Part shown: one piece after another, positions 1 to 64,000 of the stretch
Layout of the letters: each line of letters opens with the position of its first letter
Numbering within the stretch: position 1 is the stretch's first letter
IMG/VR virus record: IMGVR_UViG_3300024999_000030
Coordinates: 268,731 to 332,730 of that record
Length of the DNA: 64,000 nt
Strand: one strand, 5' to 3'
Notes under the pieces: model-generated
Database searches by the model: none
Seen by the model: only the letters and a program-made list of their open reading frames with translations
Told to the model about the DNA's origin: nothing
Translations under genes and position numbers: made by a program

Positions 1-846
1 GAGAATATAGAAACTGTTCCATTTCGAGTGGGTAAGATTATTAAACCTACTCAAATTTTCCTTGGCATTAATGATAAGGGAGAAGATTTAATACTTAATC
101 TTAATGAAATAACACATACTATTATTGCTGGGGCCACTGGAGCCGGCAAATCAATGTGCATTCATACCATTCTCCATTCCCTTTTAGTTAAGAGTGGGGT
201 TGATATTATATATTTGGACCCTAAAAAAGTAGAAAGCCAATTATATAGTGGTTTAATTAGTTCTAATGGAATTAACTTAGCTTCTAATTCCAGAGACATT
301 TTAAATGAATTGAATCATATTCACAATTGGATGGAAGATAGATATAAATATATGGCCCAGCAACGTGTGCGTGATGCTATGACATCGTGGCTTACTGTTG
401 GGGACCCTAAACTTAAACCAATGGTGTTGGTTTGTGATGAAGTTGGTGATATGATTTCTGAATCACCAGAGGTAAGAAACATTTTACTTTCTTTGTCGTC
501 TAAATCTAGAGCCGCAGGTTTAAGAATTTTTCTAGCTACTCAACGCCCTGACGTTAAAATTATTGACGGAGCAATCAAAGCTAATTTTACCACTAGAATT
601 TGTTTTAAAACTAGTTCTCGTGTAGACTCTTCCATCATATTAGGTTTTGGTGGTGGCGAACATTTAAGAGGAAAGGGCCATGGGATTTTACTTAAATCAG
701 ATGGTACTGTTATTACTTTTAAAGGGGCGATGGTTGATCAAGTTAGACTTAATAAATATAGTATATCTTCGGTACCAGAAGCAAATATTCCAACTCTGTT
801 GAATTCTTCCATGGAGAGATTAAACCAATTAAAGAAATTAAAATAG
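1..846 (+). CDS. ftsK: FtsK/SpoIIIE-family DNA translocase ATPase domain (probably 5'-partial)
   Basis: Walker A AGATGAGKS, Walker B LVCDE, and FtsK motifs RAAGLRIFLATQRP, KANFTTRICF, GGEHLRGKG. The frame is open from base 1 (ENIETVPFRV...), so the true start is probably upstream of the window. Confidence 0.85.
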   Translation, partial: ENIETVPFRVGKIIKPTQIFLGINDKGEDLILNLNEITHTIIAGATGAGKSMCIHTILHSLLVKSGVDIIYLDPKKVESQLYSGLISSNGINLASNSRDILNELNHIHNWMEDRYKYMAQQRVRDAMTSWLTVGDPKLKPMVLVCDEVGDMISESPEVRNILLSLSSKSRAAGLRIFLATQRPDVKIIDGAIKANFTTRICFKTSSRVDSSIILGFGGGEHLRGKGHGILLKSDGTVITFKGAMVDQVRLNKYSISSVPEANIPTLLNSSMERLNQLKKLK

Positions 847-854
847 GAGCAAAC

Positions 855-2081
855 ATGTGGTCAATATTTAAACAAGCAAAACCTGTTTCAAGAAATTTAC
901 CTGATTGGTGTTTTATAGAATATCCCAAACAACTATGTGAAACTTTACATCGCCTATACGTGAGAGCTTATGATAGTCAAATTCTTTCTGGTATGAATCC
1001 CAATGCATTTGTTGATAACATTGGTAAGTTGGGAAGGCTTGAAATTTTACCAAGCCAAAATATAATTTCATCTATCGAAAAATCAGCATATATATATGCG
1101 TCTCTTTTTGGAAATCGAGGTATAGATATACATCCTAATATTCTTAATTTTTTAAATTCTCCAGAACACATTGACACATATGTTCTTAATACTCTTTTTA
1201 GAAAGTTATCTGGAACTCGTAATAATTCTGGAACCCATCTTTTTAGAAGCGGCATAGCTCAAAACTTACTAGCTGATAATATAGCTATGTGCGTATCTGG
1301 ATTAAATACTAATGTGATTGACACTATTCCAAATGAAACATTTAATGGTCCATATTCGTCAATCAAAAAAGAACTTAGTGTGTGGTCTATGGCTGTATTA
1401 CCTTTAGTATATGAATATTTTGATGCGATGAAAATTGCAGATGAATATATAAGAGTAAGAGCTTTAGAATCAGAAGTTCCAGCATTATGTGTTCACCCTA
1501 TGTGTTTAAAAACTTTTAAAATAGATAAACGTATTGTTGATTTATTTAAGTTCTATGTTGTAGATGGCAATAAAATGATTGCTACTTTCTGTTGTGATGC
1601 TCACGCTACTGCCGCTAAAGATAATGGCATTAATTATTTAACTGAACACGTTAATTTTGTATCCGGTCTTAATAAAAATACTAATATTAAATTTGGGCGC
1701 ATTAATAAAAACATGTTTTCTGTGGGCTGGGATAAATGGAAAGAACGAGATTGTATTGTTACATATATAGAATACCCATTATGTCGTCAACCATTTGTAG
1801 CGGAATTAAATAATATTATTGCTTCGGTGTGTGATGATAATAAATGTAGTCCATATTACCCTAGGCTTTACACTCCATTGGAGATTTATAACACAATTTC
1901 TCAATGCACTGTAGCTGAATTATCTAGTTGGCGAGAGTTCTTCATGGCCCATGGTTTAAGCGTTGATGTTGTTGCGTCTAAAAATGAGCGTGAAATATTA
2001 CAGAGAATGAGAGAAACATGGGCTCAAGATAAAGACTTTGGGTTCTTTTCTATGGATGAAAAATTTAAGAAAAACTATTAA
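855..2081 (+). CDS. Hypothetical protein (408 aa) with a Cys/His cluster
   Basis: Long ORF with GGAG RBS. Contains CVHPMC...CCDAH; no recognisable family. Confidence 0.8.
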   Translation: MWSIFKQAKPVSRNLPDWCFIEYPKQLCETLHRLYVRAYDSQILSGMNPNAFVDNIGKLGRLEILPSQNIISSIEKSAYIYASLFGNRGIDIHPNILNFLNSPEHIDTYVLNTLFRKLSGTRNNSGTHLFRSGIAQNLLADNIAMCVSGLNTNVIDTIPNETFNGPYSSIKKELSVWSMAVLPLVYEYFDAMKIADEYIRVRALESEVPALCVHPMCLKTFKIDKRIVDLFKFYVVDGNKMIATFCCDAHATAAKDNGINYLTEHVNFVSGLNKNTNIKFGRINKNMFSVGWDKWKERDCIVTYIEYPLCRQPFVAELNNIIASVCDDNKCSPYYPRLYTPLEIYNTISQCTVAELSSWREFFMAHGLSVDVVASKNEREILQRMRETWAQDKDFGFFSMDEKFKKNY

Positions 2082-2083
2082 TA
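2075..2083 (+). promoter_or_regulatory. CTATTAATA motif (candidate phage late/middle promoter) upstream of the sigma gene
   Basis: Exact copy of the motif found in several other intergenic gaps. A TATAAT at 2090-2095 is an alternative -10. Confidence 0.4.
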
Positions 2084-2107
2084 AAACTGTATAATGTAGG
2101 AGGAAAG

Positions 2108-2926
2108 ATGGCTGGAGATTCCCTTTCTAAACTGGTTGAACAATATTCGCAAGTCTATGGCAGAAAACGCCTTACTAATCAGGAAATGTTCGACAAGATC
2201 AAAGAGTTTCAGGCTACTGAAGATGAAGCGGCTATGATTGAAATGATTGGTGCTAATATTGGTCTCATAATTAAAGACACCTATAGTATTGTTAAGGATT
2301 ACACTCAAGTTGAATCGTATATTGGTAGTGCCATCATTGGCTTTATCGAAGGTGTTAAACATTTTGATGTTGCTAAAAGTGCAGGTTTAACTAATCCAAA
2401 TGGTTATATTTTTGAATGGGTTAGAGCGATGATTCATAAAGATTTTTATAAGGATAAGGCATTTTTATCTGGTCTCACTGGTAAAAATAAAATGATTGTT
2501 AATGCTCTTATCCAGGCAGAGAAGTCTGGGACTCTTTCTACGCCGGATCTTATCGAATCTGTGGCAACTCAATTAAACGAGGATAAGAAAACCGTAACCA
2601 CCGTTCATGCCACCATTGGATCTAAAATTAGTTTGTCTCATATGGACGGTAATGACGTAGTTGATATTCATTATGTTGAACATAATCCAATGGCTGCTGT
2701 TAACATGGCTCATATTAAAACTTCTTTGATGCCTGTTCTTAAAGAAATTTTAACTGAGAGGGAGTTTGATACTGTTCTGTCGCGTATTATGGACGATGAA
2801 ACTTTAGAGACCATTGGTAAGCGTTATGGTGTGTCCAAAGAGGCTGTTCGAATTTATGAAAAGACTGCGTTTAAGAAGCTTCGTGGTGACCATCGGGTCA
2901 AGGCGTTTTTCAATGCCCTGGATTAA
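2108..2926 (+). CDS. Phage sigma-70-family RNA polymerase sigma factor
   Basis: Region 2-like IGANIGLIIK...IGFIEGVKHFD...YIFEWVRAMI and region 4.2 HTH ETLETIGKRYGVSKEAVRIYEKTAFKKLR. AGGAGG RBS. Confidence 0.88.
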   Translation: MAGDSLSKLVEQYSQVYGRKRLTNQEMFDKIKEFQATEDEAAMIEMIGANIGLIIKDTYSIVKDYTQVESYIGSAIIGFIEGVKHFDVAKSAGLTNPNGYIFEWVRAMIHKDFYKDKAFLSGLTGKNKMIVNALIQAEKSGTLSTPDLIESVATQLNEDKKTVTTVHATIGSKISLSHMDGNDVVDIHYVEHNPMAAVNMAHIKTSLMPVLKEILTEREFDTVLSRIMDDETLETIGKRYGVSKEAVRIYEKTAFKKLRGDHRVKAFFNALD

Positions 2927-3098
2927 ATAATGAAAAAGATATATAGTTCATGTGGGTTAAGTAAACCATTATCATGCTTAACTCGCATGACTATATATCG
3001 AATCATAAATAAAATTAAAATAGGAGGTTATATCTTACGAAAAGAAACCTCAAAGAAAGATAAAATAATAAAATAAATTTACCTAGAGGGGTACTCTT

Positions 3099-4352
3099 AT
3101 GCCTACTTATGTTGTTGACACTTCCGTCCTACTTGAAGATCAATCTGTACTTAATGACATGCAAGATTCAGAGCTTATTATCCCATTAGCTGTACTTCAG
3201 GAGTTAGATAATCATAAATGTGATTTAGGATTAGTTGGATATAACGCTCGAACTTTCGTTAAACAACTTGAAAAACTAAGACAAAATGCTTGCTTGACGG
3301 ATGGTGTATCATTCGGTTCTTCATGTTCTTTAAAAGTGGACGTTACAGAGTTTCCCAATGCCACAGCCGATCAAAAAATTATAGCCCTATGTGAGTCCCT
3401 AAAAAAAGAAGCCAAAGATAAAATATTCTTATTGTCTGAAGATATATCTTTGAGGTTAATTGCTGAAGCAAAAGGAATATCTGCTAAATCTGGAATGTAT
3501 ATGCAAGATGAAAGTTTATATAAAGGTGTTAGAGAAATTAGTCTTGAAAAGAATGAAATAGATTCTTTCTTCAAAACAAAACGGGCGCCTATTGATTTTG
3601 CATACCCTAATGAATATTTTATTATGAGGGGAAATGGAAATGGTGGTGCTGTTGGAAAATATAAACAGAAGTCTGGATGCATAGTTCCACTGGGAGATGT
3701 TGATATTGTAAATGATTTTGTGCGTGCTAGAAATGCAAACCAAAGGTTTCTTGTTGATGCTATTCTCGATCCGGATATTTCGATAGTAATGGCGGCATCT
3801 AAAGCTGGTTGTGGAAAAACTATTCTATCTCTTGGGGCAGCTTTATATCTCACTAGACACGCTAAAAGTTATCAACAGGTTGTAATTACCAAGGCCGTGA
3901 CTCCCGTTGGAGGAAAAGATTCCATTGGTTTTCTTCCAGGTTCTTTCGACGAGAAAATGCGTTTCTGGACTTTAAATTTTACTGATAATTTATCGGTGGT
4001 TTCTGATGAAAAGGGTGGTTATGGTTCAGATATTTTTACCTCAGATGACATTGAAGTTTGTTCTTTAATGCATATGAGGGGAAGGTCACTTCATCATGCG
4101 ATTATTATTGTAGATGAATTTCAAAACCTCACTCCAAAAGAAGCAAAGACAATTATCACGAGAGTGGGTGAGGGATCAAAAATTATTTGCTTAGGAGATA
4201 TAACTCAAATTGACGTATCGTATTTAAATGAATATAATAATGGCTTAACTTATATTACTAATAAATTTAAAGAACATGATATTGCAGCTAGCGTATATCT
4301 AGATAAAAATGAAAGATCTCGTCTGTCTAATTTAGCCGCAGAGATTCTGTAA
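3099..4352 (+). CDS. phoH: PIN domain-PhoH family ATPase (PhoH2/YlaK type)
   Basis: N-terminal PIN (YVVDTSVLL, ELDNHK, ADQKII, SEDISLR) and PhoH motifs KAGCGKT, GFLPGS, MRGRSL, DEFQN, GDITQID. Confidence 0.92.
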   Translation: MPTYVVDTSVLLEDQSVLNDMQDSELIIPLAVLQELDNHKCDLGLVGYNARTFVKQLEKLRQNACLTDGVSFGSSCSLKVDVTEFPNATADQKIIALCESLKKEAKDKIFLLSEDISLRLIAEAKGISAKSGMYMQDESLYKGVREISLEKNEIDSFFKTKRAPIDFAYPNEYFIMRGNGNGGAVGKYKQKSGCIVPLGDVDIVNDFVRARNANQRFLVDAILDPDISIVMAASKAGCGKTILSLGAALYLTRHAKSYQQVVITKAVTPVGGKDSIGFLPGSFDEKMRFWTLNFTDNLSVVSDEKGGYGSDIFTSDDIEVCSLMHMRGRSLHHAIIIVDEFQNLTPKEAKTIITRVGEGSKIICLGDITQIDVSYLNEYNNGLTYITNKFKEHDIAASVYLDKNERSRLSNLAAEIL

Positions 4353-4374
4353 AATAAATTACTTAGTTAAGTTG

Positions 4375-4404
4375 CTACTGCATGGTTATTTTATCATGCA
4401 GTAG
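4375..4404 (+). terminator. Stem-loop after phoH (terminator-like or processing hairpin)
   Basis: CTACTGCATG (4375-4384) / CATGCAGTAG (4395-4404) is a perfect 10-bp inverted repeat. The following U-tract is weak. Confidence 0.5.
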
Positions 4405-4425
4405 TGTCTTAATTTGGAGGCACAT

Positions 4426-4815
4426 ATGATAAGTACTGAAGACAGTGTAAGAACATTTTTGGAATGTATTTCTATACAGCCCACTGGAGATGTGGAACAA
4501 GACGCTAAGATTAAAGAAATACTTAAGAAAAGCATTTATGATTTATGTTTTGTTATGGTTCCCGATGTAGATTCTTTAGTTGATGATCGGGGTGTGTTTA
4601 AACCAAGCTCTCCAGAACATGCCGCTGTAATGAAAGCCTTTCTAGGAGAGCAACGTAAAGTTATTTTTTCTGTATTTAGTGGAATAGCTAAACTCAAAGA
4701 AGAAGATGAAAACACAAAATCTGAGCTAAAGGCTGAAATTAAAGAACTTAAATTAGATATGAATAAAATTATGACTAGACTTAAAGGTATTATGAAAAAT
4801 CAACTCACTTCTTAA
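4426..4815 (+). CDS. Hypothetical protein with coiled-coil C-terminus
   Basis: GGAGG RBS places the start at ATG 4426 rather than TTG 4414. Confidence 0.75.
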   Translation: MISTEDSVRTFLECISIQPTGDVEQDAKIKEILKKSIYDLCFVMVPDVDSLVDDRGVFKPSSPEHAAVMKAFLGEQRKVIFSVFSGIAKLKEEDENTKSELKAEIKELKLDMNKIMTRLKGIMKNQLTS

Positions 4816-4840
4816 TTTTTTTAATTGGCATGGAAGTTGC

Positions 4841-5130
4841 TACGCGCGTGCGCGCGTATTATTTAGTATTATTATATTATTATAATAATAAAACAATACG
4901 CCTCAATTGAGGACCACTATTGAGGGGCTCATATGAGGACATCATATGAGGTAAACATATTGAGGCAAACATAATGCGGCGAATATATTGAGACAAATAA
5001 TTAAATTATTAAATTATTCGTCTCATTTATGGTCTCATTATTCTATTGTCTTTGCTAAATAAGGGAGTATTATAGTTATATGTATTATATAATAATTTCT
5101 TTAAATAATTTCTTTATAAGAATGTTTTAA
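4841..5130. repeat. Non-coding iteron-like array with GC palindrome and AT-rich flanks (candidate replication origin)
   Basis: TGAGG-core units at 4908, 4921, 4934, 4947, 4961, 4975 (TGCGG) and 4989 (TGAGA), with 13-14 bp period. Inverted TCTCA at 5021 and 5033. TACGCGCG-TG-CGCGCGTA palindrome at 4841-4858. This is the largest intergenic gap in the window. Confidence 0.65.
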
Positions 5131-5186
5131 AGACATTACGGGAATCTTAAAAGTGTATTTGAAATACAGAGTAAGTTGGAGGAAAT

Positions 5187-5516
5187 ATGATAGTGCTAGC
5201 AATTCTTCTTGGGGCAATAGCAACTGAAGCTACTGTAAAAGTTCTTTTACGTGGATCTATATTTGAATCTCCTAGAAATTGGATTTATTCAAAAATATCT
5301 GATCAAAAATTTATTGGCAAATTAATTCGTTGTCCTTATTGCTTATCGTTTTGGGTATCAATGTTGATACTTATATCAGCATTACATTTACCTAGTTGGT
5401 TCTTGGTTTATGTTTCATGGATGTCTATATGTAGACTTAGCAATATAATTCATGACATCTCTGATAAGATTTATTATACGCAATATGGAACTGGAATCTC
5501 CCAGGATTCAAAATAA
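5187..5516 (+). CDS. Small membrane protein, DUF1360-like
   Basis: Hydrophobic segments and a LIRCPYCLSFWVS motif. GGAGG RBS. Confidence 0.6.
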   Translation: MIVLAILLGAIATEATVKVLLRGSIFESPRNWIYSKISDQKFIGKLIRCPYCLSFWVSMLILISALHLPSWFLVYVSWMSICRLSNIIHDISDKIYYTQYGTGISQDSK

Positions 5517-5530
5517 GAAAGAAGGCTGAC

Positions 5531-5812
5531 ATGCAACAAACTGAAATCAATATAACATTTCCTGTAATTATTGGAGCCCAAGACTATCATGAGTTTATGG
5601 ATTATAGAGATGTTTTAAAAGATATTACTGGTGAACCTATTAAATACATTGAAATACAATCGGAACTTTATGAAATAGAAAACTTTACAGGAAACAAAAC
5701 AGATAAAGATAAACTTATATTTGAACTTACAAATAAATTATCTGGATTAGTAGATATCAAAAAACTTCTTAAAAGAAACCATACTCCATATTGTGCTGTG
5801 TTTTATATTTAA
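5531..5812 (+). CDS. Hypothetical protein
   Basis: 93-aa ORF in a co-oriented run with an AAGG RBS. Confidence 0.65.
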   Translation: MQQTEINITFPVIIGAQDYHEFMDYRDVLKDITGEPIKYIEIQSELYEIENFTGNKTDKDKLIFELTNKLSGLVDIKKLLKRNHTPYCAVFYI

Positions 5813-5824
5813 CACTATTCTTGA

Positions 5825-5853
5825 TTGACTTTTTAATTTATGTATATTATATT
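5825..5853 (+). promoter_or_regulatory. Sigma-70-type promoter TTGACT-N17-TATATT
   Basis: TTGACT 5825-5830, TATATT 5848-5853. One of five exact copies. Confidence 0.85.
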
Positions 5854-5881
5854 TTATAAGCAATAAAAAGAAAGGACTAAA

Positions 5882-7309
5882 ATGATAAGTGAAAGCAAAT
5901 TAAAGTTTTGGATTGAAAACAATCAAAACGTTTTGTTCGTTGGTAAGCACGGAGTGGGTAAGACCGCTAGAGTTTTAAATGCCTTTGAGGAATCAAAACT
6001 TAAATGGTTATATTTTAGTGCTTCCACTCTAGATCCATGGGTGGATTTTATTGGCATTCCAAAAGAAGTAAAAGATGCAAATGGCAATAGTTACATAGAC
6101 TTAGTCCGTCCAAAGGCTTTTGCTGAAGACGATGTAGAGGCTATTTTCTTGGACGAATATAACAGAAGTCCTAAAAAAGTTAGAAATGCAGTAATGGAAC
6201 TCATACAATTCAAATCTATTAACGGTAAGAAATTTAAAAACCTTAGAATTATTTGGGCTGCTATTAACCCAGACGAAGAAGGAGATGGAGAAGAAGGTTA
6301 TGATGTGGAAAAACTCGATCCTGCTCAAAGAGATAGGTTTCATGTAATCGTGGATGTTCCATATAAACCAGATCGTGGATATTTTGTGTCTAAATATGGA
6401 AAGGAAATTTCAGAAGATGCTATTGGGTGGTGGACTGATTTAGATAAAGTTTCTCAAAATAGTGTGTCTCCTAGACGATTAGACTATGCATTAGATTTGT
6501 ATGTTAAAAAAGGAGATCTTAGAGACGTCTTACCAAGCAATGTTAACGTAACTAAACTCATACAAGAACTAGGAGGAAGAAGTACAAAGAAGGCTATAGC
6601 TGATTTATATTCCTCTCAAGACGTAGATAAGTCAAAAATCTTTTTATCGTCTAGAAATAATGTGGATGCTATTACTAAACTATTGAATATAAATGAGGGT
6701 TATAGAAAATTCTTTTTGCCTTTAATTGGAGAAGAAGATCTTGCTAGACTTATGTCAACTAGCAATATCATTTATGAAAACGTTATTCAAGATAGTAAGT
6801 ATGAAAGTATTATACAGGAAATTAAGAAAACAAAATCTTCATTAGCTAAAAGACTAATGAAAGATGTGCCACAAAAAATTAAAGGATATACTTTTTCTTC
6901 TGTGTCTTTAGATAATCCACCTAATGCAAAGCGTTCAAAAAAGTTTACTATAAAAACAGGGGTAGCTATAAGTTACGTTTTATCTAGCAAACGTAGTTCA
7001 TTATATGGAACGTACGATAGAGTATGTGCTATTAATTATATAATTCATAATATAAAATCAACAGATGATATTAAAACTTTTAAAGAATCAATTGAAATTA
7101 TGAAAACATTATTCGAGAGATCTAATTTTACTACAATAAATAAAATAACTCACATAGATCATATTTTTGGTTTTGTTATTAAAAAATTAAGTTTACTGAA
7201 TGGTAGAGATGCAGGTAAAGAACTTTCAATCTTTAATGCTAGCCTATCGGCTATTGGCAAAAATAAATTAAACTTATTCTTAGTAAGTAGGGGCATTATG
7301 TATGTTTAA
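5882..7309 (+). CDS. MoxR-like AAA+ ATPase
   Basis: Walker A GKHGVGKT, Walker B IFLDEYNR, AVMELIQ, sensor AAINP, LDPAQRDRF, SPRRL. Confidence 0.88.
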   Translation: MISESKLKFWIENNQNVLFVGKHGVGKTARVLNAFEESKLKWLYFSASTLDPWVDFIGIPKEVKDANGNSYIDLVRPKAFAEDDVEAIFLDEYNRSPKKVRNAVMELIQFKSINGKKFKNLRIIWAAINPDEEGDGEEGYDVEKLDPAQRDRFHVIVDVPYKPDRGYFVSKYGKEISEDAIGWWTDLDKVSQNSVSPRRLDYALDLYVKKGDLRDVLPSNVNVTKLIQELGGRSTKKAIADLYSSQDVDKSKIFLSSRNNVDAITKLLNINEGYRKFFLPLIGEEDLARLMSTSNIIYENVIQDSKYESIIQEIKKTKSSLAKRLMKDVPQKIKGYTFSSVSLDNPPNAKRSKKFTIKTGVAISYVLSSKRSSLYGTYDRVCAINYIIHNIKSTDDIKTFKESIEIMKTLFERSNFTTINKITHIDHIFGFVIKKLSLLNGRDAGKELSIFNASLSAIGKNKLNLFLVSRGIMYV

Positions 7310-8618
7310 TACAAAAGATGAAATCAGTTTATCTAACGAAGAATTTTCTACTATAGCTAGAGGATTAGATTCTCATCACGCTGTATTTTCTACTTTGTGG
7401 AATTTAGGGAAACCAACATTCACAAACTTAACAGATACAGCAATGGTGTCTTTTGAAGACAACAATGAAAACCGTGTTAACTTTTATTTTAATCCTTCCT
7501 TTTGGAATGAGCTAACAGAATATGAAAGGAATTTTGTAATATGTCATGAATGTCTCCATGTTATTCTTGGGCATGGAGCAAGATTAAAATCTTTATTGAA
7601 TGGTAAATCTAATGCTAGTATAGCTGCGAATGCTAATATAGCTGCGGATATAGTAGTTAATCATATGCTTACTGGGTCTATGGGATTTGATAGAACTAAG
7701 TTAGTTAAACTAAATAAGAATGGATGTTGGGTCGATATAGTTTTTAAAGAAACAGATAAGATTGAAAAGGATAGGTGTCTAGAATATTATTATAACCTTC
7801 TAAATAAATTAGATGAACAAAGTGAAAAAACAACCATAGACGATCATTCTAATCTTAGTGGAACCAATATAGACGGATCAAATAATAATCTTATTGAAGA
7901 TTTAGTAGACGATGTCATCAGGGATTTAAGCCAGGATGATATGAAGTCATTCTCTGATATGGTAGGCCAAAATAAAGAAGAGTCTAATTCTCAACAGCGC
8001 GGAACTATTGCTGGTAATATTACTCAAGTTATAAAACTTACAAAAGTAATTACCAAAAAGAAATGGGAAACAGTTATTAATAAATGGGCACAAAAACAAA
8101 TTAAAGATTCTAATAAAGACCACGAACAATGGGCTAGAACCAACAGAAGATTTAATGAGATATCTTTACTTTCAAATCTATTTCTTCCATCCGAAATGGA
8201 AGTGGATGAGAGGGAACAAGAAGAAACTAAGATAAAAGTTGTATTCTTTCAGGACACCTCTGGATCTTGCCGGGGGTTTGCTAAGAGATTTTTTACTGCA
8301 GCCGCCAGTCTTCCTAAAGATAAATTTGATATAGATCTTTATTGTTTCGATACTCAAGTATATAAAACATCTTTGGAAAGCGGTAAACTTTATGGTTTTG
8401 GCGGAACGTCTTTTTCGATATTAGAAAGTTATGTTTGGAATAATATAGCTCAGCGCGATGAAAAGAAATATCCCAAAGCTATTTTTGTAATTACAGATGG
8501 ATATGGAGATAATATTAATCCGAGAATACCTAAGAAATGGTATTGGTTTTTGTCTTCGTCTTATAGAAGTTGTATATCAAATAAGTGTAATATTTTCAAA
8601 TTATCTGATTTTGAATGA
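7302..8618 (+). CDS. Metallopeptidase-vWA protein (DUF2201-type), partner of the AAA ATPase
   Basis: HExxH motif CHECLHVILGH with ANIAADIVVN, C-terminal MIDAS DTSGS, GGTSF, ITDGY. Confidence 0.85.
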   Translation: MFNTKDEISLSNEEFSTIARGLDSHHAVFSTLWNLGKPTFTNLTDTAMVSFEDNNENRVNFYFNPSFWNELTEYERNFVICHECLHVILGHGARLKSLLNGKSNASIAANANIAADIVVNHMLTGSMGFDRTKLVKLNKNGCWVDIVFKETDKIEKDRCLEYYYNLLNKLDEQSEKTTIDDHSNLSGTNIDGSNNNLIEDLVDDVIRDLSQDDMKSFSDMVGQNKEESNSQQRGTIAGNITQVIKLTKVITKKKWETVINKWAQKQIKDSNKDHEQWARTNRRFNEISLLSNLFLPSEMEVDEREQEETKIKVVFFQDTSGSCRGFAKRFFTAAASLPKDKFDIDLYCFDTQVYKTSLESGKLYGFGGTSFSILESYVWNNIAQRDEKKYPKAIFVITDGYGDNINPRIPKKWYWFLSSSYRSCISNKCNIFKLSDFE

Positions 8619-8619
8619 T

Positions 8620-8648
8620 TTGACTTTTTAACATAATAATCTTATATT
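8620..8648 (+). promoter_or_regulatory. Sigma-70-type promoter TTGACT-N17-TATATT
   Basis: TTGACT 8620-8625, TATATT 8643-8648, followed by an AGGAGGAG RBS. Confidence 0.85.
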
Positions 8649-8669
8649 ATATAGGAGGAGTAAAAAGAT

Positions 8670-8891
8670 ATGGCTAAAGTGTATGTAAGAGATGGTGAGC
8701 CGATTGATAGAGCGTTAAAGCGTTTTACTAATGCAGTATCTAAAGATGGGATTCTTCGTGAGCTTAAGATGAGGGAATATTTTCTCACTGCAACTCAAAA
8801 GAAGAGAATTAAAAAAGAAGAAGCTAGAAAACGTTTCATGAAAAATCTTAAAAAGAAGTTTTCTAAGGAAGACTCACTAAGTAAACGCTAA
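8670..8891 (+). CDS. rpsU: 30S ribosomal protein S21 (phage-encoded)
   Basis: MAKVYVRDGEPIDRALKRF...GILRELKMREYF...KKRIKKEEARKR matches the bS21 pattern. 73 aa, basic. Confidence 0.92.
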   Translation: MAKVYVRDGEPIDRALKRFTNAVSKDGILRELKMREYFLTATQKKRIKKEEARKRFMKNLKKKFSKEDSLSKR

Positions 8892-9064
8892 TGGTTGATA
8901 ATCATATTGACGAAGTCAAACTTAAATTTGCTAATATAAGACAGGCTATCAAAAACTTACCAATCGATGAAGAAGTTAAGGAACAGCTAAATAAAATTTT
9001 ATTTTCTCAGCTAAGGACAATCATAGCATATGTCGGATCAACCGAAGAAAAGCAAACTAGATAA
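8891..9064 (+). CDS. Small hypothetical protein (57 aa, below the ORF-track cutoff)
   Basis: TAATG overlap with the rpsU stop. MVDNHIDEVKLKFANIRQAIKNLPIDEEVKEQLNKILFSQLRTIIAYVGSTEEKQTR fills the gap. Confidence 0.6.
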   Translation: MVDNHIDEVKLKFANIRQAIKNLPIDEEVKEQLNKILFSQLRTIIAYVGSTEEKQTR

Positions 9065-9695
9065 AAAATTAGTAGACGAAATAAAAAAAGAAACAGATAT
9101 CCTCAAGCTTGTAGAAGACTTGGGGCTTAGTGTTATTAAGTCTGCGGGTGATCGATGGATTACCCATTGTTTATTTCATGACGAACGGACTCCCAGTATG
9201 ACCCTATACAGGGAGTCAAATAGTTTTTATTGTTATGGGTGCACAGAAAGTGGTGATGTAATATCTTTACTGCAAAAAGCAAAGAACCTCTCATTTATGA
9301 ATGCTGTTAAATTTTTAGCCGAGAGAGGCGGCATAGATTTAGAATTCTCTAAAAAAGCCACGTTCAATTGGGACGGATACGGCGAATACTCTGAAGAGCC
9401 CGGTACCGCGCTCGACTACGAAGACATGTTTACTTTTGTTGCCATAGAAACTCGCAAGCTCATACAGCAAATCAAACAGACTTTCACAGAAGAATCTGTG
9501 GAGTTTAGCGAGGCTATGTCTTCGATGGAGAGTATTTACCAGAAGTTTGACAACGCCGATATGATTGGTGTAAAGACGATGGCACTCTCTCAGCTTGAAG
9601 ACTTAGCAAACGAGCTAAGGGAGATATTAAATGAAAGTGGGAGTAATCGGGGACATTCACCTCGGGGCATCGTATCACTTCGGACACACTCTTAA
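9030..9695 (+). CDS. Stand-alone CHC2 zinc-finger protein (DnaG primase zinc-binding domain plus acidic helical tail)
   Basis: CLFHDERTPSM...FYCYGC...GDVISLLQ...LSFMNAVKFLA. No TOPRIM domain follows. Confidence 0.85.
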   Translation: MSDQPKKSKLDKKLVDEIKKETDILKLVEDLGLSVIKSAGDRWITHCLFHDERTPSMTLYRESNSFYCYGCTESGDVISLLQKAKNLSFMNAVKFLAERGGIDLEFSKKATFNWDGYGEYSEEPGTALDYEDMFTFVAIETRKLIQQIKQTFTEESVEFSEAMSSMESIYQKFDNADMIGVKTMALSQLEDLANELREILNESGSNRGHSPRGIVSLRTHS

Positions 9696-10812
9696 AGATG
9701 GACTTAATTCCAGATTAACGGATTTCCGAAAAACTTTGGCGTTTTGTATCGATAAGGCTGGTGAGTTTGAAGCGAAGATAGTGGTTCTTGCAGGTGACTT
9801 ATTTAGAAATTCTAAACCAGGAACATTTGAACAAGATGCTTTGTGGGAAGAATTAAAACGTGGATACAAAGTGTATGGAATACAATATGTTATCGTGGCG
9901 GGTAATCATGATATGCCATCATATTGTCGTAAAACAATTAGCACCGTAGCTCACAACATCAATGATAATAGTTATATTACAGCTGTTGATACAATCCAAT
10001 CAATTGATTTTATAGATGACTTTAGTATTGTTGCTATTCCATTTTATAACAAAGTAACTGAAAAAATGAGTAGTACAGAAGATGTATTAGCAAAAATAAA
10101 ATCAGAGTTATCTATTTTAAAAACAAACAAGAAAACATTAGCAATATGGCATTGTATCTCAGAGGGAACTATGTTGGGTGATTTTGTTGGTATGGAAGTT
10201 GATGCCCTCAATGAACCAGTAATTCCACTAACCCTTAGTAAACAATACGATATTTCTGTCTTTGGACATGTGCATAGACATAGTGTTATAGCGAAGGGAA
10301 AGAAGTTTGTAATTAATATTGGATCCATGGAAGTTAATGATTTTACTGATTCAGATCAAAATAAGTGGATGATATTATTAGATACGACAGACATGAAACC
10401 ACAGTTTGTTCAGCTTCCAGTAATTAAAGCAACCACTTTACATCTTACATCTTTTGCTTCTATTCTTCCAGATATGGAAGAAACAATTAAAAAAGAGGAC
10501 GTAGAAAATAAAATAGTTAGAATTATAATAGAAACTAATGAAGACGCCCTTAGAACATATAGTGAACAGTTAGCTAAAGAACACATAGAGACACAATTAG
10601 GTGCATATAAATATATGGGGGCTACATTTAAAATAAAATCAGAAGATGAAAAAAATATCAATGTAGATGTTTCTTCGACCCTATCTGCTAGTGGCTCTAT
10701 ATTGTCTCACATAAGAACGTTCTTGGAGGGCCATGATAAAGAACTTATTGATGAGACTATTTCTTATGTTAAAGGCATCCTATCTCAAATTGAAACTCTA
10801 AACGAGGACTAA
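9631..10812 (+). CDS. sbcD: SbcD/Mre11-like metallophosphoesterase nuclease
   Basis: GDIHLG, AGDLF, AGNHD, WH, FGHVH motifs. Directly upstream of the SMC-like ATPase. Confidence 0.9.
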   Translation: MKVGVIGDIHLGASYHFGHTLKDGLNSRLTDFRKTLAFCIDKAGEFEAKIVVLAGDLFRNSKPGTFEQDALWEELKRGYKVYGIQYVIVAGNHDMPSYCRKTISTVAHNINDNSYITAVDTIQSIDFIDDFSIVAIPFYNKVTEKMSSTEDVLAKIKSELSILKTNKKTLAIWHCISEGTMLGDFVGMEVDALNEPVIPLTLSKQYDISVFGHVHRHSVIAKGKKFVINIGSMEVNDFTDSDQNKWMILLDTTDMKPQFVQLPVIKATTLHLTSFASILPDMEETIKKEDVENKIVRIIIETNEDALRTYSEQLAKEHIETQLGAYKYMGATFKIKSEDEKNINVDVSSTLSASGSILSHIRTFLEGHDKELIDETISYVKGILSQIETLNED

Positions 10813-10813
10813 C

Positions 10814-12964
10814 ATGAGACTAATATATCTTGAAATGACAGACTTTATGGCCTATCACCAGCAAAAAATAACATTCAATGAAAACGGATGCTATGTTATT
10901 TTAGGCAGGAATGTAGACCGATATGGAAAATCAAACGGCGTGGGTAAGAGTGCCATCTTTGTGGCTATCTATGCCGCATTATATAATCAGATTCGTGGTA
11001 AAACTTTAGCTCAGGCTATTCACGCAGGTGCAAAGGGATATAAACTTGAGTTGGTATTACAATCTACAGATGGAACATATTATCAGATTCTTAGAAGTCG
11101 TAGAAAGGATGGAACTTCTACAACATTTTTATTTTCGGATAAAACTGGGGAGTTCAAAGAAGACATAAGAATAGACTTAACGTGCCACGATCAAGATGAT
11201 ACACAAGAAAGAATAAATTCTTTATTAAAAATGAATGCAAAGTCTTTTAGTCATTCAGTATATTTTAAAGAGGATATGGCCTCAGCTTTTGCAAGGGCTA
11301 AAAAGGGAGAAAGATTTGAACTAATAAAAAATTCATTACAGATCGATCAATATGATAAGATAGTTAAAATAGCTAAGGTTGAATTAGATAAAATCAATAT
11401 CAGCGTGTCAGAAATATCAAGTTATGTTGTTGCTGCTGAATCTGGTTTAGCTGATATAGATAATAAACTCATTCAACAAAACATCCACAAAAACGATTTA
11501 GATACATATTATGCTAGCCTTTCAGAAATAGATTCTAAGTTAGCTGAAATTGCTGCTATAAAAATTGGAGTATCTGATTTAGAACAAATGAGGGTGACAT
11601 GTACTAATAAAGTAAAAGCAGCTCAAACAAATTTAGAATCCTCAAATAATAGATTCAATGATTTAAATAGAAAAATTAATGAAGCCAATATTAAATTAGA
11701 AGAATATAGAGGGGACCTTGCTAAACTTAGAATACATTATAAGACATTGTTTGATAATAAGAAAACTATTTCAATTCTTCCAGATGAAGAAGTTTCTAAA
11801 TTAAATGAAGCAATTGCAGTATGTAAGGCTGATATCAAACAGAATCAGGGGACAATAGAATCTTCCAATGAAATGATTATAGCTTTAGGAAAAACCAAAG
11901 GAACCTGTTGCCCTACATGTACAAGTACATTAGATAATAAAAAAAGAAATATACTGATTGATATTGCTAATAAAAATATAGAATCAGCTCATATGTCAAA
12001 TGCAGTTTCAAATAAGAAAATGAATGACTATAACATATTAATTCACGGCAACAATATAAATCTTGGTAAACTTAATGATACTATTAAACAACTTGATCAA
12101 CTCACTGCAAAAGGTAATTCCATTAAAGAAGCCGGAGAGGGATTAAAGAGTATTATATCTTCCCTTCAACCAGAATTAAATGTGGCAGCAAAGCATGTTC
12201 AAGATTATACAGAACAACTTACAAATGCTACAATTGAGTCGACGGGTGTTGAACAACAAATATCTTTAAAATATGACGATAAGATAGAATCACTTTTAAG
12301 TACACAGAAGCAGGAACTACTATCTCACATAGCCACTAGCAATCAAAAGATGGGTATTCTTGTGGAGTCTATTAGGGGTATTAGGGAATCCACTAAAGAC
12401 ATTGGTGCCAAGCAAGAAGCTTTATCAGCATTAAACACAAAGAAAATTGTTGTGGAAAATGTAATCGATAGTTGTTCTAAGAAAGGAGGTATACCATCCA
12501 TACTAATTGGTCAAGCATTAAAAGAAATTGAAAAATATGCGAATCAAGCTTTATCAAGTTTTGATGATTATGATACTTTATCTATTAAGTTTATAACATC
12601 TAAACCAGATGAAATAGACATTATGGTTAGAAAGGACCCAGAGTCTGACTTCAGAGAGTTTGATACATTTTCTGGAGCCGAAAGGTTTATTGTTTCATTT
12701 GCGATAAGAATGGCTATGTCTGAAATTCTATCACATAAATATGGCTCAGACCTTAAATTTATTTTATTAGATGAGGCAGGAACAGCTTTAGATGAATACA
12801 ACATGGGTTTGTTTGCTAATATGCTTAAGAGAATGTCTACAGATAAGTTAGTGTTATGTATCACACACCAAAGAGAGCTTAAAGATCATATTCCACAAAC
12901 GATTTTAGTTAAAAGAAGTGGGGGTAAATCAGAGATAGTGGTCAACAATAAGGAGGAAGTTTAA
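10814..12964 (+). CDS. sbcC: SbcC/Rad50-like SMC ATPase
   Basis: Walker A GKSNGVGKS, long coiled coil with CPTC zinc hook, signature FSGAE, Walker B LLDEAG, H-loop ITHQ. Confidence 0.92.
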   Translation: MRLIYLEMTDFMAYHQQKITFNENGCYVILGRNVDRYGKSNGVGKSAIFVAIYAALYNQIRGKTLAQAIHAGAKGYKLELVLQSTDGTYYQILRSRRKDGTSTTFLFSDKTGEFKEDIRIDLTCHDQDDTQERINSLLKMNAKSFSHSVYFKEDMASAFARAKKGERFELIKNSLQIDQYDKIVKIAKVELDKINISVSEISSYVVAAESGLADIDNKLIQQNIHKNDLDTYYASLSEIDSKLAEIAAIKIGVSDLEQMRVTCTNKVKAAQTNLESSNNRFNDLNRKINEANIKLEEYRGDLAKLRIHYKTLFDNKKTISILPDEEVSKLNEAIAVCKADIKQNQGTIESSNEMIIALGKTKGTCCPTCTSTLDNKKRNILIDIANKNIESAHMSNAVSNKKMNDYNILIHGNNINLGKLNDTIKQLDQLTAKGNSIKEAGEGLKSIISSLQPELNVAAKHVQDYTEQLTNATIESTGVEQQISLKYDDKIESLLSTQKQELLSHIATSNQKMGILVESIRGIRESTKDIGAKQEALSALNTKKIVVENVIDSCSKKGGIPSILIGQALKEIEKYANQALSSFDDYDTLSIKFITSKPDEIDIMVRKDPESDFREFDTFSGAERFIVSFAIRMAMSEILSHKYGSDLKFILLDEAGTALDEYNMGLFANMLKRMSTDKLVLCITHQRELKDHIPQTILVKRSGGKSEIVVNNKEEV

Positions 12965-12968
12965 TTGA

Positions 12969-12977
12969 CTATTAATA
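12969..12977 (+). promoter_or_regulatory. CTATTAATA motif (candidate late promoter)
   Basis: Exact motif in the gap after sbcC, heading the 13021-21565 operon. Confidence 0.55.
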
Positions 12978-13020
12978 AAGTTTCCTCCATATGGCGTATC
13001 ACTATGCCTGAGGAGATACT

Positions 13021-13629
13021 ATGACAATCTATATTTCTAGAATCCCTCTTACTGATGAAGAGATAGAAGAGAGAAGGACAGAAGAGGCCGCGTTAGCGGG
13101 GGTAAGAAGCCAGCACTGTGCTTGTGCTTCTCCTAAACCAGATGCCTGTGATGTAGCTTATGACGCCTGTGGAACCCCATTGTATACGATTACCGCTACC
13201 GAAAGAGATCCATATTACATAGATGATTTAGCTAAAGCAGTTCAAAATGGAAATGGCAGAAATACAATCAGAGTTACTGTAGATGGAAACATTCCCATTA
13301 TTAGAAATGTGGGGCACAAAGGATTTGTTTATCCAGGATATGACGGCATTCCAGATAGTGTTAGGAGTGATCACGCATTTAGATATTTAGCAGACGAGCC
13401 TGTAAACGTAGTGTCCACAATACCACAATACGACGGACTTAAGAGAGTGGTTGGGGTGATAGAAAGATCACAAGAATTTGCTAGGTGGTTTATTATTGAA
13501 TCAGAAATTCAAAGCACACCACCTCCAGCTAGATTAACACCCGCGTATTTCCCAAGAGGGAGAGGAGCAGCACCGTGGTGGAAGACCCAGTATCCTAACG
13601 GGTCACCGTCATCGGGCACAACAACATGA
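13021..13629 (+). CDS. Hypothetical protein (202 aa), Cys/Pro-rich
   Basis: GAGGAG RBS. HCAC...C...C cluster; no recognisable family. Confidence 0.75.
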   Translation: MTIYISRIPLTDEEIEERRTEEAALAGVRSQHCACASPKPDACDVAYDACGTPLYTITATERDPYYIDDLAKAVQNGNGRNTIRVTVDGNIPIIRNVGHKGFVYPGYDGIPDSVRSDHAFRYLADEPVNVVSTIPQYDGLKRVVGVIERSQEFARWFIIESEIQSTPPPARLTPAYFPRGRGAAPWWKTQYPNGSPSSGTTT

Positions 13630-14441
13630 TTGATAAAATTAAGAAAGAAAGATTATCATACTCAAAGATAGATTGTTATAAACAATGTCCTTTTAAATAT
13701 AAAAAGATACACATTGATAAGGATGTACCATTTAAAGAATCTATTGCCGTTAGATATGGACAATTTTTACATGGTATTCTTGAGGACTTAGGTAAGGCAA
13801 TCAAGGACAATGATAATGAGTTTCCAGATAATGTAAATGATATAGTATCTAAGTCTTGGAAAAAATATAAGTCGGCACAGAAGATTTTTGATGGTGCATT
13901 AATTAAAGAGGCTGTAGATATCATACATAACGTTGGTAAAAAATTTAGAGCTACGCCTGATGAAAAAATAGTTGAAGTCGAAAAATCATTCAAAATGGAT
14001 TTGGATGATAAATATTATATCCAGGGTAAAATTGATCAGGTTCTTAAAGTGGGAGATAGGTATTTAATTAGGGATTATAAAACAAATGCAGATACTAAAT
14101 ACTTATTAGCTGATCAATTACAACTTAAAATATATGCTATGGCATATAGTAGATTAAATAATATCCCGGCAGATAAGATTGATTGCAGTTATCTTATGTT
14201 AAGAATTGATTGCCAGGAACCTAAATCTAGTTTTGAACAAAAAGATATCGATGAAACAGAAATTTATTTAAAAACAATTATTAGGGAAATGGAAGTATCT
14301 AGATCCACAGGGACATATAAATGTGTAACTGGGGGTTTATGTCCATGGTGTCCTGTATTTGAAAACTGTCCTACAGCTAGTAAAAATCCTAGGTTCTTAA
14401 CTAAGCGAGCTGAATTAAGGAGCCTTGGTAAGGTAGATTAA
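13626..14441 (+). CDS. PD-(D/E)XK exonuclease (RecB/AddB/Cas4-like, probable Fe-S staple)
   Basis: SYSKIDCYKQCPFKY, HGILE, VEVEKSF, GKIDQV, RDYKT, QLKIYA, and C-terminal CPWC...C. Confidence 0.88.
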   Translation: MIDKIKKERLSYSKIDCYKQCPFKYKKIHIDKDVPFKESIAVRYGQFLHGILEDLGKAIKDNDNEFPDNVNDIVSKSWKKYKSAQKIFDGALIKEAVDIIHNVGKKFRATPDEKIVEVEKSFKMDLDDKYYIQGKIDQVLKVGDRYLIRDYKTNADTKYLLADQLQLKIYAMAYSRLNNIPADKIDCSYLMLRIDCQEPKSSFEQKDIDETEIYLKTIIREMEVSRSTGTYKCVTGGLCPWCPVFENCPTASKNPRFLTKRAELRSLGKVD

Positions 14442-17371
14442 TGAGACTCTACAAGTATTCCGATGATAACAAAAATGTTAATGAAGAAACTAAAGATGGT
14501 CTAGAAGAATCAAAACCTCAATCTTCATCAACAATCCCAGAGATAGAGCCTGGGGAAAATGATGAAATGATTGGGATACTTGTAGAGAGTTTTGCCGATA
14601 CTCTTATATCTTCTTTATGGTCAGATGATTTTCCAATTCCACTATCGGAATTGACGCATCACATAGGACAATTAGGAGAAAATAATTTTATAAGGTCCAT
14701 GGAAAATATTAGGACCTTTTTAAGTAAAATTGGGGCTTTTAAATATGAGGTGCCAATCAACAACAAGGAAGATGCCCTCCAATATATACAATCGTTTTCC
14801 CCTCAGATTAAAGATTTAGGTAAGTCACATGCGATGGCACTGTTACAATTACTTGGTATTAGCGGAAGTAGACCAGAGGAAATCTCATTAGAAACCCCTA
14901 TTGGTAGCCCATCAGCTAAAGGCGAAGAAGGTCGTCCAACTCTAGGTGGGACACTTACAGATAAAAATACACCTCTTAGTGAGTTATTAGATAAAGAAAC
15001 CTATGTAGATAATTTATCTAGGATAAAAGATGTTTATGAAGAAATAGAAAATTTAGATCAGTTGTCACCAGAGGAAGCAGATACAAAACGCGGTCAATTA
15101 CTTACACAATTAAAATCAATTGAAAAATCTTTTTCAGCTTTTGATGTGCCAGAACAAGTAGAAAAAAAAGTAGAACAGCTGTCTATTAAATTACAATCGT
15201 CAAACGCTTTTCAAAGTAGAGTAGAAGAACTTAAGGATAAATATGGTTTAGTGGATATGAAAGATCCTAAAATTTTAGCGTATGCTGCTCAGTTAGATAG
15301 GATGCCACCGATTAAACCAGGTGAGTTTAAAGAGGGGTTTCCAGTTGTTGACTTGTCTACTATTCCAGATATAGCTAAGACTGGCGCCAGCGACATAGCA
15401 AAGTTTTTATTGATAGCTAGATTATCAGAGTCTAAAGTCTTCTTAACGAGAAATCAAAATTCTGGTAGTCCGGTTGGTGGAGGAATGGCCACAAAGTGGC
15501 CCACTACTATATCTGGAACAGATACATTTATGGACCATAGATTTTCATCTAAGAAAGCATTCGTGAATTATTCTGGAAATATTAGCTCATTAAGTTCAGA
15601 AGAGTTTAGTAAAATATTAGATAAATATTTAGGGGGGGCAGAGAAAGCCGGTTCGGGTAGACAAACTTCTTATACATGGCCCATGGTGTTTAGTCAGGCC
15701 TTAGGGTCCTTTATAGGTATGCCCGAAGAAGCTATGTTAAACCTTGGTGCAGAATTAGCAGACGCAATAGAGACTGAAGATAAATCTCAAATTAAAGCTG
15801 TGTTATCAAAATATAAATATAATTCATATGGAGTATTAACAGATACTTCTCATGACTCTTTATCTAAAAATAATTATACTTTTAGTTCTATTTGTACTCC
15901 AACTCAAATGGTAAAGTCTTTAGCGGAAGCTAAGGGAACTAATGCTGAAACAATCCATGAAGAAATGAAAGGTCTTTTACCGAATAGTAAAACGCTTCAG
16001 GGGGCTATAGGACAACCAGTATTTGATAATAGAATGCCAATCATTCCAATGCCCCCAGAGGCACTAGTGGCCATTGCTTTCTATGTTGTGAGGTTATTTA
16101 TAGCCACATGTAGAGCTAATGTAATATCAACAATAGAAGAATATAATTCTAATGAAAAAGTTCAATCAGATATAGAATCTGTTATTAATAATTTAATGGA
16201 TAATTTAAATTCATCTTTAGATTCATCTGGCGATTTTCGTTTATCTGGTGTGACTAAAGCATTTACGAGACCTATTATACAAACCACTAAGCTTCAAAAT
16301 TTTGGGGTATCGGTGGATAAACTTAAATCATTAGCAATGGAAGGTATTAAATTATCATTGCAAAGTGGAGCATTATTATCTTCATCGGAAGCCTCATTCG
16401 ATTTTAAAAAACAGTCGTCATTTAATAGAGAGGCAATTTATAATATTGCCACTACTTTATCTAAAGCCACATTAGATAGTATCCAAGTTGGGGATAAAAC
16501 CATCCCGACCAATATGACTAGTGTAACTTCTGGAACTCGTCTTACGGATTTTAGTTCCAGAAGATTATTAGATGTAGAAAAAGCCGAACAGCATGGTAGA
16601 TATTCATTATCTCAGCCCGAGCAAATTAAAGCAAGCACATCTGAAACTGTTCGTAGATCTATGGGTAGAATGTCAAGTCTTGTTGATAATTGTAATCTAG
16701 TATCTATCATTGGAGTGGAACAAAGCGAAGATGCCACTGTATTTGCCATTCGGTCTAACTCTAGTCCCGTAATACAAAATGGCGGTAAGGGAGCAAAGAT
16801 TACTATCTATACAAATACGGATGGAAAAAGAGAAGAGGTATTATCTTCCACAACTGATAGAATTTCAGTTAAACCATCAATTGGGGACGATAGTGGTAGG
16901 CTGGCATACAAGTTGTTTATATCACCAGCAGTTGATTTTTCTATGGAAGACTTTGATTATGAGCTTAGTATAGGTCAAGAAATTATGTATCAAGCTAGAT
17001 TAGCCACTGAGAAAAACACTCTTGATGTTTGGATTAGAGAAGTTAACAAAGAATTATTTAAGTTTAATGAAATGAAGTCTGAAATGATTCAAGCTATTTC
17101 TTCTAATAATTTATCAAGGGCTATGGAAGTTATGAGAATTAATGAGCTATCTTTAAGGGTGGACCTAAATAGATTTAAAACACTTAATTCAGATTACAAA
17201 TCTATTGTAGATTCTGTAATGAATAAAATTAAAGATAAAGAAGACGTAGATGCATATTCTATTTTTATAAAAGATTATGTATTTAAATGTATAGTGGCTA
17301 TTAATCAAATCAGAACTCAAATTGTTGATTTTAAAAAACAAGCAGCTATTATTCTTGGGGTGGGTAAATGA
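14441..17371 (+). CDS. Large hypothetical protein (976 aa), candidate virion/internal protein
   Basis: Long ORF coupled at both ends (TAATG, ATGA), with an acidic N-terminus after MRLYKYS. No domain recognised. Confidence 0.8.
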   Translation: MRLYKYSDDNKNVNEETKDGLEESKPQSSSTIPEIEPGENDEMIGILVESFADTLISSLWSDDFPIPLSELTHHIGQLGENNFIRSMENIRTFLSKIGAFKYEVPINNKEDALQYIQSFSPQIKDLGKSHAMALLQLLGISGSRPEEISLETPIGSPSAKGEEGRPTLGGTLTDKNTPLSELLDKETYVDNLSRIKDVYEEIENLDQLSPEEADTKRGQLLTQLKSIEKSFSAFDVPEQVEKKVEQLSIKLQSSNAFQSRVEELKDKYGLVDMKDPKILAYAAQLDRMPPIKPGEFKEGFPVVDLSTIPDIAKTGASDIAKFLLIARLSESKVFLTRNQNSGSPVGGGMATKWPTTISGTDTFMDHRFSSKKAFVNYSGNISSLSSEEFSKILDKYLGGAEKAGSGRQTSYTWPMVFSQALGSFIGMPEEAMLNLGAELADAIETEDKSQIKAVLSKYKYNSYGVLTDTSHDSLSKNNYTFSSICTPTQMVKSLAEAKGTNAETIHEEMKGLLPNSKTLQGAIGQPVFDNRMPIIPMPPEALVAIAFYVVRLFIATCRANVISTIEEYNSNEKVQSDIESVINNLMDNLNSSLDSSGDFRLSGVTKAFTRPIIQTTKLQNFGVSVDKLKSLAMEGIKLSLQSGALLSSSEASFDFKKQSSFNREAIYNIATTLSKATLDSIQVGDKTIPTNMTSVTSGTRLTDFSSRRLLDVEKAEQHGRYSLSQPEQIKASTSETVRRSMGRMSSLVDNCNLVSIIGVEQSEDATVFAIRSNSSPVIQNGGKGAKITIYTNTDGKREEVLSSTTDRISVKPSIGDDSGRLAYKLFISPAVDFSMEDFDYELSIGQEIMYQARLATEKNTLDVWIREVNKELFKFNEMKSEMIQAISSNNLSRAMEVMRINELSLRVDLNRFKTLNSDYKSIVDSVMNKIKDKEDVDAYSIFIKDYVFKCIVAINQIRTQIVDFKKQAAIILGVGK

Positions 17372-18060
17372 AAGAGTTTGCATATGTAGTTTCCAGACTC
17401 AAAACAGCCGCTCAACAAACCGGTGAAACTTGCTATATAGTTGGTGGAGCCGTGAGAGATATAATATCTCTTAAGAAGATTAAGGATGTTGATACGGTGG
17501 TGGCAATAAATCCTGAAAAATTTGCCTCAGCATTAGCCTCTACAACGGAGGGAGCAACCGCAGAAGAGGTTCATGCTCCATTTCCATTGTGGTCAGTGGA
17601 TATTAGCGACGTGTCTGTAGATGTAGTTGGGTTAAGAGGAAAGAGTCTTCAAGAAGATATTCAACATAGAAATTTTACTATCAATACAATATACTATGAC
17701 GTAGTAAGAGATAGGTTTGAAGATCCAACTGGAAAAGGGTTTACTGATCTTTATAATGGAGTAATTAATACTGTTACTCCAGATTCTTTTGTTTTTTTTA
17801 GTTCTAGTCCACATGAAATTAATAGCATATTTATAGCAATAAGATTAGTAGCGGATTCCGGATTTAAATTAAGTGAACAATTAAAAAGCGGAATTAGGAA
17901 AGCCTTAGAGCATGGCCTCATTCCCGCTGAGTTATCTAAGAGATCTAAAAAGGAAATACTAAGAACTAGGCTTTCACATAATTTTAAGACCAAAGCTCTC
18001 CCCATAATTGAAGAGCTTGGTTTGGAGCATTTTTATGAAGCTGCCGCTGTTTCTCCATAA
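17368..18060 (+). CDS. Short class II tRNA nucleotidyltransferase/poly(A) polymerase-family head domain (divergent)
   Basis: YIVGGAVRD...DVD, EDIQHRNFTIN (canonical RRDFTIN), DPTGKGFTDL. Lacks the flexible loop and a clear EDxxR. Confidence 0.8.
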   Translation: MKEFAYVVSRLKTAAQQTGETCYIVGGAVRDIISLKKIKDVDTVVAINPEKFASALASTTEGATAEEVHAPFPLWSVDISDVSVDVVGLRGKSLQEDIQHRNFTINTIYYDVVRDRFEDPTGKGFTDLYNGVINTVTPDSFVFFSSSPHEINSIFIAIRLVADSGFKLSEQLKSGIRKALEHGLIPAELSKRSKKEILRTRLSHNFKTKALPIIEELGLEHFYEAAAVSP

Positions 18061-21000
18061 AACCGCCCAGGCGGGATTAAATCAAGCTGTATTTAATATG
18101 GTAGCAGCCGCCACTGATGCAGGATTTAATGCACCAATCTATTTAGCTGGTGGTGCCGCTAGAGATATCATTCTTGGAAAGTCTCCTAATGACCTAGATG
18201 TTATGATAGAAAAAGAAAATGGAGCTGAAGAATTTGGAAAAATTTATTTAAACTATTGTGAAAAAAATAACATTAAAGTTTCTACTCCAGGTAAAGCTGT
18301 GGGTGCTAATTTTGGTGTATATAAATTTAGGCACGATGGTTTAGAATTAGATTTTGCTACTTCGCGTACCGATACTTATACTGAAGATTCTAGGAAGCCT
18401 ACAGTTGAATCTGCAAGCCTTAATGAAGATGCGGAGAGAAGAGACTTCAGTATTAATGCTATGTATGTTTGTATATACGGCACTCCCTCTGTTCAACCAG
18501 ATGACAAGGTTGATATTGGAGGAAGAGAGTTTGGAGTTTATGACCCAACTCATAAAGGAATTAAAGATTTAAAAAATGGAGTTATTAGTTTTGTAAATGA
18601 TGATCATGATTTTACTTTAAGCGAGGACCCCATTAGGGCTCTTAGGGCAGTAAAATTTTCTGGTAGAAAGTTTGGAGAAAAAACTTTTACAATTGAACCA
18701 GAGACATCTAAAAGTATTAAAGATTTTTTAAATTCAGAAAAAGGTAAAGAGCTATATCTTAAAAAGGTTAAACCGGAGAGGCCCTGGAAAGAATTAAAAG
18801 ATATTCTAACTGCTCAGAATTTAAAAGAAGCTATGAAACAGTTTAAGGAAACTGGAGTCAGGGACTTTATTTTTGATTTACCAAAAGAAGAATTTAATAG
18901 TTGGGACATGGATCAACTTAACAAACATCATAATCTTAATTTATATGATCACACAATCTTTGCTATGGAAAATCTTGGAGAAGGACTTCATACTATGGGG
19001 GAAAATGGCCTTCCCATTTCCAAAGACACTGAAGCCACTATACAACTAGCAATGTTATTACATGATGTGGGAAAAAGACATAAAGAATTTAAACCTAGAG
19101 AAGATGGAACAGTTAAATATTTAAAGCATGAAAATAAATCTACAGATGTTTTAAAAAAATATGTTTGGCCGAAGCTGGCACAGTTACCACCAAAAACTCA
19201 AGAGATTGTTAATTACTTTGTGAAGAGTCATATGGATTTTCATAAGTATCCCAAGAAGGATGAGGGAGATATTAGATTTTTAAAGCAGATGATTTATAAT
19301 CTATTGCCTAAAACTTTTGGTGGTTCTCTTGGAGCAGATAAAGAAAAACAGATGGAGATAATGTCTTATGTTGTGAGTTTCTTTGGTAGCGCAGATTCTT
19401 CTGCAAAACAATTAGAGGATGAAGAAAAAAATAAACTAACAAAAGACTACGAAGACTTTGGTAATAGACTTAGATTGTCTAAACCAAGGAACCTTTTGTT
19501 TAATGTTGCTGCTCCAATCATCAAAGAAATATTGACTAATCATGGAGTTCAAATTTATAATAGTGCAATCGGATCTATATATGAATACTTAAATGTTTAT
19601 ATTATTAACGTTTCAGAAGAACCAAAAGATATAATTCAATTTGTATCTAAGCAGACAGAACAAATTCTAACCAATGTAAAAAATTTTGTTAAAGAATTTA
19701 TAAATGAGCATGAAGGAACAAATGAACAAGAGGCGCTTGATAAATATCTTGCCAATGCTCATAAGTTTTCTGGATCAATTAAACATAGGTTTAAAAAAGA
19801 TGCAATCTTTGAAGTGTTGTCGGATTTATATAAAGATAAAAAAATAAATGGAGATGTAAAAATGCCTAAGCTCGTTATTGCTAAATATAAATCTAAAAAG
19901 AAACTCGATACCGGTACAGTTGTATATGAGTATGGAGAAGCCGATAAAAAGAAACGAGCTAAAAAAAAGGCACGTCAAGTGAGAAAGGTGTTTCAAAATA
20001 TTAATAAAATTAAAAAATCTTTTGAAAAAGATCTAAAGTCCGATGATAAAAAAATACAAATGACGGCTTTAGCTGTGGGAATTATTTATCATATTTATGA
20101 GCGGGTAGGCGATAGAGCTAATGTAGGAACAGGCGTTACTTCATTTAGAAAGAAACATATTACAGTAAAAGGAAATAAAGTACAGTTTAAATATGTGGGA
20201 AAATCACATATGAAACAAGATAAAACATTAACAGATTCAACTATAGCCAAAATCATTAAGGAGAATTTAGAAGGTAAAAGTAGTAATGCATATCTGTTTG
20301 ACTATACAGATGAAAATGGTAAAAAATTTGATGTATATTCCAGTGACATTAATGAATATCTTAAATCTTTTAACATTACCGCTAAAGATTTAAGGGCCCA
20401 CGCAGCTAATGATATTTTAATTGCTAAACTTAAATCAGCTGGAAAAGCTAAAGGTGAATCTCCAGAAGAAAAAGAAAAATGGCGTAAAGAAAAACTCAAA
20501 GAATTAATTGAAGAAACAGCTGATGAAATTGGTCATACTCCCGGCATTTGCAAATCATCATATATAGACCCATCTCTTATGGATGAATATATAGCCAGTG
20601 GTAAAATTATTAAATTAGCTGCTGATTTTGATTTGACAGTAATAATTAAACTTGCGGATATTTCTGTTAATCCAAAGATTAAAGAGTTAATGGATAGAGA
20701 ATTCACACCAGAAGAACAATCAATCATTTCAAATCCACATGATGTAAGATCTACAATTAATGATGAAGTGTTCTTACAGGCCTTAAGTAAAGCTAAACAA
20801 CAAGGAACTTTATCTGGTTTATTAGAAATAGTAGAAGATAATGACCCTTCTGCTTTTGGAGTTACCCCGGTTATAGTTGGTGGTAAAGCTATTCCCATTA
20901 TTGGGCTCAATGTTAATAAAATTAAAGAAGAGGCAGCCCAGAAAGGTAAATCGATTGAAGAGGTGTTGTCAGAACAGGTTAAACAATTTTTAGGAGTCAT

Positions 21001-21565
21001 GGCCCATGAGAAAGAACATGTCGAAGGCAAAGGTGAACCTGAAGCTGAAAGAGTACAAAAAGATGAAGTGTCTAAACAAACTTCTCAAGAAGGGTCATCA
21101 TCTAAGCTAACAATGGGCTCTCTTAAGTTGGCATCTACAGATAAATCTCTTTTTCAAAAACTTGGTATTAGAGATATTAGTAATGATACCTTATTAAAAG
21201 TATCCAATAATGTTTTAAAAATTCTTGGAATCCCAAATACCAATCTTAATATAGGACTATTGTCTCTTGGGTATCTTGTTATGCTTGGTAATCACCCCTA
21301 TAGGTCAGAATGGAATATTAGACAAGCTACGGGTTTATCTGAACCAATTAATATTAAGGAAGCACAGACCCTATATAATATTTTAGATAACGCAATAGAT
21401 GAGAAACCTATTGAAGAAGATAAGGCAAAAGAATATTATTCTTTTTCCGATGAAGATAAAATGAATCTAGGTGAACTACAATCACTTAAGTGGGAATCTG
21501 AACCATCCTATGCGGCTGGAACAGGTATGGGATTTTATCCTCAAACACATCCTTTTAATTACTAA
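18035..21565 (+). CDS. Multidomain protein: CCA-adding tRNA nucleotidyltransferase + HD domain + type IB topoisomerase + HExxH segment
   Basis: LAGGAARD...DLD, DFATSRTDTY...SRKP, EDAERRDFSINA, EDPIRALRAVKF; HD domain DHT...LLHDVGK...HE; Topo IB motifs ERVG, VGKS, AKDLR, GHTPGICKSSYIDP; AHEKEH. A GGAG RBS favours the start at 18035. Confidence 0.9.
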   Translation: MKLPLFLHKTAQAGLNQAVFNMVAAATDAGFNAPIYLAGGAARDIILGKSPNDLDVMIEKENGAEEFGKIYLNYCEKNNIKVSTPGKAVGANFGVYKFRHDGLELDFATSRTDTYTEDSRKPTVESASLNEDAERRDFSINAMYVCIYGTPSVQPDDKVDIGGREFGVYDPTHKGIKDLKNGVISFVNDDHDFTLSEDPIRALRAVKFSGRKFGEKTFTIEPETSKSIKDFLNSEKGKELYLKKVKPERPWKELKDILTAQNLKEAMKQFKETGVRDFIFDLPKEEFNSWDMDQLNKHHNLNLYDHTIFAMENLGEGLHTMGENGLPISKDTEATIQLAMLLHDVGKRHKEFKPREDGTVKYLKHENKSTDVLKKYVWPKLAQLPPKTQEIVNYFVKSHMDFHKYPKKDEGDIRFLKQMIYNLLPKTFGGSLGADKEKQMEIMSYVVSFFGSADSSAKQLEDEEKNKLTKDYEDFGNRLRLSKPRNLLFNVAAPIIKEILTNHGVQIYNSAIGSIYEYLNVYIINVSEEPKDIIQFVSKQTEQILTNVKNFVKEFINEHEGTNEQEALDKYLANAHKFSGSIKHRFKKDAIFEVLSDLYKDKKINGDVKMPKLVIAKYKSKKKLDTGTVVYEYGEADKKKRAKKKARQVRKVFQNINKIKKSFEKDLKSDDKKIQMTALAVGIIYHIYERVGDRANVGTGVTSFRKKHITVKGNKVQFKYVGKSHMKQDKTLTDSTIAKIIKENLEGKSSNAYLFDYTDENGKKFDVYSSDINEYLKSFNITAKDLRAHAANDILIAKLKSAGKAKGESPEEKEKWRKEKLKELIEETADEIGHTPGICKSSYIDPSLMDEYIASGKIIKLAADFDLTVIIKLADISVNPKIKELMDREFTPEEQSIISNPHDVRSTINDEVFLQALSKAKQQGTLSGLLEIVEDNDPSAFGVTPVIVGGKAIPIIGLNVNKIKEEAAQKGKSIEEVLSEQVKQFLGVMAHEKEHVEGKGEPEAERVQKDEVSKQTSQEGSSSKLTMGSLKLASTDKSLFQKLGIRDISNDTLLKVSNNVLKILGIPNTNLNIGLLSLGYLVMLGNHPYRSEWNIRQATGLSEPINIKEAQTLYNILDNAIDEKPIEEDKAKEYYSFSDEDKMNLGELQSLKWESEPSYAAGTGMGFYPQTHPFNY

Positions 21566-21571
21566 TTATAT

Positions 21572-21612
21572 AAGTCAACACCATGTATGCTATTTATGGT
21601 GTTGACTTTTTC
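21572..21612 (+). terminator. 13-bp perfect inverted repeat plus U-tract, overlapping the next promoter's -35
   Basis: AAGTCAACACCAT (21572-21584) / ATGGTGTTGACTT (21596-21608), 11-nt loop, running into TTTTT, just after the 21565 stop. Confidence 0.65.
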
Positions 21613-21630
21613 TATTATAATAATTATATT
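21602..21630 (+). promoter_or_regulatory. Sigma-70-type promoter TTGACT-N17-TATATT
   Basis: TTGACT 21602-21607, TATATT 21625-21630. Confidence 0.85.
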
Positions 21631-21651
21631 TATCTTAGACGGGAGGAAAGA

Positions 21652-22002
21652 ATGAATAAACTTATTTGTAGGGGTGGTAAAACCTCTAATGTGGCTTTAG
21701 TAGCTGATGATATTCCTTATGGAAACTTAATTGATTTTAAGTGGACTATTTCCGTAGCTGATCAATATTCTAATTTTTTTGCTCAAGCAGAAAATAATCA
21801 AGATAGTGCTCCATACGTATGGATTGAAGGTCCCAATTGTGAATTAGAATATGAAAGTACCCATGGCCTATGGAAGGTTGTTAGTAATGGAACACCAGCG
21901 GGTACAGCAGTATATTTCAATGGGTCTAAATTAGATAACATGTTAATTCAAGTTTTAATTGTAGCGTACGGATTGTCAGCTGAGGTATCTCCTGGGTCTT
22001 AA
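21652..22002 (+). CDS. Hypothetical protein (beta-rich)
   Basis: GGGAGG RBS and the promoter position give a start at 21652 (MNKLICRGG...), not 21583. Confidence 0.75.
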   Translation: MNKLICRGGKTSNVALVADDIPYGNLIDFKWTISVADQYSNFFAQAENNQDSAPYVWIEGPNCELEYESTHGLWKVVSNGTPAGTAVYFNGSKLDNMLIQVLIVAYGLSAEVSPGS

Positions 22003-22031
22003 TGAATTCATTTTAATAATAGAGGATAGTC

Positions 22032-22316
22032 ATGCCAATTTATGAGTTTGAATGTCAACACTGTCACGAAGTAACAGAAAAAATTTGTTCTTACACGGAG
22101 GCTTCATCTATGGAAGGGGCCCCCTGTGAAAAATGTTTGGAAGGACAAATAAAAAAGAAAGCTAGTGTGCCAGCATTAAAATTTGTTGGTGGTGGCTTTT
22201 ATGAAACGGAATACGCAAGAAAAGATAGAGAGAATGCTAGAATAAGAAAAGACTTAGATACCGCCAGAGTCAATATTGACGAACAGGAAAGAGAAAAGAA
22301 AAAGAAATTAGGGTGA
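22032..22316 (+). CDS. FmdB-family zinc-ribbon protein
   Basis: MPIYEFECQHC...CEKC...FVGGGFYETEY. Confidence 0.85.
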   Translation: MPIYEFECQHCHEVTEKICSYTEASSMEGAPCEKCLEGQIKKKASVPALKFVGGGFYETEYARKDRENARIRKDLDTARVNIDEQEREKKKKLG

Positions 22317-22364
22317 TAATCTAGGAAGATTAATAAAACAAAATATTGATACAGGAGAGTAATT

Positions 22365-23648
22365 ATGAATGTAATGCACCACGCTATGGCTCAGCCCCAT
22401 AAGGTAATTGTAGTAATGGACGACAAGGAAGTTAAGACAGCCATCCATGATTTTTGGGCAGTTAATGGGGCCACTCTAATGAAAGACACCCCTGGCTCAT
22501 GGACCAAAGCTACTGCCTTGAGGGAATATTTGGAAAAACAAAAGGGCAGTAAATTATATTGGGACATGATGTGGGAGTGGATTAGTGATGGTATTAAGAA
22601 AGTACCATTGAAGGTTTATAGAATTTCATCTGTTAGTGTGGACAAATGGGACGAAAAGACTGGAGCAATTCTTTCTGTTGTTGTCGACATAATTCCCAAA
22701 GTAAAACTTGGAGACTATAAAAATATTAAGTTACAGATGCCATCATTTAAAGCCCAACCCAAAGAGGTTGAAGGACAAATCCTGTTAGCGCTTAATCATT
22801 CACCGTTAGCTACTACCGAACAACTTCATAAGGTAATTGAAGCTGGAGACACAGTAGAGATGTCTTACTCTTTAACTAGAGTGGACAACAATGAAGTGCT
22901 TCAAACTAATGTTCGTGATATGGTCCATCTTAGTTCAGGCGCATATGCACCACAATTTGTTTCCGCTATTATTGGGGAGTCTGCTCCAGATAAATTCAAT
23001 AAAACTATTATTTTTCCTGAAGACTATATTCACGAATCTTTACGTGGAGTAGAGGTTAATCTTCAAGTAGAGACCACTGGAGTAATAAAACGTACACTAC
23101 CCACTGAGGAAGCTGAAGCAGTTAGAGAGGGGATGTCGCTGGAAGATTGGCGAGCTAGGTTTGTTATGGAGATTGAAAAAAATAAAAAAGAGACATTTGA
23201 AATTAAAAAAAGAGATTTTATTAGAGCAGAAGCAGAAAAAATTCTGTTAGCTACTTCTGAAATAGATCCAATTCCAGATAGTATGGTAGAGTCAGAAGCG
23301 GAGGCCCTTATGCAAAATCTAGCTAAATCTAAAAATATGACAGTAGATGAATATGCAGCAGAGATGAAGGTGAGTAAAGAATCTTTGTTTGCGGAGCTAG
23401 CATATCTAGCTGTAAGGCGACTTATGGTTAGGTTTGTTGTGGATGCTATCTGTGAAATGGAAGATTTTAAAGCAGATGAAAATAAGACTGAAGAATTTTT
23501 AATTAAATATGCAGCCGAAGCTGGCGAATCAGTAGAAAAAATAAAGACAGATGTTGGAGAAAAAGATATTTCTTTCTTAGTTAAATCTTATATGGTAGAT
23601 GAATTTATTAATCAACATGTGGTTCTAGTGGAACCATCAGTTAGTTGA
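22365..23648 (+). CDS. tig: Trigger factor-like chaperone (divergent)
   Basis: About 427 aa three-domain layout: PKVKLGDYKNIK, FKBP-like IEAGDTVEMSY...APQFVSAIIG...FPEDY...LRG, and C-domain IPDSMVESE...AVRRLMVRFVVDAI. The GFRxG ribosome-binding signature is not recognisable. Confidence 0.82.
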   Translation: MNVMHHAMAQPHKVIVVMDDKEVKTAIHDFWAVNGATLMKDTPGSWTKATALREYLEKQKGSKLYWDMMWEWISDGIKKVPLKVYRISSVSVDKWDEKTGAILSVVVDIIPKVKLGDYKNIKLQMPSFKAQPKEVEGQILLALNHSPLATTEQLHKVIEAGDTVEMSYSLTRVDNNEVLQTNVRDMVHLSSGAYAPQFVSAIIGESAPDKFNKTIIFPEDYIHESLRGVEVNLQVETTGVIKRTLPTEEAEAVREGMSLEDWRARFVMEIEKNKKETFEIKKRDFIRAEAEKILLATSEIDPIPDSMVESEAEALMQNLAKSKNMTVDEYAAEMKVSKESLFAELAYLAVRRLMVRFVVDAICEMEDFKADENKTEEFLIKYAAEAGESVEKIKTDVGEKDISFLVKSYMVDEFINQHVVLVEPSVS

Positions 23649-23655
23649 TTCTTTA

Positions 23656-23684
23656 TTGACTTCTGACATAAAACTATTTATATT
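23656..23684 (+). promoter_or_regulatory. Sigma-70-type promoter TTGACT-N17-TATATT
   Basis: TTGACT 23656-23661, TATATT 23679-23684. Confidence 0.85.
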
Positions 23685-23710
23685 GTAACTGAATGGAGGC
23701 GTAGATGTAG

Positions 23711-24610
23711 ATGTTTGCAAACTTACATACTCATACCGATTATTCTGTATTAGATGGAATGATGACGGTAGATAAGGCTTTTGAAAAAGCCAAGCAGAAT
23801 GGATACTCCGCTCTAGCAATTACAGAACACGCAAATATGGCGTCTTTATTTGTTGCTTTAAAGGCGGCTGAAAAATATGATGTAAAATTTATTCCTGGTA
23901 TAGAATTTAATTTTGCAGATGACACGGGCGACGAGAAGGAATATCATCTCGTCGCTTTAGCTTCAACCCACAATGGACTTAAGTCTATTATGAAAGTTTC
24001 CTATGGGGCTTATTTTAAAGACTATAAGAATCCATATATCACATGGCAAGATCTAGATGAACTAGATAAAGATGGGGTATATCTTTTATCTGGATGTGAG
24101 GCAGGACTATTAGCAAGAAAAGCTTTATTTTTTGGCTCTTCTCGCGGAGGCCAAGTGTTAGATAGATTTTCATCTATGTTTGGTGATAGGTTCTTTGTTG
24201 AATTAAATGCCCCTTACAATGATAGGCAAAAAGATATCAATAGTATTTTATTAGATTTATCTAAACAAAAAAGTGTTCCAGCAATTATGACATTAGATAG
24301 TCATTATGCTAATGAAGCTGATGCGGAATTATTTCCAGTTTTTCAAGCAGTTCAATCTAAACGCACTATCTTTGATAAAGATAAATTTTACGATAGAAGT
24401 TCTTTAATCTCTGAGTCAGCGTTAAGAAATATGTGCGAGTCAGAATTTTCTTCCTCTATAGATAACGCCGCCGTATTAGCTTCTAGATGTCAGGACCCTA
24501 GGGAATATTTAAAAATTAGTGGCTCCTTTCTTATGCCAAAATTTGATGTGAGTTCAACGGACGACTATGAAGGATTTAAGAAGTGGAGGAAGGAAAACTA
24601 TGGAGTATAA
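23711..24610 (+). CDS. dnaE: DNA polymerase III alpha, N-terminal PHP domain (separate gene)
   Basis: FANLHTHTDYSVLDG, ALAITEH, FIPGIE, YHLVALA, LLSGC, DSHY, ending at the LMPKF linker. Confidence 0.9.
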   Translation: MFANLHTHTDYSVLDGMMTVDKAFEKAKQNGYSALAITEHANMASLFVALKAAEKYDVKFIPGIEFNFADDTGDEKEYHLVALASTHNGLKSIMKVSYGAYFKDYKNPYITWQDLDELDKDGVYLLSGCEAGLLARKALFFGSSRGGQVLDRFSSMFGDRFFVELNAPYNDRQKDINSILLDLSKQKSVPAIMTLDSHYANEADAELFPVFQAVQSKRTIFDKDKFYDRSSLISESALRNMCESEFSSSIDNAAVLASRCQDPREYLKISGSFLMPKFDVSSTDDYEGFKKWRKENYGV

Positions 24611-27122
24611 TGAAAGTCATGAATATTTGACTTATCTATGTGTGAAGGGTTGGGATAAAAAACTAGTTCCCTTAAACTTATCTGAAAATAAAAACATAGA
24701 ATATGCACAAAGACTTAAGCATGAATTACAAATGATTAATATGGCTAACTTAGATGATTATTTTTTAATTGTTTATGATATCATGAGATATTGTGATGAA
24801 CAAGGAATTCAAAGGGGACCCGGGAGAGGGAGTTCAGGAGGATGTTTAGTCGCATATCTAACCAATATTACTCATGTAGATAGTATAAAATATGAATGTT
24901 TGTTTTCTAGGTTCTTTAATATTGGTAGACTTCAAACGGGAAATCTTGCAGATATCGATGTGGATATTGATCCTAGATATATTAATGATGTAATTGGATA
25001 TATTAAAAATAAATATGGAGCAGATAAAGTCGCTGCCATTTCCACTGTTGTAAAGCTATTTGGTAAGTCTGCAATTAAAGATGTGTCCAGAGCGCTGGCA
25101 ATTGGAGAAAACGGAACAGGTAAAGCCGAAAACAAGAAAGAGATATTCTCTTTAAGTAATCGTATTACTTCTTTCTTTCCTGATGATCCTAAAGCTACGG
25201 TGGCATCATCCGTATCAACATCCAGTGAGCTTAAGAAATATCAAGAACAGTTTCCAGAACTTTTCGATAAAGCTATTAAATTGGAGGGATTGGTTCGCTC
25301 CAACTCTATTCATGCATGTGGGATGACTATTTCTAGTGTACCCTTAATTGAACATCTACCTATGAAACTTTGTAAAATTAAAGGCGATGAAGATTCAGAG
25401 GAAGAAGATAATAGTTATGGTCAACAGGTACAACTCCGAGAAGTTGTAGACGTGGACATGAAGGTATTAGAGTCTAGGAAATTTTTGAAGTTTGACTTTC
25501 TTAAATTAAAAACTTTGTCCGTGGTTAGAGACACCTTAGATATGATTAAACAAAATCATGACGTTGATATAAAGCTTCAAGATATTAACCTTGAAGATGA
25601 AAAAGTATATGAATATATGTGGAAGGCTCCTAATTTATTAGGTATTTTCCAGTTTGAAAGCTCTGGAATGAGAGATTTAGTCAGAGCAGTAAAACCTAGA
25701 AGTATTGAAGAGTTGGCGCACTGTAATGCTTTATATCGCCCAGGCCCAATCGATTCTGGTATATTAGCTCAGTATATTAAAAGACGACAGGGCAGAGAGA
25801 TGATAGCATATGATCACGTAGCTCTTAAACCTATATTAGAAAATACATATGGGCTACCGGTGTTTCAAGAGCAAAATATGAAGATTGCTCAAACTATCGC
25901 GGGCTTTTCAGAACAAGAAGCTGACATTTTAAGAGCAGCTATGGGTAAAAAAGATAAAGATAAAATGGCCTCTCTTCAATCTAAATTTTTAGATGGGGCT
26001 GCATCCAAGGGATATAATAGGGACTTAGCGGAATATCTATTTGATGCTATTGAAAAATCCAGTAGATATGCATTTAATAAACCACACTCTGTGGCATATT
26101 CTATTATGGCTTATTATACCCTATGGCTTAAATTTTATTATCCTACTGAATTTATTACTGCCAGTATTAATAATGAAAAAGATTGGGAAAAGATTTCTTT
26201 ATTTGTTTTTGACGCACAAGAACATAATATTAAAGTTCTTCCAGTGGATGTATCTAAATCTCAAATTGAATACACCGTTGCAGGTGATAAACAAATTCTT
26301 ACAGGCTTTAAATCTATTAAGGGAGTGGGGGCAATAGCTCCTCAGATTATCGTCGCCCGTGCCCCATACGTAGATTTTGTTGATTTTTTAATTAGAACCC
26401 ATGAGAAGGGTTCTAAGGTAAGCAGTGCAGTTGTTGATGCAGCTAATGCGGTAGGTGGATTTGAGTCTTTAGGTTTAAACAGGGCTACAGTAGAAGCTCA
26501 TTATGATAAAGTAGCAAGCCTACTTAGGGTTGAATATTTAACTAAGGAAAATAAAATTACGGAGATGGTGACAAAATACACTAAAGGCAATGAAACTATT
26601 GATATAGTGAAAGTTGTACAAGAATTAATTTCTAATTCCCCCACAGTTAGTTATGAGTTCGATAAGAGGCAAATGAGATATATTACTAAGGCTCTTTCCG
26701 CTGTATATCCAGAGAAGAAAGATACTGTGTCTGGAGTCCCTATCGAAGACCTACCAGATTGGCCTATGCTCAAAAAATGTAAACTTGAAAAAGCATACCT
26801 TGGATATTTTGTAAGTGGCCACCCCACTAAAGACGTTGCTATAAAACCCAAGAATCACCTTGGCTATGTGAGTAGTATGAATAACGGCGATAAAGTTGAA
26901 ATCGTTGTTTTTATAGAAAGATTAGTAGTAGATAAAATTGTGTCTGGTGGCAAAAGAATGTGTAAGTTTGAAATTTCAGACGCCAGTGGCTCTACAGACT
27001 TAGCGGTGTTTATGAAATCTCATGAGATGTGTCCGATTATAGTTGGGTCAGTATGTCATCTTTTATGTGCGGTCAACGTATTTAACGGCAGAACCTCACT
27101 ACAGTTTGTAAAGGTTTTATAG
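24600..27122 (+). CDS. dnaE: DNA polymerase III alpha catalytic part (palm/thumb/fingers/HhH/OB)
   Basis: GPGRGSSGGCLVAY, LADIDVDID, HACG, KFDFLKLKTL, GIFQFES, ALYRPGP, YAFNKPHS, LGYFVSGHP. GGAGG RBS before ATG 24600. Confidence 0.93.
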   Translation: MEYNESHEYLTYLCVKGWDKKLVPLNLSENKNIEYAQRLKHELQMINMANLDDYFLIVYDIMRYCDEQGIQRGPGRGSSGGCLVAYLTNITHVDSIKYECLFSRFFNIGRLQTGNLADIDVDIDPRYINDVIGYIKNKYGADKVAAISTVVKLFGKSAIKDVSRALAIGENGTGKAENKKEIFSLSNRITSFFPDDPKATVASSVSTSSELKKYQEQFPELFDKAIKLEGLVRSNSIHACGMTISSVPLIEHLPMKLCKIKGDEDSEEEDNSYGQQVQLREVVDVDMKVLESRKFLKFDFLKLKTLSVVRDTLDMIKQNHDVDIKLQDINLEDEKVYEYMWKAPNLLGIFQFESSGMRDLVRAVKPRSIEELAHCNALYRPGPIDSGILAQYIKRRQGREMIAYDHVALKPILENTYGLPVFQEQNMKIAQTIAGFSEQEADILRAAMGKKDKDKMASLQSKFLDGAASKGYNRDLAEYLFDAIEKSSRYAFNKPHSVAYSIMAYYTLWLKFYYPTEFITASINNEKDWEKISLFVFDAQEHNIKVLPVDVSKSQIEYTVAGDKQILTGFKSIKGVGAIAPQIIVARAPYVDFVDFLIRTHEKGSKVSSAVVDAANAVGGFESLGLNRATVEAHYDKVASLLRVEYLTKENKITEMVTKYTKGNETIDIVKVVQELISNSPTVSYEFDKRQMRYITKALSAVYPEKKDTVSGVPIEDLPDWPMLKKCKLEKAYLGYFVSGHPTKDVAIKPKNHLGYVSSMNNGDKVEIVVFIERLVVDKIVSGGKRMCKFEISDASGSTDLAVFMKSHEMCPIIVGSVCHLLCAVNVFNGRTSLQFVKVL

Positions 27123-27123
27123 G

Positions 27124-27152
27124 TTGACTTTTAGAATACTTTGAGCTATATT
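27124..27152 (+). promoter_or_regulatory. Sigma-70-type promoter TTGACT-N17-TATATT
   Basis: TTGACT 27124-27129, TATATT 27147-27152. Confidence 0.85.
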
Positions 27153-27173
27153 GTTATAGGATGAGAGGTATAA

Positions 27174-27530
27174 ATGAGGACAACTAAGAAATATTTTATT
27201 GATAAGATTCTTCATGATCCGAGACAGCGCTTTTATATGAAGAGATCTGAATGTGCAATTATCTTAGAAATTATAATGGAAGCAATTAAGGAATCAATTT
27301 TAAATCAACAGGTGGTAGAATTAAGAGGAATAGGTTCTATTGGTATTAAAGACGTTGGCCCAAAGAGTGTTTATGATTTTAAAGATAATAATACGTACAC
27401 TAAGGAACATATATTGAAGTTAAAATTTTCAGCTTCGCCAGTAATTAAAGAGGAAATTAGAAAATTAAATTCAGAATTAGATTCTGAGGATAAGATTAAA
27501 AGCGACTCAGGAGATGACAATGCAGTGTAA
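27174..27530 (+). CDS. HU/IHF-like DNA-binding protein
   Basis: IMEAIKESILNQQVVELRGIGSI...LKFSASPVIKEEI fits the HU/IHF fold pattern. Confidence 0.75.
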   Translation: MRTTKKYFIDKILHDPRQRFYMKRSECAIILEIIMEAIKESILNQQVVELRGIGSIGIKDVGPKSVYDFKDNNTYTKEHILKLKFSASPVIKEEIRKLNSELDSEDKIKSDSGDDNAV

Positions 27531-28119
27531 TAATTGTAAACATGATATTCCACTAAATATGGCCTTTGCTTATTCAAAGGGAGCCTGTCCATTTTGCGGT
27601 TCAGAATTTTTATCTGATTCAAAAGGATTAGCAATTCAACAGTTTTATAATAAACTATTTGAATGTTTTGGAACTAATCTGGAAATTGATAAAACTTTTA
27701 CTATTCTTGGTTTTCTTTATAGTCCCGGCTCAGAAATAATTATAGAATCTTTAAAGAATTATGGTGACGCTTTTAATGAAATTAGCAAAGAAATATCTAT
27801 TTCGTCAGCTTCCACAGTTGTTGATGTCCCGATAGCTGCCGATGAAGCCAAGGCTTCACCTCCAAATTCATTTAAGCCCCCTAAGCCCCCAGTAAAGAAA
27901 GTCATTAGGCGCTCTGATTCTTCTGAAGATGATTCAAATATCCCATCGGCACCAATGTCTAATACTGGAAAAGATTATTCTATTCCAGAATCAGAAATTA
28001 TAGATTTACCAGAACAATTACAGTCCTTAGCTCGTAATGTAAAAACTAAAGCTGATTATGATTTACTGATGAAGATGGTGGCTGAAACAATGGTGCTGGG
28101 AGATCGTAGTGGCAATTGA
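27520..28119 (+). CDS. Hypothetical protein with an N-terminal zinc ribbon
   Basis: CNNC...CPFCG, Pro/Ser-rich middle. GGAG RBS before ATG 27520. Confidence 0.7.
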   Translation: MQCNNCKHDIPLNMAFAYSKGACPFCGSEFLSDSKGLAIQQFYNKLFECFGTNLEIDKTFTILGFLYSPGSEIIIESLKNYGDAFNEISKEISISSASTVVDVPIAADEAKASPPNSFKPPKPPVKKVIRRSDSSEDDSNIPSAPMSNTGKDYSIPESEIIDLPEQLQSLARNVKTKADYDLLMKMVAETMVLGDRSGN

Positions 28120-28609
28120 ATTTATTAAAGAAGTTTTATCAGCTATAGGTGGAATAAATGAAACTTCATTCCTAGATAAATACACATATATAGATGAGGT
28201 TATTAATCGTATTCCAATGTATAGTTGCATAGATCATAATGTGGCTAAGGAACTGGCGGCTATGTCATTAGCTGGGGCTAATATTTGTTCTGATTTAATT
28301 GGAGAGTTAACCCAAAGATATCAAATGTTAAATATTCTAATGAAAGAAGAGGAGGGAAAAGCTGGATTATTGAGAAGTGGTAAGGGCACAGCTGCAGCAC
28401 AAAAAATGTTTGCCCAAACAGATAAGGGTTTCATTGATGCGGTTACTAAAAAAGCAAACGCAGAAACAATGTTAGAGGCATTAAAAAGAAAATATGATGT
28501 ACTAATGGCTTTACATTATTTGAGTCGAGATATAGTAAAAAGTTTAGCCAAAGCTCCGTCATCGGAATCTTATGATGCGGCAAGCGAAGGTTCTTACGCA
28601 AGGCTATGA
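28109..28609 (+). CDS. UvsY-like recombination mediator (tentative)
   Basis: Helical 166-aa protein with TAAAQKMFAQTD...DAVTKK pattern reminiscent of UvsY. Adjacent to SSB and RecA. Confidence 0.45.
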   Translation: MAIEFIKEVLSAIGGINETSFLDKYTYIDEVINRIPMYSCIDHNVAKELAAMSLAGANICSDLIGELTQRYQMLNILMKEEEGKAGLLRSGKGTAAAQKMFAQTDKGFIDAVTKKANAETMLEALKRKYDVLMALHYLSRDIVKSLAKAPSSESYDAASEGSYARL

Positions 28610-28634
28610 GCCTAAAATAAAAGGAGAAAACAAA

Positions 28635-29474
28635 ATGAGTAATATTTGGGATGAGTTTGAAAAATCTAGCACTGGAGCCGCTAATGGTTCTCAGGGATCT
28701 GCCTCCGTAAAAGACAAGCGTATTGAGTTCAATAAGCCGTCTACTCAGGTTAGATTACTATCCAACAAAGAAGGTTTGAAACGTATGTTTCATTTCATTC
28801 GTGCCGCTGGAACAAAAGGGCGCTCTGTAGTTTGTTGTGGGGAGGGTTGTCCAGTGTGTGCAGTTGGCGATATTCCACAACCTAAGTGGCTTATGGTTGC
28901 CCTAGAGAGGGAAACTCTACGAGTTGGAGTTGTTCAACTTACTAGGGGAATGATGAAGGGAATCTCGGCTCTCCGTAAATTGCAACCTTTTGGCCCAGAC
29001 ATGACGTCGTACGATCTTCTCGTTATTAAGAGCACTGAAAGAAATAAAGATGGAAAGGATCAGACGTCTTATATGGTACATGGTCTACCACAGGGAACCG
29101 TTCCTCAGGTAGACGAAGCGACTCGTAACCGCGTAATTGCGGAAGCTAAAGAGCTAATGGACCACCTTGATGATTTTGCTAAAATTTATTCTCCAGATCA
29201 AACGCTACGGTATCTTGGTTGGGCCACTCCAGGACAAACGGGACCCTCGACTAGTGTTCCCCAGCCATCTAAAGTCACCGTTGCCACTTCCACCTCGGCT
29301 CAGGTAACCCCTCCAACTTTTACACCAGCTACATCAGAAGCGTTCAGTGTTTCCAGCTTCCTATCTAAACCAGAGCCGGAAGCAGATAATACCTTTAAAG
29401 TTGATCCTAAAATTGCCGAGGCTGCGCCATCTGTTGAGCCGGAAGATGAGGATACTCCGCAGTTTAAGCTATGA
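28635..29474 (+). CDS. T4 gp32-like single-stranded DNA-binding protein
   Basis: VRLL...HF...VCCGEGCPVC zinc site, YDLLVIK, acidic C-terminal tail (EPEDEDTPQFKL). AAGGAG RBS before ATG 28635. Confidence 0.75.
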   Translation: MSNIWDEFEKSSTGAANGSQGSASVKDKRIEFNKPSTQVRLLSNKEGLKRMFHFIRAAGTKGRSVVCCGEGCPVCAVGDIPQPKWLMVALERETLRVGVVQLTRGMMKGISALRKLQPFGPDMTSYDLLVIKSTERNKDGKDQTSYMVHGLPQGTVPQVDEATRNRVIAEAKELMDHLDDFAKIYSPDQTLRYLGWATPGQTGPSTSVPQPSKVTVATSTSAQVTPPTFTPATSEAFSVSSFLSKPEPEADNTFKVDPKIAEAAPSVEPEDEDTPQFKL

Positions 29475-30001
29475 TTGTTTTAGCTTTAGATGTTTCATCT
29501 ATTAGTACGGGTTGGGCCAACTTAGCCATATTAAAGGCAAAGAAAGCCAAAGCTCCATTGGCCAAGGTTAAAGGCTTCGGTTGTATTATGCCGAAGTCTT
29601 CCTTGTCCACTGAAAGACTTATTATGTTTGAAAGTCAATTGAAGAGTTTAATTTATGAAGTCAAACCAGATATATGTGTTATCGAAGATCTAAATCATTT
29701 GAGAAATATGGATGTTGTTAAAGTCTTAGCTTCTTTTTTAGGTACAGCTAAAAAAGTGTGTTACGAATATCATAAACAAGAACCCATTTTGATTAGAAGA
29801 TCTCACGTTCTTAAGCAAACTGTTGGCAATGGGGATGCTTCCAAAGAAGAAGTAGTTAAATATATTGAAAAATTATTTAATCTTACCTTACCTGAAATTG
29901 GGAAGGAAGATATTGCCGATGCCATTGTTACTGGTTATTGTTATGTTATTGAAGCTGGAAAAATCCCAACAACAGAAGGAGATGGTAATGGCAAAAATTA
30001 A
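29471..30001 (+). CDS. ruvC: RuvC-like Holliday junction resolvase
   Basis: VLALDVS...TGW, VIED, GNGDASKEEV, DIADAI. Confidence 0.88.
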   Translation: MIVLALDVSSISTGWANLAILKAKKAKAPLAKVKGFGCIMPKSSLSTERLIMFESQLKSLIYEVKPDICVIEDLNHLRNMDVVKVLASFLGTAKKVCYEYHKQEPILIRRSHVLKQTVGNGDASKEEVVKYIEKLFNLTLPEIGKEDIADAIVTGYCYVIEAGKIPTTEGDGNGKN

Positions 30002-31127
30002 AGAGAAAGAGGACAATCCCTTTTCTGATACTAAACGCACTGGTATTCTTAAAAAGTTTTTCGAAGAAGCAGCATGGAATGAAGATAGAGATGCCAAAAT
30101 TACGGTTGTTCCAACATCTTCATTTGCATTGAATTATATTTTAGGAGTGGGTGGCCTTCCTCTTGGCCGTATTGTCCAACTTGCTGGAGCTGAATCTTCT
30201 GGGAAGACTACTCTCTGCATGGACCTCATGCGACATGCAGAGGATATGGGATACAGTTTTTTGTTTTTTGACGTAGAACAAACATATAGTGCTGATCTTG
30301 CAAACAAAATTGGTATTAAGACTCCTCCCTCTGAGTATATGGTTAAGGAGTCTAGGGCCGCTGTTATTTGGTCTAAGCTGATTGGGCCACATAAGGGACT
30401 TAAAAAACAAGAAGGAATTTTATGTCCAGATAGTGAAATTGGAAATTATTTCTTAAAGGAAAAAAATCTTAAACTTATTTTTATAGACAGTTTAAATTCT
30501 TTAATCGTTCCTAGGGTCGAAAATTCAGATTTAGGCACTCAACAAGTTGGAGCATTATCTTCTTTCTTATCTCAAAATCTTCCTTTGCTAGTGCCTAAGT
30601 TAGCCTTTGCTGGCGTTACCCTTGTTGGAATTCAACAGTTGCGCAGTAAGATTGGTGTAATGTATGGGGACCCCACAACAACTTCTGGAGGTCGTGCCTG
30701 GAAACACGATGTATCTGTTTCAATTAACTTGACACCAAGTGAAGCTAAAGACAATAAAATCTTTGATGGCGAGGGTGCGGTTATAGGTACATCAGTTACC
30801 GCTTATATTTCTAAATCTAAAGTTTCTAGACCATATATGAAGGGCCATTATAAAGTAATTTTTGGCCAAGGGGTTGTTGAGCAAGAGCGTGAGGTTTTTG
30901 ATATTGCACTTCGTCGTAGGGTAATAACTAAACCAAACACTCAAAGTTATGAATTTGAAGGAGCAACGTGGCGAGGAGAAAAAGCAATTCTGGAATCAAT
31001 TGCAACAGATGAATCTTTGCGTAATAAAATTATTGCTAGTATTTATGCTCGCCGTTATGAAACTCTAGATGGTGAATTTGATGTAGCTCCACCAGAGGGT
31101 ATGATTTCAGATGATCAAGATGTTTAA
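29988..31127 (+). CDS. recA: RecA/UvsX recombinase
   Basis: GGLPLGRIVQLAGAESSGKTT, FIDSL, IQQLRSKIGVMYGDPTTTSGGRAWKH. AAGGAG RBS before ATG 29988. Confidence 0.95.
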   Translation: MAKIKEKEDNPFSDTKRTGILKKFFEEAAWNEDRDAKITVVPTSSFALNYILGVGGLPLGRIVQLAGAESSGKTTLCMDLMRHAEDMGYSFLFFDVEQTYSADLANKIGIKTPPSEYMVKESRAAVIWSKLIGPHKGLKKQEGILCPDSEIGNYFLKEKNLKLIFIDSLNSLIVPRVENSDLGTQQVGALSSFLSQNLPLLVPKLAFAGVTLVGIQQLRSKIGVMYGDPTTTSGGRAWKHDVSVSINLTPSEAKDNKIFDGEGAVIGTSVTAYISKSKVSRPYMKGHYKVIFGQGVVEQEREVFDIALRRRVITKPNTQSYEFEGATWRGEKAILESIATDESLRNKIIASIYARRYETLDGEFDVAPPEGMISDDQDV

Positions 31128-31142
31128 ATCCAGGAGGATAAA

Positions 31143-31568
31143 ATGTTAACTACTTGTAATAAGTGCGGCTCACAAAAAGAAGTAAGGCTTAGAAAAAGTG
31201 ACAATAAACCAGTGTGTATTGAATGTGGAGCAGAAGTGCCCCTCTCCAATATTATGATTGAAAATATGAAGAGGACTAACGATTATATTACCGCTTCAGA
31301 TAATAAAGTACCATTTGGATGTAAGTGTGATAAGTGCGGAGCTATTGCTGAACTTATTTTTAACTCAACAACTAATAAAGCTGAGTGTACCATTTGCCAT
31401 AAGACCATGGACATTACACCGTTTATGATTAAAGCACTTCAGATTTCTGGTCATTATAATCCATCTAAAGATTCAGTGGTTTCTCTCGAAGAGAAAGAAG
31501 AGGTTAAAAAGAATGTGCCTGGACCCAATAAGCAAACTCGTGGAGCTGTGTCACGCAAATCTAAGTAA
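31143..31568 (+). CDS. Duplicated zinc-ribbon protein
   Basis: Two similar CxxC...CxxC modules (CNKC/CIEC and CDKC/CTIC). AGGAGG RBS. Confidence 0.75.
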   Translation: MLTTCNKCGSQKEVRLRKSDNKPVCIECGAEVPLSNIMIENMKRTNDYITASDNKVPFGCKCDKCGAIAELIFNSTTNKAECTICHKTMDITPFMIKALQISGHYNPSKDSVVSLEEKEEVKKNVPGPNKQTRGAVSRKSK

Positions 31569-32310
31569 CCTTCATAGAGATTATTTTATGAGACGTGGGT
31601 ATAGTTCTGACGCTATGGATTCTTTTAGTGTCGGAACTTTTCCCTTAGATTTAATTGTTGCCTCATTAAACTGTAATCAGTTAATTAATCTTAAGATTTT
31701 ATACGCACCTAAGCCAGGTTCCACATTATATTATTCGGAGTTCAGGGATAGAATTATTATTCCAGTACATGATGCATATGGTAAGGTAGTGGGTATTACT
31801 GGGAGATTGTTAACAGAGGATCCAAATAGAGGTAAATATTACAACAGCGATTACCCAAAGGTATCTACATTATTTAATTTACATAGAGCTAAAAATGAAA
31901 TTATAAAATCTGGATATGCCGTAGTAGTAGAGGGTAATTTAGATGTGGTGGCTATGTGGGATGCCGGAATTAAAAATGTTGTGGCCTGTACTGGGGCATT
32001 TATTACTCCAAAGCAAGTTCGTAAGTTACTTAGGTATACCGATAAAGTTTTAGTGGCAACTGATAACGATAATGCAGGTCACGCTTCTTATACTAAGTTT
32101 CTTAAAAATTCAGCGTATTATATTGAAAACAAATCGCTTAGCTCTATTAGAATTATTCCTCCATTCGGCTTAAAAGATCCAGATGATTTTATTAAAAAAT
32201 ATGGAGCTAACACATGTCGGGAGTGGGTTGCCGCAGGCGCCCGGCATCTCACATGCAACGATGGCAACGATACTACTAGCTTCAAAGGAGTGTGGAATGT
32301 CTGTAAATAA
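31513..32310 (+). CDS. dnaG: DnaG-type primase catalytic/TOPRIM domain lacking the zinc-binding domain
   Basis: FRDRIIIPV, GITGR, KYYNS, LFNL, VVVEGNLDV, ACTG, ATDNDNAG, KDPDDFI. Confidence 0.9.
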   Translation: MCLDPISKLVELCHANLSNLHRDYFMRRGYSSDAMDSFSVGTFPLDLIVASLNCNQLINLKILYAPKPGSTLYYSEFRDRIIIPVHDAYGKVVGITGRLLTEDPNRGKYYNSDYPKVSTLFNLHRAKNEIIKSGYAVVVEGNLDVVAMWDAGIKNVVACTGAFITPKQVRKLLRYTDKVLVATDNDNAGHASYTKFLKNSAYYIENKSLSSIRIIPPFGLKDPDDFIKKYGANTCREWVAAGARHLTCNDGNDTTSFKGVWNVCK

Positions 32311-32887
32311 AGGACGCAGTAAGCGTTATCAATATAAGTTTAGAGAAATACCAGTGGAATCTATGGATGTTTTTTCCGATAACATGGCCCTTCACAATGC
32401 AGAAAATATATCTAGTGCACAAAAACAAAAGCAAAAAGAAGGAATTCTAGGTGCTATTTTTGAAATAGCAGACGAACAATTAACACAAAGACAAAAAGAT
32501 ATTTTGTATTGTAGATATGTTTTGGGCTTAACTCAGGTTGAAATAGGTAAGCGACTCGGAATTACTCAGAGTTGTGTTTCCCTTCAAATTAATGGTATTC
32601 CTAATTATACTTATTCTAAGAAACATGGTGGAATTTTACCTAAGCTTAAGAAAATGTGTGTTGGAGAAGCGGCTGTTGCCTCTGGGTCGGCTACAACTGA
32701 AGAGACAGACGCCCTTCTTAAAACAATCAAGAGTAGAATTAAAAAAGCTCATCCCGAATATACAGAAATAGATTTAACTAGAAAGGCAGTAGAGAGCTTA
32801 TCAAACATGGGGAAAATATCAGATTTATTTGAAATGTTAGTTAAAGATGACATTGAGTATGACGAAGAGGATCTTTCTCACACATAA
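32297..32887 (+). CDS. Sigma-70 region 4-type HTH protein (no region 2)
   Basis: LTQRQKDILYCRYVLGLTQVEIGKRLGITQSCVS. AAGGAG RBS before ATG 32297. Confidence 0.8.
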   Translation: MSVNKGRSKRYQYKFREIPVESMDVFSDNMALHNAENISSAQKQKQKEGILGAIFEIADEQLTQRQKDILYCRYVLGLTQVEIGKRLGITQSCVSLQINGIPNYTYSKKHGGILPKLKKMCVGEAAVASGSATTEETDALLKTIKSRIKKAHPEYTEIDLTRKAVESLSNMGKISDLFEMLVKDDIEYDEEDLSHT

Positions 32888-32892
32888 TCTTC

Positions 32893-32901
32893 CTATTAAT
32901 A
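32893..32901 (+). promoter_or_regulatory. CTATTAATA motif (candidate late promoter) at the start of the head block
   Basis: Exact motif in the intergenic gap at the replication/structural boundary. Confidence 0.6.
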
Positions 32902-32948
32902 ATTAAGTATACCATTGGCGTGAGCCATATTCTTTTGTGGAGGACACA

Positions 32949-33437
32949 ATGGGCTACTGGGAAGAGTTAGATAAAATTGTAAAAAGAAGTACTGACAGGC
33001 AGGTAGAAGGGGGCCCTATTAATTTAAAGATTGGGTCTGAACTACCTGTCGATCAGTTTAATCTATATTTTGTTAAGACTGCTTTTGATCTTTGGCAGCT
33101 TGATCCAAACGTACAAATGGACGATGCATACTGGCGACTAGATAAGGATCGTGGTTGCTTTGTAAAGCTTTATGAGGGCCAAGCAGAATCACACGATCAC
33201 CGCTGGAGTGTATATGCGGACAATGATAATGATAAGATTTCTGTAGCATACAAGGGTGATGCCATTGCCACCATGGAGCTTAAGAGTTTTGGTTTCGGCG
33301 CGGGCATCGATTTAATTACTATTAAACGCAGTCTACTTAAATTATTAAGCACTAAAGAGGGACAGGATTCTGTTCTTAGTCTTGTAGCAGAAACTGAGCG
33401 TAAATTAATTACTCGCAAATATCCTGAGTTGTCATAA
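32949..33437 (+). CDS. Hypothetical protein, putative virion protein
   Basis: GGAGG RBS before ATG 32949. Contains FVKTA. Confidence 0.75.
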   Translation: MGYWEELDKIVKRSTDRQVEGGPINLKIGSELPVDQFNLYFVKTAFDLWQLDPNVQMDDAYWRLDKDRGCFVKLYEGQAESHDHRWSVYADNDNDKISVAYKGDAIATMELKSFGFGAGIDLITIKRSLLKLLSTKEGQDSVLSLVAETERKLITRKYPELS

Positions 33438-33445
33438 GAGATGAT

Positions 33446-34276
33446 ATGAGATTAACCACAGCTGAAACTAAAGCAGATATTTTTTTATTCCCCAGACTAC
33501 AGCTTATTGCTGCTAATTTAGAATTACAGGGATTATTACAAGATTTATTACAAGTGGCTTTAGATAATGAAGTGGAAGCTGAGGTAGAGGTTCCAGAAGA
33601 GGAAGCGGTTATGTCGGAAGAAAATACAATTCCCAATGAAAAAGCTCCCACTGAAACTAAATCTGAGACCTCTTCTGATTTATTAAACGTTCCCTCTTCT
33701 GAACCTTCGATTATGGAAAACAAGAGTGCCACCATTCAGGGTAAAATTAAAACAGCTGTTCAAATGGAATCAGCTTCTAAAGCTGAAGCAACAGATGCTT
33801 TAGCCAATGTGATAGTAAAATTAGCTAATTTATCAAAACAAATTGTTAGAGTTGTAGACGGGGCATCTGAAATAACATCTACCTTGGGACTAGAAGACGA
33901 TGAAGAGTTTTCAAATAAAATGTTAAAAATTCTTATATCTGGTCTTTCTTCAAAGGGAAATAATACAGCTGTAAAGAATTTTCTTAATCTTAAGGATGCT
34001 CCTAACTCTGTTCCATCAGATTTATATATTGTTATCGATGATGTAATTAAACAATATTTTGAAAAATCTGATCATAAAAAAGAAATTACGGGCCCCATTA
34101 GACAAATATTACAAAATGGATCAGCCCGAGCCCCCTCTGCTAGAGCCCTACATCAGCATTGGTTTTTGGTGAAACTTCAATCTGAACTTAGGAAAGTTAT
34201 TAAATGGACACCATCCACTACACCAACTGAGGTAGCTCCAGAGAAGAAACCAGAAGTACTTGAGGGCAATATATGA
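33446..34276 (+). CDS. Hypothetical acidic protein, putative internal head protein
   Basis: Acidic low-complexity segment with IKTA and VKLA motifs. Confidence 0.7.
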   Translation: MRLTTAETKADIFLFPRLQLIAANLELQGLLQDLLQVALDNEVEAEVEVPEEEAVMSEENTIPNEKAPTETKSETSSDLLNVPSSEPSIMENKSATIQGKIKTAVQMESASKAEATDALANVIVKLANLSKQIVRVVDGASEITSTLGLEDDEEFSNKMLKILISGLSSKGNNTAVKNFLNLKDAPNSVPSDLYIVIDDVIKQYFEKSDHKKEITGPIRQILQNGSARAPSARALHQHWFLVKLQSELRKVIKWTPSTTPTEVAPEKKPEVLEGNI

Positions 34277-35214
34277 AATACGATAAATTAATTAAGTTGT
34301 CTTTTTTATCTAGAAAGCTAGAGTTATTAAAATTAGCGGAACCAATGCCCGCAGTGTCGGCTACCCCTCCACCTAAAAAAAATCCACAACTAACAGTCAA
34401 ATTAATGCAAGCATTTAGTATGTTAAGTAGTTTGGCCGCCGGTGAGGATTTGAAAATTATTGAGCAGGGTATAGCTAAAAACCCCACTTTAAAAGAGTCG
34501 TGGGATAGAGTTAAAGGCATGCAATCTAAAATGTCGGGCAGACCAGAAATAATGAAAGATATAGAAGAGGCTAATCGCTTAGCTGTAATTTTTTGGCAAG
34601 CATTAAATAATCTTGAAACTTTATCTGAAAAAGATGTAACTGCTAGAACAAATAAAATTAAAGACTCCGTAGAGGCTTTAAAGAAAAGTGTTAATGAAAT
34701 TTTAAAAAAATCTGATACTAATTCTGCTGACAACAATGCTACCCTATCAATTATGTCAATACCAGCAACCCGTAAAACGTTGCAAGATATGGCGAAGATT
34801 TTAAATGCTAGTGGGGCGTTGGAAGATACTAGAACTAATGTTCTTAATGTCGTAGCTAAACCAGAATCTAAAACGGCGTTGGCTAACATTGCCACTGGAA
34901 TAACGGCCACTGATATATTATCAAAAATTGAATCAGTGGATAAGCCATTGGAAAGAAAACCGATAAGCACTAGAGTTCCAAGCTCTCGTACAAGAACAGA
35001 GGCAGAACCAAGAGCAAAATATAAATTTAAAGGAAAGGCGGCAGCAGCCCTTAATAATATATCTAAATGGTTTGATAATTATGCAAATTTAATTGCATCT
35101 AGTATTAGATCTAGTCAAACAGATAAACTTGTAAGAAGTGGGCTTGCCTCTAAGATAGGAGAGAATCAAGTCGACGCAGTTAAAAAAGAAATCAAAAAAT
35201 TAACTGGCAAATAA
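34273..35214 (+). CDS. Hypothetical helical protein, putative internal head protein
   Basis: N-terminal ...LELLKLA followed by a Pro-rich linker. Confidence 0.75.
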   Translation: MKYDKLIKLSFLSRKLELLKLAEPMPAVSATPPPKKNPQLTVKLMQAFSMLSSLAAGEDLKIIEQGIAKNPTLKESWDRVKGMQSKMSGRPEIMKDIEEANRLAVIFWQALNNLETLSEKDVTARTNKIKDSVEALKKSVNEILKKSDTNSADNNATLSIMSIPATRKTLQDMAKILNASGALEDTRTNVLNVVAKPESKTALANIATGITATDILSKIESVDKPLERKPISTRVPSSRTRTEAEPRAKYKFKGKAAAALNNISKWFDNYANLIASSIRSSQTDKLVRSGLASKIGENQVDAVKKEIKKLTGK

Positions 35215-35227
35215 AATGGAGGATTAC

Positions 35228-36358
35228 ATGAGTAACAATATTTTTAGATTAGCTAGTAAACTGGCGGCGGCGTATAAGGAAATTCCTTATTCTGTCTTGA
35301 ATCGCTTTCTATTAGAAAAGACAGCACAGTTCCCGCAAGATAGAGTTCTACAACACGCTGGCGCAATTATTGAACGTCGCACAGCCAGTCAGCCTTTTGG
35401 GGTTATTACTGTTAAAGATTTAGATACTTTAATTGGTGAGTTGGCATCGTTTGGAGATACAAATCATACACGTAATCTTTTTAGTGTATATTTAACCGAA
35501 GGGCCAGCTAACGCCCCTGCTCGTGCTGGTGAGGTTTTTACTGATGACACAAGAGAGATGAAAAATTCCAATAAAGAAGTAGAAGATATTGCTCCTGTTG
35601 CTGGAGTAGATCCAAAAGAAATTTTTTCTGAATATACAATATCTCGCAAATATGATGCCCAGACCATAGCTAAGGGAGCGGATGTTGTTATGAGATCTGT
35701 TCAGGCTTCCTTTGGAGCAGTTCCAACTTCTATTAAATTTGCCAAGGATACAGAAAAGGGTGTTTCTTATTTTGTTAAAGTTACGGCCAAAGTGGGTAAA
35801 ATGGAAATTGAGGTCCCTATCGAGAAAACAACTATGGGATTTCATAAACCTATTTCTTTTTTATGTAAGTCCGCAGCAGAAGAGGTTATAGAATATACTC
35901 TTAATGCCGATGGCGCCGAGAAGGCCACTAATATTATCGAGCAACAAGCCTCTTTTACTTTTGATGCTTCTTGGTTGAAAATGAATTTTGCTGAATTACG
36001 TAGTGAAATGTTGAAGTCTGCCATAAAGAAAGATTATAAACAAGCAGAAGAAGCTATTCGTCTTATTGGTTCTAAATTTCCTACTATGATGAAAGCTATT
36101 CTTGATGATTTTCAACATGTCTTAGTGGCTTTTCAAAAAGCCGAGAATACTCATTTTTGCAATAAGTGTTCCTTTTATCAGCCAGCTGGGGTTAAGTCAG
36201 CCAGTGTTGATAATTACTGTGCAAGGCTAAGAGCTTCCACTAAGCAAATTGTGAAGTCCGCTAATCCAGAAGAATGTGAAATGCTAGGAGCTTCTATGAA
36301 GCGCACTATCCCTGGGTTTGAGGGAACAATAAGCACAAGCAATATCAAGCTTACTTAA
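35228..36358 (+). CDS. Hypothetical protein with C-terminal Cys cluster, putative virion protein
   Basis: GGAGG RBS before 35228. Multiple K-x-A motifs and CNKC...C...C. Confidence 0.78.
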   Translation: MSNNIFRLASKLAAAYKEIPYSVLNRFLLEKTAQFPQDRVLQHAGAIIERRTASQPFGVITVKDLDTLIGELASFGDTNHTRNLFSVYLTEGPANAPARAGEVFTDDTREMKNSNKEVEDIAPVAGVDPKEIFSEYTISRKYDAQTIAKGADVVMRSVQASFGAVPTSIKFAKDTEKGVSYFVKVTAKVGKMEIEVPIEKTTMGFHKPISFLCKSAAEEVIEYTLNADGAEKATNIIEQQASFTFDASWLKMNFAELRSEMLKSAIKKDYKQAEEAIRLIGSKFPTMMKAILDDFQHVLVAFQKAENTHFCNKCSFYQPAGVKSASVDNYCARLRASTKQIVKSANPEECEMLGASMKRTIPGFEGTISTSNIKLT

Positions 36359-36370
36359 GTGGGAGCCGTT

Positions 36371-36691
36371 ATGAATAGTAAATTAGTGGTTGCCACTTTT
36401 ATAATGGCTAATGAAGTTCCAGCTCCAGGAGAACTGGAGCATGATATGATTTATGGTCCCACTTCGGTTCAAACCAGAAACTGTCCAGATATGCATGGGG
36501 TTCCTATGCAATATATAGGAGAGGGAACATATGTAAATCCTATAACTGGCCAGGTATATGATTTTAAAAATGGTTTTAGATTAGGAGATGAAATAATATC
36601 GCCAGCCAGTATAGAGGAACAACATATAGTGGATAATCCTTTTACTAATGGTGTCCCACATGACGTATATACATTTAGGAGACAGATGTAA
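36371..36691 (+). CDS. Hypothetical protein
   Basis: GGGAG RBS. TRNCPDMHGVPM...YVNPITGQVYDF. Confidence 0.7.
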   Translation: MNSKLVVATFIMANEVPAPGELEHDMIYGPTSVQTRNCPDMHGVPMQYIGEGTYVNPITGQVYDFKNGFRLGDEIISPASIEEQHIVDNPFTNGVPHDVYTFRRQM

Positions 36692-37452
36692 TGCGAGGCG
36701 CAAGTGTTGCTAGACATCCCGACATAGATCATATAATAAGGTTAGTTAAAGCCGGTCAAGGTGCACGCAACATTACGAGTATTATTAATCGTAAATATGT
36801 AGCGGCTCCTAGATATCAAGTCAATTGGATTACCGTAAATGATTTTATTAAAAATTACTTACATTTAGATAAAAAACAAAGAGAAGTTCTCCGGGCCGAA
36901 GCTAAGGCAAATGGAATGGTGGTCTCTAGTGGTCAAATGAAAGAATTAGCCATTCAATCAACCCTGAATCAAAAGACTGATATATTAGATATACAAGAGA
37001 TATTAGCTGAGCGTGAGTTAGATGTTAAAGAAGAACTAGAAAAACTTTACGGTACAGCTCTTTCTGAAATAGATTCGATTAATGCTAAAGTTACTTCAAT
37101 GGGAGATAGGGATTTTGTTGCTGGTAAGGCCACTTTAATAGCAGCTATTGATCAGGTGCGAAAAATTATTGCGGATGTTAGAACTGATCAGTTGGAAGCT
37201 AAGCTATCTAAACATAATGACAATAATCAGGTTGTCTTAAATTTTAATCAAGTTAATGCTCACGTAGATGCTATTAAGCAAGCAGTGGTAGAAACATTTA
37301 GGGAGCAAGGTATGTTACAACAATTGCCAGATTTTCTTAATAAATTATCTGGTAAACTATCTAAGTTGAGCGAAGTTAAGGTTACAACGGCAACGGGAGA
37401 AACGGTTACAATTCAACGACAGAGTTTATCCAATGGAGGGCACGATGAATAA
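36691..37452 (+). CDS. HTH + coiled-coil protein (possible terminase small subunit)
   Basis: N-terminal HPDIDHIIRLVKAGQGARNITSII HTH-like segment then long amphipathic helices. The functional call is speculative. Confidence 0.55.
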   Translation: MRGASVARHPDIDHIIRLVKAGQGARNITSIINRKYVAAPRYQVNWITVNDFIKNYLHLDKKQREVLRAEAKANGMVVSSGQMKELAIQSTLNQKTDILDIQEILAERELDVKEELEKLYGTALSEIDSINAKVTSMGDRDFVAGKATLIAAIDQVRKIIADVRTDQLEAKLSKHNDNNQVVLNFNQVNAHVDAIKQAVVETFREQGMLQQLPDFLNKLSGKLSKLSEVKVTTATGETVTIQRQSLSNGGHDE

Positions 37453-38302
37453 AGCTGGGTATCCTCAGCCGACTACATATAATATGAATGAGTTTACAAC
37501 TCAACCCACAGATTTAGAAAGATGGTCTGTGGCATATAAAAACATATGGAGGTTGGTTGAAATTACAGGCACTCCGTTAGGACAAGCTAAGTCTATTATT
37601 TTGCGTGGATGGAAAGATACTGAGATTTCTAGATTTTCATCTTGGATGTCTTATTATGAAAATAAAGATGACATTAAATATAAAAATGTAGATAAATTGA
37701 GTTATTTAGATTGTGATTTCAATATGATAAAACAGGCCGCGCTCAAGGTTGCTGATAACCAAAAATTGTCTACAGAAATGATTAGTCGTATTAAAGAAGC
37801 TAAAACAGTCCAAACTGTTGTTGATTTAATTTATGTGATGAAAAAAGATAAAGTAAAAACTGCAGCCGAAGAAGGCCCGCATAATAAAGAAAGAATGATG
37901 AAAATTTTTAATGTAGTTAGAGATGTTAATAATGAAGTGGCAAGAAAAAAGATAGTGCGTAACTTAGCTCGTGTCTTGTCAATGGATACAGAGGGTTTGT
38001 TTCCAGAAATTCCACAAGCGCTTTCTAAGCTTATTGATGCTTATTCATATTCCGCATCTCGAATTCAAGATGTAATGAATAGACTTGGATTACAAATTAG
38101 TATGATTCCATCTGAAGACGATGGCGAAGAGGGAGAAAAAATTTCACCCGAGGAAGCTAAAGAGAGTTTTTTAGCTCCTAAAGAAAACAAAGAAAAGGCG
38201 AAACCATCTTCCGCTCCAACTCCCGCCATCGCCCCTTTAAATAAACCTTCAACGAAACCAGAAACGCCAATTATTCCCAGACCAGAGAATAGAGGGGTAT
38301 AA
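37445..38302 (+). CDS. Hypothetical protein, putative virion protein
   Basis: GGAGG RBS. IKQAALKVA and VKTAA motifs, Pro-rich tail. Confidence 0.75.
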   Translation: MNKAGYPQPTTYNMNEFTTQPTDLERWSVAYKNIWRLVEITGTPLGQAKSIILRGWKDTEISRFSSWMSYYENKDDIKYKNVDKLSYLDCDFNMIKQAALKVADNQKLSTEMISRIKEAKTVQTVVDLIYVMKKDKVKTAAEEGPHNKERMMKIFNVVRDVNNEVARKKIVRNLARVLSMDTEGLFPEIPQALSKLIDAYSYSASRIQDVMNRLGLQISMIPSEDDGEEGEKISPEEAKESFLAPKENKEKAKPSSAPTPAIAPLNKPSTKPETPIIPRPENRGV

Positions 38303-39954
38303 TGAAAGACGATATTAAAGGGCCCATGGATATAGACATTAATGACGCATCAAATTCTCCCCCAATTGCGGACACCACAATGATTGGGGGTGGCGATGAT
38401 AATGTTCTTCCGTTGGACACTGACGTGAGAAAGTTAAAAATAAAACTACGAAAGATGGCAGAAGCGGATGAACCATCAAAGAAAACATCTGTATTAGGTG
38501 ACGATTTATTATATGCTAAAATATATGCTCCCTTTGATGATATGGTATCTAAAACTGTTATTTTTTTCTCTTCAGACAGATTCAAAAATATTATAGATAA
38601 TGATATATCATTATCTAATCACATAAGAGAAACATATGAAACTATAGAAAAAATTAGAAAACCTCAAGCCCAAAACGCAGACGTGTCTAAGTATTGGTTT
38701 ATGGGGACAATAAGTAAGGTATTTAAAGCCTATGTTGATTCGGTAGATGTTAAATCTAAATCTATGTTTTCAAATGCTAATATAGCAAGTGGTATGTTGT
38801 CAACTCTTATTGAAAAACATCATGACCCCGAAGCAGGAAGTTTATATGCGGGGGGAATGGAGGAGAATGCAATCGGGTCAGCTAAGCATGTTCTTGAATT
38901 GATTAAAGATCTTAATCCACAAGAACTTGTTCAAAATGCTTTATTACATCACGCCTTTGCTAGATTATTATATATTTATGTAACGTATCAGTGGTTCAGT
39001 TCACTTAAACGTTTGGAAGGTGGGCTATCATCTATCTATCCTACGGCTACTTTAATGTCAGTTAAATCAAAAAGAAAAATTATTTCCACTATTCAAATGG
39101 CGCTTGACTCTGCCGGATTTCTACGCCCACCTAAACCCTGGCCCTCTTCAGTGTCAGACGTTAGAATTATATCCTCTAAAGCTTATGAAGTTTTGGGAGA
39201 TTTTCCATTTTTAGGTGTTGCTATTGATAATGATGTAGCGGTGGCCCTTGAGCGTGCTTCTAAAATTAAAGCCATAGAATTTCTTCAAAGTAATTATGAT
39301 AACATTATACTAGAAAGAAAAGACAGAAAAGGAAAAGTAATATATGATAAATCTTTTTTTGACGATGTTAGTCAAATAGAAGAGATTAAAAAACAAGATA
39401 AACTTTTAATATATATGAAAATAGTAAATCAAATTTTAGCAATAAAATTACCAGAACTGTTAGATATCAATAGATATAATTTTAAAGAAAGTCGCCTCGC
39501 TCCTAGGGCACATACCCTGAGCACTATGAAGGCTATTTCCACATTACTTTCAGCGGTTAAAACTCGTCCCCTCGCGGAAAATAAAATTGACGAGTATTCC
39601 ACGTTTATTATGCAATTGATATGGGCAAAAATCCAATATGATTGGCGTACCTCTATGCAAGATTCTGATATAATTGATTCTCCTGTGTTTGTTTCTTTAG
39701 ATAAAGCTGTTTATCACGAATCTAAAGCCAGTCGAGCTAGATTTAATTTCTTTTTTAATCAACAAACAGCCCCTAAGCAAGACAAAACCATAGACACGGA
39801 GTGGTCAAAAACAGTTGTATACTCAGATAGAACAGATAAATCTTTTAATACAGCGGCAACCTGGAAGGAGACACATCCCCTAAAACCAGAAATAAAAATA
39901 CAAGATGTGGACTTAGTCGGATTGTTTAATTCAATGCTGAAAGAATTGAGGTGA
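38302..39954 (+). CDS. Hypothetical protein (550 aa)
   Basis: Coupled ORF with an acidic N-terminal extension ending LRKMA. Confidence 0.78.
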   Translation: MKDDIKGPMDIDINDASNSPPIADTTMIGGGDDNVLPLDTDVRKLKIKLRKMAEADEPSKKTSVLGDDLLYAKIYAPFDDMVSKTVIFFSSDRFKNIIDNDISLSNHIRETYETIEKIRKPQAQNADVSKYWFMGTISKVFKAYVDSVDVKSKSMFSNANIASGMLSTLIEKHHDPEAGSLYAGGMEENAIGSAKHVLELIKDLNPQELVQNALLHHAFARLLYIYVTYQWFSSLKRLEGGLSSIYPTATLMSVKSKRKIISTIQMALDSAGFLRPPKPWPSSVSDVRIISSKAYEVLGDFPFLGVAIDNDVAVALERASKIKAIEFLQSNYDNIILERKDRKGKVIYDKSFFDDVSQIEEIKKQDKLLIYMKIVNQILAIKLPELLDINRYNFKESRLAPRAHTLSTMKAISTLLSAVKTRPLAENKIDEYSTFIMQLIWAKIQYDWRTSMQDSDIIDSPVFVSLDKAVYHESKASRARFNFFFNQQTAPKQDKTIDTEWSKTVVYSDRTDKSFNTAATWKETHPLKPEIKIQDVDLVGLFNSMLKELR

Positions 39955-39957
39955 TAA

Positions 39958-42465
39958 ATGTCTAATATTTTAATTGCTGAGGATAAAACCGCTCCCTCGT
40001 ATGTAGAACAATTTAATTCTAAGATTGCTATAGATGTAGATCAAGCAGGACAATATAGTGGACTTAAGGTTTTATCTTCTGGTAAAGATTATTTTATTAT
40101 GACTCGCTCATCTAGATCGGAAGATATAACCGTTAATCTTATTTTAACAATAATGTCTGGAAATTTTAGCGGCTCCTCAATTAAAAGAATGGAAAGAGTT
40201 TCTCCAATGGTCCCCGGGACCCAACGTCTATCAGACCAAAAAATAGACACAACTTCAACCAATGTGTTTAAATCTACAGTAGGTGTGGCCCTGAATGATA
40301 TTTATATGAGGGCAATTGGAATGCATAAGGTTTTATCTGGAGAAGATGTAAACCTTTCTCCTCTTGGTGGTAAATCTATAAAAGATGAAATTGAGGAATC
40401 AAGAAGAGAGGTATCACAATTATTACAAAGTTATCTTCAAATATATAATAAACCATTAGGTTCAGTTTCAATTGATGTTAATGAAATTTTATCTTTTGCA
40501 ATGGCTAAGTATGCAATTGAATTGGAAAATTTAGCTATGCAAAATCTCAATAGTTTAATGATGCCAATTATGAGTAATGTTATAATTCCAGAAGCAAAAA
40601 AACTCACTAAAGATTTAGTTAACAAAACAATTCAAGAGTGGAAAGATGGTATTAAATCTGGAGATCCAAGAGAGATTTTGGGATCATCAGACTATCAAGC
40701 TTTAAGTTCCAATCTCTTTAAGCCCCTAGAGAACATGTATAGAGATATGGTAGTATCAGCTAACAAATCTGCGGATGTTATGATTAGTGTTGTTGAAAGA
40801 GTAACGGATGGATATAGCAAAGCTTTAGATAGCGTAATTAAAGAAGGTATTGATAATTATTTTATTTCTTCGACTCTTAAATTAGCCACAGATTCTGCAT
40901 TACAACCAAGTGTTATACATATGGTTTCTCAATATTCATCGATAAATGCAGTAGCACAGGCAATTCCCCGAGCAGCTAAGGTTTTTTTCCATGCCATAGA
41001 TGACAAAGTAAAAAACACTTCTGGCGAAAATAAATCGTGGAATGTTGTTAATATAGCTCCACATTTGATTCAAACAAAACCAATGGATACTTTTCAGGAT
41101 AGGGCTATGGCTGCTTCTCCATCGGTAAACTTATTATCATTAACTAAAACAGCTGCCCTTGAACTTATGGCTAATGGAAAAATTAATGATGCTTTGGTGG
41201 TTACTAAAATAGCAGCGAATTTATCCCGAGCTGATAATTTCAGTACAGATAATCTTAATTTACTTTATTTTGCTTTACAGGCAGTGGATAGTATAAGTAC
41301 GGGAGAGGGAGGAAGAGCTATTAAATTGACGGGTATTGTTTCTGGTCGTGCTAAAATAGGAGACTCTATTCGCAAAATAGCTTTTCCATTAACTAAAAAC
41401 ATTCCTATTCTACAAGACAATCTGAGAGTTATGACGAGTATAGATAAAGTAGTTTTAATGTTGGAAGTAAAAGATGAAATGCTTAAAGAATACAGTGAGG
41501 CTATAATGGCCACCCTTGACTTAGACTCAGTTAGAAAGAAAGAATTAAGTCAATTTGGGGAGTGGGGACAATTTGGTAAAGATGGAATAATGCTTAGAAC
41601 TTGTCAGTCTGTAGCGGATATTATAGAGGTTTTACAAGAGTTATTTATTATATCTACGGCCATTGCTGTGGGACCATATGGTAAAGATTTATTGATTTCT
41701 TTATCTGCTGCTAAACAGATGGAAGATTTAGATGAAAGAAGACAAAGTTTAGCTACTGAAGTTAAAAAATCTATAGATTGGTATAGTGCAACAGTTCAAA
41801 AACATAAGGGTCAACTTCCTCAATCAGCTTATACAAAAGACTGGATGAGTCAATTAAGGGCCCACACGATTACTTCTATGCGGGATATAGATGATTACTA
41901 TAATAGTGTATATATACCTTCCCTTGAGGCTGTGAGAGAGGCTGGCGCCTACATGGGACAGCTTATGAGGTCTGGTAATTTACCAAATAGTTTTGCTCAA
42001 TTGGTGTATGCAAAAGTTAGGTCTCAAACATTCGACTCTTGCCCATTCGGTTTAATAATTCCAAAGGGGTGTCAGTCGGCTGGGAGATTTATTGATAAAT
42101 TAGATCCTGTTTTGCAAAATGATAAAGAGGAAGAGGCTGCTAAAAAAGAAGCAAGTAATAGATATAAATTACATGAAGCAATAGAGGACAGTAAAATTGA
42201 ACCTTGTAAATGTAAATATTTACGTTCCCTTATGGAAGAACATAATGTACCCTCAGTGGTGTGTAATTGGGGAGAGGGGGACGGATTAGGACACGATTCA
42301 ATCGATTTTACTGAAGGTTTAGGAGCATACTATCCGAACACCTTCATGAGTGGCTTGTTCAGTTTGCCGTCTGCTTTGGGCCCAGAGGGTCGTGAATCTT
42401 GGTTTGCTAGGTCACCCGGCACCACCCCATTTGGGCAGACCTCATGGACGACTCCCGGCCTATAG
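39958..42465 (+). CDS. Hypothetical protein (835 aa) with C-terminal Cys-rich domain
   Basis: GAGGTG RBS. TKTAA and TKIAA motifs; CPFG...C...CKC...C. Confidence 0.8.
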   Translation: MSNILIAEDKTAPSYVEQFNSKIAIDVDQAGQYSGLKVLSSGKDYFIMTRSSRSEDITVNLILTIMSGNFSGSSIKRMERVSPMVPGTQRLSDQKIDTTSTNVFKSTVGVALNDIYMRAIGMHKVLSGEDVNLSPLGGKSIKDEIEESRREVSQLLQSYLQIYNKPLGSVSIDVNEILSFAMAKYAIELENLAMQNLNSLMMPIMSNVIIPEAKKLTKDLVNKTIQEWKDGIKSGDPREILGSSDYQALSSNLFKPLENMYRDMVVSANKSADVMISVVERVTDGYSKALDSVIKEGIDNYFISSTLKLATDSALQPSVIHMVSQYSSINAVAQAIPRAAKVFFHAIDDKVKNTSGENKSWNVVNIAPHLIQTKPMDTFQDRAMAASPSVNLLSLTKTAALELMANGKINDALVVTKIAANLSRADNFSTDNLNLLYFALQAVDSISTGEGGRAIKLTGIVSGRAKIGDSIRKIAFPLTKNIPILQDNLRVMTSIDKVVLMLEVKDEMLKEYSEAIMATLDLDSVRKKELSQFGEWGQFGKDGIMLRTCQSVADIIEVLQELFIISTAIAVGPYGKDLLISLSAAKQMEDLDERRQSLATEVKKSIDWYSATVQKHKGQLPQSAYTKDWMSQLRAHTITSMRDIDDYYNSVYIPSLEAVREAGAYMGQLMRSGNLPNSFAQLVYAKVRSQTFDSCPFGLIIPKGCQSAGRFIDKLDPVLQNDKEEEAAKKEASNRYKLHEAIEDSKIEPCKCKYLRSLMEEHNVPSVVCNWGEGDGLGHDSIDFTEGLGAYYPNTFMSGLFSLPSALGPEGRESWFARSPGTTPFGQTSWTTPGL

Positions 42466-42467
42466 TA

Positions 42468-42475
42468 TATTAATA
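42468..42475 (+). promoter_or_regulatory. TATTAATA motif (candidate late promoter)
   Basis: Core octamer in the intergenic gap. Confidence 0.45.
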
Positions 42476-42510
42476 AGTTTATATCTAAATTGCAATGTTG
42501 GAGGAGTAAA

Positions 42511-43251
42511 ATGAAATATGAGATTGCCACTGATCTTCAGGTAAAGAGCGAAGCTAAAGAGCCTGTTGTCGCAGCAGAACTTTCTATTAACGATAAAATA
42601 AAGAAAGAAGCTTCTGGCCGCCACGTTTATGATGTAGACTCTGCTAGTGGGAAAGAGGCATACGGTAGAAGTCTTGATTCCGCTATTGAATTTCTGTGGG
42701 AAAAGGTAAATCGTAGTGTTGACGTGAGGGCAGATAATAAACTCTCTATTCAACGTGCAGCTAGCTATTATGGTGAAATTGATAAGGCTATTTCTACCAT
42801 CGTTCGTTCTGATGTAGCTGGTATAATGTCTAATGAAGATCTATCTAAGTTTGAAGAAATCCGCATTGCTATTAATAAAAAACATGAGGATGTTCTTAAA
42901 ACCGCATTAGCAGTACACAACAAACCATCTAACGATGAGTGTTTGGAATGTGGTACGTTACTATATGGCGGTAAATGCATTGCCTGTGAGGGTGATGGCG
43001 ATATGGTTAAAGAGGCAGGTTCCCCCGCATTACAATTCTTTGAGAGTGGTTTTATTGTTGGAGTTGCCACCGACATTATGAATTATGTTGTTACTTCAGG
43101 TATGAACTTAACTGATGCGGTTAACACTGCCAAAGAATCATTCGGACTTACAAAACGTGAGGAATATCGTTTGCGTAAATATCTTAACTATATGGGAATG
43201 GTTGCGCCGCAAATGATTTGGCTTCCTCCTTCGGAAACTAGATTTTCTTAA
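42511..43251 (+). CDS. Hypothetical protein with zinc ribbon, putative virion protein
   Basis: GGAGGAG RBS before ATG 42511. CLECG...CIAC; KEA and KTA motifs. Confidence 0.78.
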   Translation: MKYEIATDLQVKSEAKEPVVAAELSINDKIKKEASGRHVYDVDSASGKEAYGRSLDSAIEFLWEKVNRSVDVRADNKLSIQRAASYYGEIDKAISTIVRSDVAGIMSNEDLSKFEEIRIAINKKHEDVLKTALAVHNKPSNDECLECGTLLYGGKCIACEGDGDMVKEAGSPALQFFESGFIVGVATDIMNYVVTSGMNLTDAVNTAKESFGLTKREEYRLRKYLNYMGMVAPQMIWLPPSETRFS

Positions 43252-43269
43252 AAATGGGGGCTCTCACAT

Positions 43270-43830
43270 ATGGCAATAAAAACCTGGAAGGAGTTGCTAT
43301 CTGCCATAGATCCAACTCTGGACGCATCTAATATAGCTTTAACACAAATTTCTGCTAGTTTAGAACTGCCCGACGGAAGAAAGATTGACCTTCCAATCCG
43401 GGCAGATTCTACTGTAGATAGTCTTAAAGCAGCCTTTACTCTTCCTTCTCCCCCAAAAGAAGAGCCTGAACCTGAATCTCAACCACAGATTTTACCAACG
43501 GCTCCTAAAATAACAAGTAAAATGCGTCAGTTCATGAGAGAGTTTTTTGAAACTGAAGCTGATCAAAAAGAATTTATAGAGTTTGCTGCTTTTGATGATA
43601 AGGCTAAGCAGTTTTTTGGCGACGTGTCTAATCCTATAGAGGCCTATGAAACTGAATATCAAGCTATTCCTGGTGTTACAGATTTAGAAAAATTTAAGAA
43701 TTTCTTATATAATAAACCCACGCCCGCATCCCAACCTACCCCTGAGGCAAAAGTTGAGACGCAGCCTATCCCAGCTCCCGCTCTTACTAATAAATCGGTA
43801 GGCAAGGGCCCCAAGAAAAAGAAACAGTAA
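43270..43830 (+). CDS. Hypothetical Pro-rich protein
   Basis: 186-aa ORF with Pro/Glu linkers and a Lys-rich tail. Confidence 0.72.
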   Translation: MAIKTWKELLSAIDPTLDASNIALTQISASLELPDGRKIDLPIRADSTVDSLKAAFTLPSPPKEEPEPESQPQILPTAPKITSKMRQFMREFFETEADQKEFIEFAAFDDKAKQFFGDVSNPIEAYETEYQAIPGVTDLEKFKNFLYNKPTPASQPTPEAKVETQPIPAPALTNKSVGKGPKKKKQ

Positions 43831-43866
43831 GACAGATTAGTCCCCTATTATAAGACGGAGGAACGT

Positions 43867-46800
43867 ATGGCTTTCACCCTGTATTCCGCTAAAGGTAAAG
43901 AAAAGGAAACTAAGACACCTAAAGGCCTAGAGGAAGTTGAAACTTTATTTCCAGGCCAGGGCTCTCTTCAGTCCGCACAAACCGCTCTGCAGGCTACCCC
44001 TAAAAAACCTAAGGCCGAAAAGAAAGAGCTGGTAAAATCCAAGGGTAAACCAAAATTAACAACTAAAGAATCTCCAGAGGCACTTGATTTAGAGGAATCT
44101 GAGCAACCAGAAGATACTTCTAGTTCTTTGGCGGAAACTTTTGAAAAAGCGGAATCGATTACCAGGAAAAAGGGACCATATAGTTTTAATGCTAACTCTC
44201 AATATGAAATTGATACGGACCCGTATTATAGAGTATTTGAACATCGTGGTAAAACTATTATTTCTAGTCAGCCAGACACATATATCGTTATGGATTATAA
44301 AACCGGTTCTTATAATGTGGGATATAAACTTGGGGATGGATCTGTATCTTGGTCTAGATTAACTTCACGCAGTAAAGTTTTAGTTGCTAAAATGGTTAAA
44401 GCTTTGGAAAATGTACCAAGTGATCCAGAAGCAATCAACAATCCCAATGAACCTCAAGGGTCCATGGATTGGGGACAAAGACTCGGAAAATTCTTACACC
44501 TCACTAAACGCGCAGTTGCTTATGGTAATGCTGCTATCTTTAATATTTATATTGCGTCTGGTGAAGGAATTATTCCAGAACCAGATTGGCAAAATAAAAC
44601 TTTTGTAAAATCTGGCGAGTATTATAAGCCGGTTGGGGAAACTTGGGAACCAGAAGAAGCCTTTGTGTGGTATAAGGTTATAGCTTCTGTTTTAGGAACA
44701 CCACAAGAGTGTTTACTTGGAATGGCTAAGCATCGTGGAACCTCTACATTTGACATATATATTGCTGATGTAGACGGTTCAAATTCTCATAAAGCCAGAA
44801 TAGCTGATATAAAATTGTTTAATTATATTTCTGGTGATCAAATTGATATCACGGAAATTAATGATTATTATGAAAAATTTTCCAATAAAGAATCAGCCAA
44901 GCAAGTTGTTTCGGCAGACACAATTGCTACAGATCTTGCCACTGAAGAGGTTAACAAACTTGATTCTTCTACATTCTTCTTTGTTGATGGAAACGCCCCC
45001 AAAAGAATTATAACAGGAACTAGATATGAAATTTTAAGAGAAGGAAGCAAAGCATATATTAAAGCAGCTAGTGGTCCAGCTAAAGCGTTTCATTCTGATC
45101 TTAATTTAAGAACAGCTTTAAATGCTGAATCTATTCCCCTTTCAGAAATAGACCAGGTAGCCAGAATCACCAATAGAAAATCAGGTTTTTACCATGCTGA
45201 TATGAAAGCGAAAATGGAAAATGTAATAGCCCAAGGACACGCTGTTCAGTTTGAAATAGGGTCTATGGGAGACGATGGGACTTTTTATCCAACAGGTAAA
45301 GATGAAGACGTTTTCTGGGCAATCATTCCTACAGGTAGGGATTTTTATATGGAGGTGTCTAAGATTGAAGGTGGTTCTGCTTCTATTACTGCTGACACTA
45401 AAACATTGGAAATGGTGTCTACCTCCCCTGCAAGTCCAGATCAACTTAAAGTAGTGTCTAAACTTATTAGTTCTGTGTATCCGGTTTTCTCTAAAGAAAC
45501 ATATGGGGATGAGGCCCTTAGAGAGCAATTCTCATCGTTATTAATTACACCCCCACCCAATCCATTATATGGTTTTGATTTAACTTCTAAGCATAAACAA
45601 TCTAAAGAATTGCTTTTATTATTTATAAATTATATGTTTAATAATTTAGAAGCTAAATTAACTAAAGACACTGATTATGCAATTACAAGTAAAGAAAATG
45701 TGCTCGCTAAAGTAGATTCTTATTTAGGTAGAGTCACTAAATTAGATGCAGATAGCTTAGCACAATTGTTTTTTGGATCTCCTATAACTCATATTAATGC
45801 TGATTATATTGATAAATTTTATGAAGATATAGTGGGCGCAGGTGCCGATCAAGACTTAGCCTCCACCGAAGAGGGTTTAGGTCAACTTCGCCGCCGTGGT
45901 AAATTTGTAGATTCATATATTCAAAGCCCCATGATAGGGCAGCAAGAAGCGGGTAAATGGTTTATTAAGGCTGTGGAAGCAGTTACTATTGAACCCAGTG
46001 GTATATATGTTATTGAAAAAACTAAACATGGTACGACTAAGAAAAAACAAAATATCTATTTAGCTGAAAGAAATCTTGATTTTGAAAGTGGTACAGACAC
46101 TAGTCGTTTACCTTTTGGTGCTGTGTCTTTCAGTATGATAGATTTTAGAACTGGAAATATAGTCGCCAATGTTATGGCTAAAGAATCCGGTAAATATAAT
46201 TTTCAAGAAATATCTAAAGATGATTTTATTAAAGCATTTTACTCCAGTAGGCCCACTCAAGAGACGCTTGCTCAACGCTTAACTTCCGATCTGAAGGGTA
46301 TCGGATTAACCACGCCTAAAGCAAAAACCGTGTCTAAGCAATTGGTTGGTCAATTAGCAGCCTTATTATCTGACCCAGAAATTATTGCTAATATTCTTGG
46401 TGTTCCAGAAGAAGATGTAGCAACCTGGTTACACGGCCCCGATAAACTAGATGAAAAAATTCTTGCAGAAACCATTGCGTATTTTTCTTCGTTGTTAGGG
46501 GAAGATAAATACATGGGCCCATCCGTGGCCCTAGAATTAGAAAAACTAGTTTCGCAGCTCACGACTAAAGCTAAAAAATTTAATGCTAAAGATTTTATAG
46601 AATCAGCTCCAACAATTGCTGCTGAACTTATGCTTATTGTTTTGAATAAATTACGTGGGACTGACCTTATGTATAAGGTGGCTACTGAGGCCCGCAGGTC
46701 CCTAGACGCTTACTATAATAATACTGGTACTGCCGCATTTGTTAAGGTGTCCACTGGCTTATATAGTGGTCCATGCGCAGTTTTTTCTGATAAAAAAGAT

Positions 46801-49800
46801 GAAAGCAAAATTATTCTTTATCAGGAAGGTAGAATATACAATATAGATAGTGAGGATGCAAAAGAAAGTTTAATTACAAATACCATATCTAGTAAAAATG
46901 TATTTTATGTTGCCTCTATGGGGCAAACGGCAGTAAAAGCTGATGTGACTATGGTTGATAAAGCTGACCGTCTTGCAGCTGAAAATATAGCAATCAAAGA
47001 TATTATGACGTTTGTAACTAGTTATAATGGTGACACTATTTCTCCTGCGGATTTTATAGAATTTTTACAAACCACTATTGTAACTAAACTCAATGTTAAG
47101 CTTAGTTCTAATATGCTTAATAAAGTTGGGCGTATGGCGGCGATGCCTAAGGATGCATTTACACAAGAAAAAGCCCAACAGATTGCAAAAATATTTTCTG
47201 CCGCTGCATTTATTCCTAGAATTTTAGGGCATATTATGATTTATGATATTGCTGCTGGAAAATCTGGACAAATGCTTAAAATTTACAGAGATGTGGTTAC
47301 CACAAATGGATTCTGGGCACCAGTTCCAAGCGATTGGTCTGTGGATCCTAAGGTAGAAAAAAGTGGTATTGTGGTTTATGGAAATTCTAGAGAGTCTTAT
47401 ATTAAAAATCTTATCACGGCCACTCGACCCGCTCCAGCGTTTGGAGATATGGAAACAACTATTGCTTCTATGGATAGAGATTGGGGTACTTCTCCAGAGT
47501 CTCAGGCAAAAGTATATGACTTTTTTAGAAAGGTTAACTATGTTTCTGGCATGTGTTTAGCTAAAGTGGTTTCCTTTGAGGATGGTGAGGAATCAGGTGA
47601 ATCTGAATTTCAAAACATTCAAATTGTAAATCAAAAAATTCAGACTTTCTTTATGGGTCCTAATAAGAAATCATTAGCTTCTAATCTTAGATATGTAATT
47701 GAATCTGGACATAAGAGACTTAGTAAAGATGTAAGACTATATGACCCATCCACTCTCGCCAGAAAGGTGGCATACTGGGCCATGCAGAATTTACATATCT
47801 CAGCTTCGTTTATTGGGCTGTCCTCTAATAGTACAGTAGAATTTAATCGATCTTCTTTTGTGGATTTGATTAATGCATACTTAGCAATGCCAGAAAAATT
47901 CAAAGCGGATAATTTATATACCGATGCTTTGTATGCCGCTATTAAGGTTTCTTTGAGTCGAGCGATGAATATTATTATGACAGATCGCCGTTATCAATTA
48001 GAAAGAGAGACTATCTTAGCTAGAATTCCAGAAGAATATCTTAGTGACGATGCGGTTAGTCGCAGCAAACAAGTTGAATTGGTTCAATATTTAACTCAAG
48101 CGCTTATGTCTTATTGGCTTTCTAATCTCGCAAGCATCTCAGCTCCATCTGGTAAAATGAAAGTAAATCAAAAATTTACTGGTTTTGAAGATTTAGTCCG
48201 TGATCCAGATGAAGTGGTAGCGGGTTTAGCGGCTGCTTCACCAGAATATCTTATCGGTATGTTGTTGTGGACTTTAGCGGATAATAAAGTACAACGTGCT
48301 GTTCGTTCATCCCTGGGTGGCGCCAATACTGGTATTACTTTCCAGGATACTATGCAGCCCGATAAACTCACATTAACCCAGATGCAACAGTTACTTCATG
48401 AAACGTTAGGTTCCTTTACTGTGTCACTTATGTCTATTTTAGATAAGTCTGGACATATTTTAAATAAATATTATAACGTTGCTATTTTAAAAGATTATAA
48501 TAAATCTAGGATTAAGAATAAAGATTTAAGTCTTAGAGCTTTTGCTGAGGCAACCATTAATGATGAATATAGGGCTGCTAAAATTGCCGAAGCCTGGTCT
48601 CCTGCATTTGAAGAAATGAAAACAAGGGCTACGGTTGCAGAATGGAAATCATCTGGTGTGAAGGGCGTTATGAGTCCATCTTTTGCATTGGCTTCTAAAT
48701 TTGGGGCAGGGGCAGTAATAGCTCAAGGTATGAGTGATGAATCTCATGTGAATAATGGTGTACCATTCCTCATTACTGCAATGCAAGCAATGACTAAAGA
48801 TCATAGATTCGCTTTTAAGATGACTGCTGATATTCTAGAACATGAAGATTTTTCAGAAACGCTTCCATTTGCAGCCCAAGAGATTAAACGAATTCTAGAG
48901 GCTGGTAAATTTAAGTATAATTATAAAAATAAATTAGACGCAGATAGTCTTAAAAAATATTTATTGAATGTTTATTTTGAAATCAGACGTCGTAGACAGG
49001 GTGCTTACTATGTTCGGCCAGAAGACTCTATGGCAACGATGGAGGGCCAGACCACTGCATTCGAGGAAGTTGTAAAGGAATTAGCAAATAAAAAAGATGG
49101 TCTTACTAAATATAGTTTTGGCGACATTCAGAAGGAATTTAATTTTGCTTCGCTTCCGCATAAAACTAAAAAAGAATTTACACCTATGGATAAATTCTTT
49201 GAGGTGTTTAAGAAACAGTTAACAGAAAGTGGAATGAATCATATGGGTGCGTTTTCTTCTATCATGCAAACGTTTAATTATAGTAAAAATTACGCCTCGT
49301 TTCCATTATTAGTTTATATGATGAAAAGAAATCTTGGTACTATTCCCAATCTTTCTGATATTCAATATAACAAAGATTTCTTTGAAACAATGGGCCGGGC
49401 TCTTGCAGCCACAGTTATGGATGTTTCTAAACTTAATACAATGACTGATGCTGCAGCTAGGGGAATGCAAAAAAGCTTTGTGTCTGGTGGTTTAAATATT
49501 TCGACTGTCATTTCTAATATTATGGCATTTGTATATTGTTTAAATAATCCAGATATTGGGCAACATCTTAGGGAATTAAATAAACTTGATTCAGCTGGAA
49601 GAGTATCTCTTAACAGGAAAATGATGTCTACTCGATATGGTATTTCATCTCACGCTAAAGAAGTATTAGGCGTTCCTAGTGTGTCTGTTTCACCGGATTT
49701 TGTTGGTATGTTAGATCAAAGTAGGGTAAGTAGTCTAGCGGAAGCAATTAGAGCCTTTAGTAGTAGGCATCAAGATATTGAAGATGTAGTAGACTACATT

Positions 49801-52800
49801 CATGGTGAAGCTACGTATATTCCAGAAGAAGCTAAAAAACTATTTGAAGTCTTCGCTTCTATGGCAGGGCACCAATTAAATTCTACATCTCAGGCAGTAA
49901 GAATTGGAAACGATGAAGCTATTGATAAAGTTACGTCTGGAAATTATGATGCTTCATCTGAGCCCAGTCACAACGCATTTGTTGTGGATGCTATAAATCA
50001 AATTAACGAAAATCTGGTTTATAATGTTTTTGGGGCCACTGAAGCTAAGATGAAGTTTAATCCTAAAAAACCATTTGACACCGGGGCCATTCCAGTAGAT
50101 CAATTTTCTAACTTTACAGATGCTATGAAGGCCGCCATGAAGGCTCATAATATTAACACTTCTGATGATTTAATCGGAATGATTTATAATACCCGTAGAG
50201 ATTTTCAGTCTAGTGGTGAACAGTTGTATGATATTATTTGCAAAATGGTAACGTCAATGTTACCAAAGCAAGCCCCAGATTCAGGGGCTATGCCAGCTTC
50301 TCCCTCTTCAGACGCTGCTTGGAACTTCTATGTAACTCAAGATGGCGTTGACTCACTAGTACCAAAAGCCCTTAAAGATGAAATTATTAATGCGGATGTA
50401 GAAGATATATCTGTAGCTGATGTATTAGCAATGGCAGAAAAGGTTTTTGAAACGCTTTCTATTAAATTAACGGGTAAGGCATTAGATGATTTAGCTACAG
50501 TAAAGCCTAAACTTTCTATTGGACAAAAGGCATTAGATAAAAACTTTTCTACGTTGAAGGCTGATATTTCAAACTTAATTAATAATAAAGAAGAATTAGG
50601 CGATGATGAATACGCCACACAGCTTTATAATATGTATAGTAAAAATAATCGTCTTGTGGTGTTAAAATTTGTGGCCGATAACTACCAAACTATTGGAACA
50701 ACTCCTTTGGAGGCTTGGGACAAAATTGCCGCCATCATGAATAATAAATTATATTTAACGGATAAGTCTTCACAGACTATCGTAGATAAATTTAAGAAAT
50801 CTTTACATAAAACAGGGGGTAATAAAGAATATCCATTTGCGTCCACTGGCTCCTTTGATAATGAAGTTCATGATTTAGCATATCTTGCCACAGAAATAGC
50901 TATTACTTTATCATTACCTCATGGTAAAGTTACTGAAACATTTTCAGTTCCCGTGGACATTCAAAACAATCAAATGGACGTACAACGATATTATCGTACG
51001 GTAATGGCTACAAATGCAGAAAAACATGTGGCCACATTAAGAACAGATATTAAATCATTAACTAGTAAATATCAAGACTTGGTAAATGGAGCACCTGTTA
51101 AAGATACGGTGTTAGCCCTATCTAAAATTATTTTAGATAAGAAACACCGCTTAGATTTAGAGGGAGTGGCGTGCAAGACTCTCATTAGGCCTATGCCGTT
51201 ATCAGAAAGAATTGAAACTAATGTTTTAGAAGATGTTGCTAAAACAGTTTTAGTTTTACCAGCCCGTGCCCTTAAAAGCAGTGATGATAAAACTACCCAT
51301 TATATTGTTATGCAAGATTTAACTTTTAAAAAAATTACCTTAATTCCATATAAAAATCTACCCACAGACATAGCAAAAGAGATGAAAGACTCAGGAAGCG
51401 TCGTAGTGGAATTATATCCTGGAGCTGAAAGCGATATAGCAGTTTTACCAAGTGTCATGGGTTCTGATATTTCTTCAGCCTCTTCAGCTGTGGCTTCACA
51501 TCTCAACGAAGCCTTGGGTGATAAAGTTCCCACAGACAAAGCAGAAGCCCTTCTCGTTTTATTTGGCTATCAACTTAGTTCAATTATAATGGCATTAACC
51601 GATACGCTTACGACTTTTGAATCATATCGCATGGCTATTATTAAAAGAATGGGTTTCAATAGTGGGTCTTATGCGGTTATCAGTCCTTCATTATTGGAAA
51701 TCTCAGAAACAGTTCCAATTATTCAAAAGAATGATTTACCTGTTTCTTTTAAAGAGTTTTTATCTGACATGGACATGGAAGATCAAAATATATATTTAGA
51801 TAAAGAATCTTTGAAAGATTTAGTTAAAACTGTAGTGCCAGTTAAAGTGTTAAAGGTAGATAGGACTTTGAGTGGACGAAAGTGTGCTATTGTTTCTATA
51901 GACATTCCAGGTGAGGTGATTAAATCAAAAAGTGTCCCAACTGTACAAAAACCACCTAGCAGAAGAATTATTGCAAACGTACCATATGAATATTTATCTT
52001 CAGCCGCTGCGGAAAAAACATTACCTGGAGTATATTTTGCTGTTAGGGAAAGGTTAATTTATTCACTCAGTCATCCTATTCCCGGTAAAGAAGCCCTTCT
52101 TAAAAAATTTGAAATCGGGCCAACAGATCCAGCTATGATAAATACTACATGGTTACGTAAACATTTGAATGGTATTCAACAAGCTGAAGAAGCTGGTGCC
52201 ATATTACCTGGAACCACAACCCAAGCTAAACGTCTTTTGGATCGAAAGTTTGCTGAGCCGGCGCGTACAATTGAGCCTTTAATTGGTAAACTTTCAAAAT
52301 CTCCAGTTATTATTGCGCGTGATTTACACTCAACCGTTTTGGATGTGTTAAAGAGAACTTGTAAGGGAGATGAACAAGCATCGATGGATATAGATTCGCA
52401 CTTAGCTCCAATTATGCCTAAAATGTATTCTCTTACACCAGTTAAAACCAGAACATTGGCAAATGCATCTGGACAAAAAAGCATTCGTTTTGATAGTGGA
52501 TCCGAATTGGTTAATGCATATTGGTTGCCTTCTACAAATGCTGACGCTGATTTTCAGAAGAATATCGGTAAATATTATGATACGGCTAGGGCGATATACG
52601 GGGTGAAGAAAACCAAATCTGCTGGCCTTATCAAAGCTATGTCTGAGGCGACGATTATTGCTCCCGCTGAAAAAGCGTTGGCTTTATTAAATGAGTCTTT
52701 ATTGGTTGCAGAAGAAGTAAACGACGATTCAATGATTAAAATTTTATCCGCTGCAATTGAATCCATCCAAGATCATTTTTCTGATGATTTAGTTTCCAAT

Positions 52801-55800
52801 CAATCTTTAGTTCTCTTGACTAGGGCTCCTCTTGGTGATCGCTCTATTATTATACCAGTAAGTAAAAATATGTTTTGTTCATTACAACAGCTGATGGCTT
52901 ATTATACAAACTGGAGTACATTAAAGAGTAAATTAGTTATGACTCCAAAGCTAGCAGAAGTAATGTCCGGCGGCCAAGAACTGCCATGCTCATTTACTTA
53001 TTTGGAATCGTATGCGGATGGTAGTGAAATCAAAGTGCGTATCGCAGATATGGGAGATGGTTTTAAAGTGGTCCCCCATAAATTCATTTTAAAAAGCCCC
53101 ACCACTGGAGCTGATTTAGGTGTAGCAACTGGCGGGTCTAACTCATATTTAGAAGATAGCTCTGCTAGAGCAGATAAAGACTTTGTTAAATCTAAGGACG
53201 ATAAGGCGATTAAGGTATTAAACCCATCTGCCCTTTCTCGTATTAGAAATGTAAATGGGCTTAGATTAGTTGTCTATAATGGTCAGTCTTTTACTAAGAA
53301 ATTCGAAGCACCTATTTTACCAAATGCAATTAGTGGTATTAAAATTAAATTTGAACCTCAGCGTGCAATTGTAATGTCTGGAGATAGATACGAAATAGTA
53401 TCTGATGCTTCTGTGTCTCTCAATCCAGACTTTTCATTGCGGGCAACCAGAGAGCGCGGTAAACTGAAAGGCGGTGGTTACGACCTTAAGGTTAGCGATA
53501 GTCGAAGTACATTTGTTAGAACTATTTCTGGTGACGAGCAGCTTAAACGTATTAGAAGTATGATGGATAGGGATGCCACTATTTATGAAATACTGGGTGC
53601 TGAATTTGGCAACTTGGGCGATATTATTAAAGAACAAATGAATCAAATTGCCATTACACAGAAAGCACATCGCACTGCCGAACTAAGGCAAGAACAGGGT
53701 GGAGATGCAGATCTCTGCGCAGATTTAAGGGCCCTTGGTAGTAAGTTCCAAACCAAAGGTCGTGGATCAGATGAGCGCGTTATTGAGATTCCAGACAATA
53801 CAATTTTTGATGATTTAAATAAACTTAAATGCATTGGTATTGGTACTAAAATACAACCCCTAATCCACCCCACGATAGAGGGGGTGGAAGATACTCCCGC
53901 AGTGAATGCTTCTATAGCATTAAATACGATTGATGTGGTAAAGCGTGCTAAATTCAAGAGGGCTGGATTTGCTTCGGGTGGGGGTGTAAATCTTTTAAAC
54001 GATTTAATTGGTAAGAGAAAACCAGGCGCTACATCATCCCCATTACAGGCTTCTTTACAACATGTATACAATACCGTTCTTAATGATGGATGGAATGAAT
54101 TTATTAATAAATATGAAATGTCTGCAAGTAAACAATTTGCTAAGAAAAATCCATATATAAATTTAATCGATAACTATAAGAAACTATTAGAAGCTAAACA
54201 AAATGGAGTTTCTCTTGGGACTGAAGCCGATAGGCAATTTAAAGCTTTGAGTGCTGTAATTGGCGCTGGTAAATCTTATTTAAATATGTCTATGTCTAAG
54301 GTAGAAGAACTAATTAAAGACGATACCCATAAAGCTGTTTTGTCTAGGTTCCACGATATTACAGACATAGAAAAAATGATTACGAATAGCCATAAAGATG
54401 GACGAGGACAACACGCTTCACGTGTTTCAAAACAATTATTTCTTTTGGGATCCATTCTAGCTTATTATATTTATTTAGCTAAACATGAACCAACAGTAGA
54501 GTCAGCCGATGCTCTTAAATGGTACGAGCGTTTTCTTAAAACTGAAGCCCAAGGAATAGTATTTAATTTTATTAAGCAATTTGGGTTGTTGGATGCGGGG
54601 GCTAGATTGGGTATCACGGGCGTTAGGGGCAAATCTAAGAATTTATTTATTGCTAAATCACCAGATCTTGCAAACGTTACTCGGCAGCTAGAGGAAAATA
54701 TTAAAATCATAACCGATAGTATTGCTGCTAACGATGGCACAACTGGCTATGTAATGGGATTATCTAATTTCTTTGGTTTGATGCCTTTAAGTAATCGTGT
54801 TTTAATTAATGTATTGTTTAAAGATATTTCTCCCTTTGGTGTGAAACGGGATGAAAAAAATCCACAGGTGAAAGAGGTATCTGAAGCATTAAATAATTTA
54901 TTTCAAGAAATAATGCTGGGAGATAGTTCTGTATTACAATTGGACGCTAGCACTAATATGGCTATTGGTGAATTACCAGCCACATTTCTTCCAGAAAATT
55001 TCCGTAAATTATTAGCCATTGAAGAGGAATATATTCCAGAAGAAGAACTAGAAATGGATGAGGGTGAAGATTTAACACCTGAACAAATTGAAGCTTTGGG
55101 GCGCAATGCCGATATGTTAATTATACAATTTAAGAAAGCTATGCCTATCCGATTTGCTAAATTAATATCTAAGCCTCGAAAACTTAAGGTGACCACTATG
55201 AAATGTAAAACTTTTGGAGATACAGACTTAGTTACAGAACCATCAAGTCCCATGAATATTCCAGAAGATAATAAACGTAGACAAGAACAAGCCTCGTCTA
55301 AACTGCTGTTGTTTAAATATGCAGATGAAAATGTTATTGATGCTCAAATAGAAGAATTACGCATTGTGTTAGCTGAAAACAATAAAAACATGCAAGAAAT
55401 GAAAGAACAATGGACTAGGGTTCTTGTTAATTCTATAGACTTAAAAGACATAGATGAAAAAGAAAGAATCAAATTTGCAGAAGACACATTTAAAGATTTT
55501 ACTAAATTTATTTATAAGCGTGATAATCTTTATAAGAATGTGGATCAATTACCAGCTATGCTAGAAAAATTGTATGAAATTATATCTGGCGGTCATAAAT
55601 ATGATAAAATACCAACAGCTTTTATGCAAATGTTTTTTAGCTATAGGTCTCCAGCGTATAGTTTAATGCGTAGTATGGTGTCGTTATTTAATGACAATAG
55701 TTTTCTAGCTGAACAAAATGCTTTAATTGAAGATGTTATTTCATCTAATAGTTTAGATACATTTGAAGATGGAAATAAATCGATGGAAGGAGAGGATGCG

Positions 55801-55833
55801 CCAGAAGGCACTTTAATGAATCCACACACCTAA
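43867..55833 (+). CDS. Giant hypothetical protein (3988 aa), candidate internal/ejected virion protein
   Basis: Uninterrupted 11.97-kb ORF with GGAGG RBS and a near-match late motif CTATTATAA at 43845. No catalytic motif recognised. Confidence 0.9.
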   Translation: MAFTLYSAKGKEKETKTPKGLEEVETLFPGQGSLQSAQTALQATPKKPKAEKKELVKSKGKPKLTTKESPEALDLEESEQPEDTSSSLAETFEKAESITRKKGPYSFNANSQYEIDTDPYYRVFEHRGKTIISSQPDTYIVMDYKTGSYNVGYKLGDGSVSWSRLTSRSKVLVAKMVKALENVPSDPEAINNPNEPQGSMDWGQRLGKFLHLTKRAVAYGNAAIFNIYIASGEGIIPEPDWQNKTFVKSGEYYKPVGETWEPEEAFVWYKVIASVLGTPQECLLGMAKHRGTSTFDIYIADVDGSNSHKARIADIKLFNYISGDQIDITEINDYYEKFSNKESAKQVVSADTIATDLATEEVNKLDSSTFFFVDGNAPKRIITGTRYEILREGSKAYIKAASGPAKAFHSDLNLRTALNAESIPLSEIDQVARITNRKSGFYHADMKAKMENVIAQGHAVQFEIGSMGDDGTFYPTGKDEDVFWAIIPTGRDFYMEVSKIEGGSASITADTKTLEMVSTSPASPDQLKVVSKLISSVYPVFSKETYGDEALREQFSSLLITPPPNPLYGFDLTSKHKQSKELLLLFINYMFNNLEAKLTKDTDYAITSKENVLAKVDSYLGRVTKLDADSLAQLFFGSPITHINADYIDKFYEDIVGAGADQDLASTEEGLGQLRRRGKFVDSYIQSPMIGQQEAGKWFIKAVEAVTIEPSGIYVIEKTKHGTTKKKQNIYLAERNLDFESGTDTSRLPFGAVSFSMIDFRTGNIVANVMAKESGKYNFQEISKDDFIKAFYSSRPTQETLAQRLTSDLKGIGLTTPKAKTVSKQLVGQLAALLSDPEIIANILGVPEEDVATWLHGPDKLDEKILAETIAYFSSLLGEDKYMGPSVALELEKLVSQLTTKAKKFNAKDFIESAPTIAAELMLIVLNKLRGTDLMYKVATEARRSLDAYYNNTGTAAFVKVSTGLYSGPCAVFSDKKDESKIILYQEGRIYNIDSEDAKESLITNTISSKNVFYVASMGQTAVKADVTMVDKADRLAAENIAIKDIMTFVTSYNGDTISPADFIEFLQTTIVTKLNVKLSSNMLNKVGRMAAMPKDAFTQEKAQQIAKIFSAAAFIPRILGHIMIYDIAAGKSGQMLKIYRDVVTTNGFWAPVPSDWSVDPKVEKSGIVVYGNSRESYIKNLITATRPAPAFGDMETTIASMDRDWGTSPESQAKVYDFFRKVNYVSGMCLAKVVSFEDGEESGESEFQNIQIVNQKIQTFFMGPNKKSLASNLRYVIESGHKRLSKDVRLYDPSTLARKVAYWAMQNLHISASFIGLSSNSTVEFNRSSFVDLINAYLAMPEKFKADNLYTDALYAAIKVSLSRAMNIIMTDRRYQLERETILARIPEEYLSDDAVSRSKQVELVQYLTQALMSYWLSNLASISAPSGKMKVNQKFTGFEDLVRDPDEVVAGLAAASPEYLIGMLLWTLADNKVQRAVRSSLGGANTGITFQDTMQPDKLTLTQMQQLLHETLGSFTVSLMSILDKSGHILNKYYNVAILKDYNKSRIKNKDLSLRAFAEATINDEYRAAKIAEAWSPAFEEMKTRATVAEWKSSGVKGVMSPSFALASKFGAGAVIAQGMSDESHVNNGVPFLITAMQAMTKDHRFAFKMTADILEHEDFSETLPFAAQEIKRILEAGKFKYNYKNKLDADSLKKYLLNVYFEIRRRRQGAYYVRPEDSMATMEGQTTAFEEVVKELANKKDGLTKYSFGDIQKEFNFASLPHKTKKEFTPMDKFFEVFKKQLTESGMNHMGAFSSIMQTFNYSKNYASFPLLVYMMKRNLGTIPNLSDIQYNKDFFETMGRALAATVMDVSKLNTMTDAAARGMQKSFVSGGLNISTVISNIMAFVYCLNNPDIGQHLRELNKLDSAGRVSLNRKMMSTRYGISSHAKEVLGVPSVSVSPDFVGMLDQSRVSSLAEAIRAFSSRHQDIEDVVDYIHGEATYIPEEAKKLFEVFASMAGHQLNSTSQAVRIGNDEAIDKVTSGNYDASSEPSHNAFVVDAINQINENLVYNVFGATEAKMKFNPKKPFDTGAIPVDQFSNFTDAMKAAMKAHNINTSDDLIGMIYNTRRDFQSSGEQLYDIICKMVTSMLPKQAPDSGAMPASPSSDAAWNFYVTQDGVDSLVPKALKDEIINADVEDISVADVLAMAEKVFETLSIKLTGKALDDLATVKPKLSIGQKALDKNFSTLKADISNLINNKEELGDDEYATQLYNMYSKNNRLVVLKFVADNYQTIGTTPLEAWDKIAAIMNNKLYLTDKSSQTIVDKFKKSLHKTGGNKEYPFASTGSFDNEVHDLAYLATEIAITLSLPHGKVTETFSVPVDIQNNQMDVQRYYRTVMATNAEKHVATLRTDIKSLTSKYQDLVNGAPVKDTVLALSKIILDKKHRLDLEGVACKTLIRPMPLSERIETNVLEDVAKTVLVLPARALKSSDDKTTHYIVMQDLTFKKITLIPYKNLPTDIAKEMKDSGSVVVELYPGAESDIAVLPSVMGSDISSASSAVASHLNEALGDKVPTDKAEALLVLFGYQLSSIIMALTDTLTTFESYRMAIIKRMGFNSGSYAVISPSLLEISETVPIIQKNDLPVSFKEFLSDMDMEDQNIYLDKESLKDLVKTVVPVKVLKVDRTLSGRKCAIVSIDIPGEVIKSKSVPTVQKPPSRRIIANVPYEYLSSAAAEKTLPGVYFAVRERLIYSLSHPIPGKEALLKKFEIGPTDPAMINTTWLRKHLNGIQQAEEAGAILPGTTTQAKRLLDRKFAEPARTIEPLIGKLSKSPVIIARDLHSTVLDVLKRTCKGDEQASMDIDSHLAPIMPKMYSLTPVKTRTLANASGQKSIRFDSGSELVNAYWLPSTNADADFQKNIGKYYDTARAIYGVKKTKSAGLIKAMSEATIIAPAEKALALLNESLLVAEEVNDDSMIKILSAAIESIQDHFSDDLVSNQSLVLLTRAPLGDRSIIIPVSKNMFCSLQQLMAYYTNWSTLKSKLVMTPKLAEVMSGGQELPCSFTYLESYADGSEIKVRIADMGDGFKVVPHKFILKSPTTGADLGVATGGSNSYLEDSSARADKDFVKSKDDKAIKVLNPSALSRIRNVNGLRLVVYNGQSFTKKFEAPILPNAISGIKIKFEPQRAIVMSGDRYEIVSDASVSLNPDFSLRATRERGKLKGGGYDLKVSDSRSTFVRTISGDEQLKRIRSMMDRDATIYEILGAEFGNLGDIIKEQMNQIAITQKAHRTAELRQEQGGDADLCADLRALGSKFQTKGRGSDERVIEIPDNTIFDDLNKLKCIGIGTKIQPLIHPTIEGVEDTPAVNASIALNTIDVVKRAKFKRAGFASGGGVNLLNDLIGKRKPGATSSPLQASLQHVYNTVLNDGWNEFINKYEMSASKQFAKKNPYINLIDNYKKLLEAKQNGVSLGTEADRQFKALSAVIGAGKSYLNMSMSKVEELIKDDTHKAVLSRFHDITDIEKMITNSHKDGRGQHASRVSKQLFLLGSILAYYIYLAKHEPTVESADALKWYERFLKTEAQGIVFNFIKQFGLLDAGARLGITGVRGKSKNLFIAKSPDLANVTRQLEENIKIITDSIAANDGTTGYVMGLSNFFGLMPLSNRVLINVLFKDISPFGVKRDEKNPQVKEVSEALNNLFQEIMLGDSSVLQLDASTNMAIGELPATFLPENFRKLLAIEEEYIPEEELEMDEGEDLTPEQIEALGRNADMLIIQFKKAMPIRFAKLISKPRKLKVTTMKCKTFGDTDLVTEPSSPMNIPEDNKRRQEQASSKLLLFKYADENVIDAQIEELRIVLAENNKNMQEMKEQWTRVLVNSIDLKDIDEKERIKFAEDTFKDFTKFIYKRDNLYKNVDQLPAMLEKLYEIISGGHKYDKIPTAFMQMFFSYRSPAYSLMRSMVSLFNDNSFLAEQNALIEDVISSNSLDTFEDGNKSMEGEDAPEGTLMNPHT

Positions 55834-55834
55834 A

Positions 55835-57817
55835 ATGAAATGTAGTGTTTGTAAATTACAATTTGAGCCATTAACTAGCCATGAAATAAGTATGTGTCCT
55901 GATTGTAAAATTTTTTTAGCCCGTTCTCCAAAAGACCATCAAATAGATGTTCCTGAAGAGGCAAAGGAAATTGCAGTTCCAGTAGCAAAAACATTTGCTA
56001 GAGATTTGGCTTCTGCTTTTGAAGATGTAGACGTAACTAGATGGTGTGAAAAATACGTTAGCTTACCCGATAGTGATGCTCCCTTTGGCGTTAATGATTG
56101 TGGAAGGGATTATTTAAAAGAACCTTTTTATTATATTACTGGCGAGGCTTTATCTAAGGAAGGTAAACCAACTGTTATTCTTAAGGGTCGTCAAGTAGGT
56201 TTTTCTGTTTCTTCTTCTGCTTTATATTTGTATCTTTTAAATTGTGGTTTATATACAGATCTAAGAGTCCTTCATGCTTTTCCATCTTTATTAAACTCAG
56301 CTTCTTTTAATGATGAAAAGGTGGAAGTAATTCTTTCTAAATCGGAACACATTAGACGCAGAACATATACATCAGAAACCATGTGGTTCGATGAAGATTC
56401 TAAACAGTTAAATAGTAAACCCAAATACATTGGTAAGTGGACACAACGTGTTAAGCAATTTCAGGGTAATAATTTTTTAGTAATAGATGCTACCTCTAAG
56501 GACTCTGGCCGTCTTCGTGGTCAAACTTTCCATATTATATTTTATGATGAAGTTCAGGATATGGCTAGGAAAGCTATAGAAAATCTAGAAGAAACATTAA
56601 CGACATCACCATATGGTCCACCAGGTTTAGGCGTTAAGGTGTATTTTGGTACCCCATTTAATGAAGGTACACATTTTCATGCTTTATGGCTTAAAACAGA
56701 TCAAAGGTATTATCATTTAAAATGCCATACTTGTAATGAAACATATCCATTTTATCAATATGGCTCTGATTCTTGGCGTGAAATATGGGTCGAAAAACAC
56801 ACAGTTAAATGTCCTAAGTGTGGAGCATTGGAAGATAAACGTAAAGCTGTTACGGGTGGACTTTGGGTTCCGCAAAACCCGACATCCCCAATGCGAGGAT
56901 ATCATTTTAATCAATTATATGTTCCGACACTTTCAAAGGAAAGTGTTCTTTCTAAAGAAATTGATAAAGCTCCCCAACAGTTTCAAAATGAAGTCCTTGG
57001 GGAATTTTATGTTGGCGCTATGTCAGGGGAATCTTATAGAGAACTAGTATTAAGTTGTGCTGATAATCAAGTATCATATCCTCAATATATTGAGCCTTAT
57101 ACTTCTACCACAGTAACATTGGGAGTAGATTGGGGAGGAAAGATAGATGAAAGGTCCCCACAAGGTAGTTATACGTACATATTAATACTTTCGCATAAAG
57201 ATGGGAAGATGCAAGTAGAAAGATTAGAAAGGGTGGACTCTCGTGACCCAAGCGAGCAAGTCCAAAGAGTGAAAGATTTGTTTATAAAGTACTCTGTTAT
57301 TCAGGGTGTAGGAGACATGGGTTATGGTTTGGCTCAAATCTATGAACTCCAAAAGGAATTCAATCGCAGGGTATTAGGCTGCCACTCCGTGTCAGCTAAA
57401 AATGTTTATAACTACAATGAATCATCTATTCCTCCCTTCGTTAGTGTAAATAAAGATATGGTTATAGATGAGGTTTTATCTCAATTTAGAAATTCTAGAT
57501 TTGTGTTGCCATATAAAACCACCGAAGATCAATTTTTAACAGAAGCCCTAGCAGAAGAAACAGCAGGTCTGTTGCCAGCTGAAAAGCTAGTTAATGGAAA
57601 TAGAATTAAAACATATGGAAAACGTGGATCAAAAACAATAGATGGTTTTATGGCACTTATGTATGCTTATATAGCCATGAGATATACACTATCTGGCGGT
57701 TTTTCTTCTGATGTGCAAACCACTTACGGCGCGGGTAGAGCGATGCCCCTTCCAAGAAAAGTTAGTAATTTACCATCTAGTTTAATGTCAAGAATGAAAT
57801 CGAGCGGTAGAAGATAA
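55835..57817 (+). CDS. terL: Terminase large subunit
   Basis: Walker A KGRQVGFS, Walker B IFYDEVQD, GTP, zinc ribbon CHTC/CPKC, nuclease LGVDWGG...GDMG...IDGFMA. Confidence 0.92.
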   Translation: MKCSVCKLQFEPLTSHEISMCPDCKIFLARSPKDHQIDVPEEAKEIAVPVAKTFARDLASAFEDVDVTRWCEKYVSLPDSDAPFGVNDCGRDYLKEPFYYITGEALSKEGKPTVILKGRQVGFSVSSSALYLYLLNCGLYTDLRVLHAFPSLLNSASFNDEKVEVILSKSEHIRRRTYTSETMWFDEDSKQLNSKPKYIGKWTQRVKQFQGNNFLVIDATSKDSGRLRGQTFHIIFYDEVQDMARKAIENLEETLTTSPYGPPGLGVKVYFGTPFNEGTHFHALWLKTDQRYYHLKCHTCNETYPFYQYGSDSWREIWVEKHTVKCPKCGALEDKRKAVTGGLWVPQNPTSPMRGYHFNQLYVPTLSKESVLSKEIDKAPQQFQNEVLGEFYVGAMSGESYRELVLSCADNQVSYPQYIEPYTSTTVTLGVDWGGKIDERSPQGSYTYILILSHKDGKMQVERLERVDSRDPSEQVQRVKDLFIKYSVIQGVGDMGYGLAQIYELQKEFNRRVLGCHSVSAKNVYNYNESSIPPFVSVNKDMVIDEVLSQFRNSRFVLPYKTTEDQFLTEALAEETAGLLPAEKLVNGNRIKTYGKRGSKTIDGFMALMYAYIAMRYTLSGGFSSDVQTTYGAGRAMPLPRKVSNLPSSLMSRMKSSGRR

Positions 57818-57831
57818 TTTAGGAGATCAGA

Positions 57832-60648
57832 ATGGACGATGCTAAATTTTACCAGGGTGACGTTAAAGGTTTCAACCCATTGGACGAGCTTTCTCCCGCT
57901 CGTCGTGACCAATTAAAAGGGGGGCCCAGTAAAAAGTCTACCGCCGGAGTTAAAACTGGTGATATTACTTTAAATATGCCCGCCGCCGCAGTTGATTCAA
58001 CCAAGTCTTTATCTGCTTATAAAACTGCTTCAGAAAACGGTGGAGGCGGATCTGTTAGAACAATTCCGAGAGTTTATTCACCTCTATTTGAACTTTCTAA
58101 TTTACAGCTTCCGAGGGATAGGCGTACTTTAAATGCGTGGTGTCGACATTTTTATTCCACTCATCCTCTAGTTAGAAACTGTGTTAATCTTCATGCAACG
58201 TTTCCAATTTCTAAATTTGAAATCACTTGTGATGAAAAAACTATTGAAACTGAAATGAATGAATTAGCTGAAGACATGAGACTAATTCATGTGTTGTATG
58301 GTGTGGCACTGGTTTATTGGATGTTGGGGGAAGCTTTTCCTTATGGAGATTGGAACGATAATGATAAGACTTGGCGCCGATGGGTTGTTCATAATCCTGA
58401 TTATGTAGATGTTAAATATTCTGCCGTTACGATGGAACCACTTATTGCATTGCAACCAGACGATACCCTTAAGCGATTAGTTAAAAGTAATGACCCTAAG
58501 GATAAATATATTAGAGCTACATTACCAAAAGAAATAGTATATTATATTTCTAGAGGTATGAATATTCCTTTGGATTCTTTTAATGTTACGCATGTTAAGT
58601 TTTTATCTGAACCATATGATCATCGTGGTACAAGTATTATTGCCTCTTGCTTTAAGGATTTAATGTTATATGATTTACTTAGAGAAAGTGAATATGCTCA
58701 AGCAGCCAATCTTATTAATCCATTAACTCACGTGAAGTTGGGTGATCCATTAGGTCGTTGGCGCCCTTCCGATGAAGACTTGGCTCAATTTAGAGACATT
58801 TTTGTTGATTTGCAATTTGACCTTGATCCTAAATTAATTACACATGGCGCTGTTCAAATTGAAAAGGTCGGCAATGCGGGCGGAATAATTGACACCACCC
58901 CCAAGCTTGATCGTATTATTAAAAATATTATGGCAGGTTTAATGGTTCCAGAGGGAGTTATTACTGGTGAAGGTCCAAATTATTGTTACGATGAAGAAAC
59001 AGAAACTTTAACTAAATCTGGATTTAAAAAATATAATGAAATTACTGACATAGATGAGATTGCTACGTTTAACCCCACCACCAAACTTATTGAATACCAA
59101 CATTATAATGAGAAGATTGTTAATCAATATGATGGGAACATGGTTCATTTTAAAACTAAATTCATGGATATAAAGGTTACCCCCAATCATAAAATGTATG
59201 TTAGGGATCGTAAATCTTTGGAGTGGGGAACCGTAGAAGCCTCAGATGTTAAGCTTAGAAGTAATATTCTAGATCATGGAGACTGGGTTGGCAATACCCC
59301 GTCTGTAATTGAATATGGTGGTTTTACTTTTACACCTAAAGAATTTATTAATTTAATTTTCTACACGTGGACCAGAAGTAGGGTAATCGAAGAAGCTGGT
59401 GAGAAAGTAATGATTTATAAATATGCTCAACGCGGTCCAGCAGTGGAATGGAAAGATGCCCTCGTGGTGCTTGGCGTTAAGTATGATGCAAAGTATAAGG
59501 GTTATGTAATGCGGGACCAAAACTTTATAAACCTATGTCAGAAAGAAATTAATAGTGAATTTGATCATTGGAAATTACCAAGATTAATTGGCGAATGGAG
59601 TAAACACGACATTTATGAAGTCCTCAATAGATTAGCGGGAAAACATGGCATTGCTAAAAAGAGTTATGTTAGTAGACGTGGTTTATTATTACGTGCTTCT
59701 TTTGCTTTATATTCTAAAGAATTGTTGGATTTTATTCAAGAACTATTCTTTAAGTGTGGATATTCTACTAGAATCGAAGCTGAATTTAAACCATGGAGAA
59801 ATAAAACTATTTATAGAATGAATTTTTCTCATGTTGCTAAACAGACGGCAAGAATTATTGACACTAGATCTAAGGGCAAGACTCGTAAAGATTGCAAAGC
59901 TGAAGTGCCCTACAATGGTATTGTATATTGTTTTGATGTTCCCCCTAATCATCTTTTTATCACTAGAAGAAATGGATTGGTTACTATACAAGGGAATAGC
60001 ACGGCTTCTGTGGGATTAGAAGTCTTACGTCAGAGATATTTAATGTTCCGAGACGAATTAGAACATTGGATTCGTAATAAGGTTATGAAACCAATTGCAG
60101 TGGCTAGAGATTGGACTGTGACCGAATCTAAACAGAAAAAATTAATTATTCCAAGAATTCAATGGAATAAACTTACGCTTAAAGATTTAAATGATTATAT
60201 GCAAAAGGTGGCAGAGGGACATAATACCGCTAAGGTTGTCTCACGCGATTCGTATTTAAAAAGCTTAGATTTAGACCCCGATGAAGAGCTTGAGAATAGA
60301 AGAAAAGAAATGATTGAAGATGCTATTCTTACAAAAGAAAAAAACATTCTTTATTCTCCCGCTTATACTTTATCTGAACTTCGTACGCTTAACACCGATT
60401 CTCTAATTGAAGATAGAGTTGTGCCTGGAGCTAATCAACCACCTTCTGGCCCTGGAGCAGGTGGCCAAGGTTCCCCAGATTTCTCTGGTGGTTTAGGTGG
60501 GTCTATGCCAGATTTAGGTGGTGGGCTTGGCGCCCCACCTGAAGGCGAAGCCCCACCTGGCGGCCCACCAGATATTGGTGGTCCTCCTGAAACGGGATCA
60601 CCAGCATCTCCTGGTGGCCCCCCGCCCCCCGCAGGGCCTCCTCAATAA
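57832..60648 (+). CDS. Portal protein containing an intein
   Basis: Follows terL. FYSTHPLVRNCVNLHATFP, RGTSIIASCFKDL, THVKLG, IMAGLMVP and IPRIQWNKL are portal-like, with a Gly/Pro-rich C-terminal tail. Confidence 0.85.
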   Translation: MDDAKFYQGDVKGFNPLDELSPARRDQLKGGPSKKSTAGVKTGDITLNMPAAAVDSTKSLSAYKTASENGGGGSVRTIPRVYSPLFELSNLQLPRDRRTLNAWCRHFYSTHPLVRNCVNLHATFPISKFEITCDEKTIETEMNELAEDMRLIHVLYGVALVYWMLGEAFPYGDWNDNDKTWRRWVVHNPDYVDVKYSAVTMEPLIALQPDDTLKRLVKSNDPKDKYIRATLPKEIVYYISRGMNIPLDSFNVTHVKFLSEPYDHRGTSIIASCFKDLMLYDLLRESEYAQAANLINPLTHVKLGDPLGRWRPSDEDLAQFRDIFVDLQFDLDPKLITHGAVQIEKVGNAGGIIDTTPKLDRIIKNIMAGLMVPEGVITGEGPNYCYDEETETLTKSGFKKYNEITDIDEIATFNPTTKLIEYQHYNEKIVNQYDGNMVHFKTKFMDIKVTPNHKMYVRDRKSLEWGTVEASDVKLRSNILDHGDWVGNTPSVIEYGGFTFTPKEFINLIFYTWTRSRVIEEAGEKVMIYKYAQRGPAVEWKDALVVLGVKYDAKYKGYVMRDQNFINLCQKEINSEFDHWKLPRLIGEWSKHDIYEVLNRLAGKHGIAKKSYVSRRGLLLRASFALYSKELLDFIQELFFKCGYSTRIEAEFKPWRNKTIYRMNFSHVAKQTARIIDTRSKGKTRKDCKAEVPYNGIVYCFDVPPNHLFITRRNGLVTIQGNSTASVGLEVLRQRYLMFRDELEHWIRNKVMKPIAVARDWTVTESKQKKLIIPRIQWNKLTLKDLNDYMQKVAEGHNTAKVVSRDSYLKSLDLDPDEELENRRKEMIEDAILTKEKNILYSPAYTLSELRTLNTDSLIEDRVVPGANQPPSGPGAGGQGSPDFSGGLGGSMPDLGGGLGAPPEGEAPPGGPPDIGGPPETGSPASPGGPPPPAGPPQ
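58984..59997 (+). mobile_element. Intein (338 aa) in the portal gene, with degenerate LAGLIDADG-type insert
   Basis: Block A CYDEETETLT, block B VTPNHKMY, block F/G VYCFDVPPNHLFITRRNGLVTIQGN, followed by Ser(+1). Confidence 0.9.
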
Positions 60649-60651
60649 TGG

Positions 60652-60660
60652 CTATTAATA
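60652..60660 (+). promoter_or_regulatory. CTATTAATA motif (candidate late promoter)
   Basis: Exact motif right after the portal stop. Confidence 0.6.
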
Positions 60661-60703
60661 TAGTTGTGTTGTTTTGGGTCTTATTACTTATGGAGTAGTG
60701 TAA

Positions 60704-61555
60704 ATGAAATTAGCTTCTAACACGAGTCGTACATATAGCCTTGAGGAAATTAAATCCTTAAAGGTTTTATCTTCTAAACTTAGTGACCATGCACGTATTA
60801 TTGCTTCATTTGTTTCTGGTATTAAAAATAGCGATGTTACTAGATTAATTGCTAGCGATGAATTGATGAAAAAATTAACTGAGCTGGATGGAGAAGTAGA
60901 TAAAGCTAAAGATATGAAAGAATTAAATGCTTTATTGAGCGGTTCCATCGACTTGAGGGTATCTAATCAACTTGATGTTCCACAAAAAGAGGTAGAATCG
61001 GTATCAGCTAAAGCTAAAGAACAGGCAGCAGGAACACTTTTACAGCCTACTGGAAGTATTAGGGAGAATAAATCTATGAAAAATATTATTAAAGAAGCAT
61101 TAAACGATGCCCCTCCAATGCCGGTTCCAGATTCTCCAGCGGCAGCTGCTCCTCCACCATCCCAAGAAGACAACACCCTTGTTGCTATTTTAAATACTGT
61201 TAACCTTGGTCAATTTGTAGATGCTATGCAAGGTCAAAAAAATACAAATGTTCTTGCTGTTATGCAAGATTTGAAACAAGAATTAGATAATGCAGCTAAG
61301 ACGGCTGGATCTGAAGCTTTATTTGCATATGATTTAAGAGGTAAAGCTGCCGCAGCTCAACAGTCTGCCGAAGACTCTATGCAGTCGGTTGCTGATATGA
61401 AAAAACAAATTAACGTTGTTTTACAAGCACTTAAGAGTTTTATGGATTTTGCTAAAACTAATTCTCCAAGTCAACCTTTACAGTCTCTTCAGACCAACGT
61501 TGAGGCACTTATCTCTGGTATTAATGATGGCATGAAAGATGCCGATGTGAAGTGA
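60704..61555 (+). CDS. Hypothetical helical protein, putative internal head/scaffold-associated protein
   Basis: Starts MKLA|S; also contains IKEA and AKTA, Ala/Pro linker, coiled coils. Confidence 0.78.
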   Translation: MKLASNTSRTYSLEEIKSLKVLSSKLSDHARIIASFVSGIKNSDVTRLIASDELMKKLTELDGEVDKAKDMKELNALLSGSIDLRVSNQLDVPQKEVESVSAKAKEQAAGTLLQPTGSIRENKSMKNIIKEALNDAPPMPVPDSPAAAAPPPSQEDNTLVAILNTVNLGQFVDAMQGQKNTNVLAVMQDLKQELDNAAKTAGSEALFAYDLRGKAAAAQQSAEDSMQSVADMKKQINVVLQALKSFMDFAKTNSPSQPLQSLQTNVEALISGINDGMKDADVK

Positions 61556-61564
61556 GGAGGATAT

Positions 61565-61717
61565 ATGTTAGTTAAAACTGCAATTGTTGGCGAGGTAATT
61601 CTTTGTGACAAATGTGGGCATTGTCATGAACTCGAATCCCCTTGTTTGTTTGAAACTCCTGTTGAAAAAATAAAAACAGAGGAAATAATCGATCAGAAAA
61701 AGGGCCAGAACGATTAG
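61565..61717 (+). CDS. Small Cys/His-rich protein (50 aa, not in the ORF track)
   Basis: GAGGAGG RBS. MLVKTAIVGEVILCDKCGHCHELESPCLFETPVEKIKTEEIIDQKKGQND. Confidence 0.75.
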   Translation: MLVKTAIVGEVILCDKCGHCHELESPCLFETPVEKIKTEEIIDQKKGQND

Positions 61718-61719
61718 GT

Positions 61720-61728
61720 CTATTAATA
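61720..61728 (+). promoter_or_regulatory. CTATTAATA motif (candidate late promoter)
   Basis: Exact motif in the gap before the 61775 and protease genes. Confidence 0.6.
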
Positions 61729-61774
61729 GTAATTCATTAAACAGGCACAAAAGTGTGCTGTAAAGGAGAGTAGC

Positions 61775-62137
61775 ATGCGAAAAAATTTTAGTTTTAGTGA
61801 GCTACAAGGGGCCCTTCGCACTACCAGCCTCACCAAGACGGCGTCGGCACTTAATCCTGGGGAGATGTCTCCAGAACAAGCGCTTGAAAACATTTGCACC
61901 GTTGGTGATACGCTGGATGCCCATGGCCTAGAGCAGGAAACCGAGAAGCTCACAGCTTCTATTCAGGTTCTTATGTCTCTGATTAAGACTGCTGCTAAAG
62001 AGAACAGTTTTGAGATGACATTTAAATGTCCAGACTGCGGAGCCGAGATTGAAGCTGAAGTTGAGATTGAGGGAGATGGAGAAGGAGAGACCGAAGAACC
62101 CAAGAAGGAAAAAGAGGATGAGGGCTCAGAGGAGTAA
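61775..62137 (+). CDS. Hypothetical acidic protein with CPDC motif
   Basis: AAGGAG RBS. TKTA and IKTA motifs flank the central segment. Confidence 0.78.
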   Translation: MRKNFSFSELQGALRTTSLTKTASALNPGEMSPEQALENICTVGDTLDAHGLEQETEKLTASIQVLMSLIKTAAKENSFEMTFKCPDCGAEIEAEVEIEGDGEGETEEPKKEKEDEGSEE

Positions 62138-62140
62138 GTC

Positions 62141-64000
62141 ATGCTTATTAAAATGGGCGAAGCCGCAGGACCCTCTTCAGCTTTTCAGTTTGTTACTCCA
62201 GATGAGGCTCTTGAATCTCAGATAGTGAGTGAGCGGTTCGCAAAGTTTTTAGAAAAATTTAAATCCGCTGCTGATAATCACTCTATCAAGGGCCCTTCTG
62301 TCGCTCCGTATCGTAGTGATGATTTTCTTTATTTTAAAACAGTAATTATGCACGCAGCAGAACGATCAAATTTAGATAAAGCTGGAGAACTTACTGGAGA
62401 TGGTAAGTTTCTTATTACAAAAGAAAGTGATAAAGAAATTTGGCGTTGGACATCCGATAAGGGAATCTATCCATATGCAAATGCTAATGGAGATATTTTT
62501 CCAGAAGATGAGCTAGTAAAAGCGGCAAGTACTTGGGTTGGCAAGGGATTATATTGTAATCATCAATCTAATGATGTTGAAAAGCTTAGAGGTATTATTG
62601 TTGATACCATTTATGATAAGGCTTCCAAAGAATTGTGGGGCCTGGTTGCATTAGATAAGAAAAATTTTCCCATTCTTGCTGCTCAAGTAAAAAACGGTAC
62701 TATTCGTAATGTATCTATGGGGACAGCGGTAAAGCGTTCCTATTGTACGCTTTGCGGAAACATGGCCGTTGTGGAAGCAGATTATTGTGATTGTATTAAG
62801 CGGGGAATGAAAAATCGTGTAGTTGGTAATACATTGGTTGGGGAAATTAACGTTGGGCTGACTGGTGTGGAATTATCGTTGGTGGGTGTTCCCGCAGATA
62901 AAGATGCAACGATTAGACACGTCTATGCGAGCTTACAAGCCCAACTTGCAGAAATTAACGCAGAACTTAGTACCGAAGCTTCTGATGATGGTATACAGAA
63001 GGTTGCTGAGTTGAAAGAACAGATAGATGCAGTTGAGCGCACAATTAAGCGCGATAAGGAAAAAAAGTCTATAGGAGGCATTACAATGCTTACAGTTGAA
63101 GAGAGGGAAAAGCGTGCGGCAGATCGCCGTAAGATTCTAACTGCTTATATGCAGGGTACGACTGAACCCAAACCCGGCCAGGTAAATTATCCCCCTGAGC
63201 CTATGAATGAGCAGCTTCGTGGTGAGGAGCTTGCTAAATCTAAGAGAGAGGAGTCTGCTACCGCCCCCCAAATGGGTGATAAAGGTGGAGACCAGAAAGT
63301 GCGCACCGAGCAACAGAGGACTGTTGCTGAGAGAAAGACTGATCGTGAACAGCTTCGTCAGGCATACATGCAGGGTACGACTGAACCTACCCCAGGTGGT
63401 CAATATACTCCTGAACCTATGAATGAAAAACTTCGTAATGAGGAGTTGTCTAAAGCCAAGGGCGAAGAGACAAGCACTTGCTCTGCTATTAATCAGACCA
63501 ACTCTATTAAAGAGAAGTTGCAACGCGCCTCTTATCTTGGCGCACGATTTGTGTATGCTAAAGATGAAGAAGGCACTGTAATTCCTGAGCAGTCTTTTTG
63601 GGCTGTACACGCCACTGATGCTCCTCAGGCAGAGTTCACCGAGGAAAATTCAATTCTAACGGTATCCGCTTCTGAAGCCTATGGTAATGACCTCCATAGA
63701 GTAGCTAAAGATGACACTGGTAGTGATGATCCTGAGGGACGTACTAATTGGCAGTTTATGGCTAGTAAAGCTTATGGTAATGAACTCGTAGCTTTTATTA
63801 AGGATGCTGGTATTGACACCGTGTTTGCAACATTTAAAGTAGCTGAAGATCCCGCTCTAGCGGCTGGGTTGGAAGCACCGCCTGAAAGCGAGCCAATTTC
63901 TGGAACGGATCCTTTGGCTGAGCCTGAAGCTCCTATCTCTCCTGAGCTTCCCGGTGAAGAGGGATCTGAGGAAGATAAAGATAAGGTTACAACTAGCGAA
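62141..64000 (+). CDS. Prohead (capsid maturation) protease-scaffold fusion, 3'-partial, missing from the ORF track
   Basis: GAGGAG RBS, frame open for 620 codons to the window end. NANGDIFPEDEL, LYCNH (His141), VSMG (Ser192), CTLC..CDC, ELSLVGVPAD fit the HK97/assemblin-fold protease pattern. Confidence 0.88.
   Translation, partial: MLIKMGEAAGPSSAFQFVTPDEALESQIVSERFAKFLEKFKSAADNHSIKGPSVAPYRSDDFLYFKTVIMHAAERSNLDKAGELTGDGKFLITKESDKEIWRWTSDKGIYPYANANGDIFPEDELVKAASTWVGKGLYCNHQSNDVEKLRGIIVDTIYDKASKELWGLVALDKKNFPILAAQVKNGTIRNVSMGTAVKRSYCTLCGNMAVVEADYCDCIKRGMKNRVVGNTLVGEINVGLTGVELSLVGVPADKDATIRHVYASLQAQLAEINAELSTEASDDGIQKVAELKEQIDAVERTIKRDKEKKSIGGITMLTVEEREKRAADRRKILTAYMQGTTEPKPGQVNYPPEPMNEQLRGEELAKSKREESATAPQMGDKGGDQKVRTEQQRTVAERKTDREQLRQAYMQGTTEPTPGGQYTPEPMNEKLRNEELSKAKGEETSTCSAINQTNSIKEKLQRASYLGARFVYAKDEEGTVIPEQSFWAVHATDAPQAEFTEENSILTVSASEAYGNDLHRVAKDDTGSDDPEGRTNWQFMASKAYGNELVAFIKDAGIDTVFATFKVAEDPALAAGLEAPPESEPISGTDPLAEPEAPISPELPGEEGSEEDKDKVTTSE
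63086..64000 (+). CDS. Nested in-frame scaffold-like gene (internal start at Met316 of the protease ORF)
   Basis: AGGAGG at 63073-63078, 7 nt before an in-frame ATG. The product MLTVEEREKRAADRR... is charged and acidic. Confidence 0.65.
   Translation, partial: MLTVEEREKRAADRRKILTAYMQGTTEPKPGQVNYPPEPMNEQLRGEELAKSKREESATAPQMGDKGGDQKVRTEQQRTVAERKTDREQLRQAYMQGTTEPTPGGQYTPEPMNEKLRNEELSKAKGEETSTCSAINQTNSIKEKLQRASYLGARFVYAKDEEGTVIPEQSFWAVHATDAPQAEFTEENSILTVSASEAYGNDLHRVAKDDTGSDDPEGRTNWQFMASKAYGNELVAFIKDAGIDTVFATFKVAEDPALAAGLEAPPESEPISGTDPLAEPEAPISPELPGEEGSEEDKDKVTTSE
63143..63469 (+). repeat. Two ~36-aa repeats in the scaffold region
   Basis: AYMQGTTEPKPGQVNYPPEPMNEQLRGEELAKSKREE (63143-63253) and AYMQGTTEPTPGGQYTPEPMNEKLRNEELSKAKGEE (63362-63469). 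Confidence 0.9.

What the first reader, a model, noticed from the sequence alone, without database searches (positions are those of the whole stretch)
2075..61728. Candidate late promoter (C)TATTAATA with no -35
Seen: exact CTATTAATA at 2075, 12969, 32893, 60652 and 61720, the core at 42468, and near-matches at 43845 (CTATTATAA) and 22328 (GATTAATA). All are in or at intergenic gaps 25-56 nt before a start, mostly before head genes. My rough base-composition estimate is only 1-2 chance hits per strand in 64 kb, mostly expected inside genes. Established: T4 late promoters are a lone TATAAATA read by gp55. Inference: an analogous element read by a phage sigma. The copy before the sigma gene itself would make a positive-feedback loop.
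Basis: partly seen in the sequence, partly recalled or inferred. Interest (0 to 1): 0.6.

Follow-up and report, generated by a model that had tools for sequence, protein, structure and literature searches.

The report
Phage-specific promoter CTATTAATA, no -35
The 9-base word CTATTAATA is a real, conserved, strand-specific signal in front of the non-early genes of an uncultivated 333-kb groundwater phage, most likely the promoter read by the phage's own sigma factor, which is a familiar kind of phage gene switch.

Summary
The motif is real and far beyond chance. The window is the last 64 kb of a 332,730-bp phage genome with almost all genes on one strand. CTATTAATA is the most frequent 9-mer in its noncoding DNA: 17 copies, against 0.65 for words of the same composition. 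Nothing upstream is conserved, so there is no -35. Relatives keep the 9-mer at 8 of 8 orthologous intergenic sites (97% identity, against 35-41% just upstream). The intragenic copy at 42869 and the near-match at 43845 are not kept.

The motif precedes structural genes (scaffold-like plus major head, baseplate, virion proteins). It also precedes the sigma gene, ribonucleotide reductase, an exonuclease operon and tRNA arrays. It is therefore a general post-early class, not only late or head.

A separate early class, TTGACT-N17-TATATT, exists. At tRNA arrays the 9-mer sits inside its spacer in a fixed register.

The gene at 2108-2926 is a sigma-70-family factor covering regions 2-4. Its rare homologues (39-81% identity) all carry exact CTATTAATA upstream, so autoregulation is plausible.

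The start site cannot be mapped because no RNA runs exist. Extra conserved positions (T after N8, G after N15) leave two registers open. Verdict: a new member of a known kind, of moderate interest.

The parts
2075..2083 (+). CTATTAATA copy 24 nt before the sigma gene ATG. It overlaps the TAA stop of ORF 855-2081. A TATAAT hexamer lies 6 nt downstream.
   Evidence: Kept exactly in relative G006 although the upstream flank is unalignable. Exact copies also lie upstream of the sigma gene in L186, L187 and L189.
12969..12977 (+). CTATTAATA copy 4 nt after the SbcC-like stop and 43 nt before ORF 13021 (an unknown gene followed by an exonuclease operon).
   Evidence: Kept in G006 and after SbcC in L186.
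32893..32901 (+). CTATTAATA copy about 47 nt before the ATG that opens the block of unknown genes 32937-43830.
   Evidence: Kept in G006 and G007 although both flanks have diverged.
42467..42475 (+). ATATTAATA, a variant copy about 35 nt before the ATG of ORF about 42511-43251.
   Evidence: The orthologous site in G007 reads exact CTATTAATA.
60652..60660 (+). CTATTAATA copy 3 nt after the portal stop and 43 nt before ORF 60704.
   Evidence: Kept in G007.
61720..61728 (+). CTATTAATA(G) copy 46 nt before the baseplate-hub-like ORF 61775. A conserved 5'UTR hairpin begins about 16 nt downstream.
   Evidence: Kept in G007.
2108..2926 (+). Phage sigma-70-family factor of 272 aa, covering regions 2 to 4. 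It is the best candidate reader of the motif.
   Evidence: Pfam Sigma70_r4 1e-8. phrog_351 5.6e-12 and phrog_234 2.5e-4. PDB phmmer aligns residues 11-267 to E. coli sigma-70 342-607, best E 6e-10. Only 5 homologues found.
32183..32887 (+). Second sigma-like protein with a region-4 helix-turn-helix only, next to the primase gene. It is an alternative reader or a cofactor.
   Evidence: Pfam Sigma70_r4 1e-9. phrog_1740 and phrog_351. Orthologues at 30-35% identity in G001, G003, G004 and G005.
5825..5853 (+). Context: an early-class sigma-70-type promoter, TTGACT-N17-TATATT. This is the other promoter class.
8620..8648 (+). Context: an early-class promoter, TTGACT-N17-TATATT, before the S21-like gene.
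42869..42877 (+). Exact CTATTAATA inside ORF 42490-43251. Judged a chance coding occurrence and not part of the system.
   Evidence: The orthologous codons read CCATTAATA in G007.
43845..43853 (+). Judged not functional.
   Evidence: It lies 13 nt from the ATG and abuts the Shine-Dalgarno sequence. It is not conserved in G007.

Best explanation
CTATTAATA is the core of the phage's own promoter class.

Host core RNA polymerase most likely reads it when carrying the phage sigma-70-family factor encoded at 2108-2926. There is no -35 element.

The full signal is CTATTAATA-N8-T-N6-G. Transcription should start either 7-10 nt after the 9-mer or about 15 nt after it. In the first case the 9-mer holds a -10-like AATAnT. 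In the second case the 9-mer lies at -24..-16, with the T at -7 and the G at +1.

Because a copy sits in front of the sigma gene itself, the factor would reinforce its own synthesis once it is first made. The first copies could come from read-through or from the TATAAT just downstream.

What is shown: the enrichment, strand bias, position, conservation and gene context of the motif, and the sigma identity of the 2108 protein. What is inferred: promoter activity, which protein reads it, the start site, and the timing.
For: Enrichment and direction.
- 17 of 22 + strand copies are noncoding, and it is the top intergenic word.
- C precedes 19 of 30 intergenic cores, while G follows only 5.
- Relatives use the non-palindromic forms CTACTAATA and CTATCAATA.

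Position.
- Copies lie 24-91 nt before Shine-Dalgarno-led starts. They often come right after the previous stop or after an intrinsic terminator, as at genome 11763, 60327, 125573 and 140456.
- The Shine-Dalgarno sequence never begins less than 14-15 nt after the 9-mer.

No -35. Upstream columns carry less than 0.5 bit. Identity between orthologous sites is 35-41% upstream, 97% in the motif and 56-72% downstream.

Conservation. The motif is kept at 8 of 8 orthologous intergenic sites. It is lost at the intragenic copy and at the near-match.

A distinct early class exists, TTGACT-N17-TATATT, with about 30 copies.

No RNA polymerase was found. Pfam beta and beta-prime families gave nothing, and neither did the T7-type family, although that search had no positive control. 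The only DFDGD motif belongs to GyrB.

Sigma link.
- The 2108 protein aligns to sigma-70 regions 2-4.
- All contigs carrying a 2108-type sigma (81%, 42%, 39% and 40% identity) have exact CTATTAATA before it.
- Genomes with another sigma type use CTATCAAT (G001) or CTACTAATA (G002).
- G004 has no full sigma and lacks the motif.

Precedents, as described in the papers read. Kayvirus late promoters are a long -10 box without a -35, read by a phage sigma, and combined promoters also occur (PMC7698491). phiEco32 gp36 promoters are the single element tAATGTAtA (PMC8948821).
Against: - There is no transcript evidence. Only DNA runs hold this phage.
- The sigma has a region 4, which usually reads a -35. 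In the phiEco32/7-11 comparison, the sigma with a region 4 uses a bipartite promoter (PMC8948821).
- The sigma co-occurrence rests on few genomes, and the sigma types are not clearly orthologous.
- The T at N8 and the G at N15 have the same spacing as -7 and +1 of the early promoters. This fits a register in which the 9-mer is not the -10. That geometry has no close sigma-70-family precedent and could mean that a separate DNA-binding factor is involved.
- About 127 kb of the genome (141-268 kb) has few copies of either promoter class, so the promoter map is incomplete.
Confidence: 0.6

Rival explanations
1. Activator or sigma-appropriation model. The 9-mer is bound by a separate phage DNA-binding protein, for example the region-4-only protein at 32183-32887, at about -24..-16. 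This protein recruits the host primary-sigma holoenzyme (or the phage sigma) to a minimal -10 whose only fixed base is the T at -7. Transcription starts at the G 15 nt after the 9-mer.
For: - T at N8 in 17 of 19 sites and G at N15 in 14 of 19 (purine in 17 of 19), with the canonical -7/+1 spacing.
- In fused promoters the 9-mer sits 3 nt before TATATT, so this T is the last T of the early -10 hexamer and the G is at the early start.
- 5'UTR hairpins begin 15-17 nt after the 9-mer.
- The four shortest leaders all place the Shine-Dalgarno sequence 15-16 nt after the 9-mer.
- The region-4-like protein is conserved across the clade.
Against: - No A at the -11 position of that register (5 of 16 sites), which sigma-70-family melting normally needs.
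- G004 keeps the region-4-like protein but lacks the motif.
- In pooled relatives, T two bases after the 9-mer (80%) gives a good AATAnT -10-like hexamer inside or next to the 9-mer.
- T at N8 is weaker in distant relatives, 2 of 4.
Confidence: 0.22
2. Operator model. The palindromic core TATTAATA is the binding site of a dimeric phage repressor or switch protein, which turns off early promoters. It is not itself a promoter.
For: - The core is a perfect palindrome.
- In 3-4 early promoters it lies inside the spacer.
- Intergenic regions with an early promoter hold a copy with at most one mismatch more often than others (odds ratio 3.2, p 0.02).
Against: - Strong asymmetry: C before the core in 19 of 30, G after it in 5 of 30.
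- Relatives use non-palindromic variants at orthologous sites.
- Most copies stand alone in 36-90 nt gaps before structural genes with no other promoter-like motif.
- Conservation extends downstream only.
Confidence: 0.06
3. RNA-level signal. CUAUUAAUA in read-through transcripts is a processing, stability or translation signal for the downstream gene.
For: It is strand-specific and intergenic, lies upstream of Shine-Dalgarno sequences, and its conservation continues into the 5'UTR.
Against: - It occurs directly after intrinsic terminators.
- It lies inside the spacers of early promoters, upstream of their start sites.
- It also precedes tRNA arrays.
- Its distance to start codons is variable.
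Confidence: 0.05
4. Chance, or an A+T-rich composition artefact.
For: In the window alone the excess is modest: 7 copies against 2.5 expected.
Against: - About 30-fold excess over same-composition words and over a Markov model in noncoding DNA. Noncoding DNA is not more A+T-rich than the genome as a whole.
- Perfect conservation at orthologous sites.
Confidence: 0.01

Closest known systems
Kayvirus (Twort-like Staphylococcus phage) late promoters, as described in PMC7698491
   Same: - Two promoter classes only: strong sigma-70-type early promoters plus a class with one long A+T-rich box, no -35, attributed to a phage sigma.
- Some promoters combine a -35 with the late box, and some units are served by both classes.
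- The 2108 sigma has a weak full-length tblastn match to a Kay-type Staphylococcus phage (25.5% identity, E 5e-4).
   Different: - The box sequence differs: TGTTATATTA there, CTATTAATA here.
- Here the class also serves DNA-metabolism genes and tRNA arrays.
- The additional conserved positions, T at N8 and G at N15, are not described there.
- Start sites are mapped there and unmapped here.
[quoted passage not shown]
   Same: A single 9-bp consensus (tAATGTAtA), no -35, read by a phage sigma on host core polymerase, serving both middle and late genes.
   Different: gp36 lacks region-4 homology, whereas the 2108 protein has a clear region 4. The related phage 7-11 sigma, which does have a region 4, uses a bipartite promoter. 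The sequences are unrelated.
T4 late promoters (TATAAATA, with gp55, gp33 and the gp45 clamp), reviewed in PMC2988020
   Same: A lone 8-9-bp A+T-rich element, one base different from the core here, with no -35, placed before structural genes. The N-terminal half of the 2108 protein weakly matches the 'late sigma' family phrog_234.
   Different: - The exact T4 motif is at chance level here.
- No gp33 homologue or clamp coupling was tested.
- The class here is not restricted to late genes.
Bacillus phage G (Donellivirus), the closest cultured relative
   Same: Major head protein 54% identical. A huge genome with a pol III-type polymerase, no RNA polymerase, and an annotated sigma, gp3.
   Different: The 40 kb around the phage G head genes shows no intergenic CTAYYAAT. 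gp3 is not detectably orthologous to the 2108 sigma.

Membership tests
T4-type late promoter system | The consensus TATAAATA is enriched before late genes | tested here: not met
   TATAAATA: 12 copies in the window against 12.5 expected. CTATAAATA: 0 noncoding and 4 coding copies genome-wide. The enriched word is TATTAATA.
   The 2108 protein has a region 4 (Pfam 1e-8) and aligns to sigma-70 regions 2-4. The phrog_234 match is weak.
T4-type late promoter system | gp33 co-activator and activation by the sliding clamp | not tested
   No search for gp33 or gp45 homologues was made. Activation cannot be tested in silico.
Single-element phage-sigma promoters (phiEco32 or Kayvirus type) | One conserved box and no -35 or UP element | tested here: met
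   Upstream information is below 0.5 bit. Identity between orthologues is 35-41% upstream and 97% in the box.
Single-element phage-sigma promoters (phiEco32 or Kayvirus type) | A phage-encoded sigma-70-family factor and no phage RNA polymerase | tested here: met
   Sigma. No RNA polymerase families found. The DFDGD hit is GyrB.
Single-element phage-sigma promoters (phiEco32 or Kayvirus type) | Transcription starts 6-8 nt downstream of the box | not testable with these tools
   No RNA runs hold this phage. Sequence features allow a start at 7-10 nt or at about 15 nt.
Single-element phage-sigma promoters (phiEco32 or Kayvirus type) | The box depends on that sigma | tested here: inconclusive
   The exact box co-occurs with the 2108-type sigma in 5 lineages. 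Variant boxes go with another sigma type, and there is none in G004, which lacks a full sigma. The sample is small and there is no biochemistry.
Host sigma-70-type promoter | TTGACA-like -35, a 16-18 nt spacer and a TATAAT-like -10 with A at -11 and T at -7 | tested here: not met
   Solitary sites have no -35. The phage's own sigma-70-type class is a separate set, TTGACT-N17-TATATT.

The most novel reading that the evidence does not exclude
The 9-mer is not a -10 analogue. It is a promoter element of a new geometry, at -24..-16, one helical turn upstream of a vestigial -10 that keeps only the T at -7, with the start at a G. A rare sigma subfamily of uncultivated huge phages would read it. The element can be dropped into the spacer of a host-type promoter, so that one start site serves both early and late polymerase forms, as at the tRNA arrays. 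The box variant would co-evolve with the sigma type across the clade: CTATTAATA, CTATCAAT or CTACTAATA.
Probability: 0.25. Interest if true: 0.65.

Novelty: new member of a known kind. Interest (0 to 1): 0.45.

Why it matters
The result gives a testable transcription map for a clade of huge, uncultivated phages. At least 375 related head-protein loci exist in IMG/VR, and nothing is known about their gene regulation.

The map has two promoter classes and a candidate sigma factor that likely autoregulates. It also shows a compact design in which both classes share one site before tRNA arrays.

The box and the sigma could be tested in vitro without the unknown host. The box also helps to define operons and gene timing in related metagenomic genomes. 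Conceptually it repeats a known phage strategy, so the advance is incremental unless the unusual register proves true.

Tried and rejected
- Transcript evidence. Only groundwater DNA runs hold the sequence and there are no RNA runs.
- A phage RNA polymerase. Pfam beta, beta-prime and T7-type families gave nothing. The T7-type search had no positive control. The only DFDGD motif lies in a 1014-aa protein that is GyrB with an intein.
- Stop-codon recoding, prompted by a tRNA with anticodon CTA. ORF lengths do not improve under any reassignment, so the standard code was kept throughout.
- The short-ORF region at 141-235 kb yields no third promoter word, only GATACTGG/CCAGTATC boxes.
- Nucleotide search of the phage collection found no match.
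- The 2108 sigma was not found by single-sequence search in five large relatives.
- Phage G gp3 is not detectably orthologous to either sigma-like protein.
- Phage G shows no CTAYYAAT in 40 kb, and G004 has other intergenic words. The box therefore belongs to a subclade, not to the whole head-protein family.
- The terminator scan upstream of the sites under-called hairpins whose stems run into the T tract. The clear cases were read by eye.
- In G002 the sigma gene has no intergenic box before it.
- The block 32937-55833, including the 3988-aa ORF, has no Pfam or PHROG match, so 'head genes' could not be verified there.
Full report
**Setting**

The window is the last 64 kb of a single 332,730-bp virus record (IMG/VR, CheckV 100% complete). 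GC content is 38% and almost every gene lies on the + strand. Only groundwater DNA runs hold the sequence.

The closest cultured relative is Bacillus phage G, with a major head protein 54% identical. IMG/VR holds at least 375 related head-protein loci, some on contigs of 316-441 kb.

No RNA polymerase family was detected. Pfam beta and beta-prime families gave nothing. The T7-type family gave nothing either, but that search had no positive control. The one DFDGD motif in the proteome belongs to a GyrB that carries an intein. The phage therefore most likely depends on host core polymerase.

**The observation**

A sixth exact copy, at 42869, is intragenic.

In the window alone the excess is modest: 7 copies against 2.5 expected, reached by 1 of 100 shuffles. 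Across the genome it is overwhelming.
- 22 + strand copies, 17 of them fully in the 9% of the genome that is noncoding.
- An unbiased k-mer scan ranks TATTAATA and CTATTAATA first, above the Shine-Dalgarno words.
- The 630 words of identical base composition average 0.65 noncoding copies (sd 1.0), and a Markov-1 model gives 0.56.
- Noncoding DNA is no more A+T-rich than the rest of the genome.

**Anatomy**

The core is a palindrome, but the element is directional. C precedes 19 of 30 intergenic cores, whereas G follows only 5. One-mismatch variants are barely enriched.

Nothing upstream is conserved; every column carries less than 0.5 bit.

Sites lie 24-91 nt before Shine-Dalgarno-led start codons. 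They often come right after the previous stop codon. In several cases they come right after an intrinsic terminator, at genome 11763, 60327, 125573 and 140456.

Two further positions downstream are conserved:
- a T eight bases after the 9-mer, in 17 of 19 sites (p 1e-7);
- a G fifteen bases after it, in 14 of 19 sites (purine in 17 of 19).

**Gene context**

The element precedes:
- a scaffold-like gene plus the major head gene;
- a virion protein;
- baseplate genes;
- a spanin-like gene;
- the genes after portal;
- the ribonucleotide reductase gene;
- an AAA ATPase, with GyrB further down the same gene row;
- an exonuclease operon;
- the sigma gene.

It is therefore a general post-early class rather than a head or late class.

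**The second promoter class**

A second class, cTTGACTTTT-N13-TTATATT with a fixed 17-nt spacer, has about 30 copies.

At the tRNA arrays and before a homing endonuclease, the 9-mer sits inside this spacer. Three sites have the identical register, 5 nt after the -35 and 3 nt before the -10. A fourth is shifted by one. Other sites place the two classes in tandem. These look like promoters built to work both early and late. Comparable combined promoters are described for Kayvirus (PMC7698491).

**Comparative evidence**

In relatives with 70-78% nucleotide identity in the flanking genes (G006, G007), the 9-mer is kept at 8 of 8 orthologous intergenic sites. Two A-variants in this phage read C in the relative.

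Identity anchored on the motif:

| Segment | Identity |
|---|---|
| 40 nt upstream | 35-41% |
| 9-mer | 97% |
| next 9 nt | 72% |
| further downstream | 56-60% |

This is the footprint expected of a promoter followed by a transcribed leader.

The intragenic copy at 42869 and the near-match at 43845 are not conserved.

In 64 non-redundant loci from more distant relatives, the top intergenic words are CTACTAAT(A), CTATCAATA and CTATTAATA. There are 60 intergenic sites in 33 loci. Their consensus is AaATCTAYYAATAnTt...TATA, followed by a purine-rich stretch. The same spot upstream of the scaffold-like gene keeps the box in 14 of 25 lineages.

The box is absent from G004 and from 40 kb of phage G. 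It therefore marks a subclade.

**Who reads it**

The 2108-2926 protein has a Pfam region 4. It aligns along its length with regions 2-4 of primary sigma factors.

Its subfamily is rare, with five homologues found. The three homologues at 39-42% identity lie in the same gene order: sigma, PIN-PhoH, S21, primase, SbcD (SbcC is also seen on L186, the one contig that reaches that far). Each has an exact CTATTAATA 30-119 nt upstream of the sigma gene. One also has a copy after SbcC. No copy on these three contigs lies in coding sequence.

Other genomes fit the same pattern.
- G001 carries another sigma type, related to phage G gp3, and uses CTATCAAT.
- G002 carries the same other type and uses CTACTAATA.
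- G004 has only the region-4-like protein that is orthologous to 32183-32887, and it lacks the box.

It rests on few genomes.

**Register**

Two readings of the geometry remain open.

*Reading A.* The 9-mer contains a -10-like AATAnT. The A at -11 is invariant, and the T at -7 is present in 80% of relatives. The start would lie in the TATA block 7-10 nt downstream, as in the T4, phiEco32 and Kayvirus precedents.

*Reading B.* The conserved T is -7 and the G is +1, which puts the 9-mer at -24..-16. Four observations favour it:
- the fixed register inside early promoters, where this T is the last T of TATATT and the G is at the early start;
- 5'UTR hairpins that begin at the G;
- four minimal leaders whose Shine-Dalgarno sequence begins exactly there;
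- the canonical -7/+1 spacing between the T and the G.

Against reading B, there is no A at -11 in that register.

Sequence alone cannot decide between the two.

**Verdict**

This is a real, conserved, phage-specific promoter-like element without a -35. It most likely depends on the phage sigma and serves the middle and late genes. It is a new member of a known kind. The open question of register is the only route to something more unusual.

Noticed in passing
genome 11061-17463, 30281-33549 and 179810-180473 (outside the window; loci L004, L005, L012): 29 tRNA genes in three arrays. One, at 14708-14783, has anticodon CTA (an amber suppressor type). ORF lengths give no sign of stop-codon recoding.
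   Followed up: partly
genome about 168,700-181,000 (L012, L013): Repeated GATACTGG boxes and their inverse CCAGTATC lie in intergenic DNA. They often come in pairs 20-45 nt apart, just upstream of Shine-Dalgarno sequences. This is a separate regulatory or repeat element in a region of short ORFs that has few copies of either promoter class.
   Followed up: partly
window 43867-55833: A 3988-aa ORF just upstream of the large terminase, with no Pfam or PHROG match. The nine ORFs from 32937 to 43830 are equally unmatched.
   Followed up: partly
window 9030-9695 and 31513-32310: The DnaG-type primase appears split into two genes 22 kb apart. One carries the zinc-ribbon N-terminus and the other the catalytic core plus Toprim domain.
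   Followed up: no
window 23711-24610 and 24567-27122: The pol III alpha-like polymerase is read as two overlapping ORFs that match consecutive parts of one profile, phrog_405 positions 43-346 and 333-1037. This could be a split gene, a frameshift or a sequencing error.
   Followed up: no
genome 134399-137443 and 121678-124647 (L010): GyrB carries an intein between residues about 493 and 831. The 989-aa ribonucleotide reductase matches its family in two stretches, which suggests another insertion.
   Followed up: partly
window 8670-8891, 22365-23648 and 17368-21565: Translation- and RNA-related host-like genes: ribosomal protein S21, a trigger-factor-like protein, and poly(A) polymerase or CCA-adding-type nucleotidyltransferases.
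   Followed up: no
genome 5460-5500, 37174-37190; window 61744-61758: Stem-loops start 15-17 nt after the 9-mer in the 5' leaders. Two of them are conserved in relative G007. They may be 5'-terminal stabilisers.
   Followed up: partly
loci L033, L036, L040, L041, L045, L055, upstream of the scaffold-like gene: A conserved GATCAAAGAC word lies in the long leader between the box and the scaffold-like gene in several distant relatives.
   Followed up: no
genome 7276-8281 (L004): A GIY-YIG/HNH homing endonuclease gene lies directly after the major head gene. It has its own fused promoter, TTGATT-N5-CTATTAATG-N3-TATATT.
   Followed up: partly
G004 (loci L112-L131): This complete 428-kb relative lacks the box. 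Its most enriched intergenic words on the coding strand are GTTAGTTTAAT(G) and TGATATATA, possibly its own promoter signals.
   Followed up: no

What the first reader, a model, noticed from the sequence alone, without database searches (positions are those of the whole stretch)
4901..5130. Phased iteron-like array: candidate replication origin
Seen: seven TGAGG-core units spaced 13, 13, 13, 14, 14, 14 bp (4908-4993). Several are self-palindromic (CCTCAATTGAGG 4901-4912, CTCATATGAG 4928-4937). Two inverted copies lie at 5021 and 5033, and very AT-rich tracts flank the array. Established: plasmid and phage origins use short iterons beside an AT-rich unwinding element. Inference: origin or nucleoprotein-assembly site. 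The 13-14 bp period rotates successive sites around the helix rather than keeping them on one face, which is unusual. No initiator gene is identifiable beside it.
Basis: partly seen in the sequence, partly recalled or inferred. Interest (0 to 1): 0.62.

Follow-up and report, generated by a model that had tools for sequence, protein, structure and literature searches.

The report
Candidate replication origin of huge phage
A 333-kb uncultured groundwater phage carries one conserved non-coding stretch in which a phased array of short protein-binding-type repeats sits between the two most easily melted DNA segments of its genome; this most likely marks where DNA replication starts, though nothing here shows that directly.

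Summary
Seven TGAGG-type cores lie at 4908-4993, spaced 13,13,13,14,14,14 bp. No other phased chain in the 332.7-kb genome exceeds 3 cores. The array is the genome's only non-coding tandem repeat locus. It lies in a 371-bp spacer (4816-5186) at the head of a replication and recombination gene block. It is bracketed by the two least stable 30-bp duplex windows of the genome.

Three related phage lineages keep a repeat array at the same place. Two keep the same core and the same 13-then-14 spacing, with 7 or 9 units. A third has four 37-bp repeats, each with an 18-bp palindrome that shares CAATTGAG. The spacer is at least as conserved as the flanking genes.

Upstream lies a conserved sigma54-type -24/-12 motif, unique in the genome, and an alternating CG tract. 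Downstream lie two inverted copies, a sigma70-like promoter and two AT-rich 13-mers.

Best reading: an iteron-type origin, possibly primed by transcription (confidence 0.45). No initiator was found. GC skew cannot map an origin here because nearly all genes share one strand. Only assembled contigs were available, so coverage and transcription were untestable. Rivals: operator or enhancer array for the downstream operon, centromere-like site, pac site, RNA.

The parts
4426..4815 (+). Upstream gene gpA: 129 aa, acidic (pI 5.5), no known family. Its stop codon lies 10 nt before the sigma54-like motif.
   Evidence: Homologues exist only in this phage clade.
4826..4841 (+). Sigma54-type -24/-12 promoter-like element TGGCATGGAAGTTGCT (GG at 4827-4828, GC at 4839-4840). 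The predicted start is about 4852, reading rightwards into the array.
   Evidence: It is the only match to TGGCA-N6-TTGC in the genome. GTTGGCA and TTGCT are invariant in 6 sequences of 4 lineages, while the bases between them and upstream vary. Activity was not shown.
4841..4859 (.). Perfectly alternating purine-pyrimidine CG/TG tract. It forms a 7-bp GC hairpin followed by a T-rich tail, like a terminator for gpA, and is also prone to Z-DNA or cruciform formation.
   Evidence: Terminator-like hit at 4841-4858. Unique in the genome. Kept in all relatives at 17-21 nt; L025 carries the reverse-complement centre.
4859..4899 (.). AT-rich tract 1 (95% AT over 40 bp), left flank of the array.
   Evidence: Least stable 30-bp duplex window of the whole genome at 4857. 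Among the top 2 AT-rich 40-bp windows.
4900..4951 (+). Array part 1: four 13-bp units with dyad symmetry (GCCTCAATTGAGG, ACCACTATTGAGG, GGCTCATATGAGG, ACATCATATGAGG).
   Evidence: The same 13,13,13 spacing occurs in L025 and 13,13 in L002.
4952..4993 (+). Array part 2: three 14-bp units (TAAACATATTGAGG, CAAACATAATGCGG, CGAATATATTGAGA). The family consensus is CAAACATATTGAGG.
   Evidence: There are 5-6 such units in the L002 lineage and 3 in L025.
4995..5018 (.). A 24-nt spacer of pure A/T between unit 7 and the first inverted copy. With them it forms a palindrome with 18-nt arms (4989-5006 / 5008-5025, 89% complementary).
   Evidence: (pair I4).
5020..5038 (-). Two inverted repeat copies (ATGAGAC on the minus strand), 12 bp apart, pointing towards the array.
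   Evidence: L025 has the palindrome GGCTCAATTATGAGCC at the same place. Not conserved in L002.
5046..5081 (+). Sigma70-like promoter candidates: TTGTCT-16-TATTAT, or TTGCTA-18-TTATAT. The -10 block GTTATATGTATT is conserved in relatives. This would be the likely promoter of the downstream operon.
   Evidence: 9 of 12 matches, not above shuffles. Conservation. Inference only.
5068..5117 (.). AT-rich tract 2, including two tandem 13-mers AATAATTTCTTTA (5091-5116). This is the right flank.
   Evidence: Least stable 50-bp window of the genome and second least stable 30-bp window. 13-mer repeat found. Expanded to 4-5 copies in L028.
5113..5150 (+). Highly conserved block with a hairpin at 5120-5138 (AATGTTTTAAAGACATT). 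Probably the leader of the downstream mRNA.
   Evidence: Near-invariant in L002 and L025. One stem position reads T.G, C-G and T-A in the three lineages. Unique in the genome.
5187..5516 (+). First downstream gene: a DUF1360 membrane protein. It is followed by a 93-aa ORF, a MoxR/NorQ-like AAA+ ATPase (5882-7309) and a VWA/DUF2201 partner (7302-8618), then the replication and recombination genes.

Best explanation
The 371-bp spacer 4816-5186 is the phage's single iteron-type replication origin, or at least its main one. A sequence-specific DNA-binding protein, probably phage-encoded and not yet identified, would bind the dyad core CTCA-N2-TGAG and its half-site ATATTGAGG. It would do so cooperatively, on seven sites 13-14 bp apart and on two oppositely oriented sites beyond a 24-bp pure A/T spacer. 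At about 103 degrees of net rotation per site, the bound proteins would spiral around the DNA, making two turns over seven sites. This would put torsional strain on the flanking AT tracts (4859-4899 and 5068-5117, the latter holding two 13-mers), which are the most meltable DNA in the genome. The phage's DnaC-like loader and DnaB helicase could then enter, helped by its HU-like protein. Transcription from the conserved sigma54-type promoter at 4826-4841, which reads rightwards through AT tract 1 into the array, may activate or prime initiation. That would give a rightward fork running in the same direction as nearly all genes. What is shown: the anatomy, uniqueness, meltability rank, conservation and genomic position. 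What is inferred: protein binding, melting, promoter activity and replication start.
For: (1) The array is non-random and unique. It is a chain of 7 phased cores against a maximum of 3 elsewhere, and the genome's only non-coding tandem repeat locus. The iteron and all other conserved spacer motifs occur nowhere else in the genome.
(2) It is bracketed by the first- and second-ranked least stable 30-bp windows of 332.7 kb. In the related record G005, the most AT-rich 40-bp window again abuts the array.
(3) Position and architecture are conserved while the repeats diverge in an iteron-like way. There are 7 units in the window and L025 and 9 in L002/L026/L027, with the same 13-then-14 spacing. In L014/L016/L028 there are four 37-bp repeats, each with the palindrome GCGCTCACAATTGAGCGC.
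(4) Aligned spacer identity is 82-83%, against 69-75% (L002) or 75-82% (L025) for the flanking genes.
(5) It sits at the head of a block encoding primase parts, SbcCD, a PD-(D/E)XK nuclease, topoisomerase IB, PHP plus Pol III alpha, an HU-like protein and RecA.
(6) Both strands fold far better than shuffled sequence (z -4.1 and -6.8). This points to DNA dyad symmetry rather than a strand-specific RNA. Rfam gives no hit.
(7) The layout matches known origins: iterons on both sides of an AT-rich centre pointing in opposite directions, as in SaPI origins (PMC9371898), and repeated 13-mers in the unwinding element, as in oriC and RK2 (PMC4980987).
(8) The sequence is identical in groundwater runs of 2014-2017.
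Against: No replication data of any kind exist. No initiator is encoded beside the array. gpA is acidic with no known fold match. The AAA+ ATPase 700 bp downstream is a MoxR/NorQ-type chaperone paired with a VWA protein, not an Orc- or DnaA-like initiator. The DnaC-like loader and DnaB lie 153 kb away. The 288-aa ORF in the classical initiator position there gave no informative fold match. GC skew shows no step at the array. An AT-skew rise at about window 6000 has equally strong counterparts elsewhere and may reflect gene content. The 13-14 bp period is unlike the roughly 11- or 22-bp phasing of classical iterons. The array also lies at about -95 to -190 from a plausible promoter, where activator or repressor sites would sit. 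No DnaA gene or DnaA-box cluster was found.
Confidence: 0.45

Rival explanations
1. The array is a transcriptional control region. It would be a set of operator or activator sites (an enhancer) governing the operon that starts at 5187, through the sigma70-like promoter at 5046-5081. Alternatively it would act as a downstream enhancer for the sigma54-type promoter at 4826-4841. This does not exclude an origin role, because iterons often double as operators.
For: The array lies about 95-190 bp, and the inverted copies about 50-70 bp, upstream of the candidate promoter. The -24/-12 motif is conserved and unique. Sigma54 promoters need multi-site enhancers, and the L028 lineage has four 18-bp palindromes typical of dimer-binding sites. 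The phage encodes at least two sigma-like proteins, so it reprograms transcription. Operator specificity diverges quickly between related phages (established knowledge).
Against: Seven to nine phased direct repeats are unusual for phage operators. The phage has no enhancer-binding protein (no Sigma54_activat) and no sigma54 gene, and the repeats lie downstream of the sigma54-like motif. TTGAGG is not enriched in other intergenic regions, so the array is not a recurrent promoter element. This reading does not explain why the two most meltable segments of the genome flank the array, nor why no other promoter region in about 400 genes has such sites.
Confidence: 0.25
2. The array is a centromere-like or DNA-organising site. 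A small adaptor protein would coat the short-period repeats as a helical or ring filament, as ParR does on parC, TubR on tubC, or omega on heptads. The complex would position or segregate phage DNA, perhaps together with the phage tubulin homologue.
For: Short periods of 11-14 bp, 7-10 copies split into blocks, and a role as promoter-proximal operator are typical of type II and III centromeres. tubC consists of direct repeats in blocks upstream of tubR, and in prophage c-st the TTGAC iterons are spaced by 6 bp (PMC6009700). The phage encodes a tubulin/FtsZ-family protein. A single unique site per genome fits a centromere.
Against: Centromeres of these systems lie immediately upstream of the adaptor and NTPase genes. 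Here the downstream genes encode a DUF1360 membrane protein, a 93-aa acidic protein and a MoxR-VWA pair. The tubulin gene is about 160 kb away and no array lies near it. There is no ParB and no convincing ParA. The extreme AT flanks and the 13-mers are not part of known centromeres.
Confidence: 0.12
3. The array is a packaging recognition site (pac or cos type) where the small terminase subunit binds phased repeats.
For: P1 pac, SPP1 pac and lambda cosB consist of short repeated elements, some flanking a bendable centre (from memory, not checked here). The site is unique in the genome.
Against: The only terminase-like ORF (window 55835-57817) is 51 kb away, whereas pac sites usually lie in or next to the small-subunit gene. 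The contig does not end here. Contigs from several runs cross the site without breaks.
Confidence: 0.05
4. The array acts as RNA. It would be a non-coding transcript or long 5' leader from the sigma54-type promoter, whose repeated UGAGG motifs or hairpins bind a protein or ribosomes.
For: A conserved promoter-like motif points into the array. GAGG resembles a Shine-Dalgarno core. The plus strand folds better than shuffles. The downstream hairpin at 5120-5138 tolerates a U.G pair.
Against: The minus strand folds even better (z -6.8 against -4.1), as expected for DNA palindromes. The 14-bp units have no hairpin potential yet are the best conserved. Rfam gives no hit. No RNA run holds the locus.
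Confidence: 0.06

Closest known systems
Iteron origins of plasmids and lambdoid phages (RK2 oriV, P1 oriR, lambda ori)
   Same: Tandem direct repeats lie next to an AT-rich unwinding element that itself holds repeated 13-mers (PMC4980987). Repeat number and sequence vary between close relatives. Inverted copies lie next to a promoter.
   Different: The period is 13-14 bp rather than about 22 bp, so successive sites do not share one face of the helix. No Rep or O-type initiator gene lies next to the array. No DnaA boxes were found. AT-rich tracts lie on both sides.
SaPI (staphylococcal pathogenicity island) origins
   Same: Six to twelve very short iterons are split by a central AT-rich region, with at least two iterons on each side pointing in opposite directions (PMC9371898). 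Here seven direct sites, a 24-bp A/T spacer and two inverted sites give the same logic.
   Different: SaPI origins lie immediately downstream of the rep gene, whose helicase carries the iteron-binding winged helix. No such gene flanks this array. The array here is asymmetric (7 + 2).
Transcription-primed phage origins (T7 primary origin, T4 oriF/oriG; from memory, not checked in papers here)
   Same: A promoter-like element reads straight into an extremely AT-rich tract. A rightward fork would run in the same direction as nearly all genes.
   Different: The promoter motif is of the sigma54 (-24/-12) type, which is not known for phage origins, and it is unverified. Iterons are present in addition.
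Type II/III partition centromeres (R1 parC, pBtoxis and c-st tubC)
   Same: Short-period direct repeats occur in blocks that a small protein coats as a helical or ring structure and that overlap a promoter region (PMC6009700).
   Different: No adaptor or NTPase operon follows the array. The phage tubulin gene is 160 kb away.

Membership tests
Iteron-type replication origin | Three or more tandem direct repeats at one locus of the replicon | tested here: met
   Seven units here; 7 or 9 in two related lineages and four longer 37-bp repeats in a third. Unique in the genome.
Iteron-type replication origin | Adjacent AT-rich unwinding element, often with repeated 13-mers | tested here: met
   The flanks are the first- and second-ranked least stable 30-bp windows of 332.7 kb. 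Two tandem 13-mers lie at 5091-5116. Actual melting was not tested.
Iteron-type replication origin | Cognate initiator gene adjacent to the iterons or otherwise identified | tested here: not met
   The neighbours are gpA (no family), a DUF1360 protein, a 93-aa ORF and a MoxR/NorQ-like AAA+ ATPase with a VWA partner. No DnaA. The 288-aa ORF next to the DnaC-like loader is uninformative.
Iteron-type replication origin | Repeat period near whole helical turns (about 11 or 22 bp) | tested here: not met
   The period is 13-14 bp in the window and two related lineages, and 37 bp in a third.
Iteron-type replication origin | Replication shown to start there (coverage peak, skew switch, autonomous replication) | tested here: inconclusive
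   Cumulative GC skew is monotonic because 339 of 396 ORFs are on one strand. Third-position skews are noisy. Only contigs were available, so there is no depth profile.
Sigma54 promoter with enhancer | GG at -24 and GC at -12 with TGGCA-N6-TTGC spacing | tested here: met
   TGGCATGGAAGTTGCT at 4826-4841. The blocks are invariant in 4 lineages and the motif is unique in the genome.
Sigma54 promoter with enhancer | AAA+ enhancer-binding protein, with its sites about 80-150 bp upstream | tested here: not met
   No Sigma54_activat or Sigma54_DBD match in the phage. The repeats lie downstream of the motif. The host and its proteins are unknown.
Partition centromere (parC / tubC type) | Repeat blocks immediately upstream of an adaptor and NTPase operon | tested here: not met
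   The downstream genes are unrelated. Tubulin lies at genome position 111,959. No ParB and only a sub-threshold CbiA hit.
Terminase recognition site (pac / cos) | Location in or beside the terminase genes, and DNA ends at the site | tested here: not met
   The terminase-like ORF is 51 kb away. Contigs run through the site. Read ends are not testable with contigs.
Known structured RNA (Rfam) | Match to a curated covariance model | tested here: not met
   Only chance-level hits (E 0.16-0.87, far below gathering scores) in 4000-6000.

The most novel reading that the evidence does not exclude
The spacer is a sigma54-gated, transcription-primed, unidirectional origin. The unique -24/-12 promoter would fire only when an ATP-driven activator assembles on the downstream repeat array. 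Its transcript, starting inside the alternating CG tract, would open or prime AT tract 1. Genome replication of a huge phage would then be licensed by an enhancer-dependent host sigma factor. The rapidly diverging repeats would act as lineage-specific replication specificity determinants.
Probability: 0.1. Interest if true: 0.75.

Novelty: new variant of a known kind. Interest (0 to 1): 0.45.

Why it matters
I know of no mapped origins for huge phages from metagenomes, and one full-text search found none. This clade has no cultured relative (Pol III alpha at most 32% identical to any deposited phage). A single, sharply delimited and conserved candidate origin of about 370 bp gives a concrete fragment for testing by binding, melting and replication assays. 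It also gives a landmark for coverage-based activity estimates in metagenomes. The quick turnover of repeat sequence and number between lineages with 73-82% identical neighbouring proteins suggests a specificity or incompatibility determinant. The association with a sigma54-type motif and a Z-DNA-prone tract would be unusual for a phage origin if it is functional.

Tried and rejected
- GC and AT skew, including third codon positions: uninformative, because nearly all genes are co-oriented. The step-like changes are not specific to the array.
- Reads: all 11 runs are kept as assembled contigs from groundwater or sediment, and none is RNA. One read-laying run of 5,901 letters showed only that the sequence is identical across runs.
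- Second copies of the iteron: a CTCATATATGAG..ATGAGG site at genome position 126,855 lies inside a small ORF. Palindromes at 178,035 and 200,438 and a pair at 263,874 look like chance.
- TTGAGG as a recurrent -35 element of a phage sigma factor: not enriched in intergenic DNA.
- The other extreme AT tract, at genome position 159,280: no repeats.
- Initiator hunt. gpA and the 408-aa ORF have no PDB sequence match. The 288-aa ORF upstream of the DnaC-like loader was folded (pLDDT 83.6) but gave no meaningful fold match, and the atlas search gave leads below 0.9 only. The 475-aa AAA+ ATPase was folded and matches NorQ/CbbQ MoxR ATPases, so it is not an initiator.
- More distant relatives (MoxR ATPase 40-51% identical; DUF1360 34-39%): not syntenic and no array. 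The only short-period array in record G001 that my ORF call flagged as non-coding turned out to be coding (KKDVA repeats).
- Host inference through trigger factor and RecA: nothing usable.
- DNA similarity to deposited phages and plasmids: none. A pattern scan for the L028 palindrome found only a chance hit inside a 385-aa ORF, not checked against any family, in an apparently unrelated phage contig.
- Literature on jumbo-phage iterons or sigma54 promoters in phages: nothing relevant.
- No alternative genetic code was used.

Full report
**Context**

The window is the last 64 kb of a single 332,730-bp contig. It is a phage genome of 38% GC from groundwater metagenomes. IMG/VR classes the record as linear, and CheckV rates it 100% complete. 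By a simple ORF call, 339 of 396 ORFs lie on the plus strand. No cultured phage is close: Pol III alpha is at most 32% identical to any deposited phage.

**The observation**

TGAGG-type cores start at 4908, 4921, 4934, 4947, 4961, 4975 (TGCGG) and 4989 (TGAGA), spaced 13,13,13,14,14,14 bp.

- The first four units are 13-bp elements with dyad symmetry. CCTCAATTGAGG and CTCATATGAG are perfect palindromes.
- The last three are 14-bp units with the consensus CAAACATATTGAGG.
- Beyond a 24-nt pure A/T spacer lie two inverted copies, ATGAGAC on the minus strand, at 5020-5038.

This is not chance.

- It is the densest TGAGG cluster of the genome.
- A phased chain of seven cores occurs only here, against a maximum of three elsewhere on either strand.
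- Tandem Repeats Finder run on the whole genome finds no other non-coding tandem array.
- The 14-mer and every other conserved motif of the spacer are unique in the genome.

**Anatomy of the spacer (4816-5186)**

The elements run from left to right as follows.

- The stop codon of gpA, a 129-aa acidic protein of no known family.
- A sigma54-type motif, TGGCATGGAAGTTGCT, at 4826-4841. It is the only TGGCA-N6-TTGC in the genome.
- A 19-nt perfectly alternating purine-pyrimidine CG/TG tract. It scores as a terminator-like hairpin.
- AT tract 1 (4859-4899).
- The seven-unit array.
- The A/T spacer and the inverted copies. Together with unit 7 these form a palindrome with 18-nt arms.
- A sigma70-like promoter candidate at 5046-5081 (not above shuffles).
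- AT tract 2, with two tandem 13-mers AATAATTTCTTTA (5091-5116).
- A highly conserved block with a hairpin (5113-5150).
- The Shine-Dalgarno sequence and start of a DUF1360 membrane protein gene.

The two AT tracts are the first- and second-ranked least stable 30-bp duplex windows of the whole genome. They are also two of its three most AT-rich 40-bp windows. No ORF of note lies in the spacer.

**Relatives**

Protein-anchored searches found three related lineages.

| Lineage | gpA identity | Repeat units | Spacing or period | Other features |
|---|---|---|---|---|
| L025 | 82% | 7, more degenerate cores (TGAGA, TAGGC, TGAGG, TGAGC, TGAGC, TGGGC, TGCGG) | 13,13,13,14,14,14 | Palindrome GGCTCAATTATGAGCC in place of the inverted copies |
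| L002/L026/L027 | 74% | 9 | 13,13,14,14,14,14,14,14 | Inverted copies not conserved |
| L014/L016/L028 | 73-75% | Four 37-bp repeats, each with the 18-bp palindrome GCGCTCACAATTGAGCGC | 37 bp | Shares the CAATTGAG core; AT-rich 13-mer family expanded to 4-5 copies |

All lineages keep the sigma54-type blocks (GTTGGCA and TTGCT invariant, bases between them variable), the alternating CG tract (17-21 nt) and the AT tract. Aligned identity of the spacer is 82-83%. The flanking genes are 69-75% identical (L002) or 75-82% (L025). In the 70-kb related record, the most AT-rich 40-bp window again abuts the array. More distant phages that share the MoxR ATPase or a DUF1360 protein are not syntenic and have no such array. 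The phage sequence itself is identical in runs from several years and studies.

**Genomic setting**

Upstream lie an FtsK-like ATPase, a 408-aa protein of unknown function, a sigma factor, a PIN-PhoH protein and gpA. Downstream lie, in order:

- the DUF1360 protein and a 93-aa ORF;
- an AAA+ ATPase and a VWA/DUF2201 protein;
- ribosomal protein S21;
- a primase zinc-ribbon ORF, SbcD and SbcC;
- a PD-(D/E)XK nuclease;
- a nucleotidyltransferase-topoisomerase IB fusion;
- trigger factor;
- PHP and Pol III alpha;
- an HU-like protein, RecA, the DnaG catalytic core and a sigma-r4 HTH protein.

The array therefore heads the replication and recombination block. A second replication cluster (helicase, DnaC-like loader, DnaB, ribonucleotide reductase, SSB-like protein) lies at 116-125 kb.

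**Tests of function**

- *Skew.* Cumulative GC skew rises monotonically and reverses only across a minus-strand gene block at 155-170 kb. Third-position skews are noisy, with several steps. The AT-skew rise near window 6000 is not specific to the array. Skew therefore cannot locate an origin in this genome. If replication were unidirectional, no skew switch would be expected at all.
- *Coverage, ends, RNA.* None could be tested. All runs are stored as contigs and none is RNA.
- *RNA structure.* Both strands fold far better than shuffles, the minus strand more so (z -6.8 against -4.1). This is the signature of DNA palindromes. Rfam finds nothing.
- *Initiator.* None lies beside the array. The AAA+ ATPase 700 bp downstream was folded and matches NorQ and CbbQ, which are MoxR chaperones that work with VWA partners, as its neighbour suggests. 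The 288-aa ORF in the classical initiator position upstream of the DnaC-like loader folds confidently but matches nothing informative.
- *Other systems.* The phage has no Sigma54_activat, Sigma54_DBD, ParB or DnaA match. It has one tubulin-family gene 160 kb away. A terminase-like ORF lies 51 kb away.

**Interpretation**

The features are those of a single-copy cis-acting nucleoprotein site under strong selection, with specificity that diverges between lineages. Several points fit an iteron-type origin best:

- direct repeats combined with oppositely oriented copies across an A/T centre;
- extreme meltability on both flanks;
- repeated AT-rich 13-mers;
- the position at the head of the replication genes.

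The layout parallels SaPI origins (short iterons on both sides of an AT-rich region, pointing in opposite directions; PMC9371898). It also parallels the 13-mer unwinding elements of oriC and RK2 (PMC4980987).

The 13-14 bp period gives about 103 degrees of net rotation per site, or two full turns over seven sites. This implies a spiral rather than a one-face assembly. Such geometry is better known from centromere-binding proteins (tubC: PMC6009700). That keeps a centromere-like role alive, but the absence of adjacent partition genes argues against it.

The conserved sigma54-type motif reads into AT tract 1 and the array. This suggests transcriptional activation or priming, and a rightward fork running the same way as nearly all genes. 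That is inference only. The same motif, together with the array's position upstream of a plausible sigma70-like promoter, supports the main rival: an operator or enhancer array for the downstream operon. The two roles are not exclusive.

I put the origin reading at 0.45, transcriptional control at 0.25, a centromere-like site at 0.12, RNA at 0.06 and a pac site at 0.05.

**Novelty**

Iteron origins are well known, so the kind is not new. Several aspects are new:

- the short non-integral period;
- the 13-then-14 bipartite array conserved across lineages;
- the pairing with a sigma54-type motif and a Z-DNA-prone tract;
- its occurrence in an uncultured huge-phage clade for which no origin is known.

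I rate it a new variant of a known kind, of moderate interest. The claim stays a candidate until coverage, binding or melting data exist.

Noticed in passing
window 4826-4841: A sigma54-type -24/-12 promoter motif (TGGCATGGAAGTTGCT), the only one in the 332.7-kb genome. Its GG and GC blocks are invariant in four lineages. The phage encodes neither sigma54 nor an enhancer-binding protein.
   Followed up: partly
window 4841-4859: A 19-nt perfectly alternating purine-pyrimidine CG/TG tract in a region of about 33% GC. It is terminator-like and prone to Z-DNA or cruciform formation. Its length varies from 17 to 21 nt in relatives, and L025 carries the reverse-complement centre.
   Followed up: partly
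window 5113-5150: A near-invariant block with a hairpin (5120-5138) in the leader of the DUF1360 operon. One stem position reads T.G, C-G and T-A in three lineages, hinting at an RNA-level element.
   Followed up: no
window 9030-9695 and 31513-32310: The DnaG-type primase appears split. The CHC2 zinc-ribbon ORF and the catalytic core plus Toprim ORF lie 22 kb apart.
   Followed up: no
window 23711-24610 and 24567-27122: Pol III alpha is encoded as two overlapping ORFs, a PHP domain protein and the polymerase body.
   Followed up: no
window 8670-8891, 22365-23648, 27174-27530: The phage encodes ribosomal protein S21, a trigger-factor homologue and an HU-like DNA-binding protein.
   Followed up: no
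window 18008-21565: An 1185-aa ORF fuses a poly(A)/CCA-type nucleotidyltransferase head to a eukaryotic-type topoisomerase IB core. A second nucleotidyltransferase ORF lies just upstream (17368-18060).
   Followed up: no
window 5882-8618: A MoxR/NorQ-like AAA+ ATPase (475 aa, with a roughly 300-aa helical C-terminal extension) is paired with a DUF2201/VWA protein. This is a chaperone-type pair placed between the candidate origin and the replication genes.
   Followed up: yes
genome 111,959-112,447 (outside the window): A tubulin/FtsZ-family gene (449-aa ORF), as in some jumbo phages. No repeat array lies near it.
   Followed up: partly
window 43867-55833: A single 3,988-aa ORF just upstream of the terminase-like ORF (55835-57817).
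   Followed up: no
window 62141-64000 and genome 1-132: The contig ends share a 68-nt repeat, offset by 32 nt, inside an ORF that runs off the end. The assembly probably broke within a repeat-containing gene of a circular or circularly permuted genome.
   Followed up: no
L025 1833-2596: In the closest relative, the sigma-factor gene upstream of PIN-PhoH is called as two ORFs (110 and 144 aa) instead of one of 272 aa. This may be a frameshift or an assembly error.
   Followed up: no

What the first reader, a model, noticed from the sequence alone, without database searches (positions are those of the whole stretch)
12969..21612. A late-type operon of nucleic-acid enzymes inserted among replication genes
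Seen: the block starts at the CTATTAATA motif otherwise typical of the head genes. Its five genes are tightly coupled (ATGA, TAATG, ATGA and 26-nt overlaps), and it ends at a strong hairpin. The genes on either side use TTGACT-N17-TATATT. Three of the five products have K-x-A/S leaders. Inference: a 'cargo cassette' (nuclease, 976-aa orphan, two nucleotidyltransferases, Topo IB) that is made late, packaged, and used early in the next infection, possibly against tRNA-damaging host defences.
Basis: inference. Interest (0 to 1): 0.68.

Follow-up and report, generated by a model that had tools for sequence, protein, structure and literature searches.

The report
Conserved phage operon with fused topoisomerase
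In a 333-kb groundwater phage, a five-gene operon of DNA- and RNA-handling enzymes has its own conserved phage-type promoter inside the replication region; nothing shows that its products are packed into the virus particle.

Summary
Genes 13021-21565 form one tightly overlapping unit, and CTATTAATA lies 52 nt before the first ATG. A 14-bp hairpin with a U-run closes the unit. TTGACT-N17-TATATT promoters flank it on both sides.

The window is the end of a 332,730-bp huge phage from groundwater. CTATTAATA is that genome's main non-sigma70 promoter-like element. It precedes the sheath, baseplate, terminase-portal and protease operons, but also RNR, an AAA ATPase and a sigma factor gene.

The motif sits before the same cassette in four relatives, down to about 36% protein identity and with a different upstream neighbour. 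So the cassette is an old, vertically kept unit, not a recent insert.

Its products are:
- a 202-aa unknown protein;
- a Cas4/AddB-like Fe-S PD-(D/E)XK nuclease;
- a 976-aa strict orphan;
- a head-only class-II nucleotidyltransferase;
- a CCA/HD enzyme fused in frame to a topoisomerase IB with a zincin-like HExxH tail.

In distant relatives the small nucleotidyltransferase itself is fused to the topoisomerase.

"Late" is plausible but untested, because no RNA runs exist. "Packaged cargo" has no support: the K-x-A/S leaders are at chance level and no shared leader exists. The most likely role is late intracellular DNA processing plus tRNA 3'-end repair.

The parts
8620..8648 (+). Upstream sigma70-like promoter TTGACT-N17-TATATT, heading the primase-SbcD-SbcC genes. 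No terminator-like site of note lies between it and the cassette.
9631..12964 (+). SbcD (9631-10812) and SbcC (10814-12964). They are the conserved upstream neighbours of the cassette in most relatives.
12969..12977 (+). CTATTAATA promoter-like element, a single -10-like block with no conserved -35, 52 nt before the first ATG. It is conserved before the same gene in L036, L003, L041 and L018.
13021..13629 (+). Gene A, 202 aa. It has a Cys-rich variable N-terminus and a conserved C-terminal AYFPRGxGxAPWW. No Pfam, PHROG or NCBIfam match. The family is confined to this phage clade (11 further members).
13626..14441 (+). Gene B, 271 aa, a PD-(D/E)XK nuclease of the Cas4/AddB type. D137...D150-x-K152 fits the catalytic motif, and C239-x2-C242-x5-C248 plus N-terminal Cys fit the Fe-S cluster pattern.
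14441..17371 (+). Gene C, 976 aa, a strict orphan. Among 1.84 billion representatives it matches only sister-phage proteins. The equally placed 1081-aa gene of L018 shows no detectable similarity. The model is mostly helical with a beta region near residues 754-828 and a long C-terminal coiled region, at pLDDT 37.
17368..18060 (+). Gene D, 230 aa, a class-II nucleotidyltransferase with the head domain only. GGAVRD and DVD are present; the EDxxR specificity motif is absent. In distant relatives this part is fused to the topoisomerase.
18035..19861 (+). First 609 residues of gene E, a CCA-adding-type nucleotidyltransferase. It has the head domain, an RNA-binding neck, EDPIR, RRD and a weak HD domain (LHDVGK). 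It is present in the window and in L036, and absent in L003, L018 and the distant relatives.
19862..20620 (+). Topoisomerase IB catalytic domain of gene E. It starts at the Met that begins the stand-alone gene in L003, and the old GGAGA ribosome-binding site is kept. The catalytic R, K, R, H and Y line up with Deinococcus and poxvirus TopIB.
20729..21103 (+). Zincin-like metallohydrolase domain in the tail of gene E. The invariant HExxHxxG..E lies at about 21005-21037. The closest folds are YbeY and Wss1.
21104..21565 (+). Conserved helical C-terminal part of gene E (NPYRxEW, KWExxPS, FPQxHPxNY), of unknown function.
21572..21613 (+). Intrinsic-terminator-like hairpin with a 14-bp stem, a 9-nt loop and a U5 tract. 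L036 keeps it with a different inner stem. L003 and L018 lack it.
21602..21630 (+). Downstream sigma70-like promoter TTGACT-N17-TATATT. Its -35 lies inside the 3' arm of the hairpin. It is conserved after the cassette in L036, L003 and L018.
2108..2926 (+). Phage sigma-70-family factor, 272 aa, with a weak match to a late-sigma PHROG. Its gene is itself preceded by CTATTAATA.
32183..32887 (+). Second phage sigma-like gene, 234 aa, with sigma region 4. It is the last gene before the CTATTAATA at 32893. It is a candidate reader of the motif; this is inference.

Best explanation
The block is a real polycistronic operon, conserved in a clade of roughly 330-345-kb huge phages from groundwater and other environmental metagenomes.

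It carries its own phage-type promoter, CTATTAATA. This is a single -10-like element without a -35, the same design as T4 late promoters. It is most likely read by host RNA polymerase carrying one of the two phage sigma factors. The operon would then be boosted after the sigma70-driven replication genes, at the same time as the sheath, baseplate, terminase-portal and protease operons.

Its products most likely work inside the infected cell on late DNA transactions. The Cas4/AddB-like nuclease, next to SbcCD, would resect ends and process recombination or concatemer intermediates. Topoisomerase IB would relax the replicating and packaging 333-kb genome.

The topoisomerase always travels with a class-II nucleotidyltransferase, either fused or adjacent, and with a zincin-like tail whose roles are unknown.

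In this lineage a full CCA/HD enzyme was inserted in frame in front of the topoisomerase. That adds tRNA 3'-end repair for a phage whose 29 tRNA genes already encode CCA.

Shown: the anatomy, the conservation, the domain content and the catalytic motifs. Inferred: the timing, the sigma factor used and the cellular role.
For: - Coupled genes and a terminator.
- The motif is enriched between genes, is strand-specific and sits 32-76 nt before start codons.
- The motif is conserved before gene A in L036, L003, L041 and L018, even where the upstream gene is a thioredoxin rather than SbcC.
- A sigma70-like promoter is conserved directly after the cassette.
- The motif precedes sheath-like, virion, baseplate, terminase-portal and protease genes.
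- The phage has two sigma genes.
- Synteny with SbcCD, trigger factor, PHP and DnaE is conserved, and cassette proteins diverge like their neighbours: 53-81% identity against 50-82%.
- Domains and motifs.
- Nucleotidyltransferase-TopoIB fusions of 807-823 aa occur in relatives.
- The CCA-Topo frame is continuous in an independent study's contig and in L036.
- All 29 tRNA genes encode CCA.
Against: - There are no expression data, so 'late' rests on motif sharing alone.
- The same motif also precedes RNR, an AAA ATPase, a sigma gene and possibly a radical-SAM gene. It may therefore mark a middle or general phage-sigma class.
- No terminator lies between the promoter at 8620 and the cassette, so early read-through is possible.
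- Two of the five proteins (A and C) have no assignable function. The fast-evolving protein C is not explained by a housekeeping DNA role.
- No known pathway needs a nucleotidyltransferase joined to a TopoIB.
Confidence: 0.55

Rival explanations
1. The cassette is made late, its proteins are packed into the capsid, and they are delivered with the DNA to act at the start of the next infection. Precedents would be the poxvirus core topoisomerase, or T4 internal proteins and phage 'polyvalent' proteins, acting for example against tRNA- or DNA-targeting host defences.
For: - The promoter type is shared with head and tail operons.
- Protein C evolves so fast that the equally placed gene of L018 is unrecognisable, as is common for proteins at the host interface.
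- The large multidomain protein has a zincin-like domain, a domain type I recall from injected polyvalent proteins.
- Poxvirus TopIB is a virion enzyme (my knowledge).
Against: - K-x-A/S is at chance level.
- No N-terminal leader is shared with any other protein of the genome.
- No cassette protein matches a virion or packaging family.
- The same promoter drives clearly non-virion enzymes.
- The cassette sits in conserved synteny inside the replication and recombination module.
- Early genes use sigma70-like promoters, so no packaged transcription machinery is needed.
Confidence: 0.13
2. The motif is not a late switch. The cassette is expressed mainly with the replication genes, by read-through from the sigma70-like promoter at 8620. 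CTATTAATA would then be a middle-class or auxiliary promoter, or a regulator site that only tunes expression.
For: - There is no convincing terminator between 8648 and 13021.
- The neighbours are SbcCD, primase and DnaE.
- The motif also precedes RNR, an ATPase and a sigma gene.
Against: - The motif is kept before the cassette in L018, where the upstream gene and a 560-nt spacer are different.
- It is kept as an invariant block in otherwise diverged spacers.
- It heads the clearly structural operons.
Confidence: 0.2
3. The nucleotidyltransferase-TopoIB-zincin protein acts on RNA rather than DNA, as an RNA cleavage, end-healing and tailing enzyme. The TopoIB fold would cut or join RNA-containing strands, a YbeY-like metallonuclease domain would cut RNA, and the nucleotidyltransferase would extend 3' ends. 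The cassette would then be an RNA repair or RNA-processing module.
For: - The best fold matches of the tail domain are YbeY endoribonucleases: Z 8.0, 115 aligned residues, rmsd 3.8.
- A class-II nucleotidyltransferase is always fused or adjacent.
- A CCA/HD repair enzyme was recruited into the same polypeptide.
- Vaccinia TopIB can cleave at ribonucleotides (my knowledge).
Against: - Z 8 is at the level of typical best chance matches for this search (note). Wss1 and other minimal zincin proteases match nearly as well.
- The model is of moderate quality, pLDDT 61.
- The cassette partners are DNA enzymes: SbcCD and the Cas4/AddB-like nuclease.
- The motif is HExxH. My recollection is that YbeY uses an HxxxH-type metal site; I did not check this against a YbeY sequence here.
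Confidence: 0.1

Closest known systems
T4-type late promoters (TATAAATA, read by gp55 with gp33 and the sliding clamp)
   Same: A single AT-rich -10-like octamer with no conserved -35. It is used before structural operons. The phage has its own sigma-family factor, with a weak late-sigma PHROG match. In T4, as I recall, late promoters also drive non-virion DNA enzymes such as endonuclease VII.
   Different: The sequence is (C)TATTAATA. The two phage sigma proteins keep a region 4, unlike gp55 as I recall it. Timing and factor dependence are untested.
Poxvirus/bacterial type IB topoisomerases (vaccinia and variola Top1, Deinococcus TopIB)
   Same: Pfam Topoisom_I scores above its cut-off. A profile match to 2f4q, 2h7f and 1a41 lines up the catalytic R, K, R, H and Y.
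   Different: Here the enzyme is joined to a class-II nucleotidyltransferase at its N-terminus and to a roughly 320-aa tail with a zincin-like domain. TopoIB is rare in deposited phages, at 7 of 50,697 records. I found no description of this architecture in the paper library.
Bacterial multifunctional CCA-adding/repair enzyme (class-II nucleotidyltransferase with HD domain) and phage tRNA nucleotidyltransferases (phrog_2244)
   Same: The first 609 residues of the fifth protein have the head domain, the RNA-binding neck, GGxxRD...DxD, RRD, EDxxR and an HD-like LHDVGK. Huge phages are known to carry CCA-adding enzymes (PMC7162821).
   Different: It lies below the NCBIfam equivalog cut-offs and is fused in frame to a topoisomerase. 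The second, 230-aa enzyme has only the head domain and lacks EDxxR.
Cas4/AddB-family PD-(D/E)XK nucleases with an Fe-S cluster; phage recombination exonucleases (phrog_69)
   Same: PDDEXK_1 at 90.7 bits and phrog_69 at 1.8e-27. D...DxK and CxxCx5C motifs are present. It lies next to SbcCD.
   Different: There is no helicase partner and no CRISPR context. It is co-translated with two clade-specific unknown proteins.
Wss1/SprT DNA-protein-crosslink proteases and YbeY metallo-RNases (minimal zincin folds)
   Same: The motif HExxHxxG..E is invariant in eight sequences. Fold matches are YbeY Z 8.0, Wss1 Z 6.2, minigluzincins Z 5.1-5.3 and a DPC-repair protease entry (6mdx) Z 5.1.
   Different: There is no sequence-family match. 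The scores are borderline and the model is only moderate. No activity is known.

Membership tests
Type IB topoisomerase (Pfam PF01028) | The catalytic domain matches the family model above its curated cut-off. | tested here: met
   77.7 bits against a 23.7-bit cut-off, at residues 647-850 of the 1185-aa frame.
Type IB topoisomerase (Pfam PF01028) | Catalytic Arg, Lys, Arg and His plus the nucleophile Tyr. | tested here: met
   ERVGdR, GKS, KDLR, GHTP and SSYIDP are invariant in 8 sequences. They align with the corresponding stretches of 2f4q and 2h7f. Which residues are catalytic is taken from my knowledge of the family.
Type IB topoisomerase (Pfam PF01028) | Relaxes supercoiled DNA through a 3'-phosphotyrosyl intermediate. 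| not testable with these tools
   Needs an enzyme assay.
CCA-adding tRNA nucleotidyltransferase (class II) | Head domain with GGxxRD and the DxD carboxylates. | tested here: met
   Both proteins: GGAVRD...DVD and GGAARD...DLD. PolyA_pol scores 65 and 75 bits.
CCA-adding tRNA nucleotidyltransferase (class II) | Neck motif EDxxR, which templates C and A, plus body and tail for tRNA binding. | tested here: inconclusive
   The large enzyme has SEDPIRALR and PolyA_pol_RNAbd. The 230-aa enzyme lacks the motif and everything beyond the head and neck, so it fails this feature.
CCA-adding tRNA nucleotidyltransferase (class II) | Reaches the NCBIfam equivalog cut-off. | tested here: not met
   The best score is 111 bits against a 438.8-bit cut-off for the large enzyme, and 56 against 305 for the small one. 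I describe them as CCA-type and head-only class-II enzymes, not as proven CCA-adding enzymes.
Cas4/AddB-type PD-(D/E)XK nuclease | PDDEXK_1 domain above its cut-off, a D...(D/E)xK motif and a four-Cys Fe-S pattern. | tested here: met
   90.7 bits against a 22-bit cut-off. D137 and D150-Y-K152 are present. The Cys are C17/C21 plus C239-x2-C242-x5-C248.
T4-like late promoter class | A lone -10-like octamer without a -35, located before late (structural) genes. | tested here: met
   Information content is confined to the 9-mer. It precedes sheath-like, virion, baseplate, terminase-portal and protease genes. It also precedes non-structural genes.
T4-like late promoter class | Activity only after replication starts, and dependence on a phage sigma. 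| not testable with these tools
   No RNA run holds the phage.
Capsid-packaged internal or ejected proteins (T4 IP/Alt type) | A shared N-terminal capsid-targeting leader or protease site. | tested here: not met
   No N-terminal similarity links cassette proteins to each other or to other proteins. K-x-[AS] is at the background rate.
Capsid-packaged internal or ejected proteins (T4 IP/Alt type) | Presence in purified virions. | not testable with these tools
   The phage is uncultured.
Zincin metallohydrolases (Wss1/SprT, YbeY, minigluzincins) | An HExxH helix on a small beta-sheet/helix core. | tested here: inconclusive
   HExxHxxG..E is invariant. The model has pLDDT 61. Scores are Z 8.0 for YbeY and 6.2 for Wss1, and the best Foldseek E-value is 0.02. 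No Pfam match.
Intrinsic terminator | A GC-containing hairpin followed by a U-run at the end of the last gene. | tested here: met
   dG -20.1 and z -6.2 with U5. L036 keeps it with a changed inner stem, dG -26.6. L003 and L018 lack it.

The most novel reading that the evidence does not exclude
The nucleotidyltransferase-TopoIB-zincin protein may be a new kind of composite enzyme of huge phages. One version: the Wss1/SprT-like domain clears the enzyme's own trapped covalent DNA adducts while the nucleotidyltransferase heals or tags the freed 3' end. Another version: the protein is loaded into the capsid and injected, like the poxvirus core topoisomerase, to act on the incoming genome or on host defences. 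In both, the fast-evolving ~1000-aa neighbour would be its host-facing partner.
Probability: 0.15. Interest if true: 0.75.

Novelty: new variant of a known kind. Interest (0 to 1): 0.45.

Why it matters
It gives a usable transcription map for an uncultured 333-kb phage. Sigma70-like promoters serve the replication genes, a T4-late-like CTATTAATA class serves particle genes and a few enzyme operons, and two phage sigma factors are candidate switches.

It also defines a conserved cassette whose key protein joins a class-II nucleotidyltransferase, a type IB topoisomerase (rare in phages) and a zincin-like domain. I found no description of this architecture. The repeated fusion of the first two parts argues that they act on one substrate, which can be tested with purified protein.

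Finally, it removes an attractive but unsupported idea, packaged cargo, from the record unless proteomics says otherwise.

Tried and rejected
- **Close relatives among deposited phages:** none by DNA. The 976-aa protein has none by tblastn.
- **The 976-aa orphan:** the word search, an exhaustive profile search of 1.84 billion representatives, the ESM Atlas and an AlphaFold model (pLDDT 37) all left it unexplained. A profile comparison with the equally placed L018 protein found nothing.
- **The 202-aa protein:** no family match. Atlas leads are at chance level.
- **Complex prediction** of the 230-aa nucleotidyltransferase with the Topo-tail part gave no verdict, score 0.00. This is not evidence either way.
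- **RNA evidence:** no RNA run holds the phage. The DNA contigs laid served only to confirm the fusion frame.
- **Internal sigma70-like site at 19532-19561** (11 of 12 matches). I considered it as a promoter for the Topo part. The same regex found no such site at the equivalent place in L036, and the scan as a whole is at shuffle level, so I treat it as chance.
- **CCA gene and Topo gene as separate ORFs in L036:** the split in the gene calls comes from a run of N in that scaffold. The junction itself is in frame.
- **DNA of several relatives' contigs** could not be fetched. Only their gene tables were used.
- **The 485-kb phage LR745208** has a TopoIB but none of the cassette.
Full report
**Setting.** The window is the last 64 kb of a single 332,730-bp contig with 38% GC, almost all genes on one strand and overlapping ends. 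It is a virus record rated 100% complete. The DNA occurs in groundwater metagenomes of three studies, and no RNA run holds it. Deposited phages hold no near relative. It is an uncultured huge phage.

**Check of the observation.**
- The five ORFs are 13021-13629 (202 aa), 13626-14441 (271 aa), 14441-17371 (976 aa), 17368-18060 (230 aa) and 18035-21565 (1176 aa).
- CTATTAATA is at 12969-12977, 52 nt before the first ATG.
- After the last stop codon, a 14-bp hairpin at 21572-21608 (dG -20.1, z -6.2) is followed by U5. Its 3' arm contains the TTGACT of the next promoter.
- TTGACT-N17-TATATT occurs five times in the window against 0.09 expected, always between genes, including 8620 and 21602 on either side of the block.
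- The K-x-A/S 'leaders' do not stand up. The pattern occurs near the N-terminus of 18-25% of all 263 larger proteins of this genome, so 3 of 5 gives P about 0.07. By my reading of the N-termini, two of the three cases are the homologous N-termini of the two nucleotidyltransferases.

**What CTATTAATA is.**
- Genome-wide, TATTAATA is the 8-mer most enriched between genes (30 of 54 copies).
- With the preceding C it occurs 22 times on the coding strand and 5 on the other. Seventeen of the 22 lie in the 8% of the genome that is non-coding (P 4e-15).
- Sites lie mostly 32-76 nt before start codons, sometimes right after terminator-like hairpins.
- Aligned sites share nothing but the 9-mer, so there is no -35. 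That is the design of T4 late promoters, as I know them.
- Genes behind such sites include a tail-sheath-like 1334-aa protein, a virion structural protein, a baseplate wedge protein and an M23-peptidase tail protein. They also include the operon that ends in TerL and portal, and the prohead protease.
- The motif also precedes ribonucleotide reductase, an AAA ATPase, a sigma-70-family gene and, without the C, a radical-SAM gene.
- The phage has two sigma-family genes. One is behind a CTATTAATA site (2108-2926). The other is the last gene before the site at 32893 (32183-32887).
- The motif is therefore a phage-specific promoter class that includes the particle genes. Calling it 'late' is reasonable but untested, and it is not reserved for structural proteins.

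**Conservation.**
- Relatives were found through the proteins.
- L036 is about 85% identical at the protein level, L003 about 70% and L041 about 70%. L018 is 36% identical in gene A, and its topoisomerase fusion P0011 is 37% identical. All four carry CTATTAATA at the same place before gene A.
- In L018 the upstream gene is a thioredoxin followed by a 560-nt spacer instead of SbcC, yet the motif is kept.
- A sigma70-like promoter follows the cassette in L036, L003 and L018.
- The terminator hairpin is kept in L036 with a different inner stem, and is absent in L003 and L018.
- Gene tables of further relatives, including a 344-kb contig, show the same order: primase, SbcD, SbcC, gene A, PD-(D/E)XK nuclease, a 1,091-1,191-aa gene, nucleotidyltransferase-topoisomerase, small genes/UDG, trigger-factor-like, Hc1, PHP, DnaE.
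- Between the window and L003, cassette proteins are 53-81% identical and their neighbours 50-82%. GC is alike at 0.341 against 0.325 and 0.364.
- The cassette is therefore an old resident of the replication and recombination module, not a recent insert.

**The proteins.**
- *A (202 aa)* has no family match and belongs to a clade-restricted family.
- *B* is a Cas4/AddB-type PD-(D/E)XK nuclease with D...DxK and a CxxCx5C Fe-S pattern.
- *C (976 aa)* is a strict orphan. An exhaustive profile search of 1.84 billion representatives found only sister-phage proteins. The models are poor. The equally placed 1081-aa gene of L018 is unrecognisable.
- *D (230 aa)* is a head-only class-II nucleotidyltransferase. 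It has intact GGxxRD and DxD but lacks the EDxxR motif.
- *E* has three parts: a CCA-type nucleotidyltransferase with RNA-binding neck, EDxxR and a weak HD domain; a type IB topoisomerase; and a 320-aa tail.
- The topoisomerase part matches Deinococcus and poxvirus TopIB, and the catalytic R, K, R, H and Y line up.
- The tail carries an invariant HExxHxxG..E. In a moderate model (pLDDT 61) it folds as a small zincin-like domain. The best matches are YbeY (Z 8.0, 115 residues, rmsd 3.8) and Wss1 (Z 6.2), and the best Foldseek E-value is 0.02. This is suggestive, not proven.

**A fusion story.**
- In L003 the topoisomerase-tail protein is a separate 564-aa gene. It starts at the Met that is residue 610 of the window's protein, and the CCA part is absent.
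- In the more distant relatives P0007-P0011, the small nucleotidyltransferase (38% identical to D) is fused directly to the topoisomerase-tail, giving 807-823 aa.
- In the window and L036 the small enzyme is separate. A full CCA-type enzyme sits in frame before the topoisomerase, and the old ribosome-binding site and Met are kept.
- A contig from an independent study spans 17939-20358 without a single difference, so the frame is real at the DNA level.
- In three other viral contigs (L026-L028) a nucleotidyltransferase lies 1.3 kb before a TopoIB.
- TopoIB itself is rare in deposited phages, at 7 of 50,697 records. I found no paper describing this architecture.
- The repeated joining of a class-II nucleotidyltransferase to this topoisomerase argues for a shared substrate. 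What that substrate is remains open.

**tRNA angle.** The phage has 29 tRNA genes and all encode their 3'-CCA. The CCA/HD part would therefore serve repair rather than synthesis, as in bacteria with encoded CCA (my knowledge). However, the CCA part is present only in the window and L036, so it is an add-on and not the reason the cassette exists.

**Packaging.** Nothing supports it.
- No leader is shared.
- No cassette protein matches a virion family.
- The promoter class is shared with plain enzymes.
- The sigma70-like promoters before the replication genes in the window show that early expression needs no packaged machinery.
- No terminator separates the cassette from the sigma70-like promoter at 8620, so it may also be read early with SbcCD.
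- The fast evolution of protein C and the multidomain nature of E keep the idea alive at low probability.

**Verdict.** The unit is a conserved, separately promoted operon of DNA- and RNA-end enzymes. It is most likely boosted together with the particle genes, for late DNA processing and tRNA repair inside the cell. The new element is the nucleotidyltransferase-TopoIB-zincin architecture and its conserved cassette.

Noticed in passing
genome 11061-17463, 30281-33549 and 179810-180473 (outside the window; loci L004, L005, L012, L013): There are 29 tRNA genes, all with an encoded 3'-CCA. One has anticodon CTA (amber-suppressor-like, genome 14708-14783), although the window's genes read cleanly under code 11.
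   Followed up: partly
window 22365-23648: A trigger-factor-like gene (Trigger_N and Trigger_C domains) lies just downstream of the cassette. It is conserved at the same place in the relatives whose locus reaches that far.
   Followed up: partly
window 43867-55833: A 3988-aa ORF lies directly before the large terminase (55835-57817) and portal (57832-60648) genes, in an operon headed by a TATTAATA site at 42468.
   Followed up: no
window 2108-2926 and 32183-32887: There are two phage sigma-70-family genes. The first lies behind a CTATTAATA site. The second is the last gene before the CTATTAATA at 32893, after which no sigma70-like site was found in the window. This hints at a sigma cascade.
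   Followed up: partly
genome 169002-181822 (loci L012, L013): Inverted-repeat words CCAGTATCT / AGATACTGG cluster in a mixed-strand region of small genes. They may be operator or terminator elements of another regulatory class.
   Followed up: no
window 29865-31127 and 57832-60648; genome 121678-124647: The UvsX/RecA-like gene and the ribonucleotide reductase both match phrog_9666 internally. The portal carries an internal stretch (aa 382-474) that matches unrelated PHROGs. These may be inteins or inserted elements.
   Followed up: no
protein P0003 (ENA, 1.8-kb contig): A 542-aa predicted protein joins a DNA polymerase B exonuclease N-part to a piece 96% identical to residues ~500-638 of the 976-aa orphan. 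It is either an assembly chimera or a recombinant relative.
   Followed up: no
window 19532-19561: A TTGACT-N18-TATAAT site (11 of 12 matches) lies inside the CCA part, about 300 nt before the internal Met of the topoisomerase part. No matching site was found at the equivalent place in L036, so it is probably chance.
   Followed up: partly
window 21583-22002: The listed 139-aa ORF starts inside the terminator hairpin. The likely real start is the ATG at 21652, behind GGGAGGAAAGA, giving 116 aa.
   Followed up: yes
window 7302-8618: A 438-aa HNH endonuclease gene (phrog_1314) lies among the replication genes, just before the sigma70-like promoter at 8620.
   Followed up: no
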